Shown here piece by piece: positions 1 to 64,000 of a stretch of DNA of 64,000 bases. A program made the position numbers and the translations under genes. The DNA is taken from NCBI GenBank assembly GCA_044892525.1, contig CM097885.1, positions 18,850,001 through 18,914,000 of the forward strand. The letters are read 5' to 3'. Numbering within the stretch: the first letter of the stretch is position 1; every line of letters begins with the position of its first letter. The notes below the pieces were generated by a model that did not search any database, was not told the DNA's origin, and was given only the letters and a program-made list of their open reading frames with translations. Source of the stretch: Schmidtea polychroa (lineage: Eukaryota).

Positions 1-193
1 TATTGTCAAACTAGATTCATCTCACCCCTGCCTATTATTTTTATTGTCAAATTATATCTGACTTTTACACTTGAAGTTTCCGGGAATTATCAAGATTAAC
101 AAATACAGATAGGCGACTAGATTTCTACAATTGGTTGGATTGTTCAAAATGTAACAAGGAAATGAGTATCTTCATGTTGGCTGTAGGTATAAT

Positions 194-380
194 CAGAGCC
201 TGTTAGAGACCCAGGCCTGACATCGTGTGGCCCCTAAATTTTTTGTTTTGTTAGCACCACTTCCATAGGTCCTCTTCGTGTTTTAATTACCGCCCTAGTT
301 TATTTATTATCAATAATCAAAGCTAAACAAAATAGTGCAGTTTGGGGGCCATGTCAAAAGACCCCCCTCTTTGGGCCCTG
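194..380. mobile_element. hAT-type MITE
   Basis: Imperfect TIRs (CAGAGCC.../...GGGCCCTG) and a perfect 8-bp TSD GGTATAAT at 186-193 and 381-388. Confidence 0.7.
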
Positions 381-1127
381 GGTATAATTCAAAGGCGTCT
401 TTAATACCGAGATGTAATTGGACATTTTTTGACTAAATCAACAGTTGACAAAATTCACTCTAGATGGACTAATGCGAAGTTAGTGATCCTGCAAACATGA
501 AAATTGACTAAGAGGAATAAAGTGGCCAATGGCAAGCCTTGTTCTTCTAAGTTCTTTAAAAGTTAGATAAATATCCTTTCGTATTATCCTACTGGTATTC
601 ATTCCATATAACAAATAGGTATTAGTCAACACGGTGGATAATAATTGCATGAATAACTAATGTCAAAAATCTTTAAAAAAATAATATTTGAAATAATTAA
701 TACAAAAATCAATAATTATTGAATGTTTATGAAAAAAATGGAATTCATATTTTTAGGTTACGCCGGAATGTCCGCATAATTGAAAATTTATATATTAATA
801 TATAAAGATTGGACTATGTCTGGCGAACAAAATACCCAAAACATTATTGCCAAAATGAAATCCAAATATGATAGTAAAATGTAATTTAAATGCCAGAAGA
901 CGTCCTTATTCATATTTATGAAATAAAAATTATTAACTTTTCTCATTTCTAAAATATTTTCGTTTGATCTTGATTCCATATCAAGAGTCGATCTGAACTT
1001 ACTTGCTTTCCTAGAATTATAAATTATTTTAAATAATCCAGAGAACATTTTATGATAAATTTATTTAAATACAATAGTTTCAATATTAAATATTTATAAA
1101 AAATAGTTCACCAGCATTGTAGTAAAT

Positions 1128-1895
1128 TTATCTGCTAGTAGACCGTCTTCCACTTGTTGATCGTCTAGTGTAAGAAGTTTTCGAATATCGGGAACTTTTA
1201 TATGTCATCCTAGGAGATCTACTAGTAGATCTTCGATAAGATCTACTTGTTGATCTTCTTTTCATTGTTCTTCTTCGTGATCGACTACGCGATCTACTGG
1301 TTGAACGCCTGGGGCCCCTTCTTTGTGCCTTGAAAGGTGAACGCCGTCCATCATGGCTTCTAGATCTTCTATGGTAATCTCTACCATTTCGTCTATTCGA
1401 TACTTTACCCATGTAGTAACCAGGTGTTGGAGTATGAGCTTTTTTAGTTATACTGTAATCAACGCGAATAACTTTTCCATCGAGATTCATTCCACTAGCC
1501 TCTTTCACCGCTCTTGTAGCAGATCCCAAGTCTTCATAATTAATAAAACCGTATCCCATGGACTCGTGATGATATTTATCCATAATCAATTTAACCGATG
1601 CAATGCGACCGAATTTCTCAAATGTTTCCCATAAAGTTTGCTCTTCCGTTCTTTTGTTCAAACCAAAAACGCCAATGCATGTACAAGGTTCAGGTCGTTC
1701 ATTCATACGGTTTCTACGATTATTTCGAGATGGAGATCTTGAATAAGATCTAGAATAATTTCTATCGTTTGACGTTGTTCTGCGACGAGTAATTCTATCA
1801 TTTGAAATACTTCTGGATCGAGACTTCGAAGACCTTTCACTGGAACGACTATCTCTTTCACTATAATCCGAACTATATTTACCACTTTTAGTCAT
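1128..1895 (-). CDS. tra2: Transformer-2-like SR splicing regulator (RS-RRM-RS), intronless
   Basis: RRM with CIGVFGL and GYGFINY, followed by the Tra2-diagnostic IRVDYSITKKAHTPTPG.YMG linker; RS-rich regions on both sides. Confidence 0.9.
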   Translation of the reverse strand: MTKSGKYSSDYSERDSRSSERSSKSRSRSISNDRITRRRTTSNDRNYSRSYSRSPSRNNRRNRMNERPEPCTCIGVFGLNKRTEEQTLWETFEKFGRIASVKLIMDKYHHESMGYGFINYEDLGSATRAVKEASGMNLDGKVIRVDYSITKKAHTPTPGYYMGKVSNRRNGRDYHRRSRSHDGRRSPFKAQRRGPRRSTSRSRSRSRRRTMKRRSTSRSYRRSTSRSPRMTYKSSRYSKTSYTRRSTSGRRSTSR

Positions 1896-2140
1896 AATAA
1901 ATTATAACTCAATTAAATATGATTGTCAAAAATGACAAATATATTTAAACAAACTTTTATTTTATGTAATTCAAATGTAAATAAAATTTATTATAAATAT
2001 ATTTTTAATTTAATTTATTTTAACAAATTTTGTACAAAAGAAAATAAAATTATTGGTTTAGCCTTGTTTTATAGCAACGTTTCCCAACTGTATGCCCCGA
2101 AAATTTGAAAAAATATTTTAAATTACTGGGTTTTGAAACT

Positions 2141-4276
2141 TTGAATATGTATCTGTAATTGTAAGTACCACCTACTCAACGGTTGATCCTACTAAAAATA
2201 CAAATTTTATTCTTTTAAAATTAACTATTCATTTTATTTAATTTAATTTCTTATTGTCACTCAATTGTTGCCTAGAATTGATTTTATAATATTGATGGGT
2301 CCCGAGTGGGGTAATTCTTTCAGACCTGTAGTTGTCTTGACACGTTAACGTGTTCGTTGTATTGTTGGGCTCGGTCAAGGAGCACTTTTGATAGCCATAT
2401 AGAGGCTAAGGTCATAATTATAATGATAATAGGTATAGATAATTAATAATTACTATAAATAATAAATACAGATAAAATACTAAAGTTATATATATATATA
2501 TAAGTTAGATATCTGGTTGTTTTAATAATTGGAGTGGCGGTTTTAGTAAAAAATTAAAAAACTTATTATTTTATAAATCCTTTTGATCAAATATATATAT
2601 ATATATATATTGTTGGTTTCAAGACTTTTACTGAATTTACTAAATTTAAAGATGGATTTAAAGATGGATTTAACTGACGACCACGCCGAAAATCAAAATA
2701 TCAACGCCATTTCGAAATCGACAAAATCGCTAACGGAATGCCTACCGAAATCATGCCAAGACATGCTCACACTGAACATCAGACGATATGATGGACGAGG
2801 TTTAAAAGAACCCGAAGAATGGATTAGGGATATAGAAGAATCGCTGCTGACAAATGGACAGAGATTGACAAGCACTTTCGATGTGTTATTAGTAGCAGAA
2901 GCAAAGACATTGTGGGGAAACGTCAGAGAAACAGAAACAACAGGTGCGAAAGCCAAAGCGTAGTTCTTATATACGTTCACAATTACAAAATCAATAACTG
3001 ATAAAATCAGAGAATTGGCAGCTATGGAATATGAAGATGATGAAAGGTTTGCAGCTTTTGAGATACGGCTAAGAAAAGCTTTAGCTGAAGTTATAAATTC
3101 AGGACGATCAGAAGAAGATATTGTTCAAGACCTCATCGCAAATAAAGCACGCGATGCGAGACTGCGGGAGATACTATTGACGAAACCAGAAACAAAAATT
3201 GAAGAAACGAGATCATTGGCGAAAATATTTGAAAGTAACAAAAATGGAAACAATAAAATGGAATTTATTAAAGCAATCGGTCAAAGAACATACGCTAGCG
3301 TTACTGAGGGAGGGCAGATGAGAATTCAAAAGAATACCCAAAATCCCATATCTACATTACCACAAAAAAGACTATCAGAAGAGTCATTTAGTCACCACAG
3401 ATCAAGAAGAGACGAAAATCCTATACGCGGACCAATACAATACGAAGGAAATAACCATGGTCGTCGAGAAAAATCTCCAAGAAAACAATTCTTGAGAAAT
3501 GCGAGAATACCGAATAGCTCAGAAAGGAAGTGCTTGTCACATCGAAAGTGCTTGTCAATCTCTGTCCATTTGTCAGCAGCGATTCTTCTATATCCCTAAT
3601 CCATTCTTCGGGTTCTTTTAAACCTCGTCCATCATATCGTCTGATGTTCAGTGTGAGCATGTCTTGGCATGATTTCGGTAGGCATTCCGTTAGCGATTTT
3701 GTCGATTTCGAAATGGCGTTGATATTTTGATTTTCGGCGTGGTCGTCAGTTAAATCCATCTTTAAATTTAGTAAATTCAGTAAAAGTCTTGAAACCAACA
3801 ATATATATATATATATATATATATTTGATCAAAAGGATTTATAAAATAATAAGTTTTTTAATTTTTTACTAAAACCGCCACTCCAATTATTAAAACAACC
3901 AGATATCTAACTTATATATATATATATATAACTTTAGTATTTTATCTGTATTTATTATTTATAGTAATTATTAATTATCTATACCTATTATCATTATAAT
4001 TATGACCTTAGCCTCTATATGGCTATCAAAAGTGCTCCTTGACCGAGCCCAACAATACAACGAACACGTTAACGTGTCAAGACAACTACAGGTCTGAAAG
4101 AATTACCCCACTCGGGACCCATCAATATTATAAAATCAATTCTAGGCAACAATTGAGTGACAATAAGAAATTAAATTAAATAAAATGAATAGTTAATTTT
4201 AAAAGAATAAAATTTGTATTTTTAGTAGGATCAACCGTTGAGTAGGTGGTACTTACAATTACAGATACATATTCAA
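2141..4276. repeat. Long inverted duplication (arms 2141-2885 and 3538-4276, 652-bp spacer)
   Basis: The arms are near-perfect reverse complements; mirrored ORFs 2583..2963(+) and 3421..3801(-) give the same peptide. Confidence 0.95.
2652..3530 (+). pseudogene. Retrotransposon gag-like fragment
   Basis: YDGRG..EPEEWIRDIE...AKTLW, then ERFAAFEIRL; in-frame stop at 2961-2963; truncated by the inversion. Confidence 0.65.
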
Positions 4277-4970
4277 TTTTTATTTTCTAATTATTTTTTG
4301 CTAAATTTACCTCCATGATGGATTTGGAACGATTCCAGAACATTCCATATTAATTTTAATTTAATTTTTATTTTAATGATGTTTTTATTGCTCTATGTGG
4401 CTTTTATGATGGTTATCGCCATTTTTATGAAATGTTCTGGGATTCTTCTAGAATTTTTAGCGTCTTACCATCTTTCCAATGGCGTAGCAATTGGTTGTGC
4501 CGGTTGTGCACGGCACAAGGGCCCAGGACGAAAAATTAGTAAAATTTATACGTTCGAGCATTATAAATTCCCCGATTGTCATCAAACCAAGCATCGCTTT
4601 GGCGTTTGTTTTGTTTTTATTAAGACAGCAACCACAGTTTGGACGGTTTATACATTTAATATTATTAGGAATCTATATTGGATATAGTTGTAAACCACAT
4701 ATGGGTCAAATATTTTGTGCGTCCCAAAATCTGCACAAGGGCCCCAGAAATCCTTGGTACGCCACTGCATCTTTCTCAGCTATTCGAGTCTATTTTTGTA
4801 ATTTTGTGTTTCTTTGCTATTTTTGAGTTAGTTTCTTGCACTACTTCTTGCATTTGTATCATTTTATTTAATTTCTGTGTTTATATTTTTTGTTGTTTTT
4901 CCTCCTAATTAATATTGTTTATTTGATGTATTTTTATATTTAACTGAACTTATTGCTATTTGCGTGCTAA
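4277..4970. mobile_element. Diverged fragment of the giant-element LTR family
   Basis: Matches ~9970-10430 (e.g. CCATGATGGATTTGGAAC..TTCCAGAACATT); interrupted by a MITE. Confidence 0.75.
4477..4767. mobile_element. hAT-type MITE
   Basis: TIRs CAATGGCGTAGCAA / TTGGTACGCCACTG; perfect 8-bp TSD CATCTTTC at 4469-4476 and 4768-4775. Confidence 0.85.
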
Positions 4971-4979
4971 CTCTGTTTA

Positions 4980-5840
4980 CGATGTTGCGAGATCTGCGAT
5001 AAGAGAAAGATCGAGCAGACAAGAACCAAGGAAACATTTATTCCTAGATATAGCTCTGAATTCCTAGAACAGATTGTTATGGATGTGGCTTACATGGAAA
5101 TGAACGCCATAAAAAAATATATGGTAGTAATGGTGGACCGTTTTAGCAAACTGATTTCTTTAACTGCAATCACAAAGCAAGACGAAGGGACAATTTTCAA
5201 AACAATACTTAATAGTTGGATCTATCGATTTGGAAAACCGAAGAGCATTTTAACAGATAGAGGCCAAAATTTCGAAGAGAATTTCCTAAGACAGAAGCTA
5301 CAGAAACTTGGAATCAAACAGGAATTCAGCTCACCTTACCAGCACCAATCAAATGGTTTAGCCGAATGAGCCATACGAACGATAAGAGATCTTATTACAG
5401 CAACATTGGCAGGTGGATGTGAAGAGAGAAACTGGCACGAACTTCTACCCAGAATAGAGTTCACTATAAATAGCAGTCGACAAAGTGCTACAGGTTTATC
5501 ACCATTTGAAATAATTTATGGACGGAGTGTCAACCTACACTCTTACCTGAAACAAGCCGAGATATCAAGAAGCGAAAGAATCGAAGATGCGAGATTTAAC
5601 TCGAGTAAAGCCGCAGACACTATGAGAGCTATGGATAAGACAAAGAGAGGCACTCGTGTTTTCGAGGTGGAGTAGGAGGTACTCGTACGCAAAGAGCCCC
5701 AGAACAGACACAAGGATGGTATGCAATACGATGGCCCATATAAAATCGTCAGATTTCTATCACCTCATCGAGTCGAACTACATTCACAAGAAGGAACGAA
5801 AGAAAGAAGAATCGAGTGGCTGAAGAAGTGGAAAAAGTCT
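4980..5840 (+). pseudogene. Ty3/gypsy integrase fragment
   Basis: CEIC zinc half-site, MDVAY, ILTDRGQNF, SPYQHQSNGLAE, TGLSPFEIIYG and GPY motif; in-frame stops at 5367 and 5673. Confidence 0.9.
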
Positions 5841-5940
5841 TACGAAGGGGAGAGTTAGATATCTGGTTGTTTTAATAATTGGAGTAGCGGTTTTTGTAAA
5901 AAATTAAAAAACTTATTATTGTATAAATCCTTTTGATCAA

Positions 5941-5971
<31 letters not shown>

Positions 5972-6557
5972 ATAAATACAGTAAGAAATAATCAATATAA
6001 ATATGTTGAGTTGTATACAAAAGTCAAAATATTATTAGTTCCTACGCTTAATTACTATTGATTAAAAAGCGATTTACAGAATCAGCTGTCAGGCAATTTA
6101 TTTGCAATTAAAAAGGACTGATCAAGAAAGTAATAAAAGAGATTACTAATCTTAATAGTGGTGGGTTACTGGTGGTTGAATGATTGAGTGCTGTTACCAG
6201 CGTAACCCAAAATACAACATTGTTTTTTCCGCTTGGTACCCGTTGAGTGATCAACGTTGGTACTGTACCAAGGGTTGAGTACTCGCAAAAAGTGAGCGCA
6301 TCAAAGCACTATAGTTGTCGAGTACTCCGTGGGTTCACGGACTACCGATAGAAGGTGTGTGTCCGATTTCTCAGGTCCCTTTATCAAAATTGTTTTCCCA
6401 ACCTTATGCACAAACTCTCATTTCCCAGGCAATCATAAACTGTACTAGTCATTATTTTATCACTACAAAACGTGCAGTATTTTAACAAGGAACATATTAT
6501 TTGAAGACTACCACCATACATAAAAATACTACAAAACACCTAAAACCGAATATAAGT

Positions 6558-7028
6558 TCAAACAGGCTTATTGGTAGGACTGGCCAATTCCGTCGCATCT
6601 GCTAGTGACGAATTTGCTTGTCGCTCGTATTCGGCCAGTCTAGCTTTCTTCAATTTTTCCCGAATATTTCGGCCTAACCGCTTTCTTGTGGGTTTCTCTT
6701 TCGCGGCCGGGGGGTATATTGCTGCTAGTTCCACGGTCAACGGCCGGATTTGGCTTATGGCGGCTCCGTGAACTACTTGTTCATTGCGTTCGGTTTTTAA
6801 CGCGCGGAGCTGGAGTTTCAGTGCCCGGATCTCCATCTGATCCTGCGCAGCTTGCGTCTGCAGTTGAAGGACCTGCGCCACCTTCTTTTTCATATCCTCG
6901 GGACTAAACCAGGTGCTTTCTAGTTCCCGGCATCGTCCCTTGAGCTTGTCTACTCGTATGCGGAGCTCCTCGGACTGTTTTTGAGCATCTGCTCTATCTC
7001 TTCGCAGATTTTCCAATAGTTTGAACAC
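6558..7028 (-). CDS. LTR-encoded coiled-coil protein with basic NLS-like patch (no genomic ATG; starts at a splice-acceptor-like site)
   Basis: 156-codon ORF; decayed homologs with a shared WFSPE.MK...EIR.LK motif at ~48250, ~56150 and ~61030 imply coding constraint. Confidence 0.7.
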   Translation of the reverse strand: MFKLLENLRRDRADAQKQSEELRIRVDKLKGRCRELESTWFSPEDMKKKVAQVLQLQTQAAQDQMEIRALKLQLRALKTERNEQVVHGAAISQIRPLTVELAAIYPPAAKEKPTRKRLGRNIREKLKKARLAEYERQANSSLADATELASPTNKPV

Positions 7029-7237
7029 TAGATAAATTCAACGATTATATTCTTGCAGCATACTCTTCATTCAATTATAAAATAAAATCAATATTATAAA
7101 TAAACATAGTTTCGGATGTTAAGCACGCAATACACAAGATGATTTATTAAAAGGACTGAAATAATTATCACTAAAATCAAAGTTTAATAAAGTCACAACT
7201 GGATGATAATTTGCAAAAACAAAATTTTGACGATGAG

Positions 7238-7603
7238 TCAGTTCAGTCGCTTGCGAGGCCTTCCCCTCTTCCGCGGGGTTGCCTCGGCCTCTTCTAGGTC
7301 CTCCACGGTTTTTCCCTCTTTTTCTGCTTGGATTTGTAGCTCGATTTTCTTGAGTCGCATCTGAGCTGCTTCTACCTCGATGGCCGCTCGGTCGCGGGCC
7401 TCTTGCAAAAAATCGTTTGTGGGCTCTGTTTTTACCCACGCCGGAGCGTCCGGCTCCGGCCCACTCCTGATTACTGGGCCAAAGTTGTCGAGGTCCAAAC
7501 CCCGATTCCAATCATGGATACGGTGCCATATGTACCGTGTACGGAGTCTGGTAAGCATCTGTCGGTCGACTTCTTCGTGGCTATCGCTGTCAGAGTAGGA
7601 CAT
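7238..7603 (-). CDS. LTR-encoded small protein with a C-terminal AT-hook
   Basis: 121 aa ending TPRKRGRPRKRLN; ATG preceded by TTTTGTAG-AA. Confidence 0.7.
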   Translation of the reverse strand: MSYSDSDSHEEVDRQMLTRLRTRYIWHRIHDWNRGLDLDNFGPVIRSGPEPDAPAWVKTEPTNDFLQEARDRAAIEVEAAQMRLKKIELQIQAEKEGKTVEDLEEAEATPRKRGRPRKRLN

Positions 7604-8111
7604 TTCTACAAAATAATAATCAAGCCCCTCTATACTGATTGAGATACGACGTCAACCACAAGATTTTGTTGACCCTTTTTCCCTTTAAAAAAAAATATTT
7701 TATTTTAAGACTAACATCTATAAGCTTAGGAACAGTGGAATAAGATTTCCTACTTTATCAAAACAAACACAAAAAAAGGAATTTCGTCAAAATTCGTTTG
7801 TTTAAATCAATCATTTCCATTCAAAATTTTTGTTTACCATGAGTGGTAATTTTAATCACTATTTATAAATTTTAATTTATATGTTAATAAAATGTAAAAT
7901 TTTTTTAGATCGTCATTTTTAGGCCACTTAATTCGGGCACGCTGGGGCGACAGGTACTAGCAACGAACTAAGCTCTTCGTCTGCTTACCTTTCCTTCGGT
8001 TGTGCTCGTTATGAGTGGTTTGCTCTGCATACAAGTAATTTATTTAATTTGCTAATTTCTAAATTTCCAGGTGATCGATATCGGATTGGGATATCGATTT
8101 TTTGTAGTTAA

Positions 8112-8470
8112 CTGTAATAATACCAATAATAATAACAATGAAATAACGATACCAATAATAATAATAATAATGATAATAATAATATTAATAATAGCAATGA
8201 TAGTAATAATAATAAGAATAATAATAAATTTTAATAATGGTAATAATAATAATACTAATAATAATAATAACAAGAATAATAATAAATTTTTATAATGGGA
8301 CTGATAATGATGATAATAATAATAATGCTAATTATGATATTCATAATAATGATAATAATAATATAATAATAATAAGAATAAGAATAATAATACTAATAGT
8401 AATGATAATGTTGATACTGCTAATAGTAATAACCAGGGGAATGATCAGGATTATGATAACTATAATTTTA
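8112..8470. repeat. Degenerate (AAT)n microsatellite inside the LTR (copy at ~37996-38354)
   Basis: Direct reading; it generates spurious poly-I/N/L ORFs. Confidence 0.9.
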
Positions 8471-10836
8471 TAATCCCATGTTTTAAAATTATAAATTTAT
8501 GTTCTATGATTTATACTTTGATAATTTTCGATTTATAATTTAAAATTTTTCAATTTAGGGATTTACAATCTTGTAATTTATAATTATAATTTCATATTTT
8601 GAAATTTATACATTCATATTTTATAAGTTATAATTGCTTAACTTATAATTTATAAGTTTATAATCTAAAATTTATACTTTTGTAATTCGTATTTTCGTAC
8701 TTTATAATTTGAAATTTGTAGTCGACGGAATATACTTCTTGCAACTTCCTTTCTATGATCAACATTGTTTTCCGCAGTACTTACAGATTTCCTGGTCCTA
8801 TTTGTGGATTAAACTTCAGGGTTCTAGCGCGTCTATCGCCTATCTGTAACCAATCCTAAGTTGATTTTTATACGAAAAATTGTTTATTACTATCTCTGAT
8901 CAGACTTTCTCCATTAACAATTTACATTTTCAGGATCGACGTGATTTGTACCTAGCTATCGTAATTATTTATAACTTATAGTTTTATAGTTAACAACAAG
9001 AATATTACAACTAAGAGCCTACCCATTTACAAACATTTTAAAGTGGGAACTAGATTTAAAATGTCTATCTTTACTCGGAATCAGCATATCTAGATCAAGT
9101 TATACCTGTACGTATGCCGAATATCTCTCCTATTTCTATTACTTTATCAAAGATCCTTACTACAAAATCTAGTTCGGCATATATCTAAGTATAATTGAAA
9201 TTACCATTATGAATCAACTAGCTACATTAATGTGAGTGTAGAATTGTGTAATTTTAGGTACGAGCTCTACTCAAATTAGAACCTTAGTGTAGAGTTATTG
9301 TTCAGGATTTTAAGTGTTGAGTTTAATTGTATATTACGCAATGAGTCGGGAAGAATATTGCTTCCATGGCCCCACTGTGACCACGTCCACAAACCTTAGT
9401 GTTGTGTGCTAAGTCAACCATTTACGGCTGACCTTAAATAAATACGAAGAGTCAGGCGGAGGGTTTCCTCGACCTAACTCCATGGCAGGACCATGAAGTA
9501 GTTCGACCTCCGGCTGACCCGAACAAAAAGAAATCATATAATAAATATCACTATAATAATGATAATGCGTGTCTGCATGTCCTGTTAATAACGATTTTAA
9601 TAAATTGGATGCAGGACTGAACAACGACGCAGGAATACCAGTACGCCGTTGATCACTCATACATCGCAAAAAATTTTAAGCAAAAAATAAATTTAAAATA
9701 CCATCTATATAATTAAACAATTAATATACAAATAAAGATCAATGCTTACTATCGATTTTGGAAATTTCGTCACAAAAATTTGGCATAAAAGTGATTGATT
9801 GTGACTGAAACGTGTCAGTATATATACCTATTTAGTACACGTGTATGTATTGATGCATTAAAACAAACTCGAATTCTTTTTATTCCAGAATTTTCTATTT
9901 TACGATTTTGCTATTTTTAATGGCAATTTTTGTGCCATAATTTTTGTTTTTATTTTTATATTTTTATTTTTTAATTATTTTTCCTTAATTTTACGTCCAT
10001 GATGGATTTGGAACGGTTCCAGAACATTCTATTTTACTTTTAATTTAATTTTTATTTTAACTGATGTTTTTATGAATTCTTTTTGAGATTTTTTATTTTT
10101 AATACTAATTTATTTATTTTCCTTAACTTTTGTTGTTCTAGATAACTTTTGTGATGGTCATCGCCATTTTTATAGAATGTTCTGGGTTTTTCTGGAATGT
10201 TTTACTGTTTTTATCGTCTCTTAAGTTGTTCGAGTCTGTTTTTTTGTAACTCTGTGTTTATTTGGTTATTTTTGAGTTAGATTTTTGCATCACTTCTTGC
10301 TTTTGTATAATTTTGTTTAATTTCTTTGTTTATGTTTTTGTTGCTTTCTCCTTTAGTTAATATTGTTTATTTGGTGTAGGTTTTAATATTTAACTATACT
10401 TGGTGCTTTTTTACTTGCTGTGTACCTACGCGTTTCAGTCACAATTAGTATTTTGGGTCTAGAAATCAGTTCTAGCCCAACATAAAACACTCGGGGGCCC
10501 ATAAAATTGCGACCCGCAATTTAAATCACAAGATGAAGAAAATTATTTTTCAGAATACTTGCACTATATTACAAGTGCCTACATGCAAATTGGGTCTACG
10601 AGCTACAGGGTCGTGACCTCAATACCCACATACATAAAAAGGCTACTATTATACTACATTCTACGGATGGGTTGAAAGATGAAGAAAAGAACGACCGAGG
10701 TCGGTCCACACGAAAATAAAATTATCATGCTCAAGAATCAATGTTATTAGTCACAATCAGTCTCAGTCTTTGAAATCATGATTGTTTGATAATGTTTTAT
10801 AATGTCATGAAATGTTTATACTGTCGTGATGTCACA

Positions 10837-11823
10837 TTAATAAAATTCGGTTGTTCGGGATCTCGTCTCGATGACGGCTCTGGTTTCAATGTTTGGGGGA
10901 GATTTGAAGTAGCTTGGTTGGTTCGTTGTTTGGACTAGCTGTTCTTCCATTGGGATACGAATACTTCTTGATTGTTCCTTTAGTTTGAGGGTTTTGTTTC
11001 TTTCTTTACTGGAATTGGGTTTGAGTGCAATCAGGCTCAGTATGGTGATGTTTATCATTAGGCTCGCCGCTAATAGGATCAATATTGTGAGGGATTCAGA
11101 CTCTCTCGGTTCTATTACTTTGGGTTTGTTCATAATTTCTTTTAATTGGGTTGTATCCGCCGTTTCTGATTTTTCGGGCTTATTGAATTTGTTTTCTTCT
11201 GAGGTGACAACTTTCTTTATTGCCTCAAGGGTTTTAATCATCTTCTCGGAGTTCGTTGGGTTTTTGTTTATGGTAGTTAGGATTTCCCTTGTCATTTCTT
11301 TCAAGGTTTTCGTTACCTCATTTTTAATGCTGGGTTCCTCTTTGATGATGGAAGTTATTTTTCCTTTCATTTCCTCCAAAGATTTTACTACTGTTTCGCA
11401 ATTGCTTGAACGTCCATAGGCGGTTGCTGTTACCTGTTGTTTTATTTCCTCTAATATTATTACCATCATTCTCATTGCGGCTGGATCTGTTTGGGATTCT
11501 CTCTTTGATTTCTGACTTTGACATTGTTTGGCTAATGTTGCTATCTGGGTTCTGATAACTTTCATTTCTTGTTCTAACATTGTTTTTATTGTCTGAGCCA
11601 TTTGCACTTCCGTCGAACTTTCAGTTGTTTGTGGACATTGCGAACATTGTAACTTGATTTGTTCGCATTCCTCATTGGGTTTTTCGCAGATCGATTTAAA
11701 GCTACTACATGTACTATCTTCTCTGCGATATGGGTATTCTTTCTGGCATCTGATCATTGATTCTTCTGCTTGCAGGATTTTTGGCATTGTCATTATAATC
11801 ATCATCACGATTAGGCTTCTCAT
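10837..11823 (-). CDS. Accessory type-I membrane protein
   Basis: N-terminal signal-like peptide, six-Cys cluster, repeated helical stalk (KTLKEM/KTLEAI/KSLEEM), TM ILILLAASLMINITILSLIAL, cytoplasmic tail. Confidence 0.8.
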   Translation of the reverse strand: MRSLIVMMIIMTMPKILQAEESMIRCQKEYPYRREDSTCSSFKSICEKPNEECEQIKLQCSQCPQTTESSTEVQMAQTIKTMLEQEMKVIRTQIATLAKQCQSQKSKRESQTDPAAMRMMVIILEEIKQQVTATAYGRSSNCETVVKSLEEMKGKITSIIKEEPSIKNEVTKTLKEMTREILTTINKNPTNSEKMIKTLEAIKKVVTSEENKFNKPEKSETADTTQLKEIMNKPKVIEPRESESLTILILLAASLMINITILSLIALKPNSSKERNKTLKLKEQSRSIRIPMEEQLVQTTNQPSYFKSPPNIETRAVIETRSRTTEFY

Positions 11824-11899
11824 CTTTACATATACATATATGTTAATAATAATTACTTGGCTTTATTTACAATTTATTTACACGGTTATTTTGTCTCAT

Positions 11900-12667
11900 T
11901 TATTGGGAGCCACCGACCTCATCCCTTAATTTTACGGGAGGTTCAGGTGCTCGTCTTTTGCTCAACTCGTTCATTCTTATTACTTCGAGTTGCGTTGCTA
12001 TCAACTGTCTCTTTAATTCTGGTATTTCTTGTAATTGCTTCTCTTTACTTTTCCATTTTCTCTGCTTGATGGTTATTGCCGTCTGCAATGCTTGCATGCT
12101 TCGTCGTTTTTGATTTAAGATTCTCCGGTAATTTTCTTTCAACTTCCATTGTTTTTCTGTTTCCTCTCTTTGTTCCTTGATCTCTTCCTTGAGTTTTACA
12201 TTTCTCTTCTCGACTTTTTTACTTTCTCGCACTCTTGTTTTTGCATAAGCATATTGTGCTTCTAACTGCTCGATATAGACTTGGTCGATATTCACAATCT
12301 TTTTCAACTTCCTTGTTTCTGATTTCCAATAATCTTCGATTACTGCCTGAGCTCTCAACTCTACTATCTCTTGTCTCAGGTTTTTATTTTCTGTCTCTTT
12401 TCGTTTCGATTCCTTTATTTTCCTCAAAATTTCTTGCTTGACAGTGTTTATTAATCGTCTTGATTGAACAATATGCTGCCTCAATCTCGTAATCTCTACA
12501 TTTTGATTTGCAATCTTTAATTTGAACAACTTCTTGCTGACTCTCCATTTATTGCTATAATATTTCATCGGTTCTTGTTTGATTGGTATCATATCCTGGT
12601 TTTGTTCAGGTTGGTCGTTTGACTTTCCTTCGTTACTCGTTGATTCTCTTTCTTTTAAATAATTCAT
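11900..12667 (-). CDS. Accessory basic coiled-coil protein
   Basis: Long K/E/R/Q-rich ORF; I place the start at ATG 12667 (MNYLKE), after TTTTTGTAG-AT, rather than at 12685. Confidence 0.75.
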   Translation of the reverse strand: MNYLKERESTSNEGKSNDQPEQNQDMIPIKQEPMKYYSNKWRVSKKLFKLKIANQNVEITRLRQHIVQSRRLINTVKQEILRKIKESKRKETENKNLRQEIVELRAQAVIEDYWKSETRKLKKIVNIDQVYIEQLEAQYAYAKTRVRESKKVEKRNVKLKEEIKEQREETEKQWKLKENYRRILNQKRRSMQALQTAITIKQRKWKSKEKQLQEIPELKRQLIATQLEVIRMNELSKRRAPEPPVKLRDEVGGSQ

Positions 12668-12750
12668 ATCTACAAAAATATACATATCATATTTCCTTTT
12701 GTCTTCTTTTTATTCTGAATTTTTTGGTTTTGTAATTTTTATTTGGTTTT

Positions 12751-12752
<2 letters not shown>

Positions 12753-12805
<53 letters not shown>
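12753..12805 (-). repeat. Poly(A)53 tract on the element sense strand
   Basis: 53 consecutive T on +, 32 nt downstream of the stop of ORF 12838..14436. Confidence 0.95.
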
Positions 12806-12837
12806 CATTCTTATTTACAGGCAACATCTCCCTTCGA

Positions 12838-14436
12838 CTAAATCCATGTTGCGTTATTTTGTTCGTTATTTTCATCGAAGCCTTCATCTGTGGTGACTTC
12901 GGCAGGCTGTGGCACTTGCAACGGGAACGGGTAGAGTGGCATTAATAATATTGGTGGTTGTCTCCTTAACCGATCTATTTCCTCTCGTAGTTCCGTTGAG
13001 ATGTTTATTTCCTCATCCAATAAAAACGTTAATCTACCTTCGTTTTCTATCATTTCGTTTAATTCCTCTTCCAATCGTTGGGTTCTTTCGAGCGTTTTTA
13101 GTTTCTCAATTTCCGCTCTCAAATTTGCTTCATTTTCTTCGAAGCATCGTTTTATTATCTCGGTTTCCTGTTTGGTTTGTTGAATTGTCTTGTCGCACTC
13201 CTCTCTATATTTCGCATTAAGCTCAATCTGGTGCTTCCAATTCACATCCCTTTGGGTGTACATACCTTTATATCCGTTCATCTCTTGATTGGCTTCTTCC
13301 ACTTCGGTTTGTAATTGTCGGATCTGTCGATCTTGGTCTGTCAATTGTTGTTCCCATCTCTTTTCCTGGAATTCATACCTTCTTATTTCTCGAGTCTGTT
13401 TCTTTATGATTCTCTGTCTACCGTCGCTGATCCGCGTCTTGATTCTATGTTCTCTACTCAATCGGCTGATCTCATCTTTTTGGTTTTCTATCGTTTCCCA
13501 TATTTTAAATTCGTCTCTTTCCATCAGTTTTATTGGTAACTGTCTTAACTCCTCTTTGGTCTCTTTCCAATTCTTTTTCCATTTTCGGGCTTGATGCTTG
13601 AGACACTTTTCGGTTTCCTCAGTTTTCTGCTGTCGTTTCCTCCACTCTACTTCCTCTTCTTCTCGCTGTGCAGCTCTTGTTTCGTAAAATTCTTGGTCTG
13701 CTTTTCGTAATCGCAGTTGTTCCTTGCTACTGATTTTCCAATAGAGCACTTGAGTTTGACTTCCTAGGTATTTATACTTCCATTTCTGGGCTTGTATCTT
13801 TATTTGTGTGTTAATTCGCTCTAATACGTTATCTCTAACAATTGGTTCTCTATGCGGTGTTCTCCTCCCTTGCCCTCTGACTTCGTTTAGGGTCTTTTTG
13901 CATCTGTCCCATTTTTCTTTCATCATTGCGCATTTGCCCTTTACTTCTTCTAGTTCGGCCTTGTAATTCCGTATTTGATGTTCGTGACTATCATTCTGCC
14001 TTGTCTGGAGGGTTTCGTACTTTAGTTTCCATTGTTGCGCTTGTAGTTTTATTCGTTCCGTTTTACGCTGTTCCTCCTCGTATTGTTCCTTTGCTTCCCT
14101 AATTTGTGCCTTCTGCATTATTATCTCTCCGCATAACCCAACTATCTCCATAATCCGCTGAGTTCGTAAATTCGAGAGCTCTTCCTCCAATTCTTGGTAT
14201 GTTGAGGTATTTCTCACATCCTCGGTTAATTCCTCTACCTGTTTCATCCACTCCTCCTTTGTTGCTAGTGCTTCCGCCTTCTCCGCTTCTAATTCTTGTT
14301 GCTTTTTCTCATACATGGTTTTGTACATTTCTATTTCTCTCTTTACTCTTTCTGCTTCGTATGTTTGTATGATGGATTTGTACTGTTCGAGTTGTTGCAT
14401 CTCGGTTTCCACATAGGTTTGTGATTCTTTATTCAT
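12838..14436 (-). CDS. Accessory long coiled-coil protein
   Basis: 532 aa, E/K/Q/R-rich heptads; internally repeated Q(A)xxWKxKY motif. Confidence 0.8.
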   Translation of the reverse strand: MNKESQTYVETEMQQLEQYKSIIQTYEAERVKREIEMYKTMYEKKQQELEAEKAEALATKEEWMKQVEELTEDVRNTSTYQELEEELSNLRTQRIMEIVGLCGEIIMQKAQIREAKEQYEEEQRKTERIKLQAQQWKLKYETLQTRQNDSHEHQIRNYKAELEEVKGKCAMMKEKWDRCKKTLNEVRGQGRRTPHREPIVRDNVLERINTQIKIQAQKWKYKYLGSQTQVLYWKISSKEQLRLRKADQEFYETRAAQREEEEVEWRKRQQKTEETEKCLKHQARKWKKNWKETKEELRQLPIKLMERDEFKIWETIENQKDEISRLSREHRIKTRISDGRQRIIKKQTREIRRYEFQEKRWEQQLTDQDRQIRQLQTEVEEANQEMNGYKGMYTQRDVNWKHQIELNAKYREECDKTIQQTKQETEIIKRCFEENEANLRAEIEKLKTLERTQRLEEELNEMIENEGRLTFLLDEEINISTELREEIDRLRRQPPILLMPLYPFPLQVPQPAEVTTDEGFDENNEQNNATWI

Positions 14437-14518
14437 TGTCTAAATAATTACACTATTACTACCACTATTATTTCATACATTTATTATCTACACTTTATAC
14501 ACGGAATTTTAATTTTTG

Positions 14519-15697
14519 TTATTGATCGGCGTAGCGGAATCCTTTGATTCGCTGCGCAATCCTCTGTCTGCACATCGGACATTCCTTTACTTTTCTACTA
14601 CATGTGGCACATGCGATCAAATGTCCGCATGGCATATGAATAACTTCTACACTCCTCTCCCAACACATAGTACATTTGATATCTCGTAAGATAGCTGTTT
14701 TGACCATTGATTCTTCTTTTATTTTTGTTTCAGGTTTTTCTCTATACTGGGTTATCGCTCTGATCATATCGTACGTTGTTGTTGGTATATGTACATTTTT
14801 CTGTAGTTTCTCTCTAATCATGTTCTTTGCCCTTGTCGTGCCTATTCCGGCTGCTTTCAACGCTCTGCACATGTTGGGTTTGTCTACCACTTCGTCAACC
14901 TCTTCCTCTGTTACTAGTACTTCCGGATATTCGGTTTCTTGTTCGTTGTGATATAGGCACCATGCTTGATGTCTAATTTCTGGTATGCCTTCTTCCGGTA
15001 ATCTCTGTTGGCTTTCGCATCTTTCACACTTTAGTATTTGATTTTCTGTTAGGTAGAACCCTCTTATTGCTAATTCAGGTCCTCTCGTATCATCTCCGAA
15101 CGTTTTCATTCTATTATCTGCTATTTGCGTGAGGAATTCCCCTTCACAAGTTGGAACATACTCATCAACGATTCTGGTTATCGCGATGCTCATTTTCCCT
15201 CCTTTTTCGTCTTCAGTTTTCAATTTCTCCAAGGCTTCGTATTTGATTTCCGGTTTGTTGTGTACATCAAATCCCAGTACGAATAGACAAGTTGGGAATC
15301 GTCTACGATGTTCCTCCTTTGGGTGTTCTCCTTTTTTCCATTCTGCTAATTTCCCTTTACAGAAACGACATGTTACTTGATCGGGTATCTCTGGTTTTCC
15401 GGAGAAGAAAAATCCGTCGCGTGCTAGCGCTCGGCTCTGTTCCTTGGTGAAAATGGTCTGATGTTCAAATGACAGATATCTCTGGTTCTCACATCTGAAT
15501 TGTTCATTATCTCCCAGTTTCAAATTTTCGTGTACCCAATTATAATCGTTTCCCATTCTCCGATAATATGCGTAACTACTTGGTTTTGTTTTGCTGACTT
15601 CCGCATCCTTCACTCTTTCTCTAGGTGGCATATTGTCCTCTTCCTCTCTCATTGTGATCGTTTTCTTTCGGATATTCGGTCTCTCTTGATTAATCAT
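14519..15697 (-). CDS. Inhibitor-of-apoptosis (IAP) protein: BIR, degenerate BIR, C-terminal RING
   Basis: LARDGFFF..DQVTCRFC..LAEW...EH....PTC (BIR); RMKTF...LAIRGFY...CERC...H...C; CTMCWER..VIHMPCGHL.ACATC....CPMCR (IAP-type RING). Confidence 0.92.
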   Translation of the reverse strand: MINQERPNIRKKTITMREEEDNMPPRERVKDAEVSKTKPSSYAYYRRMGNDYNWVHENLKLGDNEQFRCENQRYLSFEHQTIFTKEQSRALARDGFFFSGKPEIPDQVTCRFCKGKLAEWKKGEHPKEEHRRRFPTCLFVLGFDVHNKPEIKYEALEKLKTEDEKGGKMSIAITRIVDEYVPTCEGEFLTQIADNRMKTFGDDTRGPELAIRGFYLTENQILKCERCESQQRLPEEGIPEIRHQAWCLYHNEQETEYPEVLVTEEEVDEVVDKPNMCRALKAAGIGTTRAKNMIREKLQKNVHIPTTTYDMIRAITQYREKPETKIKEESMVKTAILRDIKCTMCWERSVEVIHMPCGHLIACATCSRKVKECPMCRQRIAQRIKGFRYADQ

Positions 15698-15837
15698 CTA
15701 TAATAAATTTCATCATTTCTTTTTACATTTTCTTTTTCTAATTTTTATGGTTTTGGCAAGTTACTTTACTGTATACAATAACTTTATATTTACTTTACAT
15801 CGTTTTTACAAAATATTTACAGTTCCCTTCTATCCGT

Positions 15838-17262
15838 CTATCGTATTTCTATTGTTGGTCCTTCCTCATCTAGTTCGATTAGGAAGAATATAGTGTCCTT
15901 TTCTATGTAGGACCCTTCATTAAATTGGTATAGCTGCATAAACTCTGCTACTCCTACCGCAGGATTAACCTCTGTAATCGGTTTATTCCCTGCTGGACTG
16001 GATGCTCGAAAACACATTATATGTGTCTTTTTTGCTCCTAAGAGAGATATTTTTAATCTATGTCGGAATGGCCATGCTATTAGGTCGTCAAAATCTCCTT
16101 TACAAATCTGCATATATATGGACATGCACCGATCTTTAAACTTTCCTTCACCATTTGGAAACCATCTCAATTTCATCTTGTATCCATGTTTCTTGGCGTA
16201 GAATGGTTTGCTCACTATCGTTGTCTGGATTCCTTGCTTTGCTTGCTCCATTATTTCCGTTATTCCTTGGATTTTCCACATGTATGGCAGTATTGGTAGT
16301 TCCTCTGTTGTCAGTTCCTTTGTAGTCCATTTGGTTTGTAATTTAGTTACTTCGACTAATTTGTCGTCTAATTTCAACATCCTTTGTGTTACGGCTTCTC
16401 TCGTATTTTCGAAGCTTTCCTGTGAGCTCAGCATTTCTTTTATCATGATTTTATGTGATTTGAGTTCGTCTTTGACGTCTTCAATTGCTCTTGCTGTTAA
16501 CTCTATTGCTCTCATCATCTTTTGCATGTGCTCGAATGTATTCTCCTCCACATGCTTCTTCATTTCTTCTGCTGGTAATTGTGCTCTACAGTCGAATGTC
16601 ACCATTGGGCATTTTATTGCTTTTCTCGTGCATATCTCCCAATGTTCATTTAATCTGACGTTGTTAATTTCTCCACACTCGTTTGGGCATTTCCCTGTAT
16701 ATTCGTCGCAAATCCGTCTTTCTACTGCGTTTCGATGTTCCATTTCGATTTCTCTCCAATTAGCAGTTTCTCCGCAAAATTCGCATTTTTCCGTTCGCGC
16801 TTCGCATTCCCCTTTATGTTTGGTTTTCTCTTTTCGTAAAAACTTTACCGTGCATGCTTCGCATTCCGATTCCAGATATTCGCATACGTCTGTATGGGCT
16901 CTTAACTCCTTTACTCGGCCTGTCCATTCGCATGACCTTTGGGTGCATCTTATTTTCACTTCTCTGATTTCTCGGTTCATTGCTCTATCCGGTATCGTAC
17001 CAGTGGGAACCAACTTAAATGCTTCTCCACATCCTGGACAAGTTTCTCGCTTTAGTCTGGCTAATCTTATATCACACCCTCGGCACAATCTACACCCGCA
17101 TCGAGTTTGACTTGCTCCAATTAATAATCTTCTACATGCTGTATCGGCACATAATAATCTCTCTTCGAACTCGTCCGGCTCGGCTTGGTATTTTCTCATC
17201 AACTCATAGTTAATCTTTTGTTCCTCTGCTTCTCTCCGGTTTTCCTCTGCTTTGTTTTGCAT
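15838..17262 (-). CDS. TRAF-family protein (RING-like, TRAF zinc fingers, coiled coil, MATH)
   Basis: Cys-rich N-terminus; C..GC/SC.W.G...L..H...C zinc fingers; MATH motifs WKI...SKPFY..GYKMKLR.FPNG...GDFDDLIAWPF...DTIFF. Confidence 0.92.
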   Translation of the reverse strand: MQNKAEENRREAEEQKINYELMRKYQAEPDEFEERLLCADTACRRLLIGASQTRCGCRLCRGCDIRLARLKRETCPGCGEAFKLVPTGTIPDRAMNREIREVKIRCTQRSCEWTGRVKELRAHTDVCEYLESECEACTVKFLRKEKTKHKGECEARTEKCEFCGETANWREIEMEHRNAVERRICDEYTGKCPNECGEINNVRLNEHWEICTRKAIKCPMVTFDCRAQLPAEEMKKHVEENTFEHMQKMMRAIELTARAIEDVKDELKSHKIMIKEMLSSQESFENTREAVTQRMLKLDDKLVEVTKLQTKWTTKELTTEELPILPYMWKIQGITEIMEQAKQGIQTTIVSKPFYAKKHGYKMKLRWFPNGEGKFKDRCMSIYMQICKGDFDDLIAWPFRHRLKISLLGAKKTHIMCFRASSPAGNKPITEVNPAVGVAEFMQLYQFNEGSYIEKDTIFFLIELDEEGPTIEIR

Positions 17263-17351
17263 TCTACAATGATGATTTTTAATCTTGGGATTTCTACTTG
17301 ATTATAACTCTATTTATTTACAGGATTATTTACATTTCACTCCTTTCTCTC

Positions 17352-17807
17352 CTACACATCTACCGTCGAGTCCGGTTCCCCTGTTCCTGGTAACCCGGTC
17401 ATCCACTCGACTAAACTGGTAATATCATCATGTTGTCGATTTTCATGCAACCTTCTAATTTCTTCCGCTTGCCATCTGATTTGGCTTATTAACTGATTGT
17501 TATTATACTCTAGTTGCGCGATTATTTGGTGTTGTTCCTCTATTTTTGTAATATATATTGCATTTCTATTAATACTCTCTATCAACGCCGTTTGGTTTCG
17601 TACCCAGTGCTCTTGAGTCTGATTTGTCAATTGGGTCATTAATTCACACTGTACCCTCCACATGGATCCTGTTGGCTGACTCGGCTGGTTTGGCACGTTC
17701 ATTTCCATCATGTCTACTGGATGTACATTCATAAGCGGCTGTTCTCTTACTTCAACAACATGTGGTATCCCATTTGGGTGTTCTTGCTCTTCGTTTCTCT
17801 GGTTCAT
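17352..17807 (-). CDS. Accessory protein of unknown function (Q/N-rich, short coiled coil)
   Basis: 151-aa ATG ORF in the same strand and spacing pattern as its neighbours. Confidence 0.7.
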   Translation of the reverse strand: MNQRNEEQEHPNGIPHVVEVREQPLMNVHPVDMMEMNVPNQPSQPTGSMWRVQCELMTQLTNQTQEHWVRNQTALIESINRNAIYITKIEEQHQIIAQLEYNNNQLISQIRWQAEEIRRLHENRQHDDITSLVEWMTGLPGTGEPDSTVDV

Positions 17808-17955
17808 TCCTATTTATAATACATGGTCATCATACTTGTTTTTGATTTTTCTACATATTGTTTTAATTTACTACTTTTATTTTGTACATACTACTACTAT
17901 TATCACTACTTTTATCATTTCATTTATACATTATTTACAACAACTCCTCCTCTCG

Positions 17956-20900
17956 TTATACCAGTGTCGCCATGGGGCCGGAATGCAGCGTGCGCATTCC
18001 CCCATATCTTTCGTCCGTTATTCGGTATATATCGACTTCGTGTGTCCATTCGTTCGGTGTGGGTATTCTTGGTAGTTCCGACATCCACAATCCGCTGGAT
18101 CCGGGATCCTCTACCACCTCGTATTCTTCTAGATTCAGATTCTCTGTTGGAATACCGTATTCAAATTTTTCCACTTTGGGCCATTTTCTTTGGTTTCTCG
18201 GTTTTTGTTTACATCTTTTGGTGGTTCTTATCCACTGAATCATTGCTAACGCTATTATCGTGCTTACTATCGCGCTAGTTATCCATATCATCTTTGTGAT
18301 GATCGTTGTTCCATTATTTGTTTTTTCTGTCGTTAATATTGTACTACCTGTGGTATTTGTTTCTGGTGCTTTGATTTTCTTGAATGCTTGATGTAATCGT
18401 TCCTTCTCTTTTTCTGTTAGGTGACTGTGATTTTCCCGTTTCTCTCCCCCTTTTTGATCTCGGGGTATCCACGGTATGTTTATTAATTGGGGTTTTTGTC
18501 GAGTTATTGGTTGACATACGCTGGTTCCTCTTCCTTTCTTAAGGATACATACTTGGTATCGTTCTTTCCGTTTCCCTGTCTCCATTTTAACGTCTGTACC
18601 TTTGTCTATTGGTGTTGTTGTGCAGTCGATTATTCCCGTCTTATCCATTACACATATCCTTATGATTGGTTCTCCTTCCTGGTTTTTGACTGTAATTACC
18701 TCTTCACCTTTCTTGTTGAGGTTAATAGTTATCTGCACTTCCCGTCTTTCGTCTTTAATTACTTCGTTAATCCATGTTGTTGTTGTTATTAATTCGGTTT
18801 GATTTTGCTCTGTTGTTGTTTTTGTACTAACTGATTTGTTTGGCTTCTTGGTTGTTATCCCCCTCAATGGATCTTGTTTCATTGCCATACTCTTTGGCTT
18901 GTCTTTTCTTGGTGCAGTTCTTGTTCCTTTACATACTACTATCCCTTGTGTTCCTGCGCATACCACAGTAGGGGTATTTGGTTTGACCTCTCCCCAGAAG
19001 AATTTGTGGTCTTGTGTCATATCAGTTATTATGCATATGTCTCTGTCTTCTCTGATGCATACATGTGTAATTGATCGACTCCCTTTATCTTCTATTTCGA
19101 TACCTTCTTCCAAAATGTTGAGTTGAAAATGTACTCCGGTTTCGTTGGCTCTTTCTAGCTCCATTTCCTTTGTTGATATGTCTCTACAGATGTCATAATC
19201 TCCACATAGCCTGGGATCTCTTTTTTGGCTGCTAAAAATCTTTCCTTTTGTTATCGATCTGAAATCACAACTTACTCCTGTTCCTTCCATTAGTTGCACA
19301 CATATTCCGACGGCATTTCCGTCGTAATCACTGACTTTTATCATAAATACTTCACCTTCTTGGGAAGCTTCTCTTACGATTCTCATATTTTTTGTTTCTG
19401 TTAAACAGATGGATGTTAATATTATAAATATTCTTTGTAGTAGGATTGGCTGGATTTGATTTCGACACACTATGCTATGTAGTGGGGACTTTCGTTTTTT
19501 GTTCTCCGTTTTGTCGAATCCTTGATCTTCACCTCGACATTGGTCTTCTTCGTCTTCTTCCAATTCCTCATCATCACTCGTTGTTTCTCCGCCTTCCGGA
19601 TTCTGTTCTCTGTCGTTTTCCTCTGGGTTGTTATCGTTATCCCCCATCCTTTCGTCGTCGTCGTCGTCGTCATTCCTCTCACCCGGGGTTTTCCTGAAAA
19701 TGTCGTCCTCGACATTTGCTGCTTTGATCATCTCCTCGTATTTTTTAATTATCTCTTTTTTGTCGTTGTGGATACTTTCTCGTTCTTCTTTGGTTCCTTG
19801 ATATTTCCGTTGTTTCCGGTGCCATTCCCACACTAGTATTCCTAGTTGCTTTTTCATCGCATGTGTTTTTGTGCATTTCCACCAATTACCTGTCAATTCT
19901 GTTCTATTTCTCTGTAATATTGCTTTAATGGTTTTTGGCATTGGTGGTCTTGAGTATATGGCGCTTCTTAGTACGATATTTTCGTTGTTTTGGAATTGAT
20001 TTATATCAATTACTTCCGCTCTTAATTCGTTTTGTTTCCATTTGATTAATATTGCTGCGGTTCTGTCTAAGTTTCCTCTGATGGCTTCCAGAATTGGTTC
20101 AATGCTCTGTCCCAACACCTCGGCTTCTTCGGTTGTTGCATTTCCTGTGATAAAGTTCACTATACTAGGTCTTTTTGACCTGACGGCATAACGTAATACG
20201 GTTCGTTGTTTGTTGTCTTTTTCTTTCAGCGTGGATCCCGTTCTTAATAATTCTCTGAGTACATCTCTTGACGCGCCTATTGCTATGGCTTTCATCAGTG
20301 GAGTTTTTCCTTTACTGTTTTTGACGTTTGTTGATTGTTTGCAGTTTTCCATTATTCGTATAATCTCTAAAGCTCGTTTTTCTTGTCCTGCTTTCACTGC
20401 ATGATGGATTGGCCAGTTATTACTCAAATCACTTGTTAGGAACATGATTGGTAATCTCCGGATTAGTTCATATATTTGAGTCGGTATTTGTAATCCTTCG
20501 GCATATCTTCGTCCTTTCGCATATCTTTCTGCTACTAACATTAGTTTGCCCAATACTTGGTATTTATTGGTTATATCGGCCCATTCTGGTACAATTTCTC
20601 GTGCTATTTTTACTGTCATATTCCATGTTGCTTGGCTCCTTGCCATTGCGTCAGCTTCGCTTTCTGCTTCAGTTCCTTTATGGGCGCTGCTGCTTGTTTC
20701 TCCTCTCAACATGAATATCCGTCTTGTCTGTGATCTAGTTAATCTACCGCTTACTTCTGGTTCCGTTGTGGCATTTGTTTGTGATCTCGTGATTATCCTT
20801 CTTGTTTCTGGATCTTTAGTGGCAGTTTTCGCCACTGCTTTGCATCGACATGTATTCACATAAATGGGTCTAATTAGTGGATTGTTAACCAACTTCACTC

Positions 20901-23900
20901 TAGCGTTGTTCTCGTTTACATAGATGATTTCATATGGCCCTCTGCCATTACGTTGTAATTTCTTTGCTGTTCCTGGGATTAATTCGGGTGTTTCTATAAT
21001 AACCCAATCTCCGATTTTAAATTGATGGTTTTGCACGTTCTTCTTTTTATCATGTAATTCCTTATAACTCTCTTGGTTGAATCGGATGTTCATCCCTGCG
21101 GTTTTCCATATTTCTTGCATTCTCTCCTTGAACTTTGTCACATAATCATCTATCTCCATATATTGTGAGATTGGCGGTTGGTATTCGAGATCCATCGGCA
21201 TGTTGCATTCCCTTCCATACATGAGTTTAAACGGACTCATTTTCGTTGCTGAGTGTATTGACATTCGATAAGCCATTAGGCACAACTTAATATATTCATC
21301 CCAGTCCTTTTGATGTTTACTCACGTAATTGGACATCATGTCTATTAGTATGCCGTTAAATCTTTCTGTCTGACCATTCGTTTGCGGGTGGTATGGTGAG
21401 GTTCTCAATTTGGCAATTCTAAAATAATTTGTCACTTCATTTATTATTTCGCTCATGAAATTAGTTCCTTGGTCAGTTAAGATTTGTTTTGGTGTTCCAT
21501 ATCTGCAGCAGATCTCTTCCACTAATATCCTTGCAACCGTTCGTGCTTTCTGGTCTGGCATCGCAAATGCTTCAGGGAACTTAGTCAGATAATCAGTTAT
21601 TACCAATATATACACATTTCCACTGTTAGTCTCTGGTAGTGGTCCAACTACATCCATTGCAATCATTGTCATCGGTTCTGGCGGTATCGGCATTGGTTTC
21701 AATGGTGGCTTTAGTTTACTGCCCGTTGTTTTTCTGGTTGCGCATATCAGGCAGTTCTTTATCCATTCTTTCACGTCATCGCTCATATTTGGCCAGTAAT
21801 ATTTCTGTTTGAGCCTTGCTTCTGTTTTCTTGGCTGACATATGTCCGCCCAATTTACCATCGTGGTATTGAATCATAATTGCTTTCCGTCTACTTTCTGG
21901 TAGACACATCAATCGTTTGTCGCCATCCATTACCAATAGCCATCCTTTCTCGATCGTATATCTGTGACGATTTTTCTCCATGTGTTCTTTTAGTCGATCA
22001 TCGTTGTTGAATATTTTCATATCGTTTTTTTCCAGGAACTCAATTATTAGTTTTAATTCATTGTCTTCCTTTTGTTCGTTCTTTAGATTGGTAAAATCGA
22101 TATCTTCCGCGATTATCAGGCATATTCGTCTGACGTCATGATCCATGAGTTCCTCAAATACAAATCTCGACATGCAGTCTGCATTTGCGTTTGCTTTTCC
22201 TGACTTGAATTTGATGTATGGGGAATATTCTTGTAACTGCATTGCCCATCTCATCAATCGACTAGATGCCTCTTTATGTTGGCCCAACCAAACTAGAGGT
22301 TGATGGTCCGTAGTAATAATTATCTCGTGTCCCCATAATAAATATTTGAAATGTTTTATCGCCTGAATTATTGCTAAGGCTTCTCTTTCTGTGACCGAGT
22401 AATTCTTCTCGTGTTTTTTGAACGTCTTGCTATAATATCCGATGACTCTTTCTCTTTTCTCCTCATCCCATTGTCCTAGCACAGCTCCTGATGCGTATCC
22501 ACTTGCATCAGTTGCTAATAAAAAAGGCTTTTTGAAATCTGGGTGGATTAAGATAGGCGAGGCTATTAGTTTATCTCTTAGCGATTCGAAAGCTATTTGC
22601 TGTTCCCTTTCCCACAGAAATGGAGTATCTTTTTTTGTTAGTTCTTGAATTGGTTTTGCGATAGTTGCATAATTTTTGATAAACTTGCGGTAGTATCCGC
22701 ATAATCCCAGAAATTCTTGTACCTGAGTCACGGTTTTTGGTATCGGACAATTCTTTATTTTCTCAACGTTTCTCGGATCTGGTTCTTTTCCTTTTGCCGA
22801 CACAATGTGTCCTAAAAATGTGACTCTCTCCTTTGCCCAGTCGCATTTTGACGGTTTCAATTTCAGCTTCCATTGTTTCAGTCTTATGAATACGTTTCTG
22901 ATGTCGATTAAGTGTTGCTCGAAAGTACCTGAATAAATTAACAGATCATCGATATACACCATACATTGTTTGATCCCGTGTGTCACAAAGTTCATACATC
23001 TCTGAAACGAAGCAGGTGCGTTTGTTAATCCAAATGGCATCTTTTTAAACTGATATAAATCTTTTCCGATGGTAAAGGCTGTCTTTTCTCTATCTTCCTC
23101 TTTAACTTTAATTTGCCAGTATCCACTCTTTAGATCTAAAGATGTAAAGTATGCTGCTCCATGCAACATCTGTAACATTTCGTTTATGTCTGGCAGTGGA
23201 TATGTATCTCTTTTTGTTACTGCGTTCAACCTCCGATAGTCAATACAAAATCTCTGTGTGCCATCTTTCTTTTTGACCATTACCACTGGGAATTGCCATG
23301 GTGAGCAACTAGGTTCTATTACCCCAGCATCTAACATCTTTTGTACTTCTTCCTCTGCTACCGTTTTTTGTGCTTCAGCCAATCGATATGGTCTTAACGT
23401 TATGGGTGTCTCATCTGTTAATGGTATAATGTGTTGAGTTACATCGCTAGTACCCAAATCCAAATCTGAAGCCGCAAAAATATCTTTAAACTCAATCAGT
23501 AGTTGTCTGAGTTGTTCCTTTTCGTCTTTATTTAGGAGTTCGCTATCGATGGTCCATAATTCTTTTTCGTCTGCTCCCTCGCTTTTTATCTCCGGTAGCT
23601 CAATGTTCATCATTGGTGTGAGTTTTCCAAGTCTCTCGTTTTCGTAGATTACTTTATCTTCCTCATCAAAATTGGTGATATTGATGGGTATCTCGTTATC
23701 CTCATTTATACTGACAATTTCTCTTGCCAATGGCAGCTCCCTTCTCTTCTCGAATTTTTGACTTGGTTCAAATATCATATCTCCTTTGGCTTCGTTATCG
23801 ACCTTGACATAACATATTGTCTGGGTACGTGCTGGTATTATCATTTTTTCGGAGCATCTCACTTCTGTTCTCATTGTGCATATCTGTCCAGTTTTATCTT

Positions 23901-26900
23901 TTAATTTCATGGAACTCAAATCAATCACAATTTCTTTCAATAATTCCGGCATTACATCTGTTCCAATTATACATGATACGCTTAGCTGTCTAATGACTGC
24001 GAGGTACGTTGTAACTTTAACCCCTTTATATTCAATCGTTGACCATACTCTTCCTACCACCGCTATGGATTGTTTGCTGCATGTTATTACATCCATGGTT
24101 GTCTCTTCAATGCATGGCCATAGTCTGCCTGGTAGCATATTCATATTTATTGCCGAAATATTTGCTCCGGTATCGATCATTGCATCCATTTCTATTCCGT
24201 TTACTTCGACCGTGATGGTTAATGATGGTCCGGCTGGTGTCTGCAATACCGCAATCGTTCGTGTCTCCACTTCTTGTTCTACACTTTTAGCCTGTTTGAT
24301 CATCGTTGGATCCATTGCTGCCCAATTTGGTTCATAAGCTGTTGGATAAATGTTCGGTATGGGTAATCTTCCGGTTCCCATTCTTATCCGTTCTCTCATT
24401 GTTCCTGGTCGTCGCATTGGTCCATTAGTTGGTGCTTGTAAATATGGGGTCTGTGAATACGGTGATCCCCATGGTTTCATTTTTTCGTTTTCCCAAGTGG
24501 CTGTATTTTTATTTATCAACATTGCTCCTCCTTGGTTATTATCATCGTCGTTGAAATCATCATTGTCGTTGTCACTATCATCGTCTCGTCTGAGGTTCAT
24601 CCACTTTTTCCACTTCCCGGTTCTTTTTGCTTTCTCTTGAGTTCTTTCTGCTTCTAATCTCATTATCACTTTGAACTTACGTCCGACTTCTTCGTCTGTC
24701 CCTTTCATTTGCGTTAGTATTTTCAACAATCTTTTTATTCGATGAATATCCTTTGAGTGTCCATGCAACACCATTGTTTTCGCTAAGAACGGTAAGAATC
24801 CAATTGCAAGTTTCCAATTTACTTTTCTCTCGCGCTTATAGATGTCAAAACATGCTAGCATCTGGGTTAGTATTACTCTGACTATTTGTATTATCAGAAT
24901 AATTCCGAGTATTCCTGCCATCATTTGGCCAAATACCAAAAATCGACCCCACATAGCCTTCATCATGTTTGCTGTTGCTTGTTGATAGTGACTTGGTGAT
25001 AATAATAGCTCGTAATTTGGGCTCTCCCCATAATTATTTCCTCCAGAAATAGTCACTATATTTGATAGGATCGCTTGTCTGTGTGCTGGGAATAACATGT
25101 GGGCCCTTGCTGATTCAAGATCTTTTGGTGTATATAATCCACTCTGTGATACGTCTATCGGCTTGAACTCTAATTCTGTTGTTAGTTCCGTTAATCCAAA
25201 TTTCTTGGGTGTCACTACGATTGTTTTACTTGGAAATTGAACCCATTGTCCATCTTCTTTTTCATACATTGGTCCATATGCATTACTGCAATTAAACAGA
25301 TTTGGCTGAAACCCTACCGGGTTCATTATCCTAGTGACTGCTTGCACAAACCTGGGTTTACCTTCGTGAATAATTTCGAGTTCGTTTGCACACTTATCCC
25401 TTGGTATTGTAGGGTTTTCCGGCAATCTTGCCATTATCTTTTTGCATTGGTAGGTGTACATCACTTCGCCCACGATTCGTCCGAAATATCCTTCCTGTAA
25501 TGGTAGTAGTGGAATTGCGTTATCTGGATTTGTAATCGCCATTGCTAATTTTGTTCTCAATATTTCTTTGTTGAGCAGGCAATCGTTTCTTAACAGATCA
25601 TGGTAGACTTTTTCCGTGGATGTTAATCCTCTGTGATATAAGAAATCCATCTTATTATTAGCGTATAAATATAATTTGACATCCTTTTCGCTTAGTCTTC
25701 CGACTGCATTTGCTAGGGTTCTCCGCGACAAGTAGATCCCTTTATAATTGGTGCTGATCACCATCTCATCGCATTTACTCACCATTTTGTTCTTTATGAA
25801 CCTCATTCCTATTCCATCGTCTTTGGAGATTATCGCTGTGGGTGTTACTTCCGATTCCAATTTCGATGTTATTACGTCTTCCCTGAATCCTTTCCTTGCT
25901 CTCAATTCTTCCATCGCTCGTCTCTCTGCTTCTCCTTTTGGTTCACTGTACACTTTCCCTTGGATTTCTTCGAATATTGCTGTCTTGAGTAACATTAGTC
26001 GACATACTTTCTGATCTGCGTGGTATACCAGAGTTGACATTCCGGTTGAACATGATCGATCTGATGCGAGACAGCTTGGGTATTTCTTCATTGCTTGCGT
26101 GTCAGGGTCAAAGTAGCCTTGATACTTTTCCAATTTAGCTTCGTAACTTTCTATTACGACCACTCCACTAACCAGTTGTCCGTTCAAGGTGTATGTTCCT
26201 GTCTCACATGTTCCGTCTCCTTTAGTGATTCTGCCCGCCGTATATACGCGAGTCGTTTTTATTTTTCCTGGTTCTGCAGCGATTTCAATCCCTTGCCTTA
26301 AGTGGATTCTCCCTGATCGGAACCCTTCCTCGCATTCCTCTCTTGATAGTAATATTACTGTCGATTCCAATCCTGGTTCTATGATTGTTGAGTGTGAGGA
26401 TGAACCGCAGTGATGTGCGAATATCTTTCTGGTTACCGTACACTCTTGGACCATAGTTTTGATGAAATCTGCTTCTTGATATACGTTGTACGAGACTGAT
26501 GCCATGACTGTTTGTAATTTTCTTGGGTTTGCCGCTTTACAGTCTTCCGTATCCTTTAATGAATATTTCTCATGGATTTTTATGTTGTCGCAGTCGTATA
26601 CTGCAAATGACTCCGTTCCTTTGATACACATCATCCATATCAATATCGTGGTTATTATGGCATTCATTCCCTTTCGACTTGCTCTTGGGTCGTTTATATT
26701 GATTGTTCCTTCGAATTCAGTTAGCAAATCGCGTAACTTTGCTTGCATCATTTCCGTTTGATCTTTCTTCCCAGTTGATTCGATGAAGCTTCTCCATCCC
26801 CCTTGTTCAAGTATATATGGTTCTATTGATCGTTTAATTATTTCTGTTACTGTGAATTCGTAACCCGTTGCGTTATATTTTGGCATTCGTTTTTTATATT

Positions 26901-29900
26901 GACCGATAACGTTATATACTAAATATGCTAATCCCACTAAAAATCGATTTTGGTCCTCTGATCTGCTTAATAGATGTTCCACAATTAATCTGAGTTCCAC
27001 GGGATCTTTTAACGTTAATCGAATTTTATTATCCATGATTTTCATTATTATCGGTTTCAATACTGCCCATAATTGTTTGGCTTCGGTCGGAATATTATCC
27101 TTCCTCATGACTCTTTTCACTTCTGGATTTGCTAATGCTAACATGTTGGCTAATAGGTCATTTATCCATCGTGTCCCTTGTTCTCGGACGCTTGTCTTCA
27201 CTTTCACTTGTTTTACTAATGCACTTAGTTTATCCATTTTAGTTTTTACCTGCTCCATTTGCGCCTGAACTTTGGATTTTGGTTCGATCTCTGCTTTATC
27301 TGTTTTTGGTCTTCCTCTTGTTCGTCGATCCATAGCTGTTCCGGTTTCTTTCCGTTTTGGCGGATTGTAAGTTGTATCTTTTGACGTGGTCGCTCCTGGA
27401 TCTACTCTCCAGTTGCTCCATTCATCGGTTGTGGTTACATCTTTATTGGCACCTCTTTCCACGTTATCTAAATCCGTCTCGGCTTCCGTCGTTTCCACTG
27501 GTTGTCTCTGCGCGCATACAAATCCATCTAAATCATCAGTTGTCGGTTCACCTTCGTCGATAAATAGATCTCCTGATTGCGATGCTCTCATAATCTCGCC
27601 TGCTTCTACTATCTCTTGTAATTCATCCAGTATTTCGTCTTCTCCCGTTGTTTCGATCGTCACTTCACTAACCGCATTTGGAACTTCTGGTGTGTCCAAA
27701 CTTCCTGGTTGTTGGGTGGATGATTTTTGCTTTATCTCTCTTCTCCTTAGCTCTCTACCTGCAATTTTACTCACCGTTAATCTGTTCACAATTTCTCCTT
27801 GGAGTGGTGTCACACCGATCTCAATATCGTCGTCTAATGATCGTCCCTCGTGTTGTAAGTGGAATGGGAGTTCATAAGGTATTCTCTTTTTAACTTCTCT
27901 GACTTTAGCTGTCGTATAGAATTCCTTTTCCATTGGTTCAAAATCTGGCATGAATATTTTTAATTGATATTTCTCAGGTGAGTTTTCGGCCCACTCTCGT
28001 TGTTTCCATTTCCGGATGATTTCACCAAATTGTTCAGGGTACCATACGTATACCCGTCGATATTCTTCAATCGCTTTAACGATCTTTCGTAGGTTTTGAA
28101 TCCTTTTGCATGATTCGGCTATCCATTTTGCTAGTTCTACCACCGCTCGTCGACGATTTTTCGCCCCGTTTTGTAATATCTCCATCAACTCCTTACATTT
28201 TTGTGCTTCCAACAATGTTGCTGCTTCCTCCTCATCTGCATCTGCGTCTATTGGTAGATGTCCTGAATCAGGCACTCTTCTCCTCATCATACAGATTCTC
28301 GGTTGATTTTCTGGTATGTTCAGTCGTTGGTTCATTTCTTGTTCTGTTTCAACTTCTACTCTGATCTGGATAGCATTGTTTTTCACAAATTTTGACTGCT
28401 CATTCTCAATGTAACTTAGACGTATTAATTTAGGTGTCCCAGAAGCGATATTTTCTGATGTTGTTGGTCGTTGATAGCAGGCGCTCCTTGGATCTGGTTT
28501 CAATGTTTCTTTATGCATGTTAAGGCTATCTTTCAATGGTTCGATTGCTATCGTCACTTTTCTGCTAAACGGCCATGGTACCTTGTCGTCATAATTTCCT
28601 TTGCAGATGGCGAAGAATGCCGACACATAATTTCCTTTACCTATCCCGTCTCCGTTCGGGTATATTCGCAATTTCATCTTGTACTCACCTAATCCTGAGT
28701 AGAACGGTGGACTTACTAATCGTGTGATTTTCTCTTCCTTTGCTGATTTTATCTTTTCCATCCAATTCTCAATTTTCCACGTGAATGGTGCTAACCTTAC
28801 TGGTTCTCGTATCTCCTCATCTTCTCCTGATGGTAATTCATTTTGGAATTCTTGTGGTAATATATCCTGGTAAGTATCGATCGGTTTCTCTCTTACCCAT
28901 ACTGCTGCGATCTCTTCGGGTATATTATCTATCCAATTTGGTTCCAACTTTTGCTGCTCCCAATCCCATCGAGCTTCACTTTCGATCCACACTTTTTTCC
29001 ATGGTATCAGTTTGCAATCTTCGTCATTGAAGGCTGCTAGTTTTAGTTTATCATCCTTTAGCCAATGGTTATAAATATCTATTATTCGATCCATCTTTGC
29101 TCTCATTCCCCATTGGAATCTTTTAACTTGTTGCTCGGTTTTCGTGGCGTTTTTGTGCCCACCAGATGGTTCATCCATCGCGATTATATTGATGACGGCT
29201 CCGTCTTCCCAGATTCCTAGTTCGTAAATTCCAGTTCGGTCTCCTCTTTCCAGCATGTGCCGGTTGTACATTATTATCACATCTTCGATCATTCCATCCT
29301 CACTATTTTCTCGAGCTTTTTGGATGATCTCTTGATCTATGATTTGCACTAACTCGTCAACTTGGCAATCGGGATTAACTTCTATTATTTGTTTCTCTTC
29401 ATTTGGCAACTTCACCTTTATTTTTATCGTTTCATGCTCGCATTTGGTTCTCTCGTATTCTCCGTATTTAGATATCAATTCTGTCGCTCGTTTGTCTTCG
29501 AATCTCATGATTTCCGTGTCTCGTACGTCTTTAACGAATTGTTTCATTAGTTGTGGCCATCTTTCTCTCAGTCTATTAATGTATTTCCTTGTCTGATCGA
29601 TAGCTTGTTTGACTAAGATTATTTGATTTTCTTTCATTATTTTTCGTTCGATCTTTTCCAATTCTGGTTCCACTTCATTGTTAAACACTTGTTGGATTTT
29701 CTTGAACATTTCTGCTACCGAGTCGTCATCTCTGGTTTTCTCTAAGGTTAAGATGTTAGTTTCGTTTGGCCATATCATCGCATCTACCAAATGTATGCCC
29801 ATTTTAACTTTGTAACCATCGACATATAATTGTTTATTTTTATGGCTCGTTCCCATTTTTTCCTGTACCCAGTTGTACAGTTCATCGGTATTTGTTCCTT

Positions 29901-32022
29901 TTAATTCAATAGTCTGTATCTGAATCTCGGGGTGTTGAATACTTACTTGATATTGATCTGGGCCTGCTTCCTTTAGTTTCTCTTTATATTTTGTTGCTAC
30001 ATCTTTCCATGCTGCCGTTATTATACCTCCTTCACACTGGTATACTTGAGTTATAAGTTTTAAGCATTTTCTGTATGTTAACTCGTTGATGTAGTTCTCA
30101 TTTCGCTCTATTTCTGTTACTGTGTCGAGAATTTCCTCGAATATCTCTTCTTCATCTTTTTCTATCATTGATTTCATGTCATCATTTTCACTCTCCTCAC
30201 TACTTTGAGGTGTTTCACTGTTTGGAGGTGTTTTCGGTTCGTTATTTTCCTCACTTGACTGAAATAATTCGCCTCCCAGGCTACTCACCTCACTTTTCTC
30301 ATCTTCCTGATCCGTCTGATCGCTCCGCATTTGTCTCAGCATGCTTATTTTAGCTTTGGTATGTGGTTCCTTCTTTTCAAACCACTCATTTTTCCTGAAC
30401 CAATGCTCTTTCACTTTTTCTTTTATTTGTTCCTCAGTTAATGTAGGATTTTCGTTTTTGATTCTGTCTTCGATTTTTTGTAGTAGTACCCTCTGAATTC
30501 GATTTTTTGTAATTATCTCATTGCTTTTTGGTTCGTCTTTACTCTCATCTCTCTTTTGTCTCCTTTCTTTCTCCTCTTTGGTAAATTCTTTAATCAATTG
30601 TATTTTCTCTTCACTGCTCAATTCTGTTCGTGGATCAATCTCATCTTCTTTTGTCGTTTTTATCTCCTTGTTTATTATCGGTTCACTCCCGTCGTTGTTA
30701 ACACACTGCTCCGCAGTGTGCGATTCCTCTTTATTTGTTAATCTCATCATATTTATTCTTCCGGGATTCGCTTCCCGTTGTTTCCATCTTTCTTGAATTT
30801 CTCTGGCTTCCTCGTTTTGTAATCTTTGCCATTCGACTCGTTGCTGATCTTGTTGTTGCTTACTTGGTTGGTTCCGGATTTCCTCGGTGCTCTGCATCAT
30901 GTTGATTCGTTGTTGTTGGTTATTAGTCGGTATTCGCAGGATCATATCTTTTAATTGTTCGATTTCCTGCATGAGGTTGATTTGTGTGTTCTGAACTGGA
31001 TTGTTTGATCCTGGTTGATTTGGTTTGGTTCTCATCGTGCATTCTCTTGCCATGTGTCCCGGCTGATTACAATTGTAGCAGGTTCTGGTTCCTCCTCTGC
31101 TCATAGACATCATGGGTCCTCTGCAGACATTTTCCGTGTGGCCTCTTCTCCCACACTTTTGACACATCCTTGCTTTATAACATTCATTGCTCCAATGCCC
31201 TGGTCGTTGGCATATGTTGCACGTTCGATTGTTGATGTCGTTGTTCCTGAAATTATTAGTAAAATTTTGAATATTACCTCCATTGTTTTGGTTTCTTGTT
31301 TGTGGAGTTTTGAACAACTGTTGCGATCCTGGGATAAATTGATTCATTACTGGATTTGCATTATTGACTTGGTTGTTTGTGGTTGTTGCTGTTGTTGCTG
31401 GAGCTGCTGGGGCTGCTGTCATTGCTGCTACTTGTATTGGTGTTAGGTAAGTTTCACATTTGTTAGCTATTTTTAGTGCTTCTTCCAGCGTCTCTGGTGC
31501 TCGGCATCCCAAAGTTGCTCGTATATCCTCCCGTTTCATGCCATCTACGAATACGGCTATTATTTTGTCTTCCGGAACTGGTTGATTTGAATCGAAGGCT
31601 TCTCGTGCTAGTCGTCTCAATTCGCATGCGTACAGTGCGTTGGATTCGTTATATTTCTGCTTTCGATGCAGAAAGTCTAACATTTTTCGATTTCCCTCTT
31701 TTTCGGTACCGAATGTTTTTATTAAAAATTCCTTGATCTCTTTCCACGTTCTCAACTTAGTTGCATCACATTTCGCCTCCAAGTATACATCTTGGGCGCT
31801 TCCCTTTAGATATAGGGGTATTCGTTCTCGTACGACTATGTCTGGCCAGTGACATATCGTAATGTATACTTCGAATTCCTTTATAAACGTTTCCAGCTGG
31901 TTTATATTTCCATCGAATGGCTCTCCTCGAAATTTCTCTCTGAATTCTCCAATGTTGACGTGCACATTACTTGTTTCCGGTGGGTCCGTTAGCCCTGTTA
32001 CATTTGGAATTCCGTCTGTCAT
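17956..32022 (-). CDS. Giant polyprotein Gag-UBL-UBL-MATH-UBL-Bcl2like-Env-PR-RT-RH-IN-ANK-membrane protein
   Basis: Frame is open from 32322 and the first ATG is at 32022 (the track starts at TTG 32244). CCHC x3 31039-31221; MATH ~28348-28788; DTG 24166-24174; YIDD 22945-22956; RNase H TDASG ~22500; integrase HHCC/DDE/GPY ~20900-21900; ankyrin ~20050-20415; C-terminal TM 18229-18291. Confidence 0.95.
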   Translation of the reverse strand: MTDGIPNVTGLTDPPETSNVHVNIGEFREKFRGEPFDGNINQLETFIKEFEVYITICHWPDIVVRERIPLYLKGSAQDVYLEAKCDATKLRTWKEIKEFLIKTFGTEKEGNRKMLDFLHRKQKYNESNALYACELRRLAREAFDSNQPVPEDKIIAVFVDGMKREDIRATLGCRAPETLEEALKIANKCETYLTPIQVAAMTAAPAAPATTATTTNNQVNNANPVMNQFIPGSQQLFKTPQTRNQNNGGNIQNFTNNFRNNDINNRTCNICQRPGHWSNECYKARMCQKCGRRGHTENVCRGPMMSMSRGGTRTCYNCNQPGHMARECTMRTKPNQPGSNNPVQNTQINLMQEIEQLKDMILRIPTNNQQQRINMMQSTEEIRNQPSKQQQDQQRVEWQRLQNEEAREIQERWKQREANPGRINMMRLTNKEESHTAEQCVNNDGSEPIINKEIKTTKEDEIDPRTELSSEEKIQLIKEFTKEEKERRQKRDESKDEPKSNEIITKNRIQRVLLQKIEDRIKNENPTLTEEQIKEKVKEHWFRKNEWFEKKEPHTKAKISMLRQMRSDQTDQEDEKSEVSSLGGELFQSSEENNEPKTPPNSETPQSSEESENDDMKSMIEKDEEEIFEEILDTVTEIERNENYINELTYRKCLKLITQVYQCEGGIITAAWKDVATKYKEKLKEAGPDQYQVSIQHPEIQIQTIELKGTNTDELYNWVQEKMGTSHKNKQLYVDGYKVKMGIHLVDAMIWPNETNILTLEKTRDDDSVAEMFKKIQQVFNNEVEPELEKIERKIMKENQIILVKQAIDQTRKYINRLRERWPQLMKQFVKDVRDTEIMRFEDKRATELISKYGEYERTKCEHETIKIKVKLPNEEKQIIEVNPDCQVDELVQIIDQEIIQKARENSEDGMIEDVIIMYNRHMLERGDRTGIYELGIWEDGAVINIIAMDEPSGGHKNATKTEQQVKRFQWGMRAKMDRIIDIYNHWLKDDKLKLAAFNDEDCKLIPWKKVWIESEARWDWEQQKLEPNWIDNIPEEIAAVWVREKPIDTYQDILPQEFQNELPSGEDEEIREPVRLAPFTWKIENWMEKIKSAKEEKITRLVSPPFYSGLGEYKMKLRIYPNGDGIGKGNYVSAFFAICKGNYDDKVPWPFSRKVTIAIEPLKDSLNMHKETLKPDPRSACYQRPTTSENIASGTPKLIRLSYIENEQSKFVKNNAIQIRVEVETEQEMNQRLNIPENQPRICMMRRRVPDSGHLPIDADADEEEAATLLEAQKCKELMEILQNGAKNRRRAVVELAKWIAESCKRIQNLRKIVKAIEEYRRVYVWYPEQFGEIIRKWKQREWAENSPEKYQLKIFMPDFEPMEKEFYTTAKVREVKKRIPYELPFHLQHEGRSLDDDIEIGVTPLQGEIVNRLTVSKIAGRELRRREIKQKSSTQQPGSLDTPEVPNAVSEVTIETTGEDEILDELQEIVEAGEIMRASQSGDLFIDEGEPTTDDLDGFVCAQRQPVETTEAETDLDNVERGANKDVTTTDEWSNWRVDPGATTSKDTTYNPPKRKETGTAMDRRTRGRPKTDKAEIEPKSKVQAQMEQVKTKMDKLSALVKQVKVKTSVREQGTRWINDLLANMLALANPEVKRVMRKDNIPTEAKQLWAVLKPIIMKIMDNKIRLTLKDPVELRLIVEHLLSRSEDQNRFLVGLAYLVYNVIGQYKKRMPKYNATGYEFTVTEIIKRSIEPYILEQGGWRSFIESTGKKDQTEMMQAKLRDLLTEFEGTININDPRASRKGMNAIITTILIWMMCIKGTESFAVYDCDNIKIHEKYSLKDTEDCKAANPRKLQTVMASVSYNVYQEADFIKTMVQECTVTRKIFAHHCGSSSHSTIIEPGLESTVILLSREECEEGFRSGRIHLRQGIEIAAEPGKIKTTRVYTAGRITKGDGTCETGTYTLNGQLVSGVVVIESYEAKLEKYQGYFDPDTQAMKKYPSCLASDRSCSTGMSTLVYHADQKVCRLMLLKTAIFEEIQGKVYSEPKGEAERRAMEELRARKGFREDVITSKLESEVTPTAIISKDDGIGMRFIKNKMVSKCDEMVISTNYKGIYLSRRTLANAVGRLSEKDVKLYLYANNKMDFLYHRGLTSTEKVYHDLLRNDCLLNKEILRTKLAMAITNPDNAIPLLPLQEGYFGRIVGEVMYTYQCKKIMARLPENPTIPRDKCANELEIIHEGKPRFVQAVTRIMNPVGFQPNLFNCSNAYGPMYEKEDGQWVQFPSKTIVVTPKKFGLTELTTELEFKPIDVSQSGLYTPKDLESARAHMLFPAHRQAILSNIVTISGGNNYGESPNYELLLSPSHYQQATANMMKAMWGRFLVFGQMMAGILGIILIIQIVRVILTQMLACFDIYKRERKVNWKLAIGFLPFLAKTMVLHGHSKDIHRIKRLLKILTQMKGTDEEVGRKFKVIMRLEAERTQEKAKRTGKWKKWMNLRRDDDSDNDNDDFNDDDNNQGGAMLINKNTATWENEKMKPWGSPYSQTPYLQAPTNGPMRRPGTMRERIRMGTGRLPIPNIYPTAYEPNWAAMDPTMIKQAKSVEQEVETRTIAVLQTPAGPSLTITVEVNGIEMDAMIDTGANISAINMNMLPGRLWPCIEETTMDVITCSKQSIAVVGRVWSTIEYKGVKVTTYLAVIRQLSVSCIIGTDVMPELLKEIVIDLSSMKLKDKTGQICTMRTEVRCSEKMIIPARTQTICYVKVDNEAKGDMIFEPSQKFEKRRELPLAREIVSINEDNEIPINITNFDEEDKVIYENERLGKLTPMMNIELPEIKSEGADEKELWTIDSELLNKDEKEQLRQLLIEFKDIFAASDLDLGTSDVTQHIIPLTDETPITLRPYRLAEAQKTVAEEEVQKMLDAGVIEPSCSPWQFPVVMVKKKDGTQRFCIDYRRLNAVTKRDTYPLPDINEMLQMLHGAAYFTSLDLKSGYWQIKVKEEDREKTAFTIGKDLYQFKKMPFGLTNAPASFQRCMNFVTHGIKQCMVYIDDLLIYSGTFEQHLIDIRNVFIRLKQWKLKLKPSKCDWAKERVTFLGHIVSAKGKEPDPRNVEKIKNCPIPKTVTQVQEFLGLCGYYRKFIKNYATIAKPIQELTKKDTPFLWEREQQIAFESLRDKLIASPILIHPDFKKPFLLATDASGYASGAVLGQWDEEKRERVIGYYSKTFKKHEKNYSVTEREALAIIQAIKHFKYLLWGHEIIITTDHQPLVWLGQHKEASSRLMRWAMQLQEYSPYIKFKSGKANANADCMSRFVFEELMDHDVRRICLIIAEDIDFTNLKNEQKEDNELKLIIEFLEKNDMKIFNNDDRLKEHMEKNRHRYTIEKGWLLVMDGDKRLMCLPESRRKAIMIQYHDGKLGGHMSAKKTEARLKQKYYWPNMSDDVKEWIKNCLICATRKTTGSKLKPPLKPMPIPPEPMTMIAMDVVGPLPETNSGNVYILVITDYLTKFPEAFAMPDQKARTVARILVEEICCRYGTPKQILTDQGTNFMSEIINEVTNYFRIAKLRTSPYHPQTNGQTERFNGILIDMMSNYVSKHQKDWDEYIKLCLMAYRMSIHSATKMSPFKLMYGRECNMPMDLEYQPPISQYMEIDDYVTKFKERMQEIWKTAGMNIRFNQESYKELHDKKKNVQNHQFKIGDWVIIETPELIPGTAKKLQRNGRGPYEIIYVNENNARVKLVNNPLIRPIYVNTCRCKAVAKTATKDPETRRIITRSQTNATTEPEVSGRLTRSQTRRIFMLRGETSSSAHKGTEAESEADAMARSQATWNMTVKIAREIVPEWADITNKYQVLGKLMLVAERYAKGRRYAEGLQIPTQIYELIRRLPIMFLTSDLSNNWPIHHAVKAGQEKRALEIIRIMENCKQSTNVKNSKGKTPLMKAIAIGASRDVLRELLRTGSTLKEKDNKQRTVLRYAVRSKRPSIVNFITGNATTEEAEVLGQSIEPILEAIRGNLDRTAAILIKWKQNELRAEVIDINQFQNNENIVLRSAIYSRPPMPKTIKAILQRNRTELTGNWWKCTKTHAMKKQLGILVWEWHRKQRKYQGTKEERESIHNDKKEIIKKYEEMIKAANVEDDIFRKTPGERNDDDDDDERMGDNDNNPEENDREQNPEGGETTSDDEELEEDEEDQCRGEDQGFDKTENKKRKSPLHSIVCRNQIQPILLQRIFIILTSICLTETKNMRIVREASQEGEVFMIKVSDYDGNAVGICVQLMEGTGVSCDFRSITKGKIFSSQKRDPRLCGDYDICRDISTKEMELERANETGVHFQLNILEEGIEIEDKGSRSITHVCIREDRDICIITDMTQDHKFFWGEVKPNTPTVVCAGTQGIVVCKGTRTAPRKDKPKSMAMKQDPLRGITTKKPNKSVSTKTTTEQNQTELITTTTWINEVIKDERREVQITINLNKKGEEVITVKNQEGEPIIRICVMDKTGIIDCTTTPIDKGTDVKMETGKRKERYQVCILKKGRGTSVCQPITRQKPQLINIPWIPRDQKGGEKRENHSHLTEKEKERLHQAFKKIKAPETNTTGSTILTTEKTNNGTTIITKMIWITSAIVSTIIALAMIQWIRTTKRCKQKPRNQRKWPKVEKFEYGIPTENLNLEEYEVVEDPGSSGLWMSELPRIPTPNEWTHEVDIYRITDERYGGMRTLHSGPMATLV
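24760..26667 (-). other. Envelope glycoprotein domain (chuvirus-G-like) within the polyprotein
   Basis: Internal signal MNAIITTILIWMMCIKGTES, then AVYDC..YSL....C, HCGSSSH, SREEC, GEVMYTYQC, C.NEL, SGLYT..L....MLFP; TM at 24857-24950. Confidence 0.8.
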
Positions 32023-33113
32023 TATTTCTTGACACAAAATTGTTATATTGGTTGACTCTGAACTATTTCCTTCCTCGTCTGATGATTCAATGTCACTTAT
32101 CGGATCTAGTTCGGTTCGTTTAAGATCGTCGCTGTTCTCAAATTCGTTTGTTAAACTGTCTGATTCAAATACTGTTTCTACTGATGCTGGCTTCCTGTGT
32201 AGTTTTCTGTTGGTCTTGGCCTTTTGTATCTCTTCCTTTTCCAATAAACTGAGGTTTCCTTTACTTTTTCGCCTCGTTCGGTTAGCTATGCTATCAATTT
32301 TTCCTCCTTTTAATATCCTTTGCTAAATTTTCTACTTTGTCAATCGAGCTCGATGTTTTCTAAGTATTTTTCTCGCTTTAATCTTTACGATTCTCTAACT
32401 CTTCTTGGATTTGGTTTTATTAATTTCCTTGATTCTTCGCTTCTAATTGATTTCTCTATATCTCTTGATTTCTATTGCTTTCTTGATTTCTTTGATTTCT
32501 TTCTGAATTGTTTGCTTTATTCTAAAATAATTAACACCTCTAGTACATATCATAAATTCTCTTTGTTAAACCCTTCATTTACTTTCCCTTTTCCCTTTAT
32601 TTTACTGTCCCTTCGCTTCAAATTTTCTAGCTTTTCTACACTTCTCGCTATTCGCCCCATTTTGATTTTAAGTTGATTTTAAATTATCTATAACTCGTAT
32701 CAATTATCTATATAGTCGTATCAATTATCTATCCCTTTTATTATTATCATAGAAATATAATATTAATCACATAAATATCAAAATAAACATATCATTAATA
32801 AATAAAATTCAATAATTCAACTACTATCTATTCGTTCGCTTTTCCCCATCCAAAAACTGGTTTAATTTTCGCTTGCGCCGGCGCTTTATCATAATTCTCC
32901 TCTACTCATTACATATTTATCGCACTTAATCTATTTCAGTTTAATCAATTTCATAGTTAATCATTGATGCTTTGGTTCGCGCGACCTCTACATCCACCTT
33001 TATTTACCATCGGCTCTCTGGCCGGTTTGTTCAACTCCTTTATTTTCATTTAAATCATTTCACTCAATTACCATCGGCTCCTTGGCCGGTTTAATCAACT
33101 CATTTTAATCTCA

Positions 33114-33425
33114 TGAAGTCTTTTACGACTCCTAGACGCCTGGGCTTTTACACCATTACGCCATATAATCTACTATTACCCATCAACGCTTTGGTTTGTT
33201 AGACCTCCGCGTCGGCATCGGCTTCCGGCCGGTTTAATCAAAATTGAAGTCTTTTACGACTCCTAGACGCCTGGGCTTTTACACCATTACGCCATATAAT
33301 CTACTATTACCCATCAACGCTTTGGTTTGTTAGACCTCCGCGTCGGCATCGGCTTCCGGCCGGTTTAATCAAAATTGAAGTCTTTTACGACTCCTAGACG
33401 CCTGGGCTTTTACACCATTACGCCG
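33114..33425. repeat. 131-bp tandem repeat (~2.4 copies) in the 5' leader
   Basis: Unit TGAAGTCTTTTACGACTCCTAGACGCC... restarts at 33114, 33245 and 33376; degenerate sub-units extend to ~32970. Confidence 0.9.
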
Positions 33426-34834
33426 TATTCGCGGTCTTCGGTCCCTGACCGGTTTCAAATGCCCTAAATGAGGTTTCTTCAACCCCCAGACGCCTTCGGT
33501 TTTAACACCTACTATCGTCCCTACCGCGATTAAATTGAGTTGACAGTTGACTTTCGGGCTAATCAAAAATTCGAGGCTCCTCCTACTCCAACTCTTAATC
33601 TGCTGAGGCCTCACAACTGGCTCAATTCTTGGCCGCTTATTGAAAAGAGTCTAATACCGGTAACTCTAATCTCATCGCCGTTTCACTGGGCCTATCGGTA
33701 CTCGGTGTGGGCATCCGGGTTTTGTACCGACCCCTGCTAGCAATAATCACGAAGAAAAAACATCCTATCTATCAGGATTTAAAAAAAAAACACGGAAATG
33801 CCTAATCGCCTTGATCGTGATTCTCAAAAGTGATGAACCAGATCTCCCGACTAGTGAAGATAAAAGGAAATTGGGTATGCAGTTGACTCTCGGTCTCCCG
33901 CCTCACAACTGGTCCAATCTTGGTTGCCTGTTGAGTACGAGTTCTTTACCGGTTGACTCGCATCTCACAACCGTTTCACTGGGCTCCTTGATACTCGGTG
34001 TAGGTAACTGGGTCTCTCTCGCTCGCTACCCTTCCGGGTTTTTGTATCAAGTCCCGCTAGCAACTCAAAAAGGTGCGCCCAATACTCGGTGTGGCATCCG
34101 GGTTTTTGTATTGGGTGATCCAGCATCATCAGTCCCTTGGCTGATAATCTCCTGGACACTACAGTCCGGTGGTTAGCCGCTGTACTCGGGTGCCTCATCA
34201 CTCGCTAGGGAAAAATCATTATTTTCATCTGATTTGAAGTCCAAAAACGGTTTCTTCAAATCCGCAGCTGCTCTCGGATTAAATTTTTAACATTTAGCGC
34301 GTGTTTTTCAATTTTTATTTTATTTTTCTATTTTTATTCGCCCTTTTAGTTAGTCCCAGTCTCCCAGACAAAAATATAATAATCGCGTTGGTTCGTTTCC
34401 CACAAGTGGTGATCAGTCACTGGACAGAAACTCCCCAACATTTGCGATGGATCCTACTACATTCTCTCATCAGGGTGATCAGGATTTCCCCATCCGGGCA
34501 AGTGTCGTAAGGACGATTCACTTGTCATCCCCTCATTATCGTATCTCTTTATGCCAAAATAACAAACAGGAAGAAAAGAAAATTGGAAATAAAAATCGTA
34601 CTGATCTTAGCGATCAGCTCATTCATACGACTATGATCAGTCCTGCATTCAATTCTGATTTTAGTTCTAATTGCTGTGTTGCTTGTCTATTTATTTAACG
34701 TATTCTGTGTTCTTTATATGTCTATGTTCATCGTATGTTTTATACCTTTCGGTTGCTATAATGGATTTTTAATATAATTTACTAATTTTTTCACTCCATA
34801 TTCATTCACAAGAAATTTATTTGACAACATCTCC

Positions 34835-35317
34835 TTATGGGAGGTATATTACAATTTTCTCTCTAACATTCGTATCGCATACGTCGCATCGTTTAATTTT
34901 CTCTGCGCAATTCTCGCAGTAGCATAAATGACCACATGGAATCGTCATTACTCGTATTTCATTGGTTCTGCATATGAAGCATTTTCTAAAATCTTTAACT
35001 TGATGTTCGATTGCTTCTTTAATTTCTTCCTCGATCGTTTCCATTTTTATCATTATCTCCTGCCATTTGATGTTAAATTTGGCATTGTCTAATCGTAAAT
35101 TTTGAAGTTGATAAACTCTTTTAGTGGTCAATTCTGCATTAGGTGTCGCTATTTTCATCATTACGCATATTTCCTCAGCTTGCGGTCTTGGATTCAAGCT
35201 CATCTCATCTTGGATTTTTATCAACTGGTCCGCTTTGCGATTTAGCCGTTGTAACGAATTGTGTGTTAAATCTACGAATTTTTCGAGTCTCTTTGTAATG
35301 TAGCCGGTTGATTCCAT
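34835..35317 (-). CDS. Upstream accessory coiled-coil plus IAP-type RING protein
   Basis: CFICRTNEIRVMTIPCGHLCYCENC....CDVC...KIVIYLP at the C-terminus; lies between the PBS and gag. Confidence 0.85.
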   Translation of the reverse strand: MESTGYITKRLEKFVDLTHNSLQRLNRKADQLIKIQDEMSLNPRPQAEEICVMMKIATPNAELTTKRVYQLQNLRLDNAKFNIKWQEIMIKMETIEEEIKEAIEHQVKDFRKCFICRTNEIRVMTIPCGHLCYCENCAEKIKRCDVCDTNVREKIVIYLP

Positions 35318-36016
35318 CTAATTAAGATTTATTAATTAAAGTTCTCTTTTTATTAATATTCCGCGTCATTTTTCCCCCTTTATCGTTTTTCCCCCTAATA
35401 TCCAGGATACTTTATTTTATTAGTGCTTCGATAAACCTTTACATTCTACTTATTACCCTTAACAACTCCGTCTCCCTCTGTTTAATGCTCTATTCCGCGC
35501 ACATTTCTTTCATGATCTTGTGATTTTATTACAATCGTTTTAATTATATATAACCCATATCCCATTCCTTATCGCCATATTTTACACGTTTTCTGATTAA
35601 GTTTAATTTCATTGTTCATTTGTTCTATCTTTATTAGCGTGCTATCCCCCCTTTTCCCTATTTTTAAATTTTTATTATTTCCTTATATTTACATTTTATT
35701 AATCGTTGCTATCTACAATTTTATTATAATTTGTTTTCGTTTTAATTTTCGTTTATCCTCATTCATTCTATTACTAAATTATTCGTACAGCATTCTCATA
35801 CCCACTTTCAATACATTCATATGCCGTCATACTTTAAAACTTCCATCACTCATTTAGACATTCTACATACATTTTATCATATTCGCATATCCATATACTA
35901 AGTTTAAGCGCTTGGGAAAACAACCTGCTCGGTCTTGAATGCATATCACTTTATATCCGCTTTTACTCTCTCTATTATATCTATTCTCGGGTTCTTTCAC
36001 CAATTAAATTTTCAAT

Positions 36017-36034
36017 ATCCCGGCTGAGCCCCCA
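36017..36034 (-). promoter_or_regulatory. Primer binding site, tRNA-Pro-like
   Basis: Minus strand TGGGGGCTCAGCCGGGAT matches the canonical tRNA-Pro PBS TGGGGGCTCGTCCGGGAT at 16/18; 8 nt from the 5' LTR. Confidence 0.85.
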
Positions 36035-36441
36035 AATTTGTATGGTGGGTTACTGGTGGTTGAATGATTGAGTGCTGTTACCAGCGTAACCCAAAATACA
36101 ACATTGTTTTTTCCGCTTGGTACCCGTTGAGTGATCAACGTTGGTACTGTACCAAGGGTTGAGTACTCGCAAAAAGTGAGCGCATCAAAGCACTATAGTT
36201 GTCGAGTACTCCGTGGGTTCACGGACTACCGATAGAAGGTGTGTGTCCGATTTCTCAGGTCCCTTTATCAAAATTGTTTTCCCAACCTTATGCACAAACT
36301 CTCATTTCCCAGGCAATCATAAACTGTACTAGTCATTATTTTATCACTACAAAACGTGCAGTATTTTAACAAGGAACATATTATTTGAAGACTACCACCA
36401 TACATAAAAATACTACAAAACACCTAAAACCGAATATAAGT

Positions 36442-36912
36442 TCAAACAGGCTTATTGGTAGGACTGGCCAATTCCGTCGCATCTGCTAGTGACGAATTTG
36501 CTTGTCGCTCGTATTCGGCCAGTCTAGCTTTCTTCAATTTTTCCCGAATATTTCGGCCTAACCGCTTTCTTGTGGGTTTCTCTTTCGCGGCCGGGGGGTA
36601 TATTGCTGCTAGTTCCACGGTCAACGGCCGGATTTGGCTTATGGCGGCTCCGTGAACTACTTGTTCATTGCGTTCGGTTTTTAACGCGCGGAGCTGGAGT
36701 TTCAGTGCCCGGATCTCCATCTGATCCTGCGCAGCTTGCGTCTGCAGTTGAAGGACCTGCGCCACCTTCTTTTTCATATCCTCGGGACTAAACCAGGTGC
36801 TTTCTAGTTCCCGGCATCGTCCCTTGAGCTTGTCTACTCGTATGCGGAGCTCCTCGGACTGTTTTTGAGCATCTGCTCTATCTCTTCGCAGATTTTCCAA
36901 TAGTTTGAACAC
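36442..36912 (-). CDS. LTR-encoded coiled-coil protein (5' LTR copy)
   Basis: Identical translation to 6558..7028. Confidence 0.7.
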   Translation of the reverse strand: MFKLLENLRRDRADAQKQSEELRIRVDKLKGRCRELESTWFSPEDMKKKVAQVLQLQTQAAQDQMEIRALKLQLRALKTERNEQVVHGAAISQIRPLTVELAAIYPPAAKEKPTRKRLGRNIREKLKKARLAEYERQANSSLADATELASPTNKPV

Positions 36913-37121
36913 TAGATAAATTCAACGATTATATTCTTGCAGCATACTCTTCATTCAATTATAAAATAAAATCAATATTATAAATAAACATAGTTTCGGA
37001 TGTTAAGCACGCAATACACAAGATGATTTATTAAAAGGACTGAAATAATTATCACTAAAATCAAAGTTTAATAAAGTCACAACTGGATGATAATTTGCAA
37101 AAACAAAATTTTGACGATGAG

Positions 37122-37487
37122 TCAGTTCAGTCGCTTGCGAGGCCTTCCCCTCTTCCGCGGGGTTGCCTCGGCCTCTTCTAGGTCCTCCACGGTTTTTCCC
37201 TCTTTTTCTGCTTGGATTTGTAGCTCGATTTTCTTGAGTCGCATCTGAGCTGCTTCTACCTCGATGGCCGCTCGGTCGCGGGCCTCTTGCAAAAAATCGT
37301 TTGTGGGCTCTGTTTTTACCCACGCCGGAGCGTCCGGCTCCGGCCCACTCCTGATTACTGGGCCAAAGTTGTCGAGGTCCAAACCCCGATTCCAATCATG
37401 GATACGGTGCCATATGTACCGTGTACGGAGTCTGGTAAGCATCTGTCGGTCGACTTCTTCGTGGCTATCGCTGTCAGAGTAGGACAT
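37122..37487 (-). CDS. LTR-encoded AT-hook protein (5' LTR copy)
   Basis: Identical translation to 7238..7603. Confidence 0.7.
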   Translation of the reverse strand: MSYSDSDSHEEVDRQMLTRLRTRYIWHRIHDWNRGLDLDNFGPVIRSGPEPDAPAWVKTEPTNDFLQEARDRAAIEVEAAQMRLKKIELQIQAEKEGKTVEDLEEAEATPRKRGRPRKRLN

Positions 37488-39627
37488 TTCTACAAAATAA
37501 TAATCAAGCCCCTCTATACTGATTGAGATACGACGTCAACCACAAGATTTTGTTGACCCTTTTTCCCTTTAAAAAAAAATATTTTATTTTAAGACTAACA
37601 TCTATAAGCTTAGGAACAGTGGAATAAGATTTCCTACTTTATCAAAACAAACACAAAAAAAGGAATTTCGTCAAAATTCGTTTGTTTAAATCAATCATTT
37701 CCATTCAAAATTTTTGTTTACCATGAGTGGTAATTTTAATCACTATTTATAAATTTTAATTTATATGTTAATAAAATGTAAAATTTTTTTAGATCGTCAT
37801 TTTTAGGCCACTTAATTCGGGCACGCTGGGGCGACAGGTACTAGCAACGAACTAAGCTCTTCGTCTGCTTACCTTTCCTTCGGTTGTGCTCGTTATGAGT
37901 GGTTTGCTCTGCATACAAGTAATTTATTTAATTTGCTAATTTCTAAATTTCCAGGTGATCGATATCGGATTGGGATATCGATTTTTTGTAGTTAACTGTA
38001 ATAATACCAATAATAATAACAATGAAATAACGATACCAATAATAATAATAATAATGATAATAATAATATTAATAATAGCAATGATAGTAATAATAATAAG
38101 AATAATAATAAATTTTAATAATGGTAATAATAATAATACTAATAATAATAATAACAAGAATAATAATAAATTTTTATAATGGGACTGATAATGATGATAA
38201 TAATAATAATGCTAATTATGATATTCATAATAATGATAATAATAATATAATAATAATAAGAATAAGAATAATAATACTAATAGTAATGATAATGTTGATA
38301 CTGCTAATAGTAATAACCAGGGGAATGATCAGGATTATGATAACTATAATTTTATAATCCCATGTTTTAAAATTATAAATTTATGTTCTATGATTTATAC
38401 TTTGATAATTTTCGATTTATAATTTAAAATTTTTCAATTTAGGGATTTACAATCTTGTAATTTATAATTATAATTTCATATTTTGAAATTTATACATTCA
38501 TATTTTATAAGTTATAATTGCTTAACTTATAATTTATAAGTTTATAATCTAAAATTTATACTTTTGTAATTCGTATTTTCGTACTTTATAATTTGAAATT
38601 TGTAGTCGACGGAATATACTTCTTGCAACTTCCTTTCTATGATCAACATTGTTTTCCGCAGTACTTACAGATTTCCTGGTCCTATTTGTGGATTAAACTT
38701 CAGGGTTCTAGCGCGTCTATCGCCTATCTGTAACCAATCCTAAGTTGATTTTTATACGAAAAATTGTTTATTACTATCTCTGATCAGACTTTCTCCATTA
38801 ACAATTTACATTTTCAGGATCGACGTGATTTGTACCTAGCTATCGTAATTATTTATAACTTATAGTTTTATAGTTAACAACAAGAATATTACAACTAAGA
38901 GCCTACCCATTTACAAACATTTTAAAGTGGGAACTAGATTTAAAATGTCTATCTTTACTCGGAATCAGCATATCTAGATCAAGTTATACCTGTACGTATG
39001 CCGAATATCTCTCCTATTTCTATTACTTTATCAAAGATCCTTACTACAAAATCTAGTTCGGCATATATCTAAGTATAATTGAAATTACCATTATGAATCA
39101 ACTAGCTACATTAATGTGAGTGTAGAATTGTGTAATTTTAGGTACGAGCTCTACTCAAATTAGAACCTTAGTGTAGAGTTATTGTTCAGGATTTTAAGTG
39201 TTGAGTTTAATTGTATATTACGCAATGAGTCGGGAAGAATATTGCTTCCATGGCCCCACTGTGACCACGTCCACAAACCTTAGTGTTGTGTGCTAAGTCA
39301 ACCATTTACGGCTGACCTTAAATAAATACGAAGAGTCAGGCGGAGGGTTTCCTCGACCTAACTCCATGGCAGGACCATGAAGTAGTTCGACCTCCGGCTG
39401 ACCCGAACAAAAAGAAATCATATAATAAATATCACTATAATAATGATAATGCGTGTCTGCATGTCCTGTTAATAACGATTTTAATAAATTGGATGCAGGA
39501 CTGAACAACGACGCAGGAATACCAGTACGCCGTTGATCACTCATACATCGCAAAAAATTTTAAGCAAAAAATAAATTTAAAATACCATCTATATAATTAA
39601 ACAATTAATATACAAATAAAGATCAAT

Positions 39628-39710
39628 GCTTACTATCGATTTTGGAAATTTCGTCACAAAAATTTGGCATAAAAGTGATTGATTGTGACTGAAACGTGTC
39701 AGTATATATA
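39628..39710 (-). promoter_or_regulatory. Candidate LTR core promoter and first splice donor
   Basis: Minus strand: TATATATA (39710-39703), Inr-like TCAGTC/TCACTT downstream, then GATA|GTAAGC donor at 39633. The TATA block is retained in relics at ~45615 and ~53684. Confidence 0.5.
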
Positions 39711-42254
39711 CCTATTTAGTACACGTGTATGTATTGATGCATTAAAACAAACTCGAATTCTTTTTATTCCAGAATTTTCTATTTTACGATTTTGCTATTT
39801 TTAATGGCAATTTTTGTGCCATAATTTTTGTTTTTATTTTTATATTTTTATTTTTTAATTATTTTTCCTTAATTTTACGTCCATGATGGATTTGGAACGG
39901 TTCCAGAACATTCTATTTTACTTTTAATTTAATTTTTATTTTAACTGATGTTTTTATGAATTCTTTTTGAGATTTTTTATTTTTAATACTAATTTATTTA
40001 TTTTCCTTAACTTTTGTTGTTCTAGATAACTTTTGTGATGGTCATCGCCATTTTTATAGAATGTTCTGGGTTTTTCTGGAATGTTTTACTGTTTTTATCG
40101 TCTCTTAAGTTGTTCGAGTCTGTTTTTTTGTAACTCTGTGTTTATTTGGTTATTTTTGAGTTAGATTTTTGCATCACTTCTTGCTTTTGTATAATTTTGT
40201 TTAATTTCTTTGTTTATGTTTTTGTTGCTTTCTCCTTTAGTTAATATTGTTTATTTGGTGTAGGTTTTAATATTTAACTATACTTGGTGCTTTTTTACTT
40301 GCTGTGTACCTACGCGTTTCAGTCACAATTAGTATTTTGGGTCTAGAAATCAGTTCTAGCCCAACAATAGTTGCTACCAGGAGAATTTTGTATAGCAGAA
40401 ATTTAGAAATTCAGAAATAAAACAAGCTATATCAGCTTTGTGTAAAACTTACAGAATTTTAACCATAAGGTTACTTAATTCTACTTTGTTTTAATTTATC
40501 AATTAATTGCACAACCCGACCACGAGAAGCAGTATTTCGGCCTGTCTTAAATATTGGATTAAAAGTTTAGAAAGGAACTATATTAGGAAACGTTAGATTG
40601 TCCTTGATCTAGGCGATAGCGCAAACATCGGGAAACCCCTCCATCTTCAACTTAACTTAATATACAGTACTGTGAGCAATTGGATCCAGCATTTGTTTCT
40701 TATTCTAAGGACTGTTTGTACAACCAATTTCTTTGCTTTATAGAATCAGCGGCATTTTTGGGTGTATTACATATATTGTGCATATTGAAAAAAATTATCT
40801 TATCTTCGTTAATTCATATTTATTATTTATTACACGCACATATATTATATATCTTTGGAATCTGATATATCAGTCTGTGTTAGGAAAATATCTATCCCAC
40901 CAGATCAGAACCTAAAAGTATCTGTCTTCTGTTCGAAACCGCGCATAATTATTTATTTGATCACTAAACGCTCGTTACAAGCGATGTTGGTACTGCAATT
41001 AAGCGGTTATCTGTCTGCAAAAGTTGAGCCTCATCATAAGGTATCTTAATGCCAGGACTCGCCCTTGGGTTTGTTGGTCGCTTAGGGGCGTGTAATTTTA
41101 TTGTCAAATGTGTTAGGGGTAATTGTATGTATTAAATCGACTTCTTCCTAAACACCTTCATGATTATTGCACTTAAGAACATATATGTTCCCATGACGAC
41201 GACCATGTTGGTACTGTGCACAATGGTTGAAAATTAATGAGCAGGTGAGCTCTATTGCTAAAACTACTCTTCATTGTATTTTTCTTACAGGTTCTGGACT
41301 GCCGATAGAAGGTCTTACGTCATTATTCATTATCTATTTCTATTGTTGGATCATTGAAATGCCTTCATTTAACTATGGTTCTCATTTCTGGATGTTTTCT
41401 ATTGTTTTCTTCAAAAATTTGAGCAGGGATCGGCCCTTATTACTAAGTTAATAAATGTAGTTTCATACTTCTCATAAAATTTGGGCAGGGATCTGCTTGT
41501 ATTTCCAACTCCAACCTATGTTCTACTAAAACGAACCCGTCCTATACTATCTATATTTAAACAAAGCTTCAAACTGTCCAAAATGAATCTATGTTCTCCC
41601 ATCGACCCTATCCCTAACCATATCCTCTAAACGATATGCCAGAATGGTCAACCATCCACTGTCCATCAGTCTTTCGACCGATGGTTTACGGACGTATCCC
41701 AAACCTGGGGGCATCAAAGTATAAAAATTATGACAAAACAAAATTCAACCATAATTATTTATTCAAAGTTTTATAAACGAAATAATCAAAACACCAAAAT
41801 TAACTAAAACTAAATTCAACTTAAAATTTTATTAAATCATGAAATTACATTATACTTTACATAAAATTACATTTCACATAAAATTACCAAAATAAAATCC
41901 AACTTACCGCGATTGCATAAACCGAAAACTGAGAGCGCCTAGCAATGTCTGGTAAATAAGGTTGATTTCAGATTAAACTAGTTTTTTTTACTGAATTTTC
42001 AATCAGTATTTATACTGATTTGATTGCACGCCTACGCATTCTCTGCTACTATATCCCATTAACAGGCGATAAATTTGAATTACTATGAATCCATGCATAA
42101 GTGTGTGCAATTATTTATTTTTTAATTTAACTGATTTAATTAATTAATTATTTAATATTTTATTAATTTTAATAATTTAATTTTATAAATTTTATAATTT
42201 AAATAATTTTGGTTAATTTTATTTTTGTTTTTATTAATTTAAACACTTTGATTC

Positions 42255-44022
42255 TGTTGGGTCTTAGGAGTGTGTCATGTTTTAAATGGGTTAAGAGAAT
42301 TATTAAATTTTGAATCGACTCCTTCCTAACGCCTTCATGATTATTGTAATTTTTATCATCTGTATACCCATGGTAGTAGTCTTGTTGGTACTGTATACAA
42401 TAGTTGAAAACCCATGAGCAGGTGAGCTCTATTGTTAAAACTACTCCTCATGAAATTTTCATTTTCGGGTTCTGGACTGTCGATAGAAGGTCTTACGTCA
42501 TTATTCACTATCTATGCTGTTGTTAGATTATTTGTGATCCTCAATTACGGGTCTTTCCAATTGTTCTTTTCTAAAGTTTTGCGCGGGGATCCGCCCTTAT
42601 ATTCCATCTAATAATTATTGTTCTATACTTCCTATTATATCCAAATTATCCTTCAAAAAATTTGAGCAAGGATCTGCCTGTATTTCTAAGTCTAACCTAT
42701 TTCCAACTAGAAAATACTTACGGTGACGGACCAGTGGGGAAGCCCCCACATTAAGGCCCAATCAATCCGTTTGAATCTGAAAAGCCAGCCGAACTTCTCG
42801 CAAGAGGAACAACTAGTGTCCCTTAAGCTGTGGCCTACTGGATTCCAACTCCACTATAACTACTATTCAAAATTAATAAATGTAAAAGTTGAACCGAATA
42901 AAAATTATTATTTAAAACTTAAAAACTAAATGAAATTAAACAATTAAAAAAAACAAAAACAAAAAAAGAATTAACTAAAACTAAATGCAATACAAAGATT
43001 TATTAGCTTTTAAAAATTTACCTAAAAATTACACATCAACAAATTAAATTACCACATCCGATACCACGATGGCATAAAATCGAAAATTGAGAGCATATGT
43101 TCACTGCCTGAAATACAATTTGTTGTGTAAATTTGAAAACCAGTTTTTTCAAGTGAATTTGTAATCAGTATTTATACTGATTTTGAATGTGCATTCATGC
43201 ATTCTCTGTCACTAGATCCAATCAAATTGCAGTAAAATTTGATTTGCCTTTGCATGCGTGCATGAGTGGGTGTAATTATTCATTTTTTAATTTAATTGAT
43301 TTAATTAATTAATTAATCTAATGTTTATTACTTTAATTTTATAAATTTTTAATTTAAATAATTTTAGCTAATTTTATTTTAATTTTCATTAAATTTTGCC
43401 ATTTAATTCTATAAACTTTATAATTTACATGATGTTAACTAATTTTATTTTAATTTTTCTTATTTTTAACAATTTAATTTTATAATTTAAATAATTTTCA
43501 ACTAATTTTATTTTACATTTTATTATATTTTTTCATAGAAAATGTTAGTTTCAACTTTTAAAATTTATTTATCGCTTTATTTTATTTCCTTTAATTTTTA
43601 AATAAATTTTCCTGTTCCTTTTCTTAAAGTATGTACTGCTTCTCACATCTCCTTCATATAGAAAACATGATCCATAGCATCCCTATTAAATTCGATTATG
43701 ATCCTTTGTATGTAAATACGACCAATAATCCTTCTTAAAATTTCTTTTCCTGTTATTAGTTAACTTATATCAATTAATTTATTTATTATTTTATTTGCTA
43801 GTTGGCAGATCTCTTGAATGCGATATTTCTCTTAACTGTGTTGGTGATTATAACTTCTTTCGTTTCTTAATTTTATGATACATGTTTTATTCTCAATGTG
43901 TTATGTATTTTATTTTGTATTATTTGGTATATGATCATGGATTTTAATTCAAATTGGTGCTGTTTTTTGCTATGTATTTTTGATTCATTAAACAAACTCT
44001 CAATATTCATTCTAGCCCAACA
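42255..44022. mobile_element. Solo LTR (inner, 1768 bp) nested in a related solo LTR
   Basis: TGTTGGG...TAGCCCAACA; TSD ATTC at 42251-42254 and 44023-44026; colinear similarity with the outer LTR. Confidence 0.88.
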
Positions 44023-44145
44023 ATTCTATAAATTTCATAAGCTACATAATTCTAACCATTTAATTCTATAAACTTTACAATTTACATAATGTTAATTAAT
44101 TTTATTATTTCAACGATTTAATTTTATAAATTTTATAGTTTAAAT

Positions 44146-44545
44146 CAGTGTTGTCCAAACTTTTTTGAGCCACGGCACACTTGGCTGAATTAAAAATTTT
44201 CGCGGCACACCTAAATTTTTTTTGCTTTATTTGCAATTTTTTATTGCACTTTTACTAATCTTTTAATAAGAAATGAAAAACTTATAAACTAAAAAAGATT
44301 ATTATTTAATATTTAAGATTCTAAATAAACATAATTAAGCTGCTTACGTATTTTAGATAGTCAATATTTCTAGTAAGAAATATAAATATGATTGTAAACA
44401 AATAAATTTTGCACTTAATTGACTGATTAACATTTAAATTTGAAATAACTGTTAAAATATCCACAATTCAATTTCCTTTTATTAAGTTGTTTGGAAAAAC
44501 AGGGTTTCTTTGACTTTTTTAAAAATAAATTTCACGGCACACCTT
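44146..44545. mobile_element. Truncated hAT-like MITE
   Basis: Starts CAGTGTTGTCCAAACTTTTTT with repeated CGGCACAC sub-terminal motifs; no clear second TIR. Confidence 0.5.
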
Positions 44546-46704
44546 TAAATAATTTTCAACTAATTCTATTTTAAATTTTATTATTTTTCCATCGAAATTT
44601 TTAGTTTCAATTTTTTTTAAATTTATTCATCTCTTTATTCTATTGTACGGGTTTTATTGATTCTTAATACGTTATGTAATTTATTTTATTTTATTATTTT
44701 ATATTAAACCTCGATCATAATTTTTTTCAACTTTGTGCGGTTTTTGTGTTCGGTATTTTCGATCCATTAAAACAAACTCTCAATTCTCGGTTTTAGCCCA
44801 ACAGGTTCATGGGCTTACTGCAGAAATTTTGGCGCCCTATTTCCTCGTGTTCCTTTATCATCTAATTATTCTTCCTACCTCTTTTTGTCGTTGATTTTAT
44901 CTCAGATCTCTGTGTTCATAGTTTATTCTTATGTTGGGCTAGAACTGAATTCTAGACTCAAATCTTGAAAATATGTCGAAATGTGGTGGTACATAACACG
45001 CACACCTAGCATTAAGTTGATTCAAATAAACTATATACAACACCAAATAAACAACGATAATAATGAGTAAAAATAACAGAGAAATAAAAACATCTAAATT
45101 AAGAAAATAAAACAAAACAAATGTAAGAAATATCACATGAAAATTGACTCAAATATAACAAAAAAGCACAAAGGTACAAAAACGAACTCGAATGAAGTCG
45201 AAAATCTGTAGAAAATATAAAATAAGAGAGAATTCTAGACAAAAACCCCAGAGCAATCCAAATAAAAGCGAAATTCATCATGGATGCCATTCAATACAAT
45301 AAAAGTTAATAAAATTAAATAATTTAGTTAAAAAGTAAAAATCCTAAAAAAGAATTCATAAAAAACGATTCTAAAATAAAAATCAAAATAAATTAGATAT
45401 GGAACGTTCTGTAAATGCCCAAATCCACCATAGAGGCAAATTTAACGAAAATAATTAAAAAATAAAATTTTATAAATAGAAACAAAAATTATGGCACAAT
45501 AATTGCCATTAAAATTGTTAAAAATCAAAAATAGAATGTTCTAGAATTGAAAAGAATTCGAGTTTGTTTTACTGCATCAATGCACACACACGTACTCGCA
45601 CACACAAAAATAGGTATATATACCGCCACGTTCCTGTCACAAGTTACTCTTTTATGCCAAAATTTTTGTCCAGTAATTAGTAACACTGAATTATATATAT
45701 ATATATATATATATATGAATTTTTTCTAAATAACCCCCTTAAGTCATATAATAGTTGGGGTAGGGTGACACTACCAATTATCTAATGTATGCTATTAATA
45801 TTGTTAATTCGGTAATGTATGTAATGATATCGATTTTAGGATTCCCCTAATGTCAAATTTAATTATAGGATACCTTCACCAAATAATATCGCTAGGATTT
45901 TACATATTCTATTTTTAGTAGTACCCCCCTTAATTATCGAAGAAAAACTAAGTTTTCCCCACACGCCTATATACATATATGTGCGTATATGGATGGGTGG
46001 TTATGTGTGTATTTTTACCCAGAATGAATTAGTGTCAACTTAAAACTCGAAGAAAAGAGTAGCGACTCGATAATTATCAAAATTTTGATTGGGTTCAATT
46101 TGAAAATTTTCAAATGCTAATTTTTGATTAACCTCATGAGTTCAGACAAATTATTCCTATTTACTCGCTAGGTTCATAGATTCGGTTTATTAAAATTAAA
46201 GAAATAAAACTTAATTCCTTTGCTAATGATTCGGAAACTATTTCATTAGCCATCATCTAAAATAACAAGTCCAAAATTTTCTTAATAAGAGAACACAATA
46301 GTGTTGAAACCAGAAACCCATATTCGCAATAATTTTTTTTAACAACAACGCCAATAAATCAATTCACTTTAACGATTCAGGATCACTAAACTCAAATCGA
46401 GTGTATTATTATAGATCACAGAACTTAGACTCAGTTGGTAAAGGCATCGAGATCTGCCTTGGATACTGTTTTCATAAATCGAATGGAAAGTTTTCGGATC
46501 ACCGTTTGATAAATAAACTCGTTCGGCAACTGGTGAATTTCTGACATTACTCAATGTTAATTGAACCAAATTTGAACCAAAGGTTCAAATCTATAAATCA
46601 TATCGTTGACAAAGCCTTCTCCTGTGGCGATTAAAAGTACATATTAGCTAGCATGAAAATAGAAAATTAAATTTCAACTTAAAAGTTGACACAATGCAGT
46701 AAAT

Positions 46705-47033
46705 CAGGGGTGCCCATAAGGTCGATCGCGATCTACCGGTAGATCGCGAAGGATTTTTTAGTAGATCTTCATAAGAAAAATATTTTTTATATAAATTTAG
46801 ATTTTATATAAAATTTCTGTTTTATGCTTAAATTTTTTGCCAATTTTCATGTTCTGTGTTCCATTTCTATGGTAATACTAAATAACATTTTTTAATTTTG
46901 ATTTCACCATTTCCAAAATGTTATTTAGTTTAATTTAATTTTGTTAAATATTATGTAAGTATTAAAAAAGTAGATCGCATACACATTTTGGATGTGAATG
47001 TAGCTCTCCTAGAAAAATTAGTGGGCACCCCTG
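46705..47033. mobile_element. hAT-type MITE
   Basis: TIR CAGGGGTGCCCA / TGGGCACCCCTG; perfect 8-bp TSD CAGTAAAT. Confidence 0.9.
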
Positions 47034-48249
47034 CAGTAAATAATAATAAATGAAAATGGAAAATTAAAACATGAGAAATTAAACGAAAATTGACAAGAAA
47101 TGGAAATATATGTTATGTAGTTTTAAGAAGAATCCTTATTATTTTAATAAATTTTGCAAAATTAAAATGACCTGAGATTAAATGTTTTCGTTGTAATTCA
47201 AAAGTTGCAATAGTAAATTTTTTACTTGATAAATAGATTCGATAAATTTTTTTTGGAACTTTCGATTAAATAAATTCACTAGAATATATTTGATACCTCC
47301 AAGTTAGCAAACCCTTAGAGTCGAAGAGAGAAAAATGATGATCAAACCGTAAACTGTCCTTGTTATTGGAGGGTAGAGTACCGATGGGAAGAGCCGATGT
47401 ATCTATTTGGGTAGGTATAGGTATATATAAATATCATAGCGAATAAAGTCACAAATTGCAACATTTTTGACGTCGGTCTGATGAGAATGCTGGAAAGTTT
47501 ATCGAATTTGGGAAAATAAATAAATTTAAACAGTAAATATAAATTTAGAGATGTCACAACATAACGATCACGCGAGAAGGGTCAACAGGCCGAATCCATT
47601 ACTCGAATCAGAACCAGATGGATCTGGTACTAAATCCACTCAGCGGGAAGATCGGCCTCGCCACTCCCAAGAAGGAGGCTCTCCCAAATCCAGCCTTAGA
47701 GGCGAATGAGAGAGCCGTCTCAACTGAACAGGATCCAATCCGGAACCTCCTGCGGACAGATTGAGAAGTTTGATTCGGTGTCCTGGATAATCCCAGCGGG
47801 AACGCCTGCGTTCGCTTGGACCCTACCTTACTCGCCGAACTGAATGCCTGGCAAGCCAGGTCGGAACGGGAATCTCGAGCGGCATTCTCCAACCAGAAGT
47901 CCAACCCTAGGAAACATGGCTGACCCCGCAAATCAATGAAGCAGACTGACGACAGCAACAAGGATTCGCCTTCCCGATCCTGACGCAACCAATAACTCCG
48001 GAATATAAACTATCGTGATTAGTCAACCACTACATTGACTTAGTGAATATTATCCTGTGTGTTGATCTCATTTAATTATAACTACTAGTTAATATTTAAC
48101 TACTGTGTTGACTCAGTTATTATCCTTTTGTTTGTTAATTTCATTTGATCGTAAGTATTATAGTTATAATTATAGATTATAATTGATAGCATGAGAGAAG
48201 GATAGAGTACGTAGGAGATCAATCTAACGATACTTTCTTTTACTTTTCT

Positions 48250-48760
48250 AGTGTTCAAACTCTTCGAGAATTTACGAAAGGACCGGGAACAAGCCCAGCA
48301 ACAAGTTGAAAGTCTCCAGGCAAGCATCGCAAAGTTCAAGGGGCGATGTAGAGAAATGAAACGCACCTAGTTTAGCCCCGAGGATATGAAGAAACGTCTG
48401 CGACAGATCGAGCTCTTACAGCTTCAAAGTGCGCAAGATAAAACAGAAATCTGCGCGCTGAAGATACGAGTTCGCGCAATGGAGACGCAGCTAAACAAGA
48501 AGACCATCAACGAGCATGTTGCTGCAGCAGTAACACAATAACGATGATATTAATTTCATTTCCCAATTAAAGATGAAAAAAATTACATAAAACCACAAAC
48601 TAAAAAGCTGGCAGATATCCGTGTAAATAAGCCAGGCAAATCAAAGCGCAAGAGGCTAGGCCGGGAGGGGAGAGAGCGATTGAAGCGACTCCGGATGGCC
48701 GAACAGGAGCGCCCAGTCGAACCAGGACTATCACAACCCAACTCAACTCACGAACAGTAA
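48250..48760 (+). pseudogene. Decayed homolog of the LTR coiled-coil ORF
   Basis: FKLFENLRKDREQAQQQ...KGRCREMKRT*FSPEDMKK...KRKRLGREGRERLK aligns by eye with 6558..7028. Confidence 0.85.
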
Positions 48761-49180
48761 TGTAATTATATAATGAGAGCTTTATTAAAATCGTTGTAAT
48801 TTTCTACAAGTATGTTGGATGTTAGTTTGATGAGTTAGAGAGAGGTATGGAGGTATGGAGCTTGGGAAAAGCATTAAATTAAGGGACCGGAGCAAATCAG
48901 ACACATATCTTCTATCGATAGTCCGTGAACCCAAAGAGTGCCCGGCAATTATAGTGCACGTAGTACGCTCACTTTTTGCGAGCATTCACCCTCTTGATAC
49001 AGTACCAACAATGATCACTCATCGGGTATCAAGCGGAAATTAAATAAATTATAAAATTTTGGAAATAAAATAAATAAAAATTAGCCAAAAATCGACGTTA
49101 AAAATAGTACAAATTAAATCAAAAAAATTAATAGAATAAATAAAATAAAAATTATTTTAATTTATTTTAATAAACTAATG

Positions 49181-49584
49181 CAGTGCTTCTCAAACTTTTT
49201 TTGTCGCGGACCAGTTATTTTTTCCTAATCCAAAAACATAATTTTAATTAGTAATATTTATTAAAAAAGTAACAAATAAACAATATAAAAAAATTATTAA
49301 CGAAATTAGGTTTCGTCTGCATGCAATAAATTGCAAATAATAACTAGAAAATGCATCAAAATTCGCAATAAATAGAAGAGTTATCGAAAACACACGTTAG
49401 CACCCAGCATTTCAGTTAAAGTTACTTTTTTAGTTTATGCCACATAAACCTTGTGATATCTCTTGGTACTATTGGTACTATTTATTAAATATTGCCTGTT
49501 TGTGCTATTGTAAATATTTTAACGCTTAAAAATAAAATAAAATTTACAAAAATGTTCTGCGGACCACCACTTTGAGAAGCACTG
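49181..49584. mobile_element. hAT-type MITE
   Basis: TIR CAGTGCTTCTCAAA / TTTGAGAAGCACTG; 7/8 TSD (A/C)ACTAATG. Confidence 0.85.
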
Positions 49585-50699
49585 CACTAATGTACACACA
49601 CTATCAACCACACACAAATTAGGCTATAAATACCGACACATTTTTGCCAGAAACTAATGTTCTTATTGCACATTTTATGCCAAATTTGTAATTTGATTTT
49701 TGCAGAACTTATTTTGTAACTGTAATGTGATGTTTAAAAGGTTTTAATAAAAGTTTTATCATGTTAATATTTATACGTTTTGTTTTCTATTTTCATTATA
49801 AAAATCATTTTCTGATATAATTAAATATTAGACATTAAATAGCACATGCAAGGAACTAAAAAAAATTAATACAGTCAATAATAAAATCGAGGCCGTTTAA
49901 CTGTCATATATCGTTAATCCAGTATACTCCTGTACCGATGTTGATGAAGGTAATATGGAGGATGAAACACCTTAATGTCATAAACAGGTCTACTTCTGGT
50001 TTGTTCTTGCGGCACACTTGCAAAAGGTAATTTCGATAACTACGGGAAGAAACAGGCAGGATAAACTTATATAGTAAGATTTGAATATCGCGTCAATCTA
50101 ATTACAATACACTAGGATTTGTCTTGATGAATCACGAAGATTATGCCCGTCAGGGAAACTCGAATAAGTTGACTCTATTCAAATTAATTCTGTACAACAT
50201 TTAATAGAGCTTTTAAAATCTTTAGGTGTTTTCAGCCCCATGTAAAGAGCACGAGTTATAAATTCTCATCCATTTAGATATATGAAGAAATCAGTAGAGA
50301 CCCAAAGAAACTGACCGCAGTGATCAATCAAAATTGTGTAAAACAGCAATAGGATAATTTAAACAGATTTAAGAGAATCGTTTGTGAGATCAGAGTTGGG
50401 ACAAAATAAATTGTTGCCAACAAAATTAGCAGTAAAAATAAATTTCTTCGCGAAATTGATCCGGTGGAGAATAAGATGACTTTTTTAAATAACTCAAGAA
50501 GATGACCAAGAATTAATTATACACTTTGGACGTTGAGGAAGACCAAGTGTCAGTTTTTCTCATAATCCCTTATGTAAAAATTGTCGGACACAATAACATT
50601 TAAACTTATACAACAAAACCGATACCCAAAATTTAATCCGATTTACACGAGGATGAGGGTAAAAGACGATTATGATTGAGGATGAACATGGATACGAAC

Positions 50700-51555
50700 A
50701 TGGTCTCATCAACATTAAATATTTGCCTAGAACAATAGCCTCCATCCTCGATGATTTGCGCAAGTTCCTGGGGAAAGGTCAATGCAGCATTAGAGTCGGC
50801 GCTTGAGGCCTCTCCTTGAACTTTTATGTTGTGAAATCCTGCTCTTACTTTAAAGCGTTCAAACCATCCATTACTAGCATTGAAAAATTCATCTTTTGCA
50901 GATTCTTCTTTCTTTAATTTTAATGCTTCAAATAGGGTCATAGCTTTGGCTGAAAGAATTCTTTGATTAAGTGGCATCCGTATTCTGTTCGTCTGATCTT
51001 CAATCCAAACAATTAATAGAGTTTCCATTTCCCGAATTAGATTTTCACGTACTCTTATATATGTTGATTACATAGGCCTAGCTCTCTTTACTTCCTCTAA
51101 ATACTTTTCTTTACTCTTTATTATCGTGCTAATTGTTGAATGAGACAGTTTGAAATTTTGAGCAAGTTCATGCACTTTTGCTCCACCATCATGCTGTCGA
51201 ATAATGTCATGTTTTATTTCAAGAGTAAATGATTGCCGACTTTTTTTGGTAGTTTGGTTGTAAATATAAATAATAATCATTATGATTTAATAACTAAATT
51301 TTTAATATGTGAACAATATGCGATTTATTCCTGTATTTACTATTTAAAGTGTTATTAGTGATTTTGTGTTACTTATTCTCGCATTTAGTTACATGAAATT
51401 ATTTTGTTAAAGAATAGATAGGCGAAATTCAAGACCTACGACGAATTAGCCATTTATAACATTGGGTCAATGGGAAATAAAACCTCTCTTTACGACTGCT
51501 CACATTACGACTTCTTTTCAGCAACCAATTAGGTCGTAATTGCGAGGATTTACTG
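50700..51555 (-). mobile_element. Truncated Tigger/pogo DNA transposon (5' part of the transposase)
   Basis: HTH-psq (SFTLEIKHDII...STISTIIK), CENP-B HTH (FNASNGWFERFK) and first catalytic NVDET; TIR-like CAGTAAATCCTCG at 51555 next to TA. Confidence 0.88.
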
Positions 51556-53644
51556 TATACAATATAGAGTTGGTGATAAATTTAAATGTTACTCTGACTC
51601 CAAACGTGTCTTTATACGATCCACAAATAACACTTGACAACAGAAAATTTTATTGATAATCACAAATAAACTTTCTCCTTACACTGACAATCAATTCAAC
51701 ACTCTGCTTGGTGTCTATATAATTCTTATTACAACACTCGATGAGGAATAGCACTTGCGTATAACACCGGATTAAAAGATCACAAATTACTGATTGGTTT
51801 ATCGACTGGGACTTTGAGCTGGTTGTTTTCTTTGACCTTCTTCACAAATTTATTCAAATACTCAAATAACTTCTTTTTGTTTTATTTTTCAACTAATTGT
51901 TTTATTCAAATCTTCTCCAACAATTATTCTTCACAATTCTTTTCTTTACAATTCTTTTTCACAAACGTTTCTCCAACAACGTTTCGTCCGACGTTGTCTA
52001 ATTTTTCTCCAATAATTTTATCTCTCAAATTGTCTCTGAAATCGTCTCACAATTTGTCTTAATTTCGCGTCACTTTTTGTCTCTAATTTTTGTCCAATTT
52101 TGTCTCTGTTAGTTTCTCTTTATATAGTTCGCTTCTATTGTGGCACTCAAGATAATCAAGTGTTTTTCCACTTTCTATTTCCTGCTTTCCCCGACTGTTC
52201 CATTTTTATCTCTGACGGCTGTCCAGATAGTTTATCTTTTTCCTTTTTTGTTCAACCGCCTTCTTCCAGCAATTACGTTATCACTGGCAGGTTGTTGAGA
52301 TAAGAATATTGTTGTTTTCCTTTTTTCCCGATTTCAAAATTCCTTTTCCTTTTTGTATTAATTAATTAATACTGACCTTGGTTTTTATTTTCATGTTTGA
52401 TTCCTTTTTTTTCCTTCCTCTTCCTCATTTCTCAATTCATTTTGCTTCCACTTTCTTTTCTGAGTTCCCATAGATCGTCCCGTTTGTCATGGCGATATTC
52501 CCCCAGGTAATTTTATTTATTTATTTATAAATTGTTATTTAGGTATCCTCAACAATGTTTTATATATTTCAGAATCAACGAGAATGAAAGGAGGACCTAA
52601 GTAAGTAAAACTAGAAGGACAGTTGGGGTTGGGATTACGAAGGAAGATTTGGAATTAAGGTTTCCCTGCAACTAATCTCGGTTCATCAATGGAGAAAAAG
52701 TTGACTAATGCTCAGAATGAGTATGCAGAACTCCCGGTTGCGGTTCTAAATAGGGAACCATGCATGAGTCATGCACGAGATATATGCAGCCATCGCTCGT
52801 TCGAAGAAGTCATCTTAAGGGGAAAGATCCCTAACACGAACGGCGAACTTCAACATCTCTTGAACAGAGCCTGGAGCGACTACTTACAAAGAATTGTGAA
52901 CCGAGATGTAATATTGTCCGAGAGCATCTCGCTGACACGAAACTTATATAACCAATCCAGCCAAAGAAGATGAACGCATCATAGATAATACTGGCAAATG
53001 TACTGATGAGGTTGTAAAAGTAAATTATTCCAAAATGAGGTTGAAAAATTAAATTATGTTAAATTGAATATTTTCGAGTAAAAGGAAAACCGAAACTGAA
53101 CGAAAGATAATGGCGATCAAGCAGAGAATTAATGGCAAAAAAACAGAACCGAGGTGACTGGACCCAGTTTGTATCATCCTAAGTTTGTTCCATGCCGCAT
53201 AAGATGACAGCTACCTAATCCTCATTACATTCCTGGAGTGCTGTTCAATCTGGATCCTCCGCCCGTGTGAATCTGATGTTCGATTCGTCGCAATCGGACC
53301 ACCGCCACTCTAATGTCGCTGAGGGCTAGCATCCGGGCCTCCAGACCCGGGTTGTTGTAGACCTCGATCTTGACCCAAGCCAGCGCCCCTGGTTCCGGTC
53401 CCGTCCTGACGACCTGGAAGGAGCGACGGGATGGTGATAAGCTCTCGTTGGCCCAGTCGTGGATCTTATACTAGATTCACCTGGTGTGGAGTTGCATAAT
53501 CGACTGAGTGGTAGTTTCTCCGGTGGCGGTCTGGATCTTGTCTTGGTCATGGGACGTCTCACCATTGGGACTGGGATCCATATTCTGCTTTCTTAATTTC
53601 GTCATAGTCAAAGATTCGTCTAAGGATTTCTCGAAAAACAATAT

Positions 53645-53682
53645 TGGCATAAAAGAGTGTCACTTGTGACTGAAGTGTGGCA

Positions 53683-53729
<47 letters not shown>

Positions 53730-55334
53730 CTATTTTGGTGTAGTAGTATGTGTGTGCATTGATGCAGTAAAACAAATTCGATTTTTTTTAATTCCTGAAT
53801 ATTCTATTTTTGATTTTTAATGATTTTGATGGCGATTTTTTCGTATTTGTTTTTGTTTTTATTTTTGAATTATTTTTTATTAAATTTGCCTCCATGATGG
53901 ATTTGGGCATTTCCAGAACATGCTGAATTTAATCTATTTCTTATTTTTAATTTGTTTTTTTTGTGAATTTTTTCTAAAATTTTTATATTTTAAACTAAAA
54001 TATTTATTTTTCCTAAATTTTATTGTGTTGATTGGCGGCCATGGTGGATTTTGCCATTTTTATGGATTGTTCTGGGTTTTTTGTTGAAATTTTGATACAG
54101 TTTTGTTGGGGTTCAGTAAGAACCGGAATTAGAGGTATTAGGAAAGCTTTTGAATTAAATAAAAATTAATTATTAATAGTATTAAATAATTACCAAAAAT
54201 AGTTTAGAATTTAATTATAAATAGTAATAAACAATTACTATATTTAGATTTTTAACAAAAATAATATTTTAATAAAAATAAGTAGTAAAAATAGTAATTA
54301 AATAATCACTATTAATAAAATAGATTAAATAAAAATAATATAAATACTGTTGTAAATTTTAGTTTGAGAGACAAAAAATAGGAGAGACAAAAAGAAAAGA
54401 AAAAACAATATGTTTAGGAGGCTCACCATTAAATAAACGAAAGCAAAAGCTATTTTTAGAAAATAATCGAGACAGTTCTAATTTCTATAAATTATTTATC
54501 GATCGGTGATATTTAGTGCGGAATATATTATTTAATCATTATTCACAAGAGTTAAAACGATTCTAGTTAGTTTATTGATTAATTACGATAATAATAATTA
54601 TTAACATTTTAATATTTAAACATTTAAATATATCTAAAAAGCACAGTCATCAGCCAACACTTTTTTGTAGCTGTTTTGACTGATTTAAATAAAACTATTA
54701 ACCATTTATCTGGGTTAATAGTATCGCGCTTAAATTTCGGAAATCCCTCTTCTTTATCCTTGCACTTATATCGGGCTGTTGGCGCATTTAGGGTCAGCCT
54801 TGATTCTTAGAAGTAATCTTTAGGGCGGTTTGAATAACCGTTATCTTAACTTTAGCGCAGTCAGTATCTGTTGTTTTTGTAAATCAAGTTTTTCTGTAAT
54901 TTAAATTAACCTGAATAAATTTTTATAAATCATATTGTTATTTATTTATTTAATATTCAAGCGCAACCTAACATATAATTTGTGGGGTCAAATCTTTTTG
55001 TGTTGGATCGAACTACCCATCGAACCTAACAGTTTTCTTTACGAAGATTTTTAGAAGATTTTCCTTCTACTTTTTATTATTCGCCTTTATTCGAGTTTGT
55101 TTTTTATAGTTTTATGTTTCTCGGTTATATTTGAGTAAGTTTTTGTCAATACTTCTTGTGATGTTTTATAATTTATTATTATTTGGGTGTTTTAAGTTTT
55201 GTGTGTTGTTTTCTTTATTATTATTGTTTATTTGGTGTTTTACTATGTTTTAATTTAAATATACTTAATGCTGGGTATGCATGTTGTGTACCACCACATT
55301 CCATCATTATTCTAAGATGTGGGTCTAGAAGTCA
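53645..55334. mobile_element. Decayed end segment of a giant-family LTR, split by a solo LTR
   Basis: Similar to 9780-10470 (TTGGCATAAAAG, GATGCA.TAAAACAAA.TCGA, CCATGATGGATTTGG, GGGTCTAGAA). Confidence 0.75.
54104..55031. mobile_element. Solo LTR (928 bp)
   Basis: TGTTGGGGTTC...GAACCTAACA inverted ends; TSD GTTT at 54100-54103 and 55032-55035. Confidence 0.85.
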
Positions 55335-56139
55335 GTAAGGAAACTCCAAATTCAGAAAATCGGCAGTAGACTCAGATAGGACCAAGAAAACGAGAGTAGG
55401 AATTAGAGGAAAAGAAACTAAAACTGAAAAGGGGATTACAAGATGAACTAAATGGTTAGGACGAACGAGAATATCAATGGAATTCGGAGCAATGAGTGGA
55501 ATAGAAAATAAAAAGGTGAGACTTATCTTAAATCGCACAGGGTCGAGACTTTCCAGGGCGAAGCTAGATCAGACAGAGTAACCGAGTTAATTGAGTTAAT
55601 TTGTTGTTAATTGAAAATTGTTATCATTTATTGAGAGTTGTGAATTTGTTATAAACAAATATACGTTGGGAGTTTGTGTTTATTGATTTTAGGAGACGTG
55701 GAGTCAGAGTTACAAACGGTTGACTTTATATTATCATAAAACCCAACAGTACCAATCGCAGCGTGTGATAAAATTCACTTTGAACTACTATAGGTAGCAT
55801 TATTTTTCTTCTAAGTGATTTTCGTTTATCTGTTATTTATTAATTATATGTCGCTTCGAACTGGTTTTTATTAATTCGGATTTGTAGGACAGAGATGAAT
55901 GATACAGATGCGGTGGAATTTGTGTACATAAATAATGCAATGAATGGATTCCCTTTATCAAGCCATAAACGATAGGGTTAATCGACGCTTGGTAGTTATT
56001 AATAAATGAGTTATTAATAAATGAGATAATTTATGATAAAACTAAACAATTTGCTTGTTGTTTTTGGTTCAACCAATTTAAATATTTCATATTTTAATGG
56101 AACATTTCAAGGAGGTATTTCGTTTAGATCTGAATACAG

Positions 56140-56480
56140 TGACTAAGCAGGTGGAGGTTCCCCACTTGTGAGGTGATAGATATGGAGGCCATATGATTTT
56201 CACCCGACACCATGAACAAGTAAAAGTTGCTTGTGGCACAGTTTCAAGAACAAGCCGTCCGAGATCAGATAGAGATCAGAACTCTGAAACTTAGAATCCG
56301 GCTGCTAGAAGCAGTTGATTGACAAGTCACTAACGATGATCATATAGCAAAGCCAATGTTAGCAAGGCCTCATCTGGAAATCTTGCATTCGGATCAATCA
56401 AATTAAAATAACAATAGGTCCGGTGATTAGTTTGTAGCGAGGCATGCTCGTCAAAGTTTGGAGAAGCTAAATCTACCAGA
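56140..56480 (+). pseudogene. Decayed homolog of the LTR coiled-coil ORF
   Basis: MEAI*FSPDTMNK...QEQAVRDQIEIRTLKLRIRLLE resembles LESTWFSPEDMKK...QAAQDQMEIRALKLQLRALK. Confidence 0.65.
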
Positions 56481-58902
56481 GACGACGAAAGAATATAATT
56501 GATAACAATTTGTAAGATTAAAATATATTGTTTTGAAACCGAAAATTCATAAATCTGTTGGGTTGATAACTTAGTGAGTCCAAACCACCAAATAAAATAA
56601 CTAAATAGGAATTAAGTTAAGTGGGGAATTAGCCAAGTAGAGAGGGGGAGTAAAGAGTGAGATGAAAAAACTGATAATCAGAAATAAAAATAACAGAAAA
56701 ATCAATAAAAAACCTTAAGTAAATACCCCTCAGAAAGAAAAATAAAGAAAAATAATAGAAAAATAATAGCCATTAAAGGAAGAAATAACGAGAAAATTAA
56801 AATGATAATAGCAAAACCAAAAAATAGAAATAATAATTAAAGAAAAGATAAGTAAAGCATAAAATCACGAGAAAATACCCCAACAGCCAACAAAAGAAAA
56901 ACAAGAATATTAAAAATCATTTATTAATAAAATCACTAAAAATAATAAAGAAAACATAAGAAAAGAATAAAAAAGAGAAAAAACGAGAAAAAACACAATA
57001 GTACAACCTGATTGGACAGAATCCAGTATATAAGAAAATAGAGCAGCAAATTCCCTCAGTTTTAGAATTTTCAATTTAGGTAAGGAATACTGTAAATTAA
57101 CTCAGTTTTAGAATTTTCAATTTAGGACTACCACTACTCAACCAACTTTCACTTAGTAATCATCGATCCGGACAGAGAAGCAATTAACCGATATTCAACT
57201 TATTGCGGACTCCACTAATTTTCAGTCTCCAACATGTAACATTTCATTTATTTTTATTACTATTTCATTACTATTTTTATTAGTAATCACATAACCATTG
57301 AAAATTTTAATCCACTGTTCTCTCTTCTTTTGGGATGAATTATTTATTTAATGATAATATGAAAAAACGGATTTTGTATTTGTAAAGTATTGAATAAATT
57401 ATTTATAACACGATTGAAGGAATTATGTATTTAATGATAACAGTATTGAATAAATTGTTTATAACATGATTGAATGAATTATTTATTTAATGATAGCAGT
57501 ATCGAATAAGTTATTTAATGGTAGTATGATAATTATATAAATATGATGAATAGTAGAATTATGGAGAGAAGAATTCAGAAAAAATCCATGGGGTTAGACA
57601 AAGGGAAACTAGAATCCGAATCGAGAAAAATTTAAGAAATATTCAATGAATTGACAGATCGAGTTGTACGGATAGATTGGAGATAGATTTGAGACGGAGA
57701 TGAAATGAGAAGCGTTGATGATTGGGATGCAGGAATAGTTTCGATATTGAGGAGAAAATAATTATCTAGCGAGGTTTTAGAATTCAGATGCATGGAACTG
57801 GGAAATCAAGTCATGTAGGGCGTAGCCAGTTAGGGAAGTGAAAACTTTACAACTAGAGAGTATGATCGTTATAGCAACAGTTCTAGTGGAAGTAGCCGGA
57901 AATAGCGTATCTGTCATGAGATAGCTGTAGGACTGAAGTGGAGCGTGATGAGAGACTTGAGTAGGAGAAATGAGTTCGGTTGATCTAAAATGATATTTAT
58001 GAATTTTATGTCATGTATTATTTATGCTTACTTTAATTTAATTTTGAACTGAAAGATGTGGTGATGAGATTAGCCAGGAGGATGTCTGGAACTGTTGATA
58101 CTTGTATCGATAAGGCACAGATCGTCTTGCTGGATGATTACTCACGGGAGTTGAAGGAGACTACGTATAGATAGAAGTGAAATTGAAAGATTGAAAGAGA
58201 CGATCAGTTCTATGGCTCAGTAGTGGCAGTAGTAGAATCCAGTTGCACCTTCTGAAATTAATAGGAGAGAGCTTCCGTCTTGTAGTGTGACAGACATCGC
58301 GAGGAGAACTTGTTTTTCCAATCATTTATCTTGTAATGAGAAAGCTTCAGTAGAATATAGTAGAAAAATAGATCTAATCGCCTACTTCTCAAATCTGTAA
58401 TTTAAGAGGTTTGATCGCCAACTCGTCAATGGCCGTCATAGCGTAATCAACTATCCATTTCGTTGTATATACTCTGAGAAAATTTCGATTTTGTTCGTCG
58501 ATAAAATCACTCATAATTCAGATTATAAACATTCAGTAGGCATTCATGTATACTAAGGATAACAGATCGTAACGAGAAATCTGAATAAACGGCGAATAGG
58601 TCAGATACCGGCAGTGTCGAGTGAGAGCGAATATTAGCATTAATATAAACATACACATATATCACGATTTGAGGCAGTGATGATTTCTCTGAATTAATAC
58701 AAATGCCAGTAGTATAGAGTAAATATTCATTCATAACAAAAAGCCAATTTTTCTTTTCTCGCAGAAAGATAATATCGGGTCATCACAAGAATGCATCTGA
58801 TAGGTGACATTTATGTAAAAAATGATTACATCATCGCTTGCATAGTCGCGAGTAAATATCTCTGACGAGTAACGAGATTGAATCAAGGACATCACTGATA
58901 AC

Positions 58903-58976
58903 CAGGCTCGTACGCAGGATGAATCCATGGGGGGGGGGGGGTATATATTATTTTTATTTATATATAGAGGGGGGGT

Positions 58977-59036
<60 letters not shown>

Positions 59037-60295
59037 GGCCGCCGAGAGGACTTTTGGGGCCCGGGAATATACTTCTTGTGGGGGCCCCTGCCAAGAGCGT
59101 GAAAATAAATTTTTCCCCTCGGACCTTGGCGCGAGAGATTTGTTTTGTATATTGGCATCATAAATTGATTTTAAATGGAGTATTTCTTCACCAAGATTAT
59201 GGTCAATATTTTTTTCATATACCTTTTGTAATTTTTCGGACTTCTTTTGTATTTCTTCATCATTAAGGTTATGAAATAACCATAATACATTAAATAACGA
59301 ATCAATTTCTTTAGCCGCATTAAATCTTCTTGCAATATTTCCAATAATACAATCTAAGAAAACATTGAAAACATTTGTTCTGAATTCGTCACTTGGCGTT
59401 ATTTCTAATTCATCCACGTCGCGAATATCGGAGTCGATGGCGGTCTCCCATTGACTGCTAATTACTAATAATCGAAAATTAGACTTCAACACTCCAACAC
59501 CGGTAAAGAAATGCTTTGTAGCCCAACGCTTAGGTTAATTTCTTATTCACTTTCGGCTTAGTTCACAAACACGATTACTTTATCCGCTTCTTCCTGGAGA
59601 TTTTCACATTGATCAAACAACTACACTTACTACACTATTAATGTTTGTAATTTTTCTTTTAGTTAAATGATAATAGAGTTTGTAAATAATGAAACAGGCT
59701 CAAAATGTCAAAAACTAGTATATATTTGGATTGACTGATCGTGTGCGGTACAGGATGAACTCGCGTGAAAATAACCGTGTCCCGCACACGGTTCCCTAGT
59801 CGGCCCACACGCATCCCTTAAGGGCCTTAAGGCGCTGGCGCCAGACCAGTGATAGCAAGACTTGACTCTTGACAAACAAAAGATTGCCACATGTGCTTAC
59901 CATTACTGCAAGATGCGTTTGTGCCGTGTAGACTTTTTCGCAAAGGGGGTTCCGAAAGCAATCTTGGCAACGGACACTCTCCAGACGTACCCCACACACA
60001 CGCACTACAAAAGGAGGAACATAGTTCCTACAAATTGAAATCAAGATTTTTTCATAAAAAAATCAAGTGATCTAAATCATGATAGATTTTTTCTCCGGGG
60101 CCCCTAGAACCCAGGGACCCCGGGTATTTTCCCCATCAACCCCCCCCCCCTCTTGTCGGGCCTGTATATATATATTTCGGAATATTTCTTAAATTGTTTT
60201 AAGTTTATATATTTATTAATTAGTTTTTTATATTGTTGTTGGAATCATGGGGGGGGGGGTTAAACCCCCAGTAACCCCCCCTGCGTACGCCACTG
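58903..60295. mobile_element. hAT-type MITE containing a nested hAT derivative
   Basis: Ends CAGGCTCGTACGCAGG / CCTGCGTACGCCACTG; perfect TSD CTGATAAC at 58895-58902 and 60296-60303. Confidence 0.85.
59034..60164 (-). mobile_element. Internally deleted hAT transposon with transposase remnant (~59140-59420)
   Basis: Imperfect TIRs CAGGGCCGCCGAGAGG / CCTCTTGTCGGGCCTG within (TA)n; FRTNVFNVFLDCII..I.RRF...Y...I...L.EEI resembles hAT transposase C-terminal sequence. Confidence 0.75.
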
Positions 60296-61029
60296 CTGAT
60301 AACTATGTAAATTCTGCCAGAAATCTAAATTCTCGAATTGCATCAGTAGAGATAAATTGCCACTACTATTAAGAAATCAACAACGCAAAGTGATGATAAT
60401 ACTGTCAGCATTTGTCCTAACCATTTTCACACTGTCAACAGCACATTAACTACGGTCAATTCTGTCACCGCTCTAGTAATGAATATAATTTCTCACGCGC
60501 AATAAAATTTTCAGGATTATTATCGGGAAATCCTCAAATTGCAGGAATTATTCGTTGATACAAGGCACATTGAAATACGATTTCAGCCAATAATTTAACA
60601 TTAGTAATTAGACATCATTTAATTGAGTTAAGATTGATAGTCCTTATTTCATATCATTTGATTTAATTTAAATCACAATAAGCAACGGAACCGTGCAAGG
60701 ATAAATAAATCCAATTTCAGACAAATTGTAAAGAAATAAAACTTTTTGTAAATTTTTCGATCGAACCTTTTCTTCCCACTACCCATCCGAATTTTTGAAT
60801 TACGTTATCTCAGAGATATTAAAGGAAATAGCGGTAGTAAATTGACCCCGAGGAAATTCTTAGATAATGCAAATTCCGTCTACATGGATGAGTTGTCTTT
60901 AATGATTATAAATTTCAGTGTAAATCAAAATGTCAGAACCAAATCTTCCCCCAACCGGCCCGAGACCCTGTTTCTCGTGTGCCGATAAGAATGCAGCCTT
61001 AAAAAGTCCACCGACTATATTGGGACTTT

Positions 61030-61674
61030 GAAGTGTCGAATCGACACGTTGGAGGGCACCTGGTTTGCCTCAACGTAAATGAAGGAGGCCCAAATGAAGA
61101 TCCTCAGGCTCGAGCACTGCCGTGATAGTTTGCTCGAAGAAGCAGGAGCCAATGACTCACTATCAAGGCCCAATCTGCGGCTCTCCACCGTATTTATTCC
61201 GATGCAAAATTAAAGACCCGCGTCGCCGAATATCCTACCTTGGATAAGGGAAATATATTTTCTCTTCACCATCAGCCGGACCACCTGAATTCTCTTCACC
61301 TATCTCGATGTAATTCTCATGGCCCCACAATAACGTCGCCAACAATACCTGACGTCACGATAACAGGAATTTATATACCGACTACATCTGCCGCGAGCTC
61401 TACGGGTACTTCAAATTCTCAGGGGATCGTTCTGACCGAACCATCAAAAGCCAAGAGAAAGAAAAGATTAACCCGAGCAGAGAAGACCAAGAAACGGCAG
61501 GATGAGATAGCTGCCTTGGAAGTGACCTTGTTCGCAGTATCCACCACGAGACCAGCCCCGCCTGCTCATCCGGTTTCATCGTTTAAAATTGTCCCAGCCA
61601 ATGATCCTCTGCAAACAGCCTACCCCGTGCTGCAAACAGACATCGCCGCAATATTGAGCGAAGGTGATATATGA
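61030..61674 (+). pseudogene. Distant decayed homolog of the LTR coiled-coil ORF
   Basis: CRIDTLEGTWFAST*MKE... and later KAKRKKRLTRAEK resemble CRELESTWFSPEDMKK and KPTRKRLGRNIREK. Confidence 0.5.
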
Positions 61675-62987
61675 GCAACAGAAATCTGTATGAGTTTACC
61701 TGACTTATAAACTGTAGCTGTTTTGATGAAAATGTTTTCTGCGCTTGATTTCTTTGTAATGTACGATGGTCTTAATTCATGTAGTCGGTGTGTAAAAATA
61801 TTGTATCAGATGAAATAAATATATAGAAATGAACTGTTTTCTCATCGTTATCCGAGTATCTGAATAGTTTTTCTAGGACGCTATTATAAAAAATTGGTAA
61901 GAGTTGAATGACCTCACCTGGAGCAGAGGCAATTATCGTTCGATGTAAGTCTTTCTAACGGTATTCAAGAACCCGAACTGTGAATACTGTGTGGAGTAGA
62001 CCTAACACAGGGGCTCACCTGCTCACAGGTTCCGACCTGTGTGTACAGCACCAACATGGCTCATTGTCATGGGTACATATGAGGGAAAATTGTCGACAAA
62101 TCAACTTGGGTGCCTGGGAAAGAACCGAATCAATTGCACAGTTGCTCCTAGTTACACCACTTGTGGATGGCACACCCTCAGGTACCCAACAAATCCTTCA
62201 TATTAGGGACAAAATGAGGAACCGTAGCGAAAGCCAGACCAAAGTCTTCTATATGTAGTCCATAAATCCATACGAATGCTTGACGATTATAATGCATAAG
62301 GATGAGTTTGCAATTATCCATCCATTCAATGCATAATGATAGTTAAACGATCTACCAAGGGGCGAATGAATGTTAGAGCACGAAACCAAAAACGCGTCAG
62401 GGCATCAAAAAGCCTAGAAATATGACTCAGCTTTAGCTAACCGTCACCCACTCACACACAAGACCAACATCACTCGCGGTGGATGCATAATGGTAAGAAC
62501 ATTATATAGTAATATGACAAGAGGTTGTAATGTATAAATTTTAGTCGTTTGCAATAAAATAATCTTCCTTTGCCGTATTCCCAGTAGCTTCAAAGCTTCG
62601 CTAAGCACTAAATTTGAACAACCAACAGAGGTGTGGGTGTAAAATATTGTAAATATAATTATATTTATAATAATAAGCAAAATTACTTTAATTTTTAAGA
62701 GTGAAACATTTAATACTTTTAAACTAAATTTTATTATTCCGAACTATTAAAATATTCATAAAATTTGACTTTTATGATTTTTTTGAATAAAGATAATAAT
62801 TATCCTTAAAAATAAATTTTGAAAAAACTAAAAACTTATTAATTGGAAAATCTTAGGCAAATAAACGATTATTAATAAATTTTAATATTTCAGTAATTAA
62901 AATTGTTCGAAAATGCAAATTTTTTAAACTTTGTTTATTTTAGTGTGCTTAAATTAATTTTTTTTGTAAAAATCATTTTTCTAAAGT

Positions 62988-63743
62988 ATGAGTAATTGGA
63001 AAAATAGTTCCGTTGAAAGTGGAAGCAATCGGAGCAATTCTTCTAATAGATCATTTAAAAATTTTCATAGTCGATCCAGGTCCCAATCACGAAGTGCATC
63101 TATTAATGATAAATATCCACCTCAAAGATCTAAAAGATCTTATTCTCGCTCGCCATCCATAGTGAAACGTAAAGGACGAACTAATAATGAGAATCCTGAA
63201 CCATGTTCATGTATAGGTGTATTTGGATTATCTAAAAGAACTGATGAACGAGAATTGCGAGAAACTTTTGAAAAATTCGGAAGAATAAAAACAGTAACAT
63301 TAATAATGGATAAATATCAACATGAATCGCTTGGCTATGGATTCATTAATTATGAAGATCTTGATTCAGCTACTAGAGCTATTAAAGAAGGAAATGGAAT
63401 GAATATTGATGGTAAAGATATTCGAGTCGATTATAGTATAACTAAAAAAGCTCATACTCCAACTCCTGGAACATATAAAGGCAAAACATCTAACAGGCGT
63501 AATAATGGATTTGATGGAAATAACCGCCGAAGAGATTTTTCTGATAGAAGAAGATCACGATCCAGAAGCTATGATAGAAGGGGATCTAATAGGAGGAGCC
63601 CGCCCAGAAGAAGCCCTCCAAGATACTCATATAGTAAGCCATCTTATAACAGAAATTCTTATAATCGAAGTCCGCCTATGAGAAGTTTCGATAGGAGATC
63701 AAGATCAAGAAGTTATGAAAGGTCAAATAGACGGTATCATTAG
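62988..63743 (+). CDS. tra2: Transformer-2-like SR splicing regulator, intronless paralog
   Basis: RRM CIGVFGLSKRTDERELRE...IRVDYSITKKAHTPTPGTYKG with RS flanks; clearly paralogous to 1128..1895. Confidence 0.9.
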   Translation: MSNWKNSSVESGSNRSNSSNRSFKNFHSRSRSQSRSASINDKYPPQRSKRSYSRSPSIVKRKGRTNNENPEPCSCIGVFGLSKRTDERELRETFEKFGRIKTVTLIMDKYQHESLGYGFINYEDLDSATRAIKEGNGMNIDGKDIRVDYSITKKAHTPTPGTYKGKTSNRRNNGFDGNNRRRDFSDRRRSRSRSYDRRGSNRRSPPRRSPPRYSYSKPSYNRNSYNRSPPMRSFDRRSRSRSYERSNRRYH

Positions 63744-64000
63744 TTTATGTAATAAACTTTTCGGATTTATTAACTTTACGTTATTTCATTGAAAAATAAA
63801 CAATGTCGTGATTGCGCCAGCATTTTTATAGTATGAAATTGCTTTTTTATTTTTGTTAGCATGCAGTTCATACTTATTTAATCGATGTAAAGTGGATAAT
63901 AAACCTGAAAGATTTATAAATAGTTTCAATCAATTTTATTCTTCTGGTGCATTATTATTTGTGTGTTATTCCAGCGCTATTTTTGAATTAATTCTGTTTG

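Follow-up and report, generated by a model that had tools for sequence, protein, structure and literature searches.

Passages of Arkhipova and Yushenova 2019 (PMC6431247), a paper that cites Jurka 2007 and Grohme 2018, set out for Burro-1/GYPSM1 of Schmidtea mediterranea the same architecture as the one reported here, with an envelope in frame within a giant ORF, and already propose that such an element may be a provirus and a "tinkerer with apoptosis and ubiquitination". Passages of a second paper (PMC8532177) document BURRO1 expression and its PIWI control, with BURRO1 RNA present in the intestine and increased upon smedwi-2 RNAi.

The window analysed here is a stretch of 64,000 nt of Schmidtea polychroa (contig CM097885.1, positions 18,850,001 to 18,914,000). 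We interpret the element that it contains as a Burro-type giant Ty3/gypsy endogenous retrovirus in a planarian-type host, represented here by a full-length copy that was inserted very recently (probability about 0.88). The element is real and remarkable; judging from the passages of PMC6431247, neither the layout nor the set of cell-death-control genes is new. The first-pass annotation had itself named an existing annotation of the same architecture as the finding that would remove novelty, and the published description, which also carries the hypothesis, is such an annotation. What our analysis adds is that all cargo ORFs are open in other copies, that strong purifying selection acts among copies, and that the 9-mer TGTAAATAA recurs after stop codons.

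Structure of the element

Positions 6159-40366 of the window are occupied by a minus-strand LTR retroelement of 34,208 bp, delimited as follows.

36043..40366, minus strand: 5′ LTR (element orientation), 4,324 bp, TG...CA
36017..36034, minus strand: primer-binding site, 18 nt, 8 nt internal to the 5′ LTR
6159..10482, minus strand: 3′ LTR, 4,324 bp, TG...CA
6155..6158, no strand: target-site duplication ATAG, 4 bp, second copy at 40367-40370 (flank inspection)

The two LTRs are identical over 4,324 bp (blastn, 100% identity, 0 mismatches, 0 gaps), and each contains two small ORFs of 111 and 121 aa. The primer-binding site is a perfect 18-nt complement to the 3′ end plus CCA of tRNA-Pro(TGG), as determined with tRNA genes from the same genome, and no canonical polypurine tract was seen adjoining the 3′ LTR. 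Eight internal ATG-ORFs (151-4,688 aa) and the two per LTR give ten distinct minus-strand ORFs; no canonical splice joints were found in the contigs checked. The complete Ty3/gypsy-type element initially annotated, with its target duplication, primer-binding site, matching LTRs and ten ORFs on one strand, was confirmed. The element possesses the parts required for LTR retrotransposition, namely LTRs, a tRNA-Pro primer-binding site and gag-PR-RT-RH-IN, in which the DTG, YIDD and DDE motifs are intact.

The giant ORF and its accessory genes

The giant ORF encodes, in order, gag, MATH, a Bcl-2-like region, an envelope, PR-RT-RH-IN, ankyrin repeats and a C-terminal membrane module.

17956..32322, minus strand: giant ORF, 4,788 codons stop to stop; first ATG at 32022, giving 4,688 aa
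31036..31920, minus strand: Gag, Retrotrans_gag/Ty3 capsid aa 135-293, three CCHC knuckles aa 365-429 (Pfam)
28351..28785, minus strand: MATH/TRAF-C, aa 1180-1324 (Pfam E 6e-29)
26668..27255, minus strand: Bcl-2-like region, aa 1690-1885, BH2-like motif EQGGWRSFIE, weak
24643..26667, minus strand: in-frame envelope, aa 1886-2560, own Met and signal-like segment, TM anchor aa 2467-2485
21385..24216, minus strand: PR (DTG), RT (YIDD), RNase H and integrase (H2C2 + DDE), Pfam and PDB match
20146..20409, minus strand: ankyrin repeats, aa 3972-4059 (Ank_2 E 7e-8)
17959..19455, minus strand: C-terminal membrane module, signal-like aa 4290-4308, TM aa 4678-4696, tail of about 90 aa

The top match of RT-RH-IN is Ty3 Gag-Pol (7q5b, E 1.5e-119), and the catalytic residues are invariant in a 14-sequence alignment. 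TRAF3 is the best solved relative of the polyprotein MATH/TRAF-C domain (E 2e-29). Pfam domain searches bore out the envelope and the IAP, TRAF/MATH, ankyrin and RING modules that had been recognized in the sequence. The Bcl-2-like module is weakly supported: its BH2-like motif is present, but Pfam returned no match at E<=1 and the matches of that motif to Bcl-xL are weak (E 0.5 for the single sequence against PDB, E 0.026 for a 2-sequence profile). The proposed NF-kB control is unsupported, as the ankyrin region resembles generic repeats only; a search of the host genome for a Rel-homology domain, run without a positive control, gave no match.

The envelope matches the Monjiviricetes fusion glycoprotein profile (Pfam E 9e-68), position 1 of which aligns with M1886. 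The match places it with the fusion glycoproteins of mononegavirus-like RNA viruses. Its reading frame is shared with gag and pol; the predicted envelope is present, although it has no ORF to itself. The ectodomain of the C-terminal membrane module is Cys-rich and includes a beta-sandwich domain. We propose that the polyprotein would be threaded through the ER membrane, the hydrophobic segment after the Bcl-2-like part serving as envelope signal and aa 2467-2485 as anchor, with a second signal/anchor pair at the polyprotein C-terminus.

Accessory ORFs lie on both sides of the giant ORF.

34835..35317, minus strand: upstream RING ORF, 160 aa, coiled coil and C-terminal RING (zf-C3HC4_3, E 5e-12)
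17352..17807, minus strand: 151-aa ORF, coiled coil, without family, open in 20/20 copies
15838..17262, minus strand: TRAF-like ORF, 474 aa, Cys-rich N-terminus, zf-TRAF, coiled coil, MATH
14519..15697, minus strand: IAP ORF, 392 aa, BIR and C-terminal RING
12838..14436, minus strand: 532-aa ORF, highly charged coiled coil
11900..12685, minus strand: 261-aa ORF, coiled coil
10837..11823, minus strand: 328-aa ORF, signal-like N-terminus, coiled coil, TM aa 260-278, predicted type I membrane protein
17931..17939, minus strand: TGTAAATAA, 16 nt downstream of the giant-ORF stop
17326-17334, 17314-17322, 12811-12819, 11874-11882 and 11863-11871, minus strand: further copies of TGTAAATAA (motif search)
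12753..12805, minus strand: A(53) run, 5 nt past the motif behind the 532-aa ORF, length differing between copies

The 9-mer TGTAAATAA lies 16-18 nt past stop codons, both here and in relatives that are about 42% identical. Six of its nine matches in the window are located just past element stop codons, and a count of 9 was reached in 0 of 100 shuffles. Among five divergent relatives (L037-L041), three carry it 17-19 nt after the giant-ORF stop, and it also follows 3 further ORFs in this group. The conserved UGUAAAUAA word after stop codons may be a cistron-end control signal, acting as a PUF/Pumilio-type site or else as a 3′-end or re-initiation signal.

Copies, selection and alternative readings

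An LTR probe returned 2,878 first-look candidates in the genome. All 40 candidates scored were 99-100% identical and formed 17 pairs, 16 of which were spaced 29.8-30.3 kb apart; the element is one of at least 100 near-identical copies. LTRs differ by 1.4-2.2% between copies, whereas LTR pairs within a copy are 99.92-100% identical (3/3 examined). Absence of the cargo ORFs from other copies had been named as a possible refutation, and they proved to be present and open in nearly all copies examined. The IAP ORF is open in 105/105 matches scored, the 532-aa ORF in 80/81 and the giant ORF, at 4,784-4,791 aa, in 15/18 copies, counts that include the window's own copy; of 20 copies fetched, 19 have all six downstream ORFs open at full length and one has a single shortened ORF, and because these 20 were chosen from the best IAP matches the IAP figure is biased.

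Selection on the giant ORF was assessed with 3 further copies picked by LTR similarity rather than by protein. They align with 0 indels across 14,367 nt and show 67 nonsynonymous to 177 synonymous differences (pN/pS 0.10; shifted frames 1.54 and 1.48). The constraint is strongest of all parts in the envelope (3:36, pN/pS 0.02), and the Bcl-2-like region (6:23, pN/pS 0.07), PR-IN (9:52) and the C-terminal module (16:25, pN/pS 0.17) were also compared; no significant constraint was detected in the giant-ORF MATH (3:1) and ankyrin (4:2) segments. Purifying selection among copies maintains the envelope, the enzymes and most of the cargo.

These values bear on a possible but unlikely reading, in which the element is a strictly intracellular retrotransposon that spreads within the stem-cell or germ lineage, its envelope and membrane modules being relics or having a non-infectious role. 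It is odd for a membrane protein to be encoded in frame between gag and pol, and in the passages of PMC8532177 neither BURRO1 RNAi nor RT inhibitors rescued the smedwi-2 phenotype, a result that says nothing for infectivity. Against this reading stand the extreme constraint on the envelope, the retention of its Met, signal-like segment and anchor together with more than 14 cysteines invariant across relatives about 31-40% identical, and the finding that in 13/13 relatives at 48-52% RT-IN identity a single protein combines PF24664 with PR-RT-IN; the in-frame envelope is common to the clade.

The open ORFs, the selection and the motif argue for an element that would be actively replicating and envelope-dependent. 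Inter-copy differences would stem from replicating lineages and, if so, propagation would need the envelope, which would mean cell-to-cell or animal-to-animal infection. Infection might, for instance, start in differentiated tissue, in which BURRO1 RNA has been reported, and reach the stem cells from which the next generation arises. The IAP, TRAF/MATH, RING and Bcl-2-like modules would target ubiquitin and cell-death signalling of the host, so that the producing cell survives.

It is improbable that the IAP, TRAF, RING and coiled-coil cargo consists of neutral passengers from host mRNAs, useless to the element. The A(53) run behind one cassette does resemble a retro-copied poly(A) tail, relatives from other sources differ in their downstream ORFs (none with IAP/TRAF, two with an RNase_T exonuclease), and the last, 328-aa ORF is without sign of constraint (19:3, pN/pS 1.62, not significant). 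However, the six accessory ORFs pooled give 80:66 (pN/pS 0.29; shifted frames 0.66 and 1.09), with significant values for the TRAF-like ORF (0.10), the IAP ORF (0.26) and two coiled-coil ORFs (0.29 and 0.28), and the ORFs are open in nearly all copies examined.

Still less probable is that the element belongs to a giant gypsy lineage of its own, not yet described, whose likeness to Burro is due to convergence or to shared captured modules. The likeness to Burro-1/GYPSM1 is judged by the printed description in PMC6431247; ORF1 measures 4,873 aa in print against 4,784-4,791 aa here (4,788 in the window), and Pfam at E<=1 revealed here neither the dUTPase-like nor the SUMO-like part that has been published. 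Yet the passages of PMC6431247 agree point by point: one enormous ORF with Gag, three CCHC knuckles, MATH_TRAF_C inside ORF1 and a BCL2-like motif, then an in-frame envelope ahead of PR and ankyrin beyond IN, together with accessory BIR and RING modules, a length above 30 kb, multi-kb LTRs and thousands of copies (here, of candidates). This domain order upholds the earlier suggestion of a Burro relative.

An assembly artefact, or a normal gypsy element nested with host genes, is a negligible prospect even though giant repeats are difficult to assemble and collapse can yield perfectly identical LTRs, because 20/20 other loci, which differ in their flanks, show the accessory region at 98.1-99.7% identity, and since three further copies align across the whole giant ORF and the element is flanked by its own target duplication.

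Comparison with known systems

According to passages of PMC6431247, a Burro-like element of Dugesia (Girardia) tigrina shares the giant ORF1 (Gag, in-frame envelope, pol) and accessory ORFs; it differs in having two CCHC knuckles instead of three, MATH in an upstream ORF rather than inside the giant ORF, and a midasin-like part. Giant polyproteins of public assemblies (P0042-P0056; L037-L041), at 48-52% RT-IN identity, have PF24664 before PR in the same ORF and downstream accessory ORFs, several with TGTAAATAA 17-19 nt past stops. None of them has MATH, BIR or TRAF; some have Ig domains, an ankyrin block before PR or an RNase_T exonuclease ORF.

The insect errantiviruses (gypsy, ZAM) are Metaviridae that likewise combine a Ty3/gypsy core with an acquired viral fusion protein, and for which soma-to-germline infection under PIWI control has been proposed. 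They measure 7-8 kb, are not known to carry cell-death cargo, and express env from a separate spliced ORF3 of the baculovirus F type, in contrast to the in-frame envelope of the giant ORF. Among large DNA viruses, baculoviruses, entomopoxviruses and herpesviruses carry IAPs or Bcl-2 homologues that presumably block host cell death; a comparable pairing of a BIR-RING protein with a putative Bcl-2-like module is found here on a retroelement.

Architecture of the element

Self-comparison of the window revealed a sole long direct repeat, in which 6159-10482 equals 36043-40366 over 4,324 bp with neither mismatch nor gap. The repeats have TG...CA termini and enclose an internal region of 25,560 bp, giving an element of 34,208 bp with a 4-bp target duplication (ATAG) on both flanks. 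All long open frames between the LTRs lie on the minus strand. Read on that strand, the primer-binding site (PBS) TGGGGGCTCAGCCGGGAT stands at 36034-36017, 8 nt past the 5′ LTR, and is perfectly complementary to the 3′-terminal 15 nt of a tRNA-Pro(TGG) gene followed by CCA; this gene was located in the same genome by pattern search and is recognised by ARAGORN. Paired TG...CA LTRs with a 4-6 bp duplication are as expected of Ty3/gypsy elements (Metaviridae), as is an 18-nt PBS match to a host tRNA, and these observations bear out the first-pass description of a complete LTR element with a target duplication, a PBS and matching 4.3-kb LTRs. No purine run that could serve as polypurine tract was found within 40 nt before the 3′ LTR. 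ARAGORN detected no tRNA gene in the window or at four PBS-bearing loci, which proved to be other LTR elements.

Several observations concern the use of tRNA-Pro in the host assembly (G000). A tRNA-Pro PBS beside TGTTGG LTR ends is also used by other LTR element families (L009-L012); the 16-mer AATCCCGGCTGAGCCC, one base off the PBS version of this element, occurs 2,219 times; a 22-nt tRNA-Pro 3′-end pattern has 2,308 matches at ≤1 mismatch; and tRNA-Pro(TGG) genes repeat every 475 bp in long head-to-tail arrays (G000:C1:130.90-130.95 Mb and 133.14 Mb; L013-L015). Just upstream of the element lies an inverted repeat of ~750 bp with 97.6% identity (2141-2885 versus 3538-4276), probably another transposon, and shorter segments related to it occur at 2503-2610, 3801-3912 and 5853-5964. 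Two further inverted-repeat pairs outside the element, with 77-78% identity (45239-45622/53720-54084 and 1420-1694/63195-63469), derive from other repeats and are old. Over 10483-36042 the coding strand has an extreme excess of A (plus-strand AT skew of −0.24 to −0.49).

The ten distinct ORFs counted at first pass are all present, as eight internal ones and two small ones per LTR.

Open reading frames and parts of the element (minus strand; aa numbers of parts refer to the 4,788-codon frame of the giant ORF)
36442-36921 (159 codons stop to stop) and 37122-37487 (121 aa), coding strand: two candidate LTR ORFs, charged and coiled-coil-like, repeated in the other LTR
Upstream of the giant ORF: RING ORF, 160 aa, coiled coil and RING
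17956-32322: giant ORF, open for 4,788 codons, first ATG at 32022
aa 135-293 and aa 365-429 of the giant ORF: Gag, with Retrotrans_gag/Ty3_capsid and three CCHC knuckles, respectively (Pfam)
aa 1690-1885 of the giant ORF: Bcl-2-like stretch, before the envelope
aa 1886-2496 of the giant ORF: envelope, PF24664
End of the polyprotein, after ankyrin: C-terminal membrane module, with a signal-like segment (aa 4290-4308), a Cys-rich ectodomain, a transmembrane segment (TM, aa 4678-4696) and a tail of ~90 aa
Downstream of the giant ORF: coiled-coil ORF, 151 aa
Downstream of the giant ORF: TRAF ORF, zf-TRAF (E = 1.3e-6) and MATH (E = 8e-27) (Pfam)
IAP ORF: BIR (E = 1e-15, aa 77-140 of this ORF) and C-terminal RING zf-C3HC4_3 (E = 3e-12, aa 340-382) (Pfam)
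Downstream of the giant ORF: two highly charged coiled-coil ORFs, 532 aa and 261 aa
Downstream of the giant ORF: type-I membrane protein ORF, 328 aa

A 131-bp tandem duplication (99.5% identical, 33114-33428) occupies part of the 2.8 kb of untranslated sequence that separates the RING ORF from the giant one. Contigs from run X8, a sequencing run of unknown type, join 31268 and 32693 directly to the inner LTR edge at 36043, which suggests deletion derivatives without leader and RING ORF.

Pfam matches in the giant ORF follow the order Retrotrans_gag/Ty3 capsid, three CCHC, MATH/TRAF-C, PF24664 glycoprotein, aspartic protease (PR), reverse transcriptase (RT), RNase H (RH), H2C2 and DDE integrase (IN), and ankyrin; the order PR-RT-RH-IN is that of Ty3/gypsy. 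Yeast Ty3 (7q5b) is the best solved relative of RT-RH-IN (E = 1.5e-119). The motifs DTG, YIDD and integrase D, D and E are all retained, and none varies among the 14 sequences of an alignment that includes 13 relatives. The MATH/TRAF-C part of the polyprotein (E = 6e-29) has TRAF3 as its nearest solved protein.

The envelope, a Monjiviricetes-type fusion glycoprotein (PF24664, E = 9e-68), stands ahead of PR, which begins at aa 2703. Position 1 of the glycoprotein profile aligns exactly at Met1886, which is followed by a hydrophobic signal-like segment; a strong anchor TM spans aa 2467-2485, and more than 14 Cys are invariant among the 14 aligned sequences. Signal peptide, conserved Cys-rich ectodomain and C-terminal anchor are the features that characterise the family. 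Because profile start, signal-like segment and anchor are all present, the envelope is a complete unit, read in frame and placed between gag and pol. No solved relative was returned by sequence search. A separate spliced env mRNA was considered; no AG lies within 3 nt before Met1886, which argues weakly against it.

The stretch preceding the envelope had been read at first pass as a Bcl-2-like module. It carries EPYILEQGGWRSFIE, in which only a BH2-like GGWxxF motif is recognisable and which aligns weakly with the BH2 region of Bcl-xL in a single-sequence PDB search (E ~0.5), 35 of 37 among the matches listed being Bcl-xL. The relative protein P0004 has the same arrangement of Bcl-2-like part, signal and envelope at 24% identity and keeps GGWxxFIE; a two-sequence profile built with it reached E = 0.026, and all 60 among the matches listed were Bcl-xL or Bcl-2. 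The stretch had no Pfam match, its AF2 single-sequence model was unusable as evidence of the fold (pLDDT 38.8), the ESM Atlas returned a best score of 0.80 with unrelated clusters, and the three HMMER matches at E≤1e-3 among 1.84 billion representatives were all spurious repeat proteins (Ank, Ig, TPR). The motif and the profile match Bcl-2 proteins weakly, and the earlier reading overreaches as a domain assignment. For the C-terminal membrane module, neither a PDB sequence match nor an ESM Atlas match was found; its AF2 single-sequence model (mean pLDDT 48.7) is confident for a generic beta-sandwich of ~90 residues plus the TM helix, and structure comparison of the sandwich pointed to no specific family (best Z 8.7).

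The IAP, TRAF, ankyrin and RING modules that had been named together with an envelope all have Pfam matches. The IAP ORF combines BIR with a C-terminal RING, as is typical of its family, and the TRAF ORF has the zinc fingers, coiled coil and C-terminal MATH of TRAF proteins, in which RING is optional; Pfam called no RING in it, and its N-terminus is Cys-rich by eye. The 532-aa ORF had no PDB match below E 0.5. The proposal that the cargo controls NF-kB is not supported, because a search for the Rel-homology domain PF00554 in all six frames of the host genome was uninformative (0 matches, and also 0 in the control genomes, which are prokaryotes) and because the ankyrin region matches generic or designed repeat proteins only. 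TRAF, TAK1, p38 and JNK components are listed in the part consulted of a planarian immunity review (PMC7958881). For the predicted action of TRAF and IAP, a wording in terms of ubiquitin and cell-death signalling is safer.

Copies in the genome and selection among them

We searched the 781-Mb assembly with several probes, and all match counts for the LTR, the IAP, the 532-aa ORF and the giant ORF include the copy of the window itself. First-look candidates numbered from 2,878, obtained with a 1-kb LTR probe, to 8,237, with identities of 99% or more in all matches scored. The 40 scored LTR matches (all 99-100% identical) form 17 pairs, 16 of them spaced 29.8-30.3 kb; one pair is spaced only 23.4 kb. 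All 105 scored IAP matches retain an open frame at 99% identity or higher. An open frame was likewise found in 80 of 81 matches to the 532-aa ORF. Of 18 giant-ORF matches, 17 lack stops across the initial 2,600 residues and 15 are open throughout (4,784-4,791 aa). In 20 other copies picked from the IAP match list, the accessory region is 98.1-99.7% identical and all six ORFs are full-length in 19; the remaining copy has its 532-aa ORF shortened to 485 aa. The cargo ORFs, whose absence elsewhere would have counted against the first-pass annotation, are open in nearly all copies examined. Over 2.5 kb, the two LTRs of a copy are fully identical in two of three copies and 99.92% identical (two indels) in the third, and LTRs of different copies diverge by 1.4-2.2%. 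Since LTRs are near-identical within copies and differ between them, each copy is young, yet comes from a diversified pool.

If copies merely decayed after insertion, nonsynonymous (N) and synonymous (S) changes would be expected in proportion to sites. Contrary to this expectation, they are out of proportion. In the six accessory ORFs (18-20 sequences per ORF, each variant counted once), 80 N and 66 S changes give a pooled pN/pS of 0.29 (binomial p = 2e-12), a value to be read with the bias of an IAP-based choice of copies and with simple Nei-Gojobori site counts; the same data in two shifted frames give 0.66 and 1.09. Individual values are 0.10 for TRAF, 0.26 for IAP, 0.29 for the 532-aa ORF and 0.28 for the 261-aa ORF; those of the 151-aa ORF (0.39) and the membrane ORF (1.62) are not significant. 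For the giant ORF, three copies were taken from the LTR list and were not picked by protein similarity. Their 14,367 nt align without indels and differ by 244 distinct substitutions (211 transitions versus 33 transversions), of which 67 are N and 177 S (pN/pS 0.10, again by simple Nei-Gojobori site counts, against 1.54 and 1.48 in shifted frames). By part, and from these three copies only, N:S is 3:36 in the envelope, 6:23 in the Bcl-2-like stretch, 9:52 from PR to IN, 16:25 in the C-terminal membrane module, 13:21 in aa 440-1179, 3:1 in MATH and 4:2 in ankyrin.

We conclude from these comparisons that most differences between copies probably arose in lineages obliged to keep the envelope, the enzymes and most of the cargo working, and that the family appears to be replicating, or to have been so until very recently, with the envelope as part of that cycle. 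Selection and copy comparison make the reading as an active enveloped retrovirus with useful cargo considerably stronger, as far as sequence can speak to it.

Candidate signals at the ends of the cistrons

The ORFs are tightly packed, with spacers of 76-152 nt. The 9-mer TGTAAATAA stands 16-18 nt past the stops of the giant, 151-aa, 532-aa and 261-aa ORFs and is doubled in two spacers. The TRAF, IAP and RING ORFs are followed by near-matches to it. Six of the nine exact matches in the window are at these post-stop sites, and none of 100 shuffles reached nine. Five metagenome contigs with divergent relatives (L037-L041, ~41-44% identical in pol) were examined, and in three of them (L039, L040 and L041) the 9-mer stands 17-19 nt past the giant-ORF stop; L038 is without it. 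In these relatives it also follows three further ORFs, and the spacer sequence is not conserved. The word contains an AAUAA-type hexamer and also the PUF/Pumilio consensus UGUANAUA. An A(53) run, possibly a microsatellite or a poly(A) tail copied by reverse transcription, begins five nt past the copy following the 532-aa ORF; the run is 34 to 59 long in 15 of the 17 copies where the motif was found. A reading of the 9-mer as a CFIm-type UGUA poly(A) enhancer was rejected, since planarian poly(A) sites are described as without a UGUA element in the part consulted of PMC5068929.

At the other end of the cistrons, (T/A)AG ends 0-3 nt before the ATG in six of the seven separate ORFs, versus 32% of all ATGs of the element. 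Spliced-leader trans-splicing exists in Schmidtea, according to the part consulted of PMC10899757, and the AG before these ATGs may be a splice or spliced-leader acceptor. None of the sequencing runs listed was on record as RNA. Contigs on 16401-36400 from runs X1, X2 and X4 (RNA by guess) and X8, those of X1 filling 30 of 30 bins, had no canonical GT..AG-type joint, an outcome neutral as to expression and splicing.

In a more speculative reading, to which we give a probability of about 0.3, Burro-type elements are currently replicating, envelope-dependent retroviruses of flatworms with an operon-like 25-kb coding region. One polytopic polyprotein would pass through the ER membrane much as a flavivirus polyprotein does; the tail-anchor position of its Bcl-2-like module would serve also as signal of the envelope, and its C-terminus would hold a second glycoprotein. 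Behind it would come a series of cistrons maintained by selection (TRAF, IAP, coiled-coil proteins), each closed by UGUAAAUAA 16-18 nt past its stop, which might be read by a host PUF/Pumilio-type or 3′-end factor, and mostly opened by the AG before the ATG, possibly as a splice or spliced-leader acceptor. The post-stop word, shared with relatives ~42% identical, would give a concrete way into the question of how eight cistrons are expressed from one retroelement.

Relatives and the published Burro elements

The RT-IN region matched 111 proteins among those of 2,633-8,379 aa. In all 13 best relatives (48-52% identity, ENA/JGI records), PF24664 and PR-RT-IN are in one protein; one has ankyrin and ubiquitin-like parts, two have Ig domains, and none of the 13 has MATH or BIR. 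The downstream ORFs of the metagenome relatives differ from those of the element, and two encode an RNase_T/DEDD exonuclease instead of IAP/TRAF (L037, 9043-10374; L041, 10617-12107). Because relatives share the frame without the cargo, a single gag-env-pol frame characterises a broader clade, and the cell-death cargo is specific to the present lineage.

Judged by published descriptions, this is a young copy of a Burro-type element. According to section 7 and the Fig. 2 legend of Arkhipova and Yushenova 2019 (PMC6431247), Burro-1, named by Grohme et al. 2018, is GYPSM1 of Jurka 2007, exceeds 30 kb and has thousands of copies. Its 4,873-aa ORF1 is described there as containing Gag, three CCHC, MATH_TRAF_C, a SUMO-like part, BCL-2, an in-frame env matching mononegavirus glycoproteins, PR, a dUTPase-like part, RT, RH, IN and ankyrin, in addition to a BIR; the BCL-2 motif, the SUMO-like part after MATH and the dUTPase-like part between PR and RT come from HHpred. 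In our element, aa 1325-2000 and aa 2790-3016 had no Pfam match at E≤1 to SUMO-like or dUTPase-like parts, and a PDB sequence search with aa 2790-3016 returned RT N-termini only. The same source suggests that Burro elements could be proviruses that have integrated, and could interfere with apoptosis and ubiquitination. The layout and the apoptosis hypothesis are thus already in print. The first-pass interpretation holds in outline but goes too far on NF-kB and Bcl-2, and it is not new. BURRO1 RNA is reported in gut cells and rises after smedwi-2 RNAi (Li et al. 2021, PMC8532177, in part), and Burro elements of >30 kb are named as an assembly obstacle (Ivankovic et al. 2024, PMC11410931, in part). 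The parts consulted of PMC6431247, PMC8532177 and PMC11410931, on which the comparison is based, make no mention of selection, the tRNA-Pro PBS, the 9-mer or the C-terminal module.

The element as such changes nothing known, as giant Burro elements with in-frame envelope and apoptosis/ubiquitin modules were printed in 2007-2019 and BURRO1 already serves in planarians to mark PIWI-controlled transposon activity. Of possible importance is the strong purifying selection on the envelope, the Bcl-2-like part, the second membrane module and most accessory genes among >99%-identical copies with identical LTR pairs. It turns the printed idea of a possible provirus and tinkerer into a testable one, that of an active envelope-dependent retrovirus in an animal renewed wholly from stem cells. 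The suspected kinship with Burro is borne out by likeness to the family as described in print: the length (>30 kb with up to ~25 kb internal; here 34,208 and 25,560 bp), a giant ORF1 opening with Gag and three CCHC, MATH_TRAF_C inside ORF1, a mononegavirus-like envelope that shares the frame and stands after the BCL2-like part and ahead of PR, ankyrin after IN, a BIR module and, by first-look candidate counts, a copy number in the thousands within a dugesiid planarian genome are all matched here.

Follow-up and report, generated by a model that had tools for sequence, protein, structure and literature searches.

How could a row of accessory ORFs far behind the promoter of a retrotransposon be expressed at all? 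The question is raised by a stretch of 64,000 nucleotides from Schmidtea polychroa (contig CM097885.1, positions 18,850,001 to 18,914,000; hereafter the window), in which nine such ORFs on the minus strand each follow closely upon an AG dinucleotide.

A Burro-type element with nine accessory ORFs

The host of the nine AG sites is an intact Burro-type Ty3/gypsy retrotransposon of 34,208 bp, and a relative of its LTR lies nearby on the opposite strand.

6159..40366, minus strand: whole Burro-type LTR retrotransposon, with TG...CA ends and a 4-bp target duplication
36043..40366, minus strand: 5' LTR, 4,324 bp, identical to the 3' LTR
6159..10482, minus strand: 3' LTR, which duplicates the leader, the donor and both LTR ORFs (second copies: acceptors 7606 and 7028, donor 9750/9749)
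36018..36034, minus strand: primer-binding site, just inside the 5' LTR and downstream of the candidate donor D1; presumably of the tRNA-Pro type, with its motif also in family B
17956..32022, minus strand: polyprotein, 4,688 aa
44932..49039, plus strand: diverged, decayed solo LTR of the same family

The Burro-type assignment was made by described features (length and domain order) and set against descriptions rather than the named Burro1 to Burro4 sequences. Passages of PMC6431247 describe Burro (GYPSM1) as giant planarian gypsy-like LTR retrotransposons of more than 30 kb with LTRs, whose polyprotein of about 4,700 to 4,900 aa comprises gag CCHC, MATH, env between gag and protease, PR-RT-RH-IN and ankyrin, and which also carry BIR/RING and accessory ORFs. 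The element in the window shares the length above 30 kb, the long LTRs and the single giant polyprotein, in which Pfam matches identify gag/CCHC, MATH, a Monjiviricetes-type fusion protein, PR, RT, RH, IN and ankyrin. The mononegavirus-like env (PF24664, residues 2073 to 2396) is in frame between gag and the protease (residues 2603 to 2691), and the BIR/RING (IAP) module is present as a separate ORF (14519-15697). The BCL2-like, SUMO-like and dUTPase-like motifs that these passages report in Burro by HHpred have no Pfam match at E<=0.01 in this element. Splicing of the accessory ORFs is not mentioned in the Burro passages of that source.

The nine accessory ORFs and their acceptors are as follows.

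37122..37491, minus strand: LTR ORF L1, 121 aa; acceptor AG at 37491-37490, ATG 2 nt on
36442..36913, minus strand: LTR ORF L2, about 156 aa; acceptor AG at 36913-36912; the exon opens with TG, a start without its own ATG
34835..35319, minus strand: RING ORF, 160 aa; acceptor at 35319-35318
17352..17811, minus strand: 151-aa ORF; acceptor at 17811-17810
15838..17265, minus strand: TRAF ORF, 474 aa; acceptor at 17265-17264
14519..15699, minus strand: IAP ORF (BIR and RING), 392 aa; acceptor at 15699-15698
12838..14441, minus strand: 532-aa ORF, E/K/Q-rich and coiled-coil-like by eye; acceptor at 14441-14440
11900..12671, minus strand: 255-aa ORF; acceptor at 12671-12670
10837..11825, minus strand: 328-aa ORF; AAG acceptor at 11825-11824

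We take L1 to have an AT-hook-like basic end and L2 to be coiled-coil and basic; neither has a Pfam family or a usable Atlas match. The protein search with L2 returned no outside relative, nor was there one in metagenome or viral contigs. One ENA protein is 42% like L2, and the likeness, which begins at the same Leu-Val register, is suggestive at the protein level. The search with the IAP returned two mollusc IAPs as outside relatives and no planarian homologue. At least 90 near-identical TRAF copies were scored among 1912 candidates in genome G000; a side count from the search for spliced retrocopies gave 103 TRAF starts.

AG dinucleotides at the ORF starts

The initial annotation placed an AG at nine minus-strand ORF starts, each after a T/A-rich stretch, and both observations are borne out. 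The G of each AG is at 37490, 36912, 35318, 17810, 17264, 15698, 14440, 12670 and 11824; eight AGs lie 0 to 3 nt before an ATG and the ninth (36912) before TG-TTC, and 14 to 19 of the 20 nt preceding each AG are A or T. With the two LTR sites counted once, the LTRs being identical, an AG occurs 0 to 3 nt upstream of 8/8 ATG starts, compared with 32% when the element's remaining 720 sense-strand ATGs are counted (P=1.2e-4), and YAG precedes 7/8 starts versus 11% in the background (P=1.8e-6). The claim of nine of nine holds in that all AGs are present, but the count rests on two choices, namely 12667, the second in-frame ATG of the 255-aa ORF, the first of which (12685) lacks an AG, and 36912, which lacks an ATG. 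The former choice holds because the 12685 ATG reads GTG in 5/16 close copies, and the latter because conservation of the LTR ORF's coding frame reaches as far as that AG. A mechanical set of first ATGs including gag gives AG at 8/10 (P=0.003) and YAG at 6/10, one of the eight (36777) being an internal Met. No AG lies within 3 nt of the polyprotein ATG (32022), and none of six presumed host single-exon ORFs has an AG before its start (one ORF with an unresolved start was left out). The element acceptors resemble the ends of 17 inferred host introns (YAG in 15, AAG in 2), which also have A/T-rich runs.

The AGs persist in related copies, one of the points on which the initial annotation had made its claim depend. 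The accessory proteins of family B are 23 to 32% identical to those in the window, and in its members L053 and L060 an AG lies 0 to 3 nt before the first ATG in 7/7 ORF classes (null 0.34, P ~5e-4). In the subfamily L055/L058, the first ATG has an AG in 4/7 ORFs, and 7/7 is reached only via the second ATG. The IAP ORF was not found in family B, which leaves its acceptor without a deep comparison. The offset from AG to ATG changes from the window to family B (RING from 0 to 2, TRAF from 1 to 1-2, the 328-aa ORF from 0 to 1), so the AG is kept while the surrounding sequence turns over.

For the LTR ORFs, the comparison extends to many copies. In L1, AG, 2 nt and ATG follow one another in 9 of the 10 distinct copies with a recognisable start (three more copies lack one), and two further lineages agree; the gap is always exactly 2 nt, occupied by four different dinucleotides, and keeps L1 in frame with the leader ATG. 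In L2, AG/TG (YAG/TG) is found in 23/25 distinct copies, the diverged ones having 42 to 61% amino acid identity. Genome-wide, the base before the L2 exon motif is G in 203 matches versus non-G in one, which is a decayed copy, and a branch-point-like CTRAY precedes the acceptor in 13/27 copies. The solo LTR in the window keeps AG, 2 nt and ATG at 47547-47553 and a T-rich CTAG/TG at 48250-48253. The lineages are related and the conservation counts are thus not independent; these comparisons nevertheless give good support to reading the AGs as selected splice acceptors.

A candidate leader and donor in the LTR

The LTR contains a candidate for the sequence that would be joined to these acceptors, together with a possible second one.

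39702..39712, minus strand: TATA-like box, at the end of a block conserved among diverged LTRs; putative promoter
39634..39689, minus strand: 56-nt candidate for the shared leader exon, which runs from a conserved GTCACA element (putative start site) up to the donor
39628..39633, minus strand: candidate major donor D1, A/GTAAGC, junction 39634/39633
37867..37908, minus strand: possible second leader exon, 36 nt, with donor D2 at 37873/37872, downstream of an ATT tract; weak

GTRAG occurs 55 to 72 nt after GTCACA in 8/12 leader lineages, always after A, and in one more lineage besides; the four leader lineages with no donor in this range are decayed or interrupted copies. A stands at -1 in only 5/17 inferred host donors versus 8/8 of the lineages with D1. 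This conserved base meets the peculiarity of L2: the last A of the leader would complete the ATG of the start-less YAG/TG exon. In family B, where the LTR donor reads G/GT, the L2 homologue has its own ATG. The LTRs of family B have CCAAT, TATA and then a G/GT donor about 40 to 55 nt on (4/4 among the LTRs listed).

The leader exon has an ATG at 39670, in weak context and in phase 1 to the donor, that is out of frame with 5/9 ORFs. In L006 and the young L039 subfamily, a stop closes the frame from this ATG. A strictly coding leader was rejected as a general rule. An L1-L2 fusion via a donor inside L1 was likewise rejected, since L1 contains no conserved phase-1 GT donor, as was a 60-nt intron that would give gag an upstream ATG, for which there is no open frame and whose ATG is absent in L044.

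Models of expression

Cis-splicing from one LTR leader onto alternative acceptors is the best reading of the sequence, and we consider it moderately probable. A single promoter in the 5' LTR (TATA near 39712) would start the transcript, the first ~56 nt of which would form the leader exon, and the host spliceosome would join the donor at 39634/39633 to one of nine acceptors 2.1 to 27.8 kb downstream. With the acceptor 0 to 3 nt before the ORF start, each spliced mRNA would be translated for its first ORF only, L2 from a start codon composed of the last A of the leader and the TG of the exon. Unspliced RNA, having escaped splicing, would provide the polyprotein and the genome. Because the primer-binding site follows D1, splicing from D1 to an internal ORF would remove it, and the resulting RNAs would not be copied. 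We infer a direct tie to D1 for L1 and L2 only; the 3' cassette would need introns of 22 to 28 kb that run past other acceptors and past poly(A)-like sites. The claim of a shared leader made in the initial annotation has gained a conserved cis candidate in the LTR, while the joining of all nine ORFs to it stays a prediction.

The spacers of the 3' cassette bear on how such mRNAs would end.

11864..17939, minus strand: TGTAAATA motifs (TGTA), 17 to 19 nt past the preceding stops, in many cases with a second copy about 11 nt further on
12753..12805, minus strand: A53 tract, 6 nt after a TGTAAATAA motif; 19 to 53 nt among copies

TGTAAATA starts at 17939, 17334, 17322, 15821, 12819, 11882 and 11871, with a variant after the IAP stop. 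It is present in 5/6 spacers, a number reached in 0/20000 shuffles, and is found in family B too. These motifs are candidate poly(A)-enhancer (CFIm) or PUF sites, and the paired TGTA motifs after the stops would probably end many mRNAs at a local poly(A) site.

A possible but somewhat doubtful alternative leaves the LTR ORFs, perhaps with the RING ORF, on the cis leader and treats the six-ORF 3' cassette as an operon that would be cut and polyadenylated, with the host spliced leader (SL) at each AG. The cassette spacers (76 to 170 nt) contain a poly(A)-like motif and then, 40 to 140 nt on, the acceptor, which is the layout of nematode operons, and long introns would be unnecessary. SL trans-splicing is described in Schmidtea in passages of PMC12582326, and the ATG that ends the SL would be in frame with the RING, IAP, 532-aa and 328-aa ORFs (4/9). 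With the SL-resolved operons described for nematodes and flatworms (PMC12582326, PMC9851317, PMC3510090) the element shares the tight same-strand row of ORFs, the spacers of about 100 nt and a putative 3'-end signal followed by an acceptor; it differs in that the conserved cis donor D1 precedes all nine acceptors in the same transcript, whereas acceptors in such an operon would have no donor upstream. Moreover, a flatworm SL ending in ATG cannot start L2 in the conserved frame, so a cis leader fits L2 better. The offsets shift between families rather than being held in frame with the SL ATG, a weak argument because, according to PMC9851317, that ATG is in frame in only 28% of trans-spliced mRNAs of S. 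mansoni.

A reading in which the real acceptors are served by other donors is unlikely; these would be either D2, with a second promoter at the ATT tract ahead of it, or local donors, used for mini-introns or for skipping exons from internal donors. D2 lies in a 23-nt island common to the L007 lineage, where a GTGAG donor-like site follows it; each LTR of family B contains two donor-like sites, and host introns are as short as 40 to 46 nt. Nine of 27 L2 copies have a nearer A/GT donor-like site (36 nt away in the window copy) that could supply the A, but 18/27 have no local A/donor, older lineages and L068/L077 showed no D2, and the five shortest spacers leave little room for a promoter, an exon and an intron. 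It is very unlikely that there is no splicing and that each ORF is instead expressed from its own start site or reached on a polycistronic RNA by internal entry or reinitiation, the AG being a start context or gene-capture relic: TA-repeat and TATA-like runs do precede several AGs, mainly in family B, and Burro accessory genes are considered host-derived (PMC13465017, in a passage on the Burro1 IAP), but a start context would keep a fixed distance rather than run from 0 to 3, L2 has no ATG unless spliced, the branch-point-like and T-rich runs stop exactly at the AG where homology begins, and a relic would not outlast turnover to ~30% protein identity.

Genomic and read evidence was also examined. 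All 216 leader-end matches in the genome continue with G, so that no spliced retrocopy with the leader end followed by non-G was found, and none of the nine breakpoints in deleted copies is at an acceptor. A close TRAF pair on C2 proved to be an internal duplication. Four sequencing runs (X1 to X3 presumed RNA, X8 of unclear type) were compared with 9 kb of the close copy L031, which includes D1 and the six 3' acceptors, the L1, L2, RING and gag sites being outside it. As contigs, these DNA-like runs, which cover the region upstream of the TATA box, gave 0/10 joints at an acceptor or D1, and no acceptor or D1 was among the 24 loose ends listed (116 others); being DNA-like, they speak neither for nor against splicing.

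Relation to known systems and significance

In complex retroviruses (HIV-1, foamy viruses), one major donor serves many acceptors just before accessory starts, and unspliced RNA serves as gag-pol message and genome. The cis-splicing proposed here, from sequence alone, has in common with these a short 5' leader, a conserved donor near the promoter and a conserved acceptor before each accessory start. The element differs in being of the Ty3/gypsy type, in having the donor inside the LTR and upstream of the primer-binding site and env inside the polyprotein, and in its nine acceptors over 28 kb, two LTR-borne ORFs and poly(A)-like motifs after ORFs. Among Ty3/gypsy elements, Drosophila gypsy produces env from a spliced subgenomic RNA with a start codon formed at the junction, as proposed for L2, and the plant Ogre has a spliced intron; each has one spliced RNA, as against nine proposed here. 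In the major late unit of adenovirus, an unrelated DNA virus and an analogy of mechanism only, one promoter and one leader serve alternative acceptors paired with alternative poly(A) sites. A broader proposal, which we regard as rather doubtful, is that Burro reached complex-virus gene control independently, with one LTR leader for nine acceptors over 28 kb, a poly(A) site for each mRNA as in the adenovirus late unit, a junction-built start codon, a weak leader ATG that sets dosage by frame, and L1 and L2 as Tat/Rev-like proteins that switch between genomic RNA and spliced anti-apoptotic mRNAs and could be produced by solo LTRs as well.

The kind of element is already known from planarians. 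Either retrovirus-like cis-splicing or transposon use of the host SL would be unusual for a Ty3/gypsy element, and nine exact predicted junctions can be checked in planarian long-read data. For planarian stem cells, a protective role of the Burro1 IAP is reported (cited in PMC13465017); in the element described here, the IAP ORF follows a 14-kb polyprotein gene, at a distance of 24 kb from the promoter. The element probably makes one mRNA per accessory ORF by splicing to a shared leader; the anatomy of AGs and leader suggests how such far-downstream ORFs could be expressed at all, and the host might gain IAP or TRAF without producing the transposition machinery.

Anatomy and surroundings of the element

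The accessory ORFs belong to an LTR retrotransposon that is intact and occupies 6159-40366 of the minus strand; its two identical LTRs of 4,324 bp have TG...CA ends and lie within a 4-bp target duplication. Its polyprotein of 4,688 aa contains gag zinc knuckles, MATH, a Monjiviricetes-type fusion protein, protease, RT, RNase H, integrase, and ankyrin; a RING ORF precedes it, six ORFs follow it as the 3' cassette (151 aa, TRAF, BIR-RING IAP, 532 aa, 255 aa, and 328 aa), and each LTR carries two more, L1 and L2. The kind of element is already known, and the architecture is that of the planarian Burro/GYPSM1 elements (PMC6431247), which suggests a planarian host. The family is young and abundant; 216 places in the genome match the leader end, and of 1912 TRAF candidates the 90 that were scored are without exception 99-100% identical.

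The untranslated RING-gag interval contains a 131-bp tandem repeat (2.4 copies, 33114-33428) whose copy number differs among elements. One element copy (L001-L004, G000:C2:172563500-172603100) has the equivalent of window 15501-26231 in tandem duplication, either real or an assembly artefact, and a two-LTR copy (L075-L077) whose LTRs are of a third type lacks the RING ORF (35859 joined to 34171). Near-identical internal regions are combined with several LTR interiors that differ in leader, L1, and L2 (L007/L044-L046, L039, L068, L072, and L077), which points to LTR swapping among subfamilies; for L007, L1 and L2 are 61-63% alike in protein. L1, which has no Pfam or Atlas match, ends C-terminally in a basic PRKRGRPRK stretch (37122-37160, minus strand) that resembles an AT-hook/NLS motif. 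The element is flanked by two intronless Tra2-like RS/RRM ORFs (1128-1895, minus strand, and 62988-63743, plus strand; 73% alike over 318 nt), which are probably retrocopies. Beside it lies a rearranged remnant (2136-4281 and 5079-5369) that has inverted arms of 367 nt and, as labeled by eye, pieces of gag-like ORFs and a fragment resembling integrase.

Acceptor-like AGs before the accessory ORFs

The initial annotation placed an AG just before each of the nine accessory ORFs, and all nine are present. AG lies 0-3 nt upstream of 8/8 accessory ATG starts (P=1.2e-4) and YAG of 7/8 (P=1.8e-6), versus 32% and 11%, respectively, of the element's 720 other sense ATGs. When the first ATG of each ORF is taken regardless of that annotation's choices and gag is added, AG is found in 8/10 (P=0.003) and YAG in 6/10. 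The start at 12667 is preferred to that at 12685 because GTG replaces the latter ATG in 5/16 copies. The polyprotein ATG has no AG, and none was found within 3 nt of the start in six single-exon ORFs presumed to belong to the host (two Tra2-like and four TRAF-like, one further ORF of ambiguous start being left out). The polyprotein frame is open without Met for 100 codons before its first ATG (32023-32322, minus strand); it is also open in the close copy L044 and, for 121 codons, in the second, diverged element family B (L053:6987-7349). The gag start may lie further upstream, via a non-AUG codon or a splice.

Seventeen inferred host introns from chaperonin genes of the same genome (20 rows, 3 duplicates removed) are 40-81 nt long and end in YAG (15) or AAG (2) past A/T-rich runs, and the AG sites of the element, the AAG site included, resemble these ends. 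A chaperonin fragment (PF00118 positions 311-454) is also repeated at many places in the genome, e.g., C1:74023328 and C2:154153047, within open frames of 230-1,377 aa, which suggests capture by another repeat family.

Conservation of the AGs in related copies, set as a test beforehand, was found in close copies, in family B, and in L1 and L2. The six 3' AGs are invariant in close copies (21-23 true matches each, disregarding spurious fuzzy matches without the terminal ATG), which says little because the copies are young. The accessory proteins of family B are 23-32% identical to those of the window element; in its members L053 and L060 together, the first ATG is preceded at 0-3 nt by AG in 7/7 ORF classes (null 0.34; P about 5e-4), and in its L055/L058 subfamily the first ATG gives 4/7 ORFs with AG and the second ATG 7/7. 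The AG-to-ATG offsets are unlike those of the window element; therefore, sequence and frame have shifted around a retained AG. No IAP counterpart was found in the family B loci retrieved. The L2 exon start AG|TG is retained in 23/25 distinct copies, with upstream sequence wholly different between lineages, and 13/27 L2 copies have a branch-point-like CTRAY no more than 45 nt away. L1 shows AG, 2 nt, and ATG in 9/10 copies with a recognizable start (three further copies have none).

A candidate LTR leader and donor

The block common to diverged LTRs has at its end a TATA-like box (39712) and then a GTCACA element (39689); the candidate donor D1, A|GTAAGC (39634|39633), lies 56 nt on from the latter. 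GTRAG occurs 55-72 nt past GTCACA in 8/12 leader lineages, a count of kin lineages from which no probability is derivable, and is preceded each time by A in an exon of variable sequence; the other four lineages are decayed or interrupted, and one additional lineage agrees with the A|GTRAG pattern. Among host donors, A stands at -1 in 5/17. As the conserved frame of L2 runs up to its acceptor, the A before D1 and the TG at the exon start would complete an ATG for L2. In the LTRs of family B, CCAAT and TATA are followed, about 40-55 nt later, by a G|GT donor (4/4 LTRs shown), and their L2 homologue has its own ATG past the AG, as predicted if the leader A serves this purpose. A leader ATG in weak context is open and in phase 1 in 6/8 lineages (one having ATC) and closed in the L006 lineage and the young L039 subfamily; its frame is shared by L1, L2, and the 151-aa and 255-aa ORFs and not by the other five.

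The first leader exon of family B has a duplicate of its 3' end about 45-50 nt downstream, so that the donor and an identical acceptor bound a mini-intron of host size. About 170-210 nt past this arrangement comes a second donor-like site.

Leader-exon duplication in family B
L055:6810-6885
L060:6935-7010
L053:430-510
L061:6805-6875

TGTA motifs and proposed routes of expression

In the 3' cassette, the row of AGs stood as first annotated, and a motif behind the stops had been missed. TGTAAATA lies 17-19 nt past the upstream stop in 5/6 spacers, with a variant in the sixth, and is often doubled about 11 nt on; 0/20000 shuffles reached 5/6 spacers. TGTA(A/T)ATA occupies the same place in 4/6 (L060) and 4/5 (L055) family B spacers examined, and TGTAAATA is absent behind the RING, L1, L2, and 328-aa ORFs of the window element. 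Paired UGUA is consistent with CFIm poly(A) enhancers and UGUAHAUA with Pumilio sites.

From these features, D1 is probably joined to L1 and L2, and its joining to all nine acceptors appears a little better than an even chance. Transcription would start near 39690, local poly(A) sites would be used, and unspliced RNA would be regulated. Genome matches to the leader end and the L2 exon included no spliced retrocopies, and among deleted copies no deletion with an endpoint at an acceptor was found; both results are expected if the donor is upstream of the primer-binding site, but they add no support.

If the motifs mark 3' ends, the layout would suit a common leader with local poly(A) and an operon served by the host spliced leader (SL) alike; for this reason, an SL operon is kept as a doubtful but live route for the 3' cassette. 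All flatworm SLs reported so far have ATG as their last three nucleotides (PMC12582326), and that ATG fused to L2 would open a wrong frame of 25 codons. Use of donors other than D1 is improbable, albeit favored by a nearer A|GT in 9/27 L2 copies and by the D2 donor island (37873|37872), common to the window element and one other lineage; these sites count against a sole role for D1. The LTR also contains a 295-bp ATT tract (37999-38293, minus strand), present in the L007 lineage as well, after which come ATCGATAT-like repeats and the D2 island (37867-37990). This region is a possible second promoter; A/T trinucleotide repeats are reported for tissue-specific planarian promoters (PMC10558129). 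It is directly observed that the anatomy is as described, that the AGs exceed chance, and that acceptors, donor, and TGTA motifs are conserved. It is very improbable that no splicing takes place at the AG sites.

In complex retroviruses, splicing to many acceptors is textbook knowledge; for gypsy and Ogre, single spliced RNAs have been described. Lee 2026 reportedly studies the Burro IAP ORF and may already describe a spliced transcript. No account of Burro accessory ORF expression was found in the literature searched on Burro and splicing, Burro1 and apoptosis, Burro preprints, and LTR-retrotransposon leader exons or subgenomic splicing, including the available parts of PMC6431247 and PMC13238120, a scope outside which the primary papers Grohme 2018 and Lee 2026 lie. 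The outcome is a precise expression map, predicted from sequence, for a well-studied giant element.

Follow-up and report, generated by a model that had tools for sequence, protein, structure and literature searches.

The closest described systems are the giant planarian Ty3/gypsy elements Burro/GYPSM1 (Jurka 2007, Grohme 2018, as summarised in PMC6431247). As excerpted, that description shares with the element analysed here a length of >30 kb, a single polyprotein approaching 5,000 aa (Gag, MATH, an in-frame mononegavirus-like env, PR-RT-RH-IN, and ankyrin), and BIR and coiled-coil accessory ORFs. The excerpt names the accessory ORFs of Burro (IAP, TRAF, and coiled-coil) without giving their mode of expression, and it differs from what we report in mentioning neither a motif in the spacers, nor a pattern of acceptors, nor a mechanism of expression (PMC6431247). 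The Pumilio response element, consensus UGUANAUA, has a preference for 3′ UTRs according to the part of PMC5758885 used here. RSV carries a position-dependent, stop-proximal shield against nonsense-mediated decay (PMC4764554), and miRNA sites are lacking just after stop codons, in the "ribosome shadow" (PMC4859803).

The element and its genes

The window, which is the whole 64-kb stretch of DNA that was analysed, contains a giant Burro-type Ty3/gypsy LTR retrotransposon of 34,208 nt (~34.2 kb) at 6159..40366; it carries all six spacers, and it and all features below are on the minus strand. The assignment is based on the LTR match, the flanks, the domains, and the Burro description. The element has TG...CA ends and a 4-bp target-site duplication. 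Its 4,324-nt LTRs are 100% identical (5′ LTR, 36043..40366; 3′ LTR, 6159..10482), and the 5′ LTR includes two ORFs and a candidate splice donor at 37872 with an in-phase 14-codon ATG exon (37914) ahead of it.

A single giant ORF (17956..32022) encodes a 4688 aa polyprotein with a CCHC knuckle, MATH, a Monjiviricetes-type fusion protein, protease, RT, RNase H, integrase, and ankyrin. The Pfam order is PF00098, PF24664 (E 8e-68), protease, RVT_1, RNase H, and rve, with the env-like fusion protein in frame between gag and pol. Upstream of the ORF the frame stays open for 300 nt, as far as an acceptor-like TTTAG (32323, phase 0), with no ATG. Behind the polyprotein are accessory ORFs of 151 aa (17352..17807, no Pfam family), 474 aa (TRAF-like, with zf-TRAF and MATH, 15838..17262), 392 aa (IAP-like, with BIR and RING, 14519..15697), 532 aa (12838..14436, no Pfam family, coiled-coil-like by eye), 261 aa (11900..12685, no Pfam family; 255 aa from ATG 12667), and 328 aa (the last, 10837..11823). 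MATH/TRAF, BIR, and ankyrin motifs are present, as in Burro. The leader encodes a RING ORF of 160 aa (34835..35317), with a TAG abutting its ATG and a deviant TGTCAAATA at +9 past its stop. The upstream genes have no detectable kinship, except that the polyprotein MATH resembles the TRAF ORF and the RING resembles the IAP.

Burro also has BCL2-like, ubiquitin-like, and dUTPase-like motifs. Here 13/13 PDB matches are to Bcl-xL, but with E values of 0.57-0.96, and ubiquitin-like Pfam matches are below the cut-off. There is no match in this element to the dUTPase-like part of Burro. None of the named Burro1-4 is among the best 120 of 209 matches, and 15 env-bearing relatives are among the matches listed. 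A search with the TRAF ORF for other copies returned 0/4,550 candidates. Scans with RT-IN found 159 related Ty3 loci, none of which has the env or cargo genes, and an env scan of viral contigs gave no match. A single distant relative has accessory ORFs: L001, at 50% RT-IN identity. Rfam has 0 matches over 6000-40500, and ARAGORN found no tRNA genes.

The spacers, their motif, and the acceptors

Measured from the stop codon to the next longest-ORF ATG, the spacers are 148, 89, 140, 82, 152, and 76 nt long (687 nt total), and spacer 5 is 170 nt instead of 152 nt if the true start is ATG 12667. A sequence-only reading of the window had given their range as ~76-170 nt, which agrees with these lengths (170 being spacer 5 from ATG 12667), and the eight TGTA(A/G)ATA sites it had listed are all where it placed them on the minus strand. 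Spacer 1 (17808..17955) has TGTAAATA at +17 (17932-17939), a second TGTA at +26, and a TAG 2 nt ahead of the ATG. Spacer 2 (17263..17351) has TGTAAATA at +18 (17327-17334) and +30 (17315-17322), with a TAG 1 nt ahead of the ATG. In spacer 3 (15698..15837) the TGTAAATA at +17 (15814-15821) is followed by more TGTA at +28 and +39, and a TAG abuts the ATG. Spacer 4 (14437..14518), with a TAG 3 nt ahead of the ATG, has TGTATAAA at +18 (14494-14501) and TGTAGATA at +27 (14485-14492); the site listed earlier is present and is this second copy, while the stop-anchored copy had been overlooked. Spacer 5 (12686..12837) has TGTAAATA at +19 (12812-12819), a run of 53 A from +33 (12753-12805), and a T-rich, acceptor-like TAG that ends at 12670, 2 nt ahead of ATG 12667. 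Spacer 6 (11824..11899) has TGTAAATA at +18 (11875-11882) and +29 (11864-11871), and here AAG abuts the ATG.

The spacers have 8 TGTA[AG]ATA sites in 687 nt vs 0.49 expected, in 6/6 spacers vs 0.47 expected; 0/20,000 dinucleotide shuffles reach either value, a very large margin for a motif that was chosen from the same data. On this check, one of those that had been proposed, a chance origin of the motif is rejected. The element coding sequence (20,499 nt) has one site vs 1.0 expected, the TGTAG|ATA acceptor at 12667-12674. There are two in the leader vs 0.34 expected (35710-35717 and 35686-35693, within 35686..35717), the second at +20 after a 17-codon mini-ORF (35766-35713). The element scan found 0 in the LTR (sense strand of the 3′ LTR included) and 0 behind the last ORF. 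The motif appears where a gene follows, and the stop of the last ORF is without it.

The distance to the stop codon, which had also been overlooked, is nearly constant: the first TGTA starts at +17, +18, +17, +18, +19, and +18 in spacers 1-6, leaving a gap of 16-18 nt. With all windows scanned, TGTA in one 3-nt post-stop window in 6/6 spacers is reached by 3/100,000 circular rotations and 0/20,000 shuffles. Other stop triplets in the region have TGTA at +17-19 in 18/1,128 cases; among the 159 related Ty3 loci, TGTA occurs at +16-20 behind 5/495 ORFs and the full motif behind none. A second TGTA lies 9-12 nt beyond the first in 5/6 spacers. The sequence in the 16-18 nt ahead of the motif differs between spacers, and the first 16 nt are G-rich (30/96 vs 78/591 in the remaining spacer sequence, P 3e-5). 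In folding predictions no spacer folds better than its shuffles (z -0.95 to +1.79), and a shared RNA structure is rejected. The distance from motif to ATG ranges between 48 and 134 nt, which disfavours a role in splicing of the next ORF, whether as splice signal or as branch point. Readthrough from one ORF to the next is excluded by the spacer lengths, none of which is a multiple of 3 (remainders 1, 2, 2, 1, 2, and 1; 170 nt leaves 2). The placement of the motif hints at control acting where the ribosome finishes.

A TAG ends 0-3 nt ahead of 7/8 accessory ATGs vs 37/670 ATGs overall (P about 4e-9; 7e-7 leaving out the re-picked start). An acceptor-like TAG at nearly every ATG points to separate mRNAs and argues against one polycistronic RNA; acceptors placed in this way suit cis-splicing equally well as an SL operon. 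Four of the 15 runs listed, X1, X2, X3 ("RNA?"), and X10, were compared as contigs, which carry no ends, strand, or level. Contigs span spacers 1 (X10), 2 (X1, X2), 4 (X3, X10), and 6 (X1), with no single transcript among them. None of the 11 joints listed is at an acceptor, and none of the 24 of 210 loose ends listed is SL-like or poly(A), in contigs that carry no RNA ends. For relatives with ~95% identity, the differences listed (12 of 69 indels and 40 of 684 substitutions) include two spacer 2 indels, at +61 and +77, both distal to the motifs (a weak observation).

Readings of the stop-anchored site

The sequence-only reading had identified the 8-mer as the Pumilio response element. We agree: all 8/8 listed sites equal UGUANAUA, and they are on the sense strand, tied to the stops, in non-coding RNA predicted to be unstructured. 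Our preferred reading, held tentatively and with a little less than even confidence, is that each ORF is carried on a separate mRNA, spliced or trans-spliced, and that a host PUF protein docks just outside the terminating ribosome. The motif, usually doubled, would be a host PUF (Pumilio-type) site at the first position clear of that ribosome. The edge of the ribosome footprint lies ~12-13 nt past the stop and the shadow extends ~15 nt. Splicing to the AG ahead of the ATG would place each ORF first on a separate mRNA, with the spliced 5′ end probably supplied by the LTR donor at 37872 or by a flatworm spliced leader. Only the ribosome is able to gauge a distance from a stop codon, so the site would be recognised on RNA under translation, in the cytoplasm, and the binder would be a PUF protein. 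The bound protein may act with termination, most likely shielding from nonsense-mediated decay (compare the RSV RNA stability element, RSE) mRNAs that would still carry kilobases of downstream ORFs; alternatively, the site may serve as a Pumilio decay switch for each cistron separately.

For the PUF reading we count the enrichment, the anchoring at +17 to +19, the differing pre-motif sequence, the TAG pattern, and the spacers without predicted structure. Against it, this is one element with n=6, and at position 7 the stop-anchored site of spacer 4, TGTATAAA, departs from the response element. The last ORF also faces a long 3′ UTR and has no motif, and the distant relative L001 has one site at +36 and none behind its other two stops. 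PUF proteins normally destabilise mRNA, and we know of no case in which they shield from nonsense-mediated decay. Known shields (RSE) act over about 200-400 nt, and single-base spacing is not needed. The G-rich first 16 nt are left unexplained, whereas a polypurine tract (PPT), discussed below, explains them.

An unlikely alternative, which refines the sequence-only interpretation, is that every spacer has a poly(A) site set by tandem UGUA through binding of the CFIm25 dimer, and that SL trans-splicing caps the downstream ORF, as in an SL2-type operon; the poly(A) sites of the cargo block would have to be suppressed to yield full-length RNA. The second TGTA 9-12 nt past the first in 5/6 spacers, the restriction of the motif to places where a gene follows, and the acceptors adjoining the ATGs are consistent with this, as are flatworm operon gaps, which peak near 100 bp (PMC8629364). 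As excerpted, PMC5068929 reports that CFIm25 is found in S. mediterranea, which counts for this alternative, and that CFIm59/68 is not; its report that UGUA is absent upstream of poly(A) signals in this planarian counts against it. The run of 53 A at +33 in spacer 5, whose start is 10 nt past the initial base of an AATAAG, could be a fossil tail, copied by reverse transcription. Several motifs do overlap AATAAA or lie ahead of it, as had been remarked, but AATAAA, the hexamer of the proposed CFIm/CPSF signal, is at chance level, with 7 in the spacers vs 6.16 expected (8,539/20,000 shuffles reach 7) and none in spacer 3. The Pumilio half of the sequence-only interpretation fits; the poly(A) half is weak, with no support from what was tested. 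Candidate hexamers are scattered (+6 to +124), with 9-43% U downstream (highest in spacers 4 and 6). CFIm needs less specificity than this 8-mer, an SL AUG would sit out of frame ahead of 4/8 ORFs (offsets 1, 2, 2, and 2), and a nuclear signal does not explain the fixed distance to the stop codon.

The G-rich stretch is better accommodated if stop, purine tract, and TGTAAA are a relic Ty3 3′ end (pol stop, PPT, and first LTR bases) copied with each gene gain, or are retained as internal plus-strand priming sites serving a 30-kb genome, which we find quite unlikely. In spacers 1, 2, and 5 the motif sits behind G-rich purine tracts of 9-14 nt; in spacer 3 such a tract is less clean. Nine ordinary Ty3 loci have stop-PPT-TGT, in some cases TGTAAA, as do L102 and L139. 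There is no PPT ahead of the real 3′ LTR of the element. The purine tracts of spacer 5 and behind the RING stop are followed by TGTTG, the first five LTR bases. Set against this, purine tracts are missing from spacers 4 and 6 (0 and 2 G among the 16 nt), which still have TGTA at +18, the distance in ordinary elements varies from +11 to +36, and the tandem second copy is unexplained. The 8-mer and its spacing would not persist while the remainder diverged, and the tracts, in 3-4/6 spacers, have no LTR abutting them. We give little credence to the motif as a DNA element, TATA-like (TAAATA/TATAAA) or forkhead-like (consensus GTAAATA), in an internal promoter that would drive the next ORF. Its presence only where a gene follows, the two copies upstream of the leader RING ORF, and TATAAA within the spacer 1 and spacer 4 variants would suit a promoter, but TATA boxes are in only 5% of planarian promoters (PMC10558129). 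A promoter would also leave the TAG ahead of each ATG unaccounted for, and the anchor is the upstream stop, not the downstream ATG. Reinitiation, in which a bound protein hands ribosomes from ORF to ORF on a single polycistronic RNA, as on the caulimovirus 35S RNA, would account for stop anchoring, for motifs found only where an ORF follows, and for short spacers predicted to be unstructured. It is very improbable here, given acceptor-like TAGs that argue for separate mRNAs and gaps of 76-170 nt, which are long behind long ORFs.

Implications and comparison with known systems

The complete picture, in which six accessory genes are expressed like those of a complex retrovirus or an SL operon and a measured Pumilio site at each internal stop docks on the terminating ribosome, is unlikely as a whole. 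If true, it would give PUF proteins a termination-coupled role (shielding from nonsense-mediated decay or control of ribosome fate) and tie the anti-apoptotic cargo to stem-cell translational control. A Pumilio homologue is reportedly essential for planarian stem cells (work attributed to Salvetti, 2005), so the element could tune this cargo to neoblast state. In this layout, which is precise and testable, ATGs come behind an acceptor, and stops are followed at 16-18 nt by a PUF-type site. If the spacing is functional, it points to an RNA-binding protein working in contact with termination, a mode that our literature search did not find for Pumilio; the same search found no paper on Burro spacers or a stop-anchored response element.

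With SL2-type operons (C. elegans; Macrostomum and parasitic flatworms) the locus shares co-oriented genes ~100 nt apart, an acceptor beside the ATG, and a host group that has SL trans-splicing. It differs in lying within an LTR element that also needs full-length RNA, and in having no enriched AAUAAA and no clear U-rich element; the SL here is putative. With Pumilio response elements it shares the sequence of the 8/8 listed sites, which are on the sense strand, past stops, in RNA predicted to be unstructured, and often paired. The excerpted PMC5758885 describes no fixed distance from such an element to the stop, and the candidate sites here are in retroelement intercistronic spacers. With the RSV RSE, which is bound by PTBP1, it shares a retroelement RNA whose 3′ UTR is long and, just past the stop, an element that depends on position; the RSE is a single ~400-nt element recognised by a polypyrimidine-tract protein, whereas here an 8-mer recurs at six stops behind a gap of 16-18 nt.

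The element, its ends and its surroundings

The Burro-type Ty3/gypsy element (6159-40366, minus strand) is complete and contains all of the spacers that carry the motif. Its two LTRs (6159-10482 and 36043-40366, minus strand) are 4,324 nt each and 100% identical, and the TG...CA termini are flanked by a 4-bp target-site duplication; together, LTR identity, intact ends and the duplication mark the insertion as recent. On the minus strand it encodes a 4,688 amino acid polyprotein with a CCHC knuckle, MATH, a Monjiviricetes-type fusion domain, protease, RT, RNase H, integrase and ankyrin, a RING ORF 5′ of the polyprotein ORF, and six ORFs 3′ of it (151 aa, TRAF, IAP, 532 aa, 261 aa and 328 aa). 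The layout matches that of the planarian Burro/GYPSM1 elements (PMC6431247). A Bcl-2-like part is hinted at by PDB matches that are all to Bcl-xL (13 of 13) but weak (E 0.57-0.96).

Each LTR contains two ORFs without a Pfam family (37122-37487 and 36442-36921, with copies at 7238-7603 and 6558-7037); the frame of the second is open for 144 nt 5′ of its ATG, and diverged copies lie at about 53264-53518 and 48446-48733. The GC-richer leader, 5′ of the polyprotein ORF, includes a 131-nt tandem repeat (33114-33428, about 2.4 copies, 99% alike), a candidate packaging or export element.

No polypurine tract was found directly 5′ of the 3′ LTR (10483-10512, minus strand). These nucleotides are predicted to form a 13-bp duplex (-23.8 kcal/mol) with the internal sequence at the 5′ end, on its PBS side (36018-36042, minus strand), which might serve 5′-3′ circularisation or provide a plus-strand primer that mimics a tRNA. 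The 18-mer at 36034-36017 is PBS-like and resembles the 3′ end of tRNA-Pro. Diverged contigs retain blocks near 10482-10522 and 10588-10640.

Outside the element are two intronless RRM/RS ORFs (1128-1895, minus strand, and 62988-63743, plus strand), Tra2-like by eye and 80% identical over the RRM region, which may be retrocopies or may have been carried by other elements as cargo. There is also a foldback-like element (2136-4281), whose long inverted arms (367 nt, 99%) enclose degraded gag-like ORFs.

Position of the motif after stop codons

The sequence-only reading had listed eight sites of TGTA[AG]ATA (TGTA core; TGTANATA) in the six spacers between the polyprotein ORF and the accessory ORFs that follow it (11824-17955, minus strand; numbered 1-6 in transcription order), and all eight are where it placed them. 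The motif is strongly enriched over dinucleotide shuffles, with eight copies in 687 nt of spacer against 0.49 expected and presence in 6/6 spacers against 0.47 expected; neither value was reached in 20,000 shuffles. Elsewhere in the element it occurs once in coding sequence (1.0 expected) and twice in the leader (0.34 expected), and a sense-strand count gave none in the LTR or 3′ of the last ORF. The 8-mer matches the consensus of the Pumilio response element (PRE; PMC5758885). AATAAA, which had been read as an accompanying signal, is not enriched in the spacers (7 versus 6.16 expected), and poly(A) hexamers reported for planarians are spread from +6 to +124 (nt after the stop codon) with 9-43% U downstream. 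Fold prediction found the spacers unstructured.

What was overlooked is the spacing from the stop codon: the first TGTA in spacers 1-6 starts at +17, +18, +17, +18, +19 and +18. This stop-anchored copy is TGTAAATA in five of the six spacers and TGTATAAA in spacer 4, where the previously listed TGTAGATA is a second copy. Random rotation of each spacer, with its motifs kept, brought all six into a single 3-nt window 3 times in 100,000; the width had been picked after viewing the data, and all window positions were scanned. From the first TGTA to the next ATG, the spacing ranges over 48-134 nt. TGTA follows at +17-19 after 18 of 1,128 other stop triplets of the region, and at +16-20 after 5 of 495 ORFs (many of them not element ends) in 159 related Ty3 loci, with the whole motif at none of the five. 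The feature holds up and is more sharply defined than first described.

The stretch between stop and motif is unconserved in sequence yet G-rich (30/96 versus 78/591 in the remaining spacer; coding, 22%). A second TGTA follows 9, 12, 11, 9 and 11 nt after the first in all spacers except spacer 5, where it is replaced by a templated A53 run (12753-12805) starting at +33 behind the 532-aa ORF; the run could be a fossil poly(A) tail, a slippage product or a PABP site. In the leader, a basic mini-ORF of 17 codons (35766-35713) repeats the pattern (TAG 1 nt 5′ of ATG and TGTAAATA at +20 after the stop; motif region 35686-35717), which may be chance.

We compared relatives about 93-99% identical, in contigs from 4 of 15 listed sequencing runs; among runs annotated as RNA, none contained this DNA. 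The two indels listed for spacer 2 (17275 and 17291) are both distal to the motifs, spacers 4 and 6 are each spanned gap-free by a single contig (40 substitutions in 977 nt and 19 in 449 nt), and spacer 3 is covered by one contig with four gaps, which may lie anywhere along that contig. Constraint on the proximal part of the spacers is weakly suggested.

Expression of the ORFs

TAG ends 0-3 nt 5′ of the ATG in seven of eight accessory ORFs (five internal, RING and LTR ORF1), against a background of 37/670 ATGs of the internal region (P about 4e-9; 7e-7 without the re-picked start at 12667); the eighth has AAG in its place. On the 5′ side of its first ATG the polyprotein frame stays open over 300 nt (100 codons, 32023-32322, minus strand), in phase 0 and exactly from an acceptor-like TTTAG, and the Gag-Pol start may be supplied by splicing or a spliced leader (SL). 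The candidate LTR donor at 37872 is the sole AG/GTAAG among the seven G/GT[AG]AG sites listed and is preceded by an in-phase 14-codon ATG exon. From the acceptor-like TAGs, the open frame and this donor, we infer that each ORF probably has its own mRNA, via cis-splicing from 37872 or SL trans-splicing, the latter reported in S. mediterranea and Macrostomum (PMC12582326, PMC8629364). An in-phase AUG upstream would be out of frame for four of the eight ORFs, which is a difficulty for both routes.

Possible readers of the motif and known systems

What we propose for motif function comes from one element and its sequence. We tentatively favor, at somewhat below even confidence, a Pumilio-type (PUF) protein that would read the motif in a stop-coupled manner, binding translated RNA at the first position free of the ribosome. 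The ribosome shadow after a stop is about 15 nt (footprint edge, 12-13 nt); since this fixes just the minimum distance, the narrowness of the maximum suggests that closeness matters. Regulatory sites shun the region directly 3′ of stops (PMC4859803). Were the 3′ LTR the common end of all mRNAs, each of them would carry every downstream motif and a 3′ UTR of kilobases, and a copy at each stop would best be understood as a position-dependent shield, for which the RSV RNA stability element is a model (PMC4764554). If mRNAs instead end in their own spacer, the motif would be a per-cistron decay switch; we divide our preference about evenly between the two forms. Against a PUF-type reader, the anchored copy in one spacer deviates from consensus, the last ORF has no motif after its stop, and the distant relative L001 has no anchoring (its three stops share a single site, at +36). 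The binding itself is predicted from sequence, and we know of no precedent for PUF shielding.

A fixed distance from six unrelated stops is hard to explain at the level of the nucleus or DNA because frames are unread there. Internal promoters are a doubtful reading of the motif, and reinitiation is very improbable. A CFIm25 dimer on tandem UGUA, marking poly(A) sites of SL-resolved cistrons, is unlikely: CFIm25 occurs in S. mediterranea, but PMC5068929 reports UGUA missing 5′ of poly(A) signals and CFIm59/68 not found there. The A53 run would fit this reading as a fossil tail, or else be slippage. Rather less likely is a PPT-LTR junction, relic or functional; stop-purine tract-TGT arrangements occur at nine related loci (TGT at +11 to +36) and the element itself lacks a tract 5′ of its 3′ LTR, but the motif is kept in spacers 4 and 6 despite an absent purine tract.

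Among relatives, L001 (7110-9042; env-clade-like, 50% RT-IN identity) has two accessory ORFs after the polyprotein, one with TTTTAG directly 5′ of its ATG, and a block of about 55 nt present twice in its second spacer. An in-frame Monjiviricetes-type fusion domain is also present in at least 15 polyproteins from metagenomes (P0093, P0097-P0102, P0105, P0106, P0111-P0115 and P0117; 2,600-4,100 aa, about 50% RT-IN identity), so Burro-like elements extend beyond the planarian families named so far. The element type is known and so is the motif. Their combination, in which a PRE-like 8-mer stands 16-18 nt after every internal retroelement stop and nearly all ATGs have an acceptor, was not found in the literature searched.

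Follow-up and report, generated by a model that had tools for sequence, protein, structure and literature searches.

The analysed window, 64,000 nucleotides of Schmidtea polychroa DNA (contig CM097885.1, positions 18,850,001 to 18,914,000), contains an intact element of 34,208 bp (6159-40366), which is bounded by two identical LTRs and flanked by the 4-bp target duplication ATAG (Table 1). Its polyprotein ORF encodes, in the order given by Pfam, a capsid, three CCHC knuckles, a MATH domain, a Monjiviricetes-type fusion protein, a retropepsin, RT, RNase H, integrase and ankyrin repeats, and the catalytic motifs of PR (DTG), RT (YIDD) and IN (D, D, E) are all present. Downstream ORFs of the element encode one TRAF-like and one BIR-RING protein. 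Contigs from four runs cover the polyprotein ORF with many variants (at least 1,498 differences). The TG...CA LTRs with their target duplication and the order of Gag followed by PR-RT-RH-IN are features of Ty3/gypsy elements (Metaviridae), and the database matches are Ty3/gypsy-type polyproteins with RT-RH identities of up to 59%; the assignment to this class rests on the architecture and on these matches. The element also shares with Burro elements its length of more than 30 kb, a single giant ORF, of about 4,900-5,100 aa in Burro elements, with MATH, in-frame Env, dUTPase-like and ankyrin modules, and a BIR/RING gene inside the element. By published architecture it is a Burro-like GAG-ENV-POL Ty3/gypsy giant element, a kind already known from flatworms, and no named Burro protein was among the database matches listed.

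Table 1. Features of the element and of its polyprotein, in window coordinates. Residue numbers (aa) are those of the ORF; ranks are those under the matrix built from four ancestral-junction sites, over 4,784 positions.
Feature	Position	Strand	Evidence or remark
5′ LTR, 4,324 bp	36043..40366	(-)	0 mismatches to 6159-10482; TG...CA ends; 4-bp TSD ATAG
Polyprotein ORF, 4,788 codons stop to stop	17956..32322	(-)	first Met aa 101 (32022)
Capsid (Ty3_capsid / Retrotrans_gag), aa 135-292	31447..31920	(-)	Pfam E 1.2e-6 and 4.1e-7 on fragment
QVAAM aa 297, probable CA/NC site	31420..31434	(-)	5 aa after capsid match; absent from the sequence-only reading
Three CCHC knuckles (NC)	31039..31221	(-)	Pfam
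QINLM aa 447, site after NC	30970..30984	(-)	QINVM in P0158; relatives carry a site at the same junction
RINMM aa 472, Gag-tail site	30895..30909	(-)	RINVM in P0158; rank 6
RINMM aa 522, Gag-tail site	30745..30759	(-)	RINMM in P0158; rank 5
KISML aa 658, before acidic linker and ubiquitin-like block	30337..30351	(-)	HINML in P0158 and P0160; rank 16
Ubiquitin-like fold 1, aa 791-859, probable	29746..29952	(-)	beta-grasp-like strand/helix order in model, pLDDT ~80
Ubiquitin-like fold 2, aa 966-1047, weak	29182..29427	(-)	sub-threshold UBX-like Pfam, best E 0.009; partly folded in model
MATH (TRAF-type) domain	28351..28785	(-)	PF22486 E 6e-29; pLDDT >90 in model
Post-MATH linker, possible duplicated cleavage cassette	28258..28365	(-)	resembles Gag-tail linker 30718-30825
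RICMM aa 1342, after MATH, clearest cargo-boundary site	28285..28299	(-)	rank 1; RISVL in P0160
BCL2-like region, weak	26773..27210	(-)	phmmer to Bcl-xL E 0.55-0.99
Signal-peptide-like segment, Env (gB / Monjiviricetes-type fusion protein) and membrane anchor	24763..26667	(-)	PF24664 E 9e-68
TIAVL aa 2689, PR N-terminal site	24244..24258	(-)	disordered, pLDDT <50; best of 23 positions, relatives-only matrix
Retropepsin, catalytic DTG aa 2717	23878..24219	(-)	Pfam; Foldseek to Ddi1 and retroviral proteases, best E 2e-7
QICTM aa 2813, PR / dUTPase-like junction, doubtful site	23872..23886	(-)	rank 10
dUTPase-like domain	23614..23868	(-)	Foldseek to yeast dUT1p E 1.7e-4, weaker than PR matches
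RT and RNase H	22165..23568	(-)	Pfam; YIDD
RICLI aa 3399, RH/IN site	22114..22128	(-)	relatives carry a site at the same junction
Integrase	20833..22080	(-)	Pfam H2C2 and rve; D, D, E motifs
RIFML aa 3868, post-IN site, ancestral in clade	20707..20721	(-)	best of 35 positions (40-aa window), relatives-only matrix
Ankyrin repeats	20146..20409	(-)	PF12796 E 7e-8
RICVM aa 4555, unlisted high scorer, away from known junctions	18646..18660	(-)	rank 2
Separate ORF with BIR (E 1e-15) and RING (E 3e-12)	14519-15697		Pfam
3′ LTR, 4,324 bp	6159..10482	(-)	identical to 5′ LTR

The modules of the polyprotein were identified by different means. The first ubiquitin-like fold was called from its model and had no ubiquitin Pfam match. 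The BCL2-like region takes its name from the published Burro annotation (PMC6431247, in the part available); it had no Pfam or atlas match, and the stretch from MATH to Env was unfolded in the model. The membrane anchor of Env corresponds to a hydropathy peak at aa 2460-2495, whereas its signal peptide was judged by eye, as the hydropathy scan did not pick it. A model of aa 2671-2960 served as the Foldseek query for PR and the dUTPase-like domain, the latter having no Pfam match. For the C-terminal region of the polyprotein, the atlas search gave no usable match.

A sequence-only reading of this DNA had proposed that a recurring motif, [RQKT]-I-x-x-[MLI], marks the domain boundaries of the polyprotein and forms a cleavage map of the element's own protease. 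The nine pentapeptides that it listed were all found exactly where it had placed them, and it had described their placement relative to the domains correctly: RICMM lies 18 aa after MATH, TIAVL and QICTM lie 14 aa before and 19 aa after the Pfam match of PR, and RICLI lies 33 aa after RNase H. As written, however, the pattern occurred at chance level, with 23 matches in the 4,788-codon ORF against 20.0 ± 4.3 in 1,000 shuffles (P 0.26). Fourteen of the 23 matches were absent from its list, and of these, four lie inside delimited domains (MATH, IN and twice in Ank) and three more (aa 801, 1079 and 1407) in elements modelled as strand or helix. Because there was no enrichment and seven of the 14 omitted matches fall in domains or modelled elements, the pattern as written comes close to being equally frequent inside folded domains, the outcome that the reading had named as contradicting it.

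The nine listed sites were evidently picked on a tighter likeness, with a small or polar third residue and a hydrophobic fourth. We therefore considered the narrowed pattern [RQKT][IV][NCSAF][MLTVA][MLI], which was defined post hoc, after the sites had been seen. It gave 11 matches, namely the nine listed sites, QVAAM and RICVM. The delimited domains, 2,275 aa in all, contain none of them, which is not significant alone because only 0.9 was expected there; outside the domains, all 11 were found against 0.72 expected. Since the pattern was post hoc, it was tested on data that had not been used to define it.

Within the element, a matrix was built from the four ancestral-junction sites alone and scanned over all 4,784 positions. 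Besides the positions ranked in Table 1, the unlisted RIFII (aa 4297), which lies within a signal-like segment, ranked 9. Non-training matches of at least 12.8 bits numbered 4 against 0.07 expected, and those of at least 9.4 numbered 6 against 0.64 expected (0 of 5,000 shuffles in either case), with both thresholds chosen after the scores had been viewed. At the threshold that admits KISML there was no enrichment (12 versus 9.5 expected, P 0.23).

Independent data came from a sister lineage represented by P0158 and P0160, both about 49% identical to the query. The two were counted as one comparison, because 259 of 275 residues are identical where they overlap. All six testable sites are kept in this lineage, including five of five that had been listed, in the form of QVAVL, QINVM, RINVM, RINMM, HINML and RISVL. 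Conservation of six out of six alone has a chance of about 0.04, because background hydrophobic pairs in a polar context were kept in 27 of 46 cases. Across the six sites, the sister residues were identical in 5/6 at P3 and 6/6 at P2, and in 1-3/6 at the ten upstream positions. In P0158 the narrowed core was found five times, where 0.73 were expected (P 0.0015), and in P0160 twice, against an expected 0.46 (P 0.07), in both proteins exclusively at homologous sites. The top matches of the four-site matrix were likewise the homologous sites, 5/5 in P0158 and 2/2 in P0160. Judged from sequence, the narrowed signal is real; of the proposal that a motif marks domain boundaries, it is this narrower signal that is upheld, by out-of-sample enrichment and by conservation.

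To place the motif among the wider Ty3/gypsy relatives, we collected 157 proteins from Pol-region searches, comprising 37 long proteins and the best 120 of 1,501 shorter matches. RH/IN linkers were usable in 126 of the 157, or 99 after removal of near-duplicates. Within the first 20 aa of the linker, [IV]xx[ILVM] was present in 65 of the 99, compared with 48.7 in shuffled linkers and a maximum of 60 in 500 shuffles, while the pattern of the sequence-only reading was present in 7 (4.2 shuffled). In 12 long relatives, the narrowed pattern occurred 0-3 times each, with 1.1-1.5 expected. As 65 linkers carry the core and 7 the written pattern, the [VI]-x-x-[ILV] core is shared across the clade, and its R/Q-I-x-M-M form is specific to this lineage. 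When 69 junction windows of 23 relatives were searched for motifs, with the query excluded, x-[VI]-[ANL]-[ATSM]-[ILV] emerged at a log-likelihood of 131.6, and 12 shuffles did not exceed 90.7; the difference is inflated because the relatives include close pairs. These relatives were hand-picked by score, RT-RH identity or shared fusion domain, without a tree. The reported run used a window background and trimmed windows, which were adopted after a run with a whole-protein background had returned linker composition and a conserved IN helix instead of the motif.

The core matrix derived from the relatives only selected the listed site or an adjacent residue in four windows, namely post-NC, pre-PR, RH/IN and the post-IN window of 40 aa; a post-IN window of 22 aa is too short to include RIFML of the query. 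In the windows of RICMM and KISML it failed to select these sites, and when all six columns were used, QINLM and RICLI were missed too. As a whole-protein predictor it failed, with the nine sites ranking from 30 to 787 of 4,783. Four listed sites, at the NC end, the PR start, RH/IN and after IN, thus coincide with junctions that bear a site in relatives too. When motif position was compared with linkers across homologs, the core therefore held at four junction types and at the six sister sites, but not at QICTM, which had a counterpart in 0 of 17 aligned relatives.

The individual sites differ in how well they fit a cut linker. QVAAM, which the sequence-only reading had missed, was the best of 70 positions under the relatives-only matrix and corresponds to QVAVL in P0158. 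QINLM was the best of 40 positions with the core columns but not with all six, and for RICLI the maximum of the core matrix lay one residue downstream. The equivalents of RIFML after IN in relatives include TIAYI, AICMM and QISML. In the models, TIAVL and RICMM lie in disordered coil (pLDDT about 35 for RICMM), KISML in a low-confidence helix (pLDDT about 46-48), and QICTM at an ordered junction, where its I-C forms a short strand in a block with a pLDDT of 77. The upstream flank of KISML has diverged in P0158 and P0160. As HIV protease illustrates, a cut site can mark the end of a C-terminal strand, and we consider the chances that QICTM is cut to be about even. RICVM is flanked by hydrophobic segments near aa 4293-4310 and 4679-4697. 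Both RICVM and RIFII follow or fall within a hydrophobic, signal-like segment that precedes a C-terminal membrane anchor, and this position suggests that they would be beyond the reach of the protease, RICVM probably being luminal. One further candidate, EIAAV (aa 1137, before MATH), scored high under the core matrix of the relatives yet is absent in P0160, and it was not counted as a site.

These observations suggest a mechanism of processing. All ten proposed sites have I/V at the second motif position and M/L/I at the fifth. Ty1 sites carry Val/Ile at P2 and P2′ and hydrophilic residues at P1/P1′, according to the available text of PMC6952103, and cleavage sites of foamy viruses are described as resembling those of yeast Ty elements (PMC3185560, available part). 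The signal here fits this published rule of hydrophobic P2 and P2′, and the cut therefore probably falls after the third motif residue, which would make the second and fifth positions P2 and P2′. The sequence-only reading had assumed cutting between hydrophobic residues, a specificity of the HIV type; the Ty-type rule, with hydrophobic P2/P2′ and often a polar P1 (PMC6952103), is likelier. We consider it likely that the element's own retropepsin cuts the polyprotein at these linker sites with such a specificity. The enzyme, acting as a dimer with its DTG at aa 2717, would cut flexible linkers at [R/Q/K]-[I/V]-x|x-[M/L/I] by reading a beta-branched P2 and a hydrophobic P2′ in the manner of Ty-type proteases. 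The [VI]-x-x-[ILV] core would have been inherited from the wider Ty3/gypsy group at four junctions (NC end, PR start, RH/IN and post-IN), and Arg/Gln at P3 together with the Met-rich prime side would be this lineage's version of it. As a cleavage map of the element's own protease, the proposed list thus survives in large part: most of its sites are probably retropepsin substrates, judging from the four shared junctions and the five of five sites in the sister lineage. It was incomplete at CA/NC and is doubtful at QICTM.

If cut in this way, Gag would yield a CA of 23.0 kDa, an NC of 16.7 kDa and spacers of 3, 6 and 16 kDa, and Pol would yield a PR of 13.5 kDa, a dUTPase-like-RT-RH product of 68.3 kDa and an IN of 54.9 kDa; with QICTM uncut, PR would remain joined to RT. 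Env is predicted at 89 kDa, its N-terminus being set by signal peptidase. The predicted cargo blocks are UBL-UBL-MATH at 80.5 kDa, a helical / BCL2-like block at about 65 kDa (64.9) and an ankyrin-membrane tail at 105.2 kDa. Given these cut positions, the cargo would be released as two or three multi-domain blocks, and not module by module.

This bears on the claim that the captured modules have been fitted with cleavage sites and are functional products. Four of the ten proposed sites are in Gag or its tail and four at Pol junctions; RICMM and, loosely, KISML bound cargo, the latter lying about 130 aa before the first ubiquitin-like fold. The claim of fitted sites is thus borne out by RICMM and perhaps by KISML, and it was overgeneralised otherwise. 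The post-IN site was not fitted to the ankyrins, because relatives carry it ahead of quite different modules, e.g., a signal peptide or a second protease-like domain. The narrowed pattern and the relatives-only matrix turned up no conserved site ahead of MATH or at either end of the BCL2-like region, and Env is preceded by a signal-peptide-like segment without a motif site. As for the modules being functional products, the presence of a cleavage site does not show module function.

The site after MATH probably did not come with the domain, because it is absent from other MATH homologs: among 149 of them, 138 align to the domain end and 112 of these stop within 15 residues, and in the 26 with longer tails none has the motif within 45 residues. 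With the motif masked, the best match of the post-MATH flanks among 694 positions was the Gag tail at aa 521-522, with z 3.6-4.3 across the four window sizes; in the opposite direction, the Gag-tail linker had its best match at aa 1342 among 786 positions. The margins are small: the reciprocal scores were 118 versus 115, and one window size gave a tie at aa 522. Both linkers are E/Q/R-rich. The flanks of QINLM and of the two RINMM sites (aa 472 and 522) showed no significant protein-level likeness to each other. At the DNA level the site flanks showed almost no likeness, which leaves no sign of a recent duplication. Tentatively, and with the odds somewhat against it, the post-MATH linker of about 36 aa may have arisen by duplication of the Gag-tail linker around RINMM 522, which would have given the host-derived, normally C-terminal MATH domain a protease-cut end within the polyprotein. 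If true, duplication of a ready-made site could be a general route by which giant retroelements release captured modules separately.

Other explanations of the motif have to be set against cleavage by the element's enzyme throughout the polyprotein. It could be that cutting is confined to the canonical sites, at CA/NC, the NC end, the PR start, RH/IN and post-IN, that the Gag-tail repeats, KISML and RICMM are duplication relics or structural elements, and that the cargo stays on a long Gag-derived precursor. The masked likeness between the post-MATH and Gag-tail linkers, which shared ancestry could explain, would agree with this, as would the modelled helix at KISML and the few processing sites of foamy virus polyproteins (PMC3185560, available part). 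Nevertheless, the sister lineage has kept the motif core at aa 658 and 1342 while the adjoining flank diverged, and the narrowed core is found nowhere else in the 1,156 and 882 aa of the sister proteins. We regard cutting at the canonical sites only as unlikely.

The motif could also have nothing to do with proteolysis and be a short hydrophobic strand of a generic sort, present in polar linkers and singled out by eye; we consider this quite improbable. Such a strand would account for the chance-level frequency of the written pattern, for the high scores of RIFII in the signal-like segment and of RICVM in the C-terminal region, and for the overlap of QICTM with a strand, but not for the out-of-sample enrichment and conservation or for the recurrence of this core at the corresponding junctions of relatives. 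A role of the motifs as docking or degradation signals, or as sites of a host protease rather than substrates of the element's enzyme, might be suspected from the ubiquitin- and apoptosis-related cargo. By contrast, the sites coincide with junctions processed by Ty3-type proteases, which are known to process the CA/NC junction (PMC10076021, in the text available), and match the Ty-type P2/P2′ profile (PMC6952103), so we give this explanation very little credence. Overall, the motif signal is real and ordinary in kind, and as a set of retropepsin sites it is probably functional; the cassette duplication is a reasonable lead for which the evidence is suggestive only.

The known element closest in description is Burro1 / GYPSM1 of planarians, which, in the available part of PMC6431247, likewise exceeds 30 kb and has multi-kb LTRs and BIR + RING. 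Its single polyprotein of some 4,800 aa comprises Gag with three CCHC knuckles, MATH, an in-frame Env before PR, a dUTPase-like domain between PR and RT, RT-RH-IN and ankyrin. The ORF of 4,788 codons compares with 4,873 aa in GYPSM1 and 5,140 aa in an element of Dugesia tigrina (PMC6431247). The BCL2-like domain and the UBL (Ubi2/SUMO-like) between MATH and BCL2 of Burro1 / GYPSM1 found no confirmation in the searches made here, the likeness being judged by description. MATH has been reported both within the polyprotein and as a separate ORF among Burro families, and Burro1 is reported to aid planarian stem cell survival via a captured IAP module (cited in the available part of PMC13465017). 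The part of PMC6431247 available gives no cleavage map for Burro1 / GYPSM1, and a literature search of titles and abstract openings found none for Burro; a published map may exist in Burro1 papers outside that search.

The GAG-ENV-POL errantiviruses of the HSV/gB type from Platyhelminthes, Nematoda and Bryozoa also have a gB-type Env between Gag and Pol (PMC13524379), whereas the element described here has extra in-frame cargo blocks. In a word search of the main text of that paper, as far as available, "cleavage" appeared for furin sites only. The sites of Ty1, Ty3 and foamy viruses (available parts of PMC6952103 and PMC3185560) share with ours a Val/Ile at P2, a hydrophobic P2′, a polar or small P1 and a hydrophilic P3. 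They differ in that the sites here strongly favour Arg/Gln at P3 and carry Met/Leu at P1′ and P2′, with P1′ being more hydrophobic than the Ty1 average, and in that about ten sites are proposed in one polyprotein, some of them outside Gag and Pol. The type of element and the Ty-type specificity rule were thus already known. What the analysis adds is a site map with the exact peptides and product sizes by which processing of Burro-type polyproteins can be tested, including its prediction that the cargo leaves in blocks (UBL-UBL-MATH, BCL2-like and the ankyrin-membrane tail) rather than as single domains.

The 100 codons ahead of the polyprotein's first Met are open, and we found that they align to the N-terminal coding part of two related proteins, the sister-lineage protein P0158 (40%) and P0159 (86%), so this Met may not be where translation of the present copy begins. 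The coordinates of this stretch and of the other features of the element and its surroundings are collected below.

Features of the element and of the surrounding window (window coordinates)
Feature	Position	Strand	Location
Intronless RRM ORF, ~250 aa	1128-1895	-	flanking region
Long inverted repeats, arms 99-100% complementary	2136-4281		outside the element
Six accessory ORFs	17807-10837	-	downstream of the polyprotein
Signal-like segment, then ~370 aa, then membrane anchor (aa 4293-4697)	19446-18232	-	downstream of integrase and ankyrin
Gly-Gly pair (aa ~1051-1052)	~29170-29160	-	behind the second ubiquitin-like region
Pre-Met open stretch, 100 codons	32322-32023	-	ahead of the polyprotein's first Met
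Tandem repeat of 131 nt, two complete units plus an incomplete third one	33114-33428		5' leader of the element
RING ORF, 160 aa	35317-34835	-	upstream of the polyprotein
Intronless RRM ORF, ~250 aa	62988-63743	+	flanking region

At the other end of the polyprotein, the ~370 aa enclosed by the signal-like segment and the membrane anchor had no Pfam or atlas match. This region may represent a second membrane protein, a partner of the gB-type Env. Read by eye, a signal-peptide-like stretch also lies directly downstream of the integrase in several relatives. More than one protease-like D[TS]G domain per polyprotein, two or three in all, was present in the related proteins P0005, P0006, P0008, P0010 and P0013-P0016, and one of these domains usually lies directly behind the post-integrase site.

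Among the accessory ORFs are a TRAF-like gene, carrying a zf-TRAF and a second MATH domain, and a BIR-RING IAP-like gene. The RING ORF contains, between its coiled segment and the RING, the sequence EICVM, which matches the narrowed core of the candidate cleavage motif. Outside the element, the inverted repeats possibly represent a small DNA transposon or a foldback element, and the two RRM ORFs, which lie in inverted orientation, are ~73% alike in DNA.

Within the polyprotein, the Gly-Gly pair is missing from the sister protein P0160. Such a pair after a ubiquitin-like region recalls ubiquitin precursors.

Follow-up and report, generated by a model that had tools for sequence, protein, structure and literature searches.

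The window, i.e. the whole 64,000-nucleotide stretch of Schmidtea polychroa DNA that was analysed (contig CM097885.1, positions 18,850,001 to 18,914,000), contains on its minus strand a Ty3/gypsy-type element of 34.2 kb with an internal region of 25.6 kb. A single long reading frame, ORF1, encodes in this order, and all in one frame, Gag, a MATH domain, a Bcl-2-like region, an envelope glycoprotein (G), protease, reverse transcriptase, RNase H and integrase (PR-RT-RH-IN) and ankyrin repeats. The features are as follows, in window coordinates and, for ORF1, residues of its translation.

36043..40366, minus strand: 5' LTR, 4324 bp, TG..CA ends (direct repeat at an offset of 29884, 0 mismatches over the full length)
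36017..36034, minus strand: primer-binding-site (PBS)-like 18-mer, 8 nt inside of the 5' LTR (sequence reading)
17956..32322, minus strand: ORF1, 4788 codons from stop to stop, first ATG at 32020-32022, stop at 17956-17958
31039..31221, minus strand: Gag nucleocapsid with three CCHC zinc knuckles, residues 368-428 (regular expression; Pfam zf-CCHC, E 6.1e-10)
28351..28785, minus strand: MATH/TRAF-C domain, residues 1180-1324 (Pfam MATH_2, E 6.1e-29)
26743..27225, minus strand: helical, putatively Bcl-2-like region with a BH2-like GGW motif at its end, residues ~1700-1860 (weak PDB sequence matches)
26608..26667, minus strand: internal signal-peptide-like segment of G, residues 1886-1905 (n-region, core and c-region; pattern conserved in relatives)
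24943..26607, minus strand: G ectodomain, 555 aa, residues 1906-2460 (Pfam PF24664; AlphaFold2; fold matches)
24850..24942, minus strand: G transmembrane helix (TM), residues 2461-2491 (Kyte-Doolittle 19-mer maximum 2.53; summed apparent insertion energy ~-0.1, a crude sum with no position weights)
24766..24814, minus strand: second, weaker hydrophobic stretch in the G tail, residues 2503-2519 (Kyte-Doolittle maximum 1.28; energy ~+7.3 by the same crude sum)
24217..24765, minus strand: charged linker of low conservation that joins the G tail to PR, residues 2520-2702 (sequence)
23941..24216, minus strand: retroviral-type aspartic protease, DTGA at residue 2717 (Pfam RVP and gag-asp_proteas, E 1.4e-4 to 7e-4; motif)
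22801..23277, minus strand: reverse transcriptase, YIDD at residue 3123 (Pfam RVT_1, E 6.9e-35)
22225..22614, minus strand: RNase H (Pfam RT_RNaseH, E 2.6e-38; RT_RNaseH_2, E 1.8e-34)
21385..21900, minus strand: integrase, H2C2 zinc finger and core (Pfam Integrase_H2C2, E 1.7e-20; rve, E 3.9e-12)
20146..20409, minus strand: ankyrin repeats (Pfam Ank_2, E 7.2e-8)
17959..19455, minus strand: C-terminal second membrane-protein module with a signal-like stretch, a 369-aa sequon-rich part, a TM and a 90-aa tail (hydropathy, composition)
10837..17301, minus strand: accessory ORFs, one TRAF-like (15838-17301), one IAP-like with BIR and RING (14519-15697) and three others without assigned family
6159..10482, minus strand: 3' LTR, identical to the 5' LTR, with a flanking 4-bp duplication ATAG (repeat comparison)

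The element has the LTR features of Ty3/gypsy elements (Metaviridae), namely the TG..CA ends, the ATAG duplication and a PBS-like 18-mer adjoining the 5' LTR, as well as the coding features, a Gag with CCHC knuckles and the PR-RT-RH-IN order, as assigned by Pfam domains. The preliminary description of this DNA had mentioned the capture of glycoproteins of this type by BEL/Pao elements; the carrier proved to be of the Ty3/gypsy type. The first 16 bases of the PBS-like 18-mer occur 1074 times in the genome, against 0 occurrences of the reversed control. For a stop-free run of 4788 codons, the chance expectation under the minus-strand base composition is ~1e-146. The linker between the G tail and PR yielded a single short BLAST match among the relatives, and searches of the C-terminal membrane module against Pfam, the protein Atlas and, by BLAST, the collected relatives found no family.

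The region upstream of G is assigned to the Bcl-2-like proteins only putatively. Its PDB sequence matches were all to Bcl-xL at BH2 (14 of 14), but weak (E 1.1-2.1), and the window segment gave no Bcl-2 match in Pfam. In relatives, the same place reached 12.7-20.1 bits against PF00452, which is below the threshold (cut-off 31.4). An AlphaFold2 model built from a 9-row alignment had a pLDDT of 48.9, too poor for a fold search.

Family and fold of the envelope glycoprotein

The G module comprises 635 aa (window 24763-26667, minus strand) and lies in frame inside the 4788-codon ORF. Its signal-like segment consists of an n-region RASRKG, a hydrophobic core MNAIITTILIWMMCI and a c-region KGTES, followed by FAVYDC; judging from this pattern, cleavage is likely after ..GTES. 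The internal signal-like peptide, the ectodomain of ~550 aa and the TM that had been noticed earlier, with no stop or frameshift on either side, were all recovered at the positions listed above, as was the location of G between Gag and PR in the frame that runs from 32322 to 17956. The term 'Cys-rich' used for the ectodomain was an overstatement: it contains 14 Cys, or 2.5%, versus 1.5-1.6% across the remaining protein. The ectodomain contains only one N-x-S/T sequon in 555 aa.

G matched the Pfam profile PF24664 with an E-value of 2.8e-71 and 240.8 bits (curated cut-off 27) in two stretches, the best of which spans profile positions 260-579 of 653, and 989 relatives were found at E<=1e-3. The motifs named earlier for the family are present as AYDC..SL, CGMHSH, GEV....KC and GIY...DL...R....FP; they agree with the consensus of an alignment of 65 family sequences, the fourth of them only loosely. 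In this alignment, residues of the window protein are listed at all 9 invariant and 21 nearly invariant columns, and all family-invariant Cys and other conserved residues are present in the window G.

The AlphaFold2 model of G was confident and complete (pLDDT 88.3). Its top predicted-structure matches in BFVD were chuvirus and chu-like glycoproteins (E 5e-41 to 1e-35), the best being that of Tacheng Tick Virus 4 (E 5e-41), and its top fold matches in PDB were herpesvirus gB (Foldseek E 1.5e-14, probability 1.00). Alignment of the model with gB using VIA-align gave a Z of 9.7 for 393 aligned residues at an rmsd of 6.5, with a global TM-score of only 0.33-0.42; the structural-alignment identity was 10-13% to gB and 15-22% to chuvirus G. 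Searched by sequence against PDB, G had no related entry (one chance match, E 1.5); the link to gB comes from the fold search only. By profile and model, G is a chuvirus (Jingchuvirales)-type glycoprotein, as had been proposed, and its modelled fold is class III and gB-like, because the AlphaFold2 model matches both chuvirus glycoproteins and herpesvirus gB; fusogen activity is predicted. Class III fusion proteins, among them gB, rhabdovirus G and gp64, are trimers with hydrophobic fusion loops and have in common a multi-domain fold that combines a central helix and long beta-strands. The comparison with viral fusogens by AlphaFold and Foldseek, which had been put forward as a check, thus came out in favour of the assignment.

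The module has the architecture of a Monjiviricetes/Jingchuvirales G, with a signal peptide, [AG]YDC, the Cys together with the GEV..C and G.Y..FP motifs, a TM, and a tail with a second hydrophobic segment. With herpesvirus gB and free chuvirus G it shares the fold, the conserved Cys pattern and the succession of TM and tail with a second hydrophobic helix, but it is not a separate gene: it is internal to the ORF of an LTR-flanked chromosomal retroelement, and not a gene of its own in a negative-strand RNA virus genome.

Relation to known elements

Retroviruses usually carry env as a separate gene after pol, a rule that is broken by a glycoprotein in the same frame as, and between, Gag and protease. 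The layout is already known, in this element family since 2019 and also more widely; the comparisons given here refer to the available portions of the articles cited. Arkhipova and Yushenova 2019 (PMC6431247) described env in frame between gag and pol in the planarian Burro elements, citing Jurka 2007 and Grohme et al. 2018 for the giant Ty3/gypsy elements Burro / GYPSM1 of Schmidtea mediterranea, and an eLife article of 2026 (PMC13524379) described GAG-ENV-POL 'errantiviruses' with an HSV/gB-type Env in Platyhelminthes, Nematoda and Bryozoa. The novelty that the preliminary description had implied falls away with these two accounts.

The element agrees with the Burro elements as described in PMC6431247, a comparison made by description and not by sequence. 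Agreement extends to size (34.2 kb in total and 25.6 kb internal here, 'more than 30 kb' and 'up to 25 kb' as published), to one huge ORF1 with three CCHC knuckles and MATH, BCL2-like, BIR and ankyrin motifs, of which the BCL2-like one agrees weakly, to env homology in frame between BCL2 and PR, for which the published matches were arthropod and fish mononegavirus fusion glycoproteins, and to a high copy number (about a thousand PBS-motif matches in the genome here). Differences concern the length of ORF1 (4788-4791 codons here versus 4873 aa published) and the affinities of the glycoprotein: in PMC6431247 the emphasis is on gypsy Env, matched by HHpred, and a connection is drawn to the fusion proteins of baculoviruses, retroviruses and paramyxoviruses, whereas the fold predicted here is gB-like class III. 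The terms 'signal peptide', 'topology' and 'class III' are absent from the available text of that article, and 'transmembrane' occurs only in another section.

The GAG-ENV-POL errantiviruses (PMC13524379) share the Ty3/gypsy backbone, a gB-like class III Env between gag and pol, and multiple near-identical intact copies, but their GAG, ENV and POL are treated there as separate ORFs with gaps allowed, whereas the present element has one frame and many extra host-like domains; neither 'Burro' nor 'Schmidtea' is mentioned in the available text. Anakin, a mosquito BEL/Pao element (Dezordi et al. 2020, PMC7642597), is likewise an LTR retroelement with a captured chuvirus-type glycoprotein, but has a BEL/Pao instead of a Ty3/gypsy backbone. 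In Roo, Tas and Cer-7, also BEL/Pao elements, env-like genes lie downstream of the polyprotein (PMC7642597); in the present element, G precedes PR and shares its frame.

Added here are the direct assignment of the predicted fold to the gB-like class III, the alignment-based placement of the second hydrophobic stretch as ancestral to the glycoprotein family, and the conservation of the in-frame layout and of an internal signal-peptidase-type site throughout a clade and in two families of the same genome that have diverged deeply. Non-canonical nematode ERVs have reportedly been treated by Sacco et al. in 2022.

Conservation and proposed expression of the in-frame layout

PR and/or RT follow G in the same protein in 12 of the 13 long relatives, Gag-like N-termini are present in four of the long relatives, and a stop after G was found in none of the relatives examined. 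All 16 long rows of the FastTree tree (midpoint-rooted, long branches flagged) fall inside one 22-row clade with an SH-like support of 99. Among the scored genome copies, 53 of 69 retain a frame no shorter than 4784 aa, and 0 have a stop in G; these copies are nearly identical and therefore uninformative on selection. In a second family of the same genome, G is 36% identical to the window G and is also in frame and upstream of PR/RT, and two of the five loci analysed are open across all 1774 codons examined. Relatives at 35-45% identity keep an intact in-frame G as well, which, together with the 36%-identical family, is hard to explain without purifying selection.

Among the 23 relatives with >60 aa upstream, a small residue is found at -1 in 21 and a small or aliphatic residue at -3 in 22, after a hydrophobic stretch and two residues before [AG]YDC. 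N-terminal forms display the same pattern (-1 in 63/74, -3 in 68/74). A Met positioned to start the signal peptide was seen in only ~8 of the 23 (rows read by eye). Retention of a signal-peptidase-type site while the start Met is not conserved favours the reading as a threaded polyprotein, and the net charge of +2 between the G TM and the second stretch and of +4 in the 15 aa after that stretch fits a cytosolic Pol.

The reading preferred here, with a probability of roughly 0.6, is that the element is a Burro-type giant Ty3/gypsy endogenous retrovirus in which a class III chuvirus-type G, captured once by an ancestor of the clade, has stayed between Gag and protease in the same frame and would be expressed as a membrane-threaded polyprotein. 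The layout raises the question of how a capsid and a polymerase in the cytosol and a fusogen in the lumen could all come from one chain; a topology with Gag cytosolic, G lumenal and Pol cytosolic is plausible. A single mRNA would give one polyprotein, which would be targeted to the ER by the emerging internal signal sequence (residues 1886-1905); the 555-aa ectodomain would be translocated, signal peptidase would cut after ..GTES, and the strong TM (2461-2491) would stop the transfer. The basic tail and PR-RT-RH-IN would remain cytosolic, the weak second helix lying along the membrane and not across it, and Pol would stay tethered to the Env tail until freed by the protease of the element.

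The polyproteins of flaviviruses, pestiviruses and alphaviruses use internal signals and stop-transfer helices to thread one chain through the ER membrane. In such polyproteins, the lumenal cuts are made by host signal peptidase and the cytosolic ones by a viral protease, and the capsid protein keeps a signal-derived membrane anchor. The likeness is one of working and not of membership, and is drawn from sequence features, i.e. an internal signal sequence with a signal-peptidase-type site and a subsequent stop-transfer TM; those viruses differ in being RNA viruses without reverse transcription, and the upstream cytosolic part is far longer here (1885 aa). Several aspects were counted against the membrane-threaded polyprotein: 1885 residues have to be translated before its signal sequence emerges, Gag, Env and Pol would be produced in a 1:1:1 ratio, and the signal-peptidase cut would separate Gag from Pol, so that Pol packaging would need another route.

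Tentatively, and with odds well short of even, Pol might be delivered in this clade as Env-Pol instead of Gag-Pol: with the chain cut by signal peptidase where G starts, PR-RT-IN would be carried on the cytoplasmic tail of G, enter the particle from the membrane side and be set free at that site by the protease. The hydrophobic core of the cleaved signal peptide may at the same time remain as the C-terminal membrane anchor of the captured, putatively Bcl-2-like protein upstream, an idea added here; if this is true, one hydrophobic segment serves two proteins.

A rather unlikely alternative to the threaded polyprotein is that a separate subgenomic mRNA, cis- or trans-spliced and with translation starting at Met1886, is the template for G or G-Pol, with Gag made from full-length RNA and the in-frame position a by-product of compact packing. 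Retroviral env is normally expressed from spliced RNA, and planarians allow trans-splicing to a leader. In the window copy, the signal peptide begins exactly with an ATG, which makes separate initiation possible and was likewise counted against the polyprotein. A similarly placed Met occurs in the ~8 relatives mentioned above but is missing in ~15 of 23, including most of the closest long ones (P0007-P0013, P0016, P0018). As none of the relatives examined stops after G, the product would still be a G-Pol fusion, and the 60 bases preceding the ATG are rich in purines and lack a pyrimidine tract.

The second hydrophobic stretch had earlier been named as a possible complication of the topology. 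The stretch is real (maximum 1.28), but the concern is largely answered by its weak hydrophobicity and its origin: in the aligned free chuvirus-type glycoproteins, a homologous segment is found throughout, ~10-12 residues past the TM; the stretch is, on this alignment, inherited from them, and it probably does not span the membrane. That it forms a hairpin with the TM, leaving the linker, PR, RT and IN lumenal, or that G has some other topology, is improbable. The conserved position would suit a hairpin, as would the fairly hydrophobic versions in some free viruses (lowest summed score +2.9) and the two TM domains that flank some gB-type Env ectodomains (PMC13524379), a feature of the ectodomain flanks and not of the tail. 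Against it, the core of the stretch contains Pro and Lys in this element, its energy of ~+7.3 compares with -0.1 for the TM, the net +4 in the next 15 aa indicates a cytosolic location by the positive-inside rule, and Pol inside the lumen would be unable to meet Gag and RNA in the cytosol. The stretch is also no less membrane-prone in proteins with >250 aa after the TM (median 5.9, n=9) than in standalone forms (median 6.2, n=21; Mann-Whitney p 0.84), a comparison in which the anchor-based script captured only 41 of the collected proteins.

It is very improbable that the G module is no longer a fusogen but a passenger, or that it serves some other purpose, for instance receptor interference or cell-to-cell spread within the animal: the single N-glycosylation sequon would agree with this, and the near-identical genome copies are silent on selection, but the family-invariant Cys and other conserved residues are all kept, the model is confident and complete, and G is intact and in frame both in the relatives at 35-45% identity and in the second family of the same genome.

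Contigs of four presumed-RNA runs cover the region and are uninformative on starts, strands and levels; among the nine contig joints listed, 0 have CT..AC ends (a minus-strand GT..AG intron) and 0 lie at the G borders, counts with no bearing on splicing. In smedwi-2 knock-down animals, the element is up-regulated. RNA of BURRO1 has been seen by FISH in planarian tissue, according to the available text of PMC8532177.

The glycoprotein segment and its predicted fold

In the Burro-type Ty3/gypsy LTR element, ORF1 occupies 4788 codons on the minus strand in one frame (window 32322 to 17956), and the chance of a stop-free run of this length, calculated from the base composition of that strand, is about 1e-146. 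The whole element measures 34,208 bp, its internal region 25,560 bp; its LTRs run from TG to CA, with the 4-bp duplication ATAG at their flanks. The order of Pfam domains along ORF1 is CCHC, MATH, PF24664, protease, RT, RNase H, integrase and ankyrin. Features are as follows (residues are those of ORF1).

6159-10482 and 36043-40366: LTR direct repeats, 4324 bp each, identical at every position
8 bases inside the 5' LTR: primer-binding-site-like (PBS-like) sequence, 18 bases
Residues 368-428: three CCHC knuckles (Pfam)
Residues 1180-1324: MATH domain (Pfam)
Between MATH and protease: viral fusion glycoprotein family PF24664 (Pfam on ORF1, E 8.9e-68)
Start of the glycoprotein: internal signal-peptide-like segment, basic RASRKG, hydrophobic core MNAIITTILIWMMCI, short polar KGTES, followed by FAVYDC
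After the signal-like segment: glycoprotein ectodomain, 555 aa
Residues 2461-2491: transmembrane helix (TM), strongly hydrophobic (Kyte-Doolittle 2.53)
Between the TM and the next stretch: short basic loop
Residues 2503-2519: second, weaker hydrophobic stretch (Kyte-Doolittle 1.28)
Residue 2717: DTGA of the aspartic protease (Pfam)
C-terminal of the protease, in this order: RT, RNase H, integrase, ankyrin repeats (Pfam)
10837-17301, minus: five accessory ORFs between ORF1 and the 3' LTR
15838-17301, minus: TRAF-like ORF (zf-TRAF and MATH)
14519-15697, minus: IAP-like ORF (BIR and RING)

The family search gave no family for the other accessory ORFs (12838-14439, 11900-12709 and 10837-11862, minus). 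Host-like motifs of apoptosis and ubiquitin pathways have been noted for Burro (PMC6431247, in the part consulted). The leader of about 3.7 kb from the PBS-like site to ORF1 (32323-36016, minus) has no ORF of at least 200 aa and contains an exact tandem duplication of 131 bp at 33114-33375. Each LTR carries a short-period repeat array in a 9-bp register (8136-8364 and 38020-38248). Pieces resembling the inner LTR end are also present beyond the element, with 67-90% identity (repeat-family positions 4276-4376, 9841-10060, 39725-39944 and 53750-53955), and a 108-bp repeat pair flanks it (2503-2610 and 5853-5960); both probably represent older remnants of related elements.

The glycoprotein of the window (G; protein P0002, residues 1886-2520, window 26667-24763, minus) scored 240.8 bits against PF24664, the curated cut-off being 27. 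The 4788-codon frame and the Pfam domain order bear out the preliminary description of a glycoprotein in frame between Gag and protease, and the internal signal-like peptide, the ectodomain of about 550 aa and the TM which it listed are all present. The chuvirus-family motifs which it named were found in the consensus of a 65-sequence alignment, in which residues of window G are listed for each of the 9 invariant and 21 nearly invariant columns. With 14 Cys in the ectodomain, its label 'Cys-rich' is generous; the ectodomain has a single N-x-S/T sequon.

An AlphaFold2 model of G built on the 65-sequence alignment had a mean pLDDT of 88.3. Among predicted viral structures the top match was the Tacheng Tick Virus 4 glycoprotein (E 5e-41, TM 0.60), and the other top matches were glycoproteins of chu-like and related negative-strand RNA viruses. 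Regarding solved structures, herpesvirus gB makes up almost all matches listed (Foldseek E 1.5e-14; VIA-align Z 9.7 over 393 residues, rmsd 6.5), and VIA-align placed about 70 chains at Z 8 or above; a sequence search with G reached none of the solved structures. The matches to gB and chu-like glycoproteins place the predicted fold in class III, as had been guessed beforehand, and the identification of G as a chuvirus-type, class III glycoprotein encoded in frame is supported.

Conservation and precedent of the in-frame layout

In the 69 genome copies scored out of 2852 candidates, G was ~100% identical and free of internal stops; the frame reached at least 4784 aa in 53 of the 69, with exactly 4791 in 43 of those 53. 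The PBS motif occurred 1074 times genome-wide, versus 0 for the reversed control. A second family of the same genome (loci L017-L021) encodes a G ~36% identical to that of the window inside a long frame reaching up to 3334-3346 aa, and two of the five loci read are open across all 1774 codons covered. At L019, the one locus of this family looked at in detail, the order was ubiquitin-like (E 0.0032), Bcl-2-like (E 0.013), signal peptide, G and protease.

Among the matches listed from public protein collections, the closest relatives of window G are long proteins: 12 of the 19 with E <1e-50 exceed 1100 aa, and none of the remaining 131 exceeds 877 aa. Protease and/or RT follow G in the same protein in 12 of 13 long relatives scanned, the thirteenth ending shortly after G; N-termini resembling the Gag of this element were seen in four relatives, and CCHC motifs upstream of G in several. 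A quick, midpoint-rooted FastTree tree built from 124 G domains placed each of the 16 long rows in a single clade of 22 rows (SH-like support 99), whose six shorter rows include fragments with sequence upstream of the signal peptide. The in-frame layout is not an accident of the window copy, and the simplest reading is that G was captured once and then passed down over a long period.

Six relatives (P0008, P0011, P0012, P0013, P0014 and P0020) have at least two retroviral-protease-like domains per protein. NCBI assigns relative P0010, with G-PR-RT-RH-IN in one protein, to a metagenome-assembled genome of Flavobacteriaceae as a hypothetical protein; it is most likely a mis-binned eukaryotic contig.

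The window element agrees point by point with the portion consulted of the published description of Burro (GYPSM1) from the planarian Schmidtea mediterranea, which has a total length >30 kb, an ORF1 of 4873 aa, a Gag with three CCHC knuckles, MATH, BCL2-like, BIR and ankyrin motifs, and env homology in frame between the BCL2-like motif and the protease (Arkhipova and Yushenova 2019, PMC6431247). According to the sections consulted of PMC13524379 (eLife 2026), the Env of Ty3/gypsy elements in Nematoda, Bryozoa and Platyhelminthes is exclusively gB-type, with GAG-ENV-POL as the order, the chuvirus-like glycoprotein of mosquito elements structurally resembles gB, and the nematode case is credited to Sacco et al. 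2022. BURRO1 RNA was seen by FISH and termed highly abundant and active (Li et al. 2021, PMC8532177, in part). The in-frame G is confirmed and is a rediscovery of a published feature. In a non-exhaustive search of the Burro and GAG-ENV-POL literature, the portions covered held no treatment of single-chain membrane topology or signal-peptidase processing, and no link between a Bcl-2-like domain and a signal peptide; the search brought up no additional paper of relevance.

Internal signal-like peptide, proposed topology and expression

Where [AG]YDC is preceded by more than 60 aa (23 proteins), the residue at -1 after the hydrophobic core was small in 21 (Ala in 15) and that at -3 small or aliphatic in 22, which is a cleavage-type pattern placed two residues ahead of [AG]YDC; forms with an N-terminal signal peptide share it (63/74 and 68/74). 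The internal signal peptide looks functional and is conserved as such. The window copy has a Met positioned for initiation at the signal peptide. Since a similarly placed Met was read, row by row, in only ~8 of those 23 proteins, since the second family and the majority of the closest long relatives lack it, and since the 60 bases preceding the window ATG are purine-rich with no pyrimidine tract, separate initiation is not a conserved requirement.

It had been feared that the second hydrophobic stretch would complicate the topology. The stretch exists; judged from the alignment of free chuvirus-type glycoproteins, in which a homologous segment lies ~10-12 residues past the TM, it is no peculiarity of this element. 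A crude scale of summed hydrophobicity, with no position weighting, gives ~+7.3 for the stretch and -0.1 for the TM, and the stretch did not differ between proteins with >250 aa after the TM and standalone ones (median 5.9, n=9 versus 6.2, n=21; p 0.84). The 15 residues past it have a net charge of +4, which by the positive-inside rule would place them, and hence PR-RT-IN, in the cytosol; these features speak against the expected trouble.

The observations on signal peptide, start Met and second stretch lead to the following proposed order of events. Gag and the host-like domains would be synthesised in the cytosol, the internal signal sequence would begin translocation of the ectodomain, signal peptidase would cleave behind GTES, and transfer would halt at the TM; Pol would remain cytosolic, tethered to the Env tail via a charged, poorly conserved linker, until set free by the protease. 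Such a threaded polyprotein, a candidate mechanism each step of which is read from sequence, is the best-supported reading.

A GGW motif closes the region directly upstream of the signal peptide. A PDB sequence search with this region gave 14 matches, all weak and all to the BH2 region of Bcl-xL (E 1.1-2.1); of seven relatives scanned, three have sub-threshold Pfam Bcl-2 matches at this position (E 9.6e-4, 0.055 and 0.2), as does the second family (E 0.013), each match ending ~20 to 60 residues ahead of the hydrophobic core. The AlphaFold2 model of this putative Bcl-2-like region had a pLDDT of 48.9, too low to confirm the fold. Cellular Bcl-2 proteins are tail-anchored. The hydrophobic core remaining after the signal-peptidase cut could therefore anchor the putative Bcl-2-like domain. 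A BCL2-like motif at the corresponding place is in print for Burro (PMC6431247, in the part consulted).

Putative C-terminal membrane module

Residues 4290-4788 (window 17959-19455, minus), in the same frame after integrase and ankyrin repeats, comprise a hydrophobic stretch resembling a signal, a part of 369 aa, a TM with basic residues behind it, and a tail of 90 aa. The 369-aa part has six N-x-S/T sequons, 3.3% Cys and Ser/Thr-rich runs, and the module resembles a further type I membrane protein, for which Pfam, the protein Atlas and BLAST against relatives gave no family. Paired hydrophobic segments after integrase were also seen in four relatives (P0008, P0010, P0012 and P0023).
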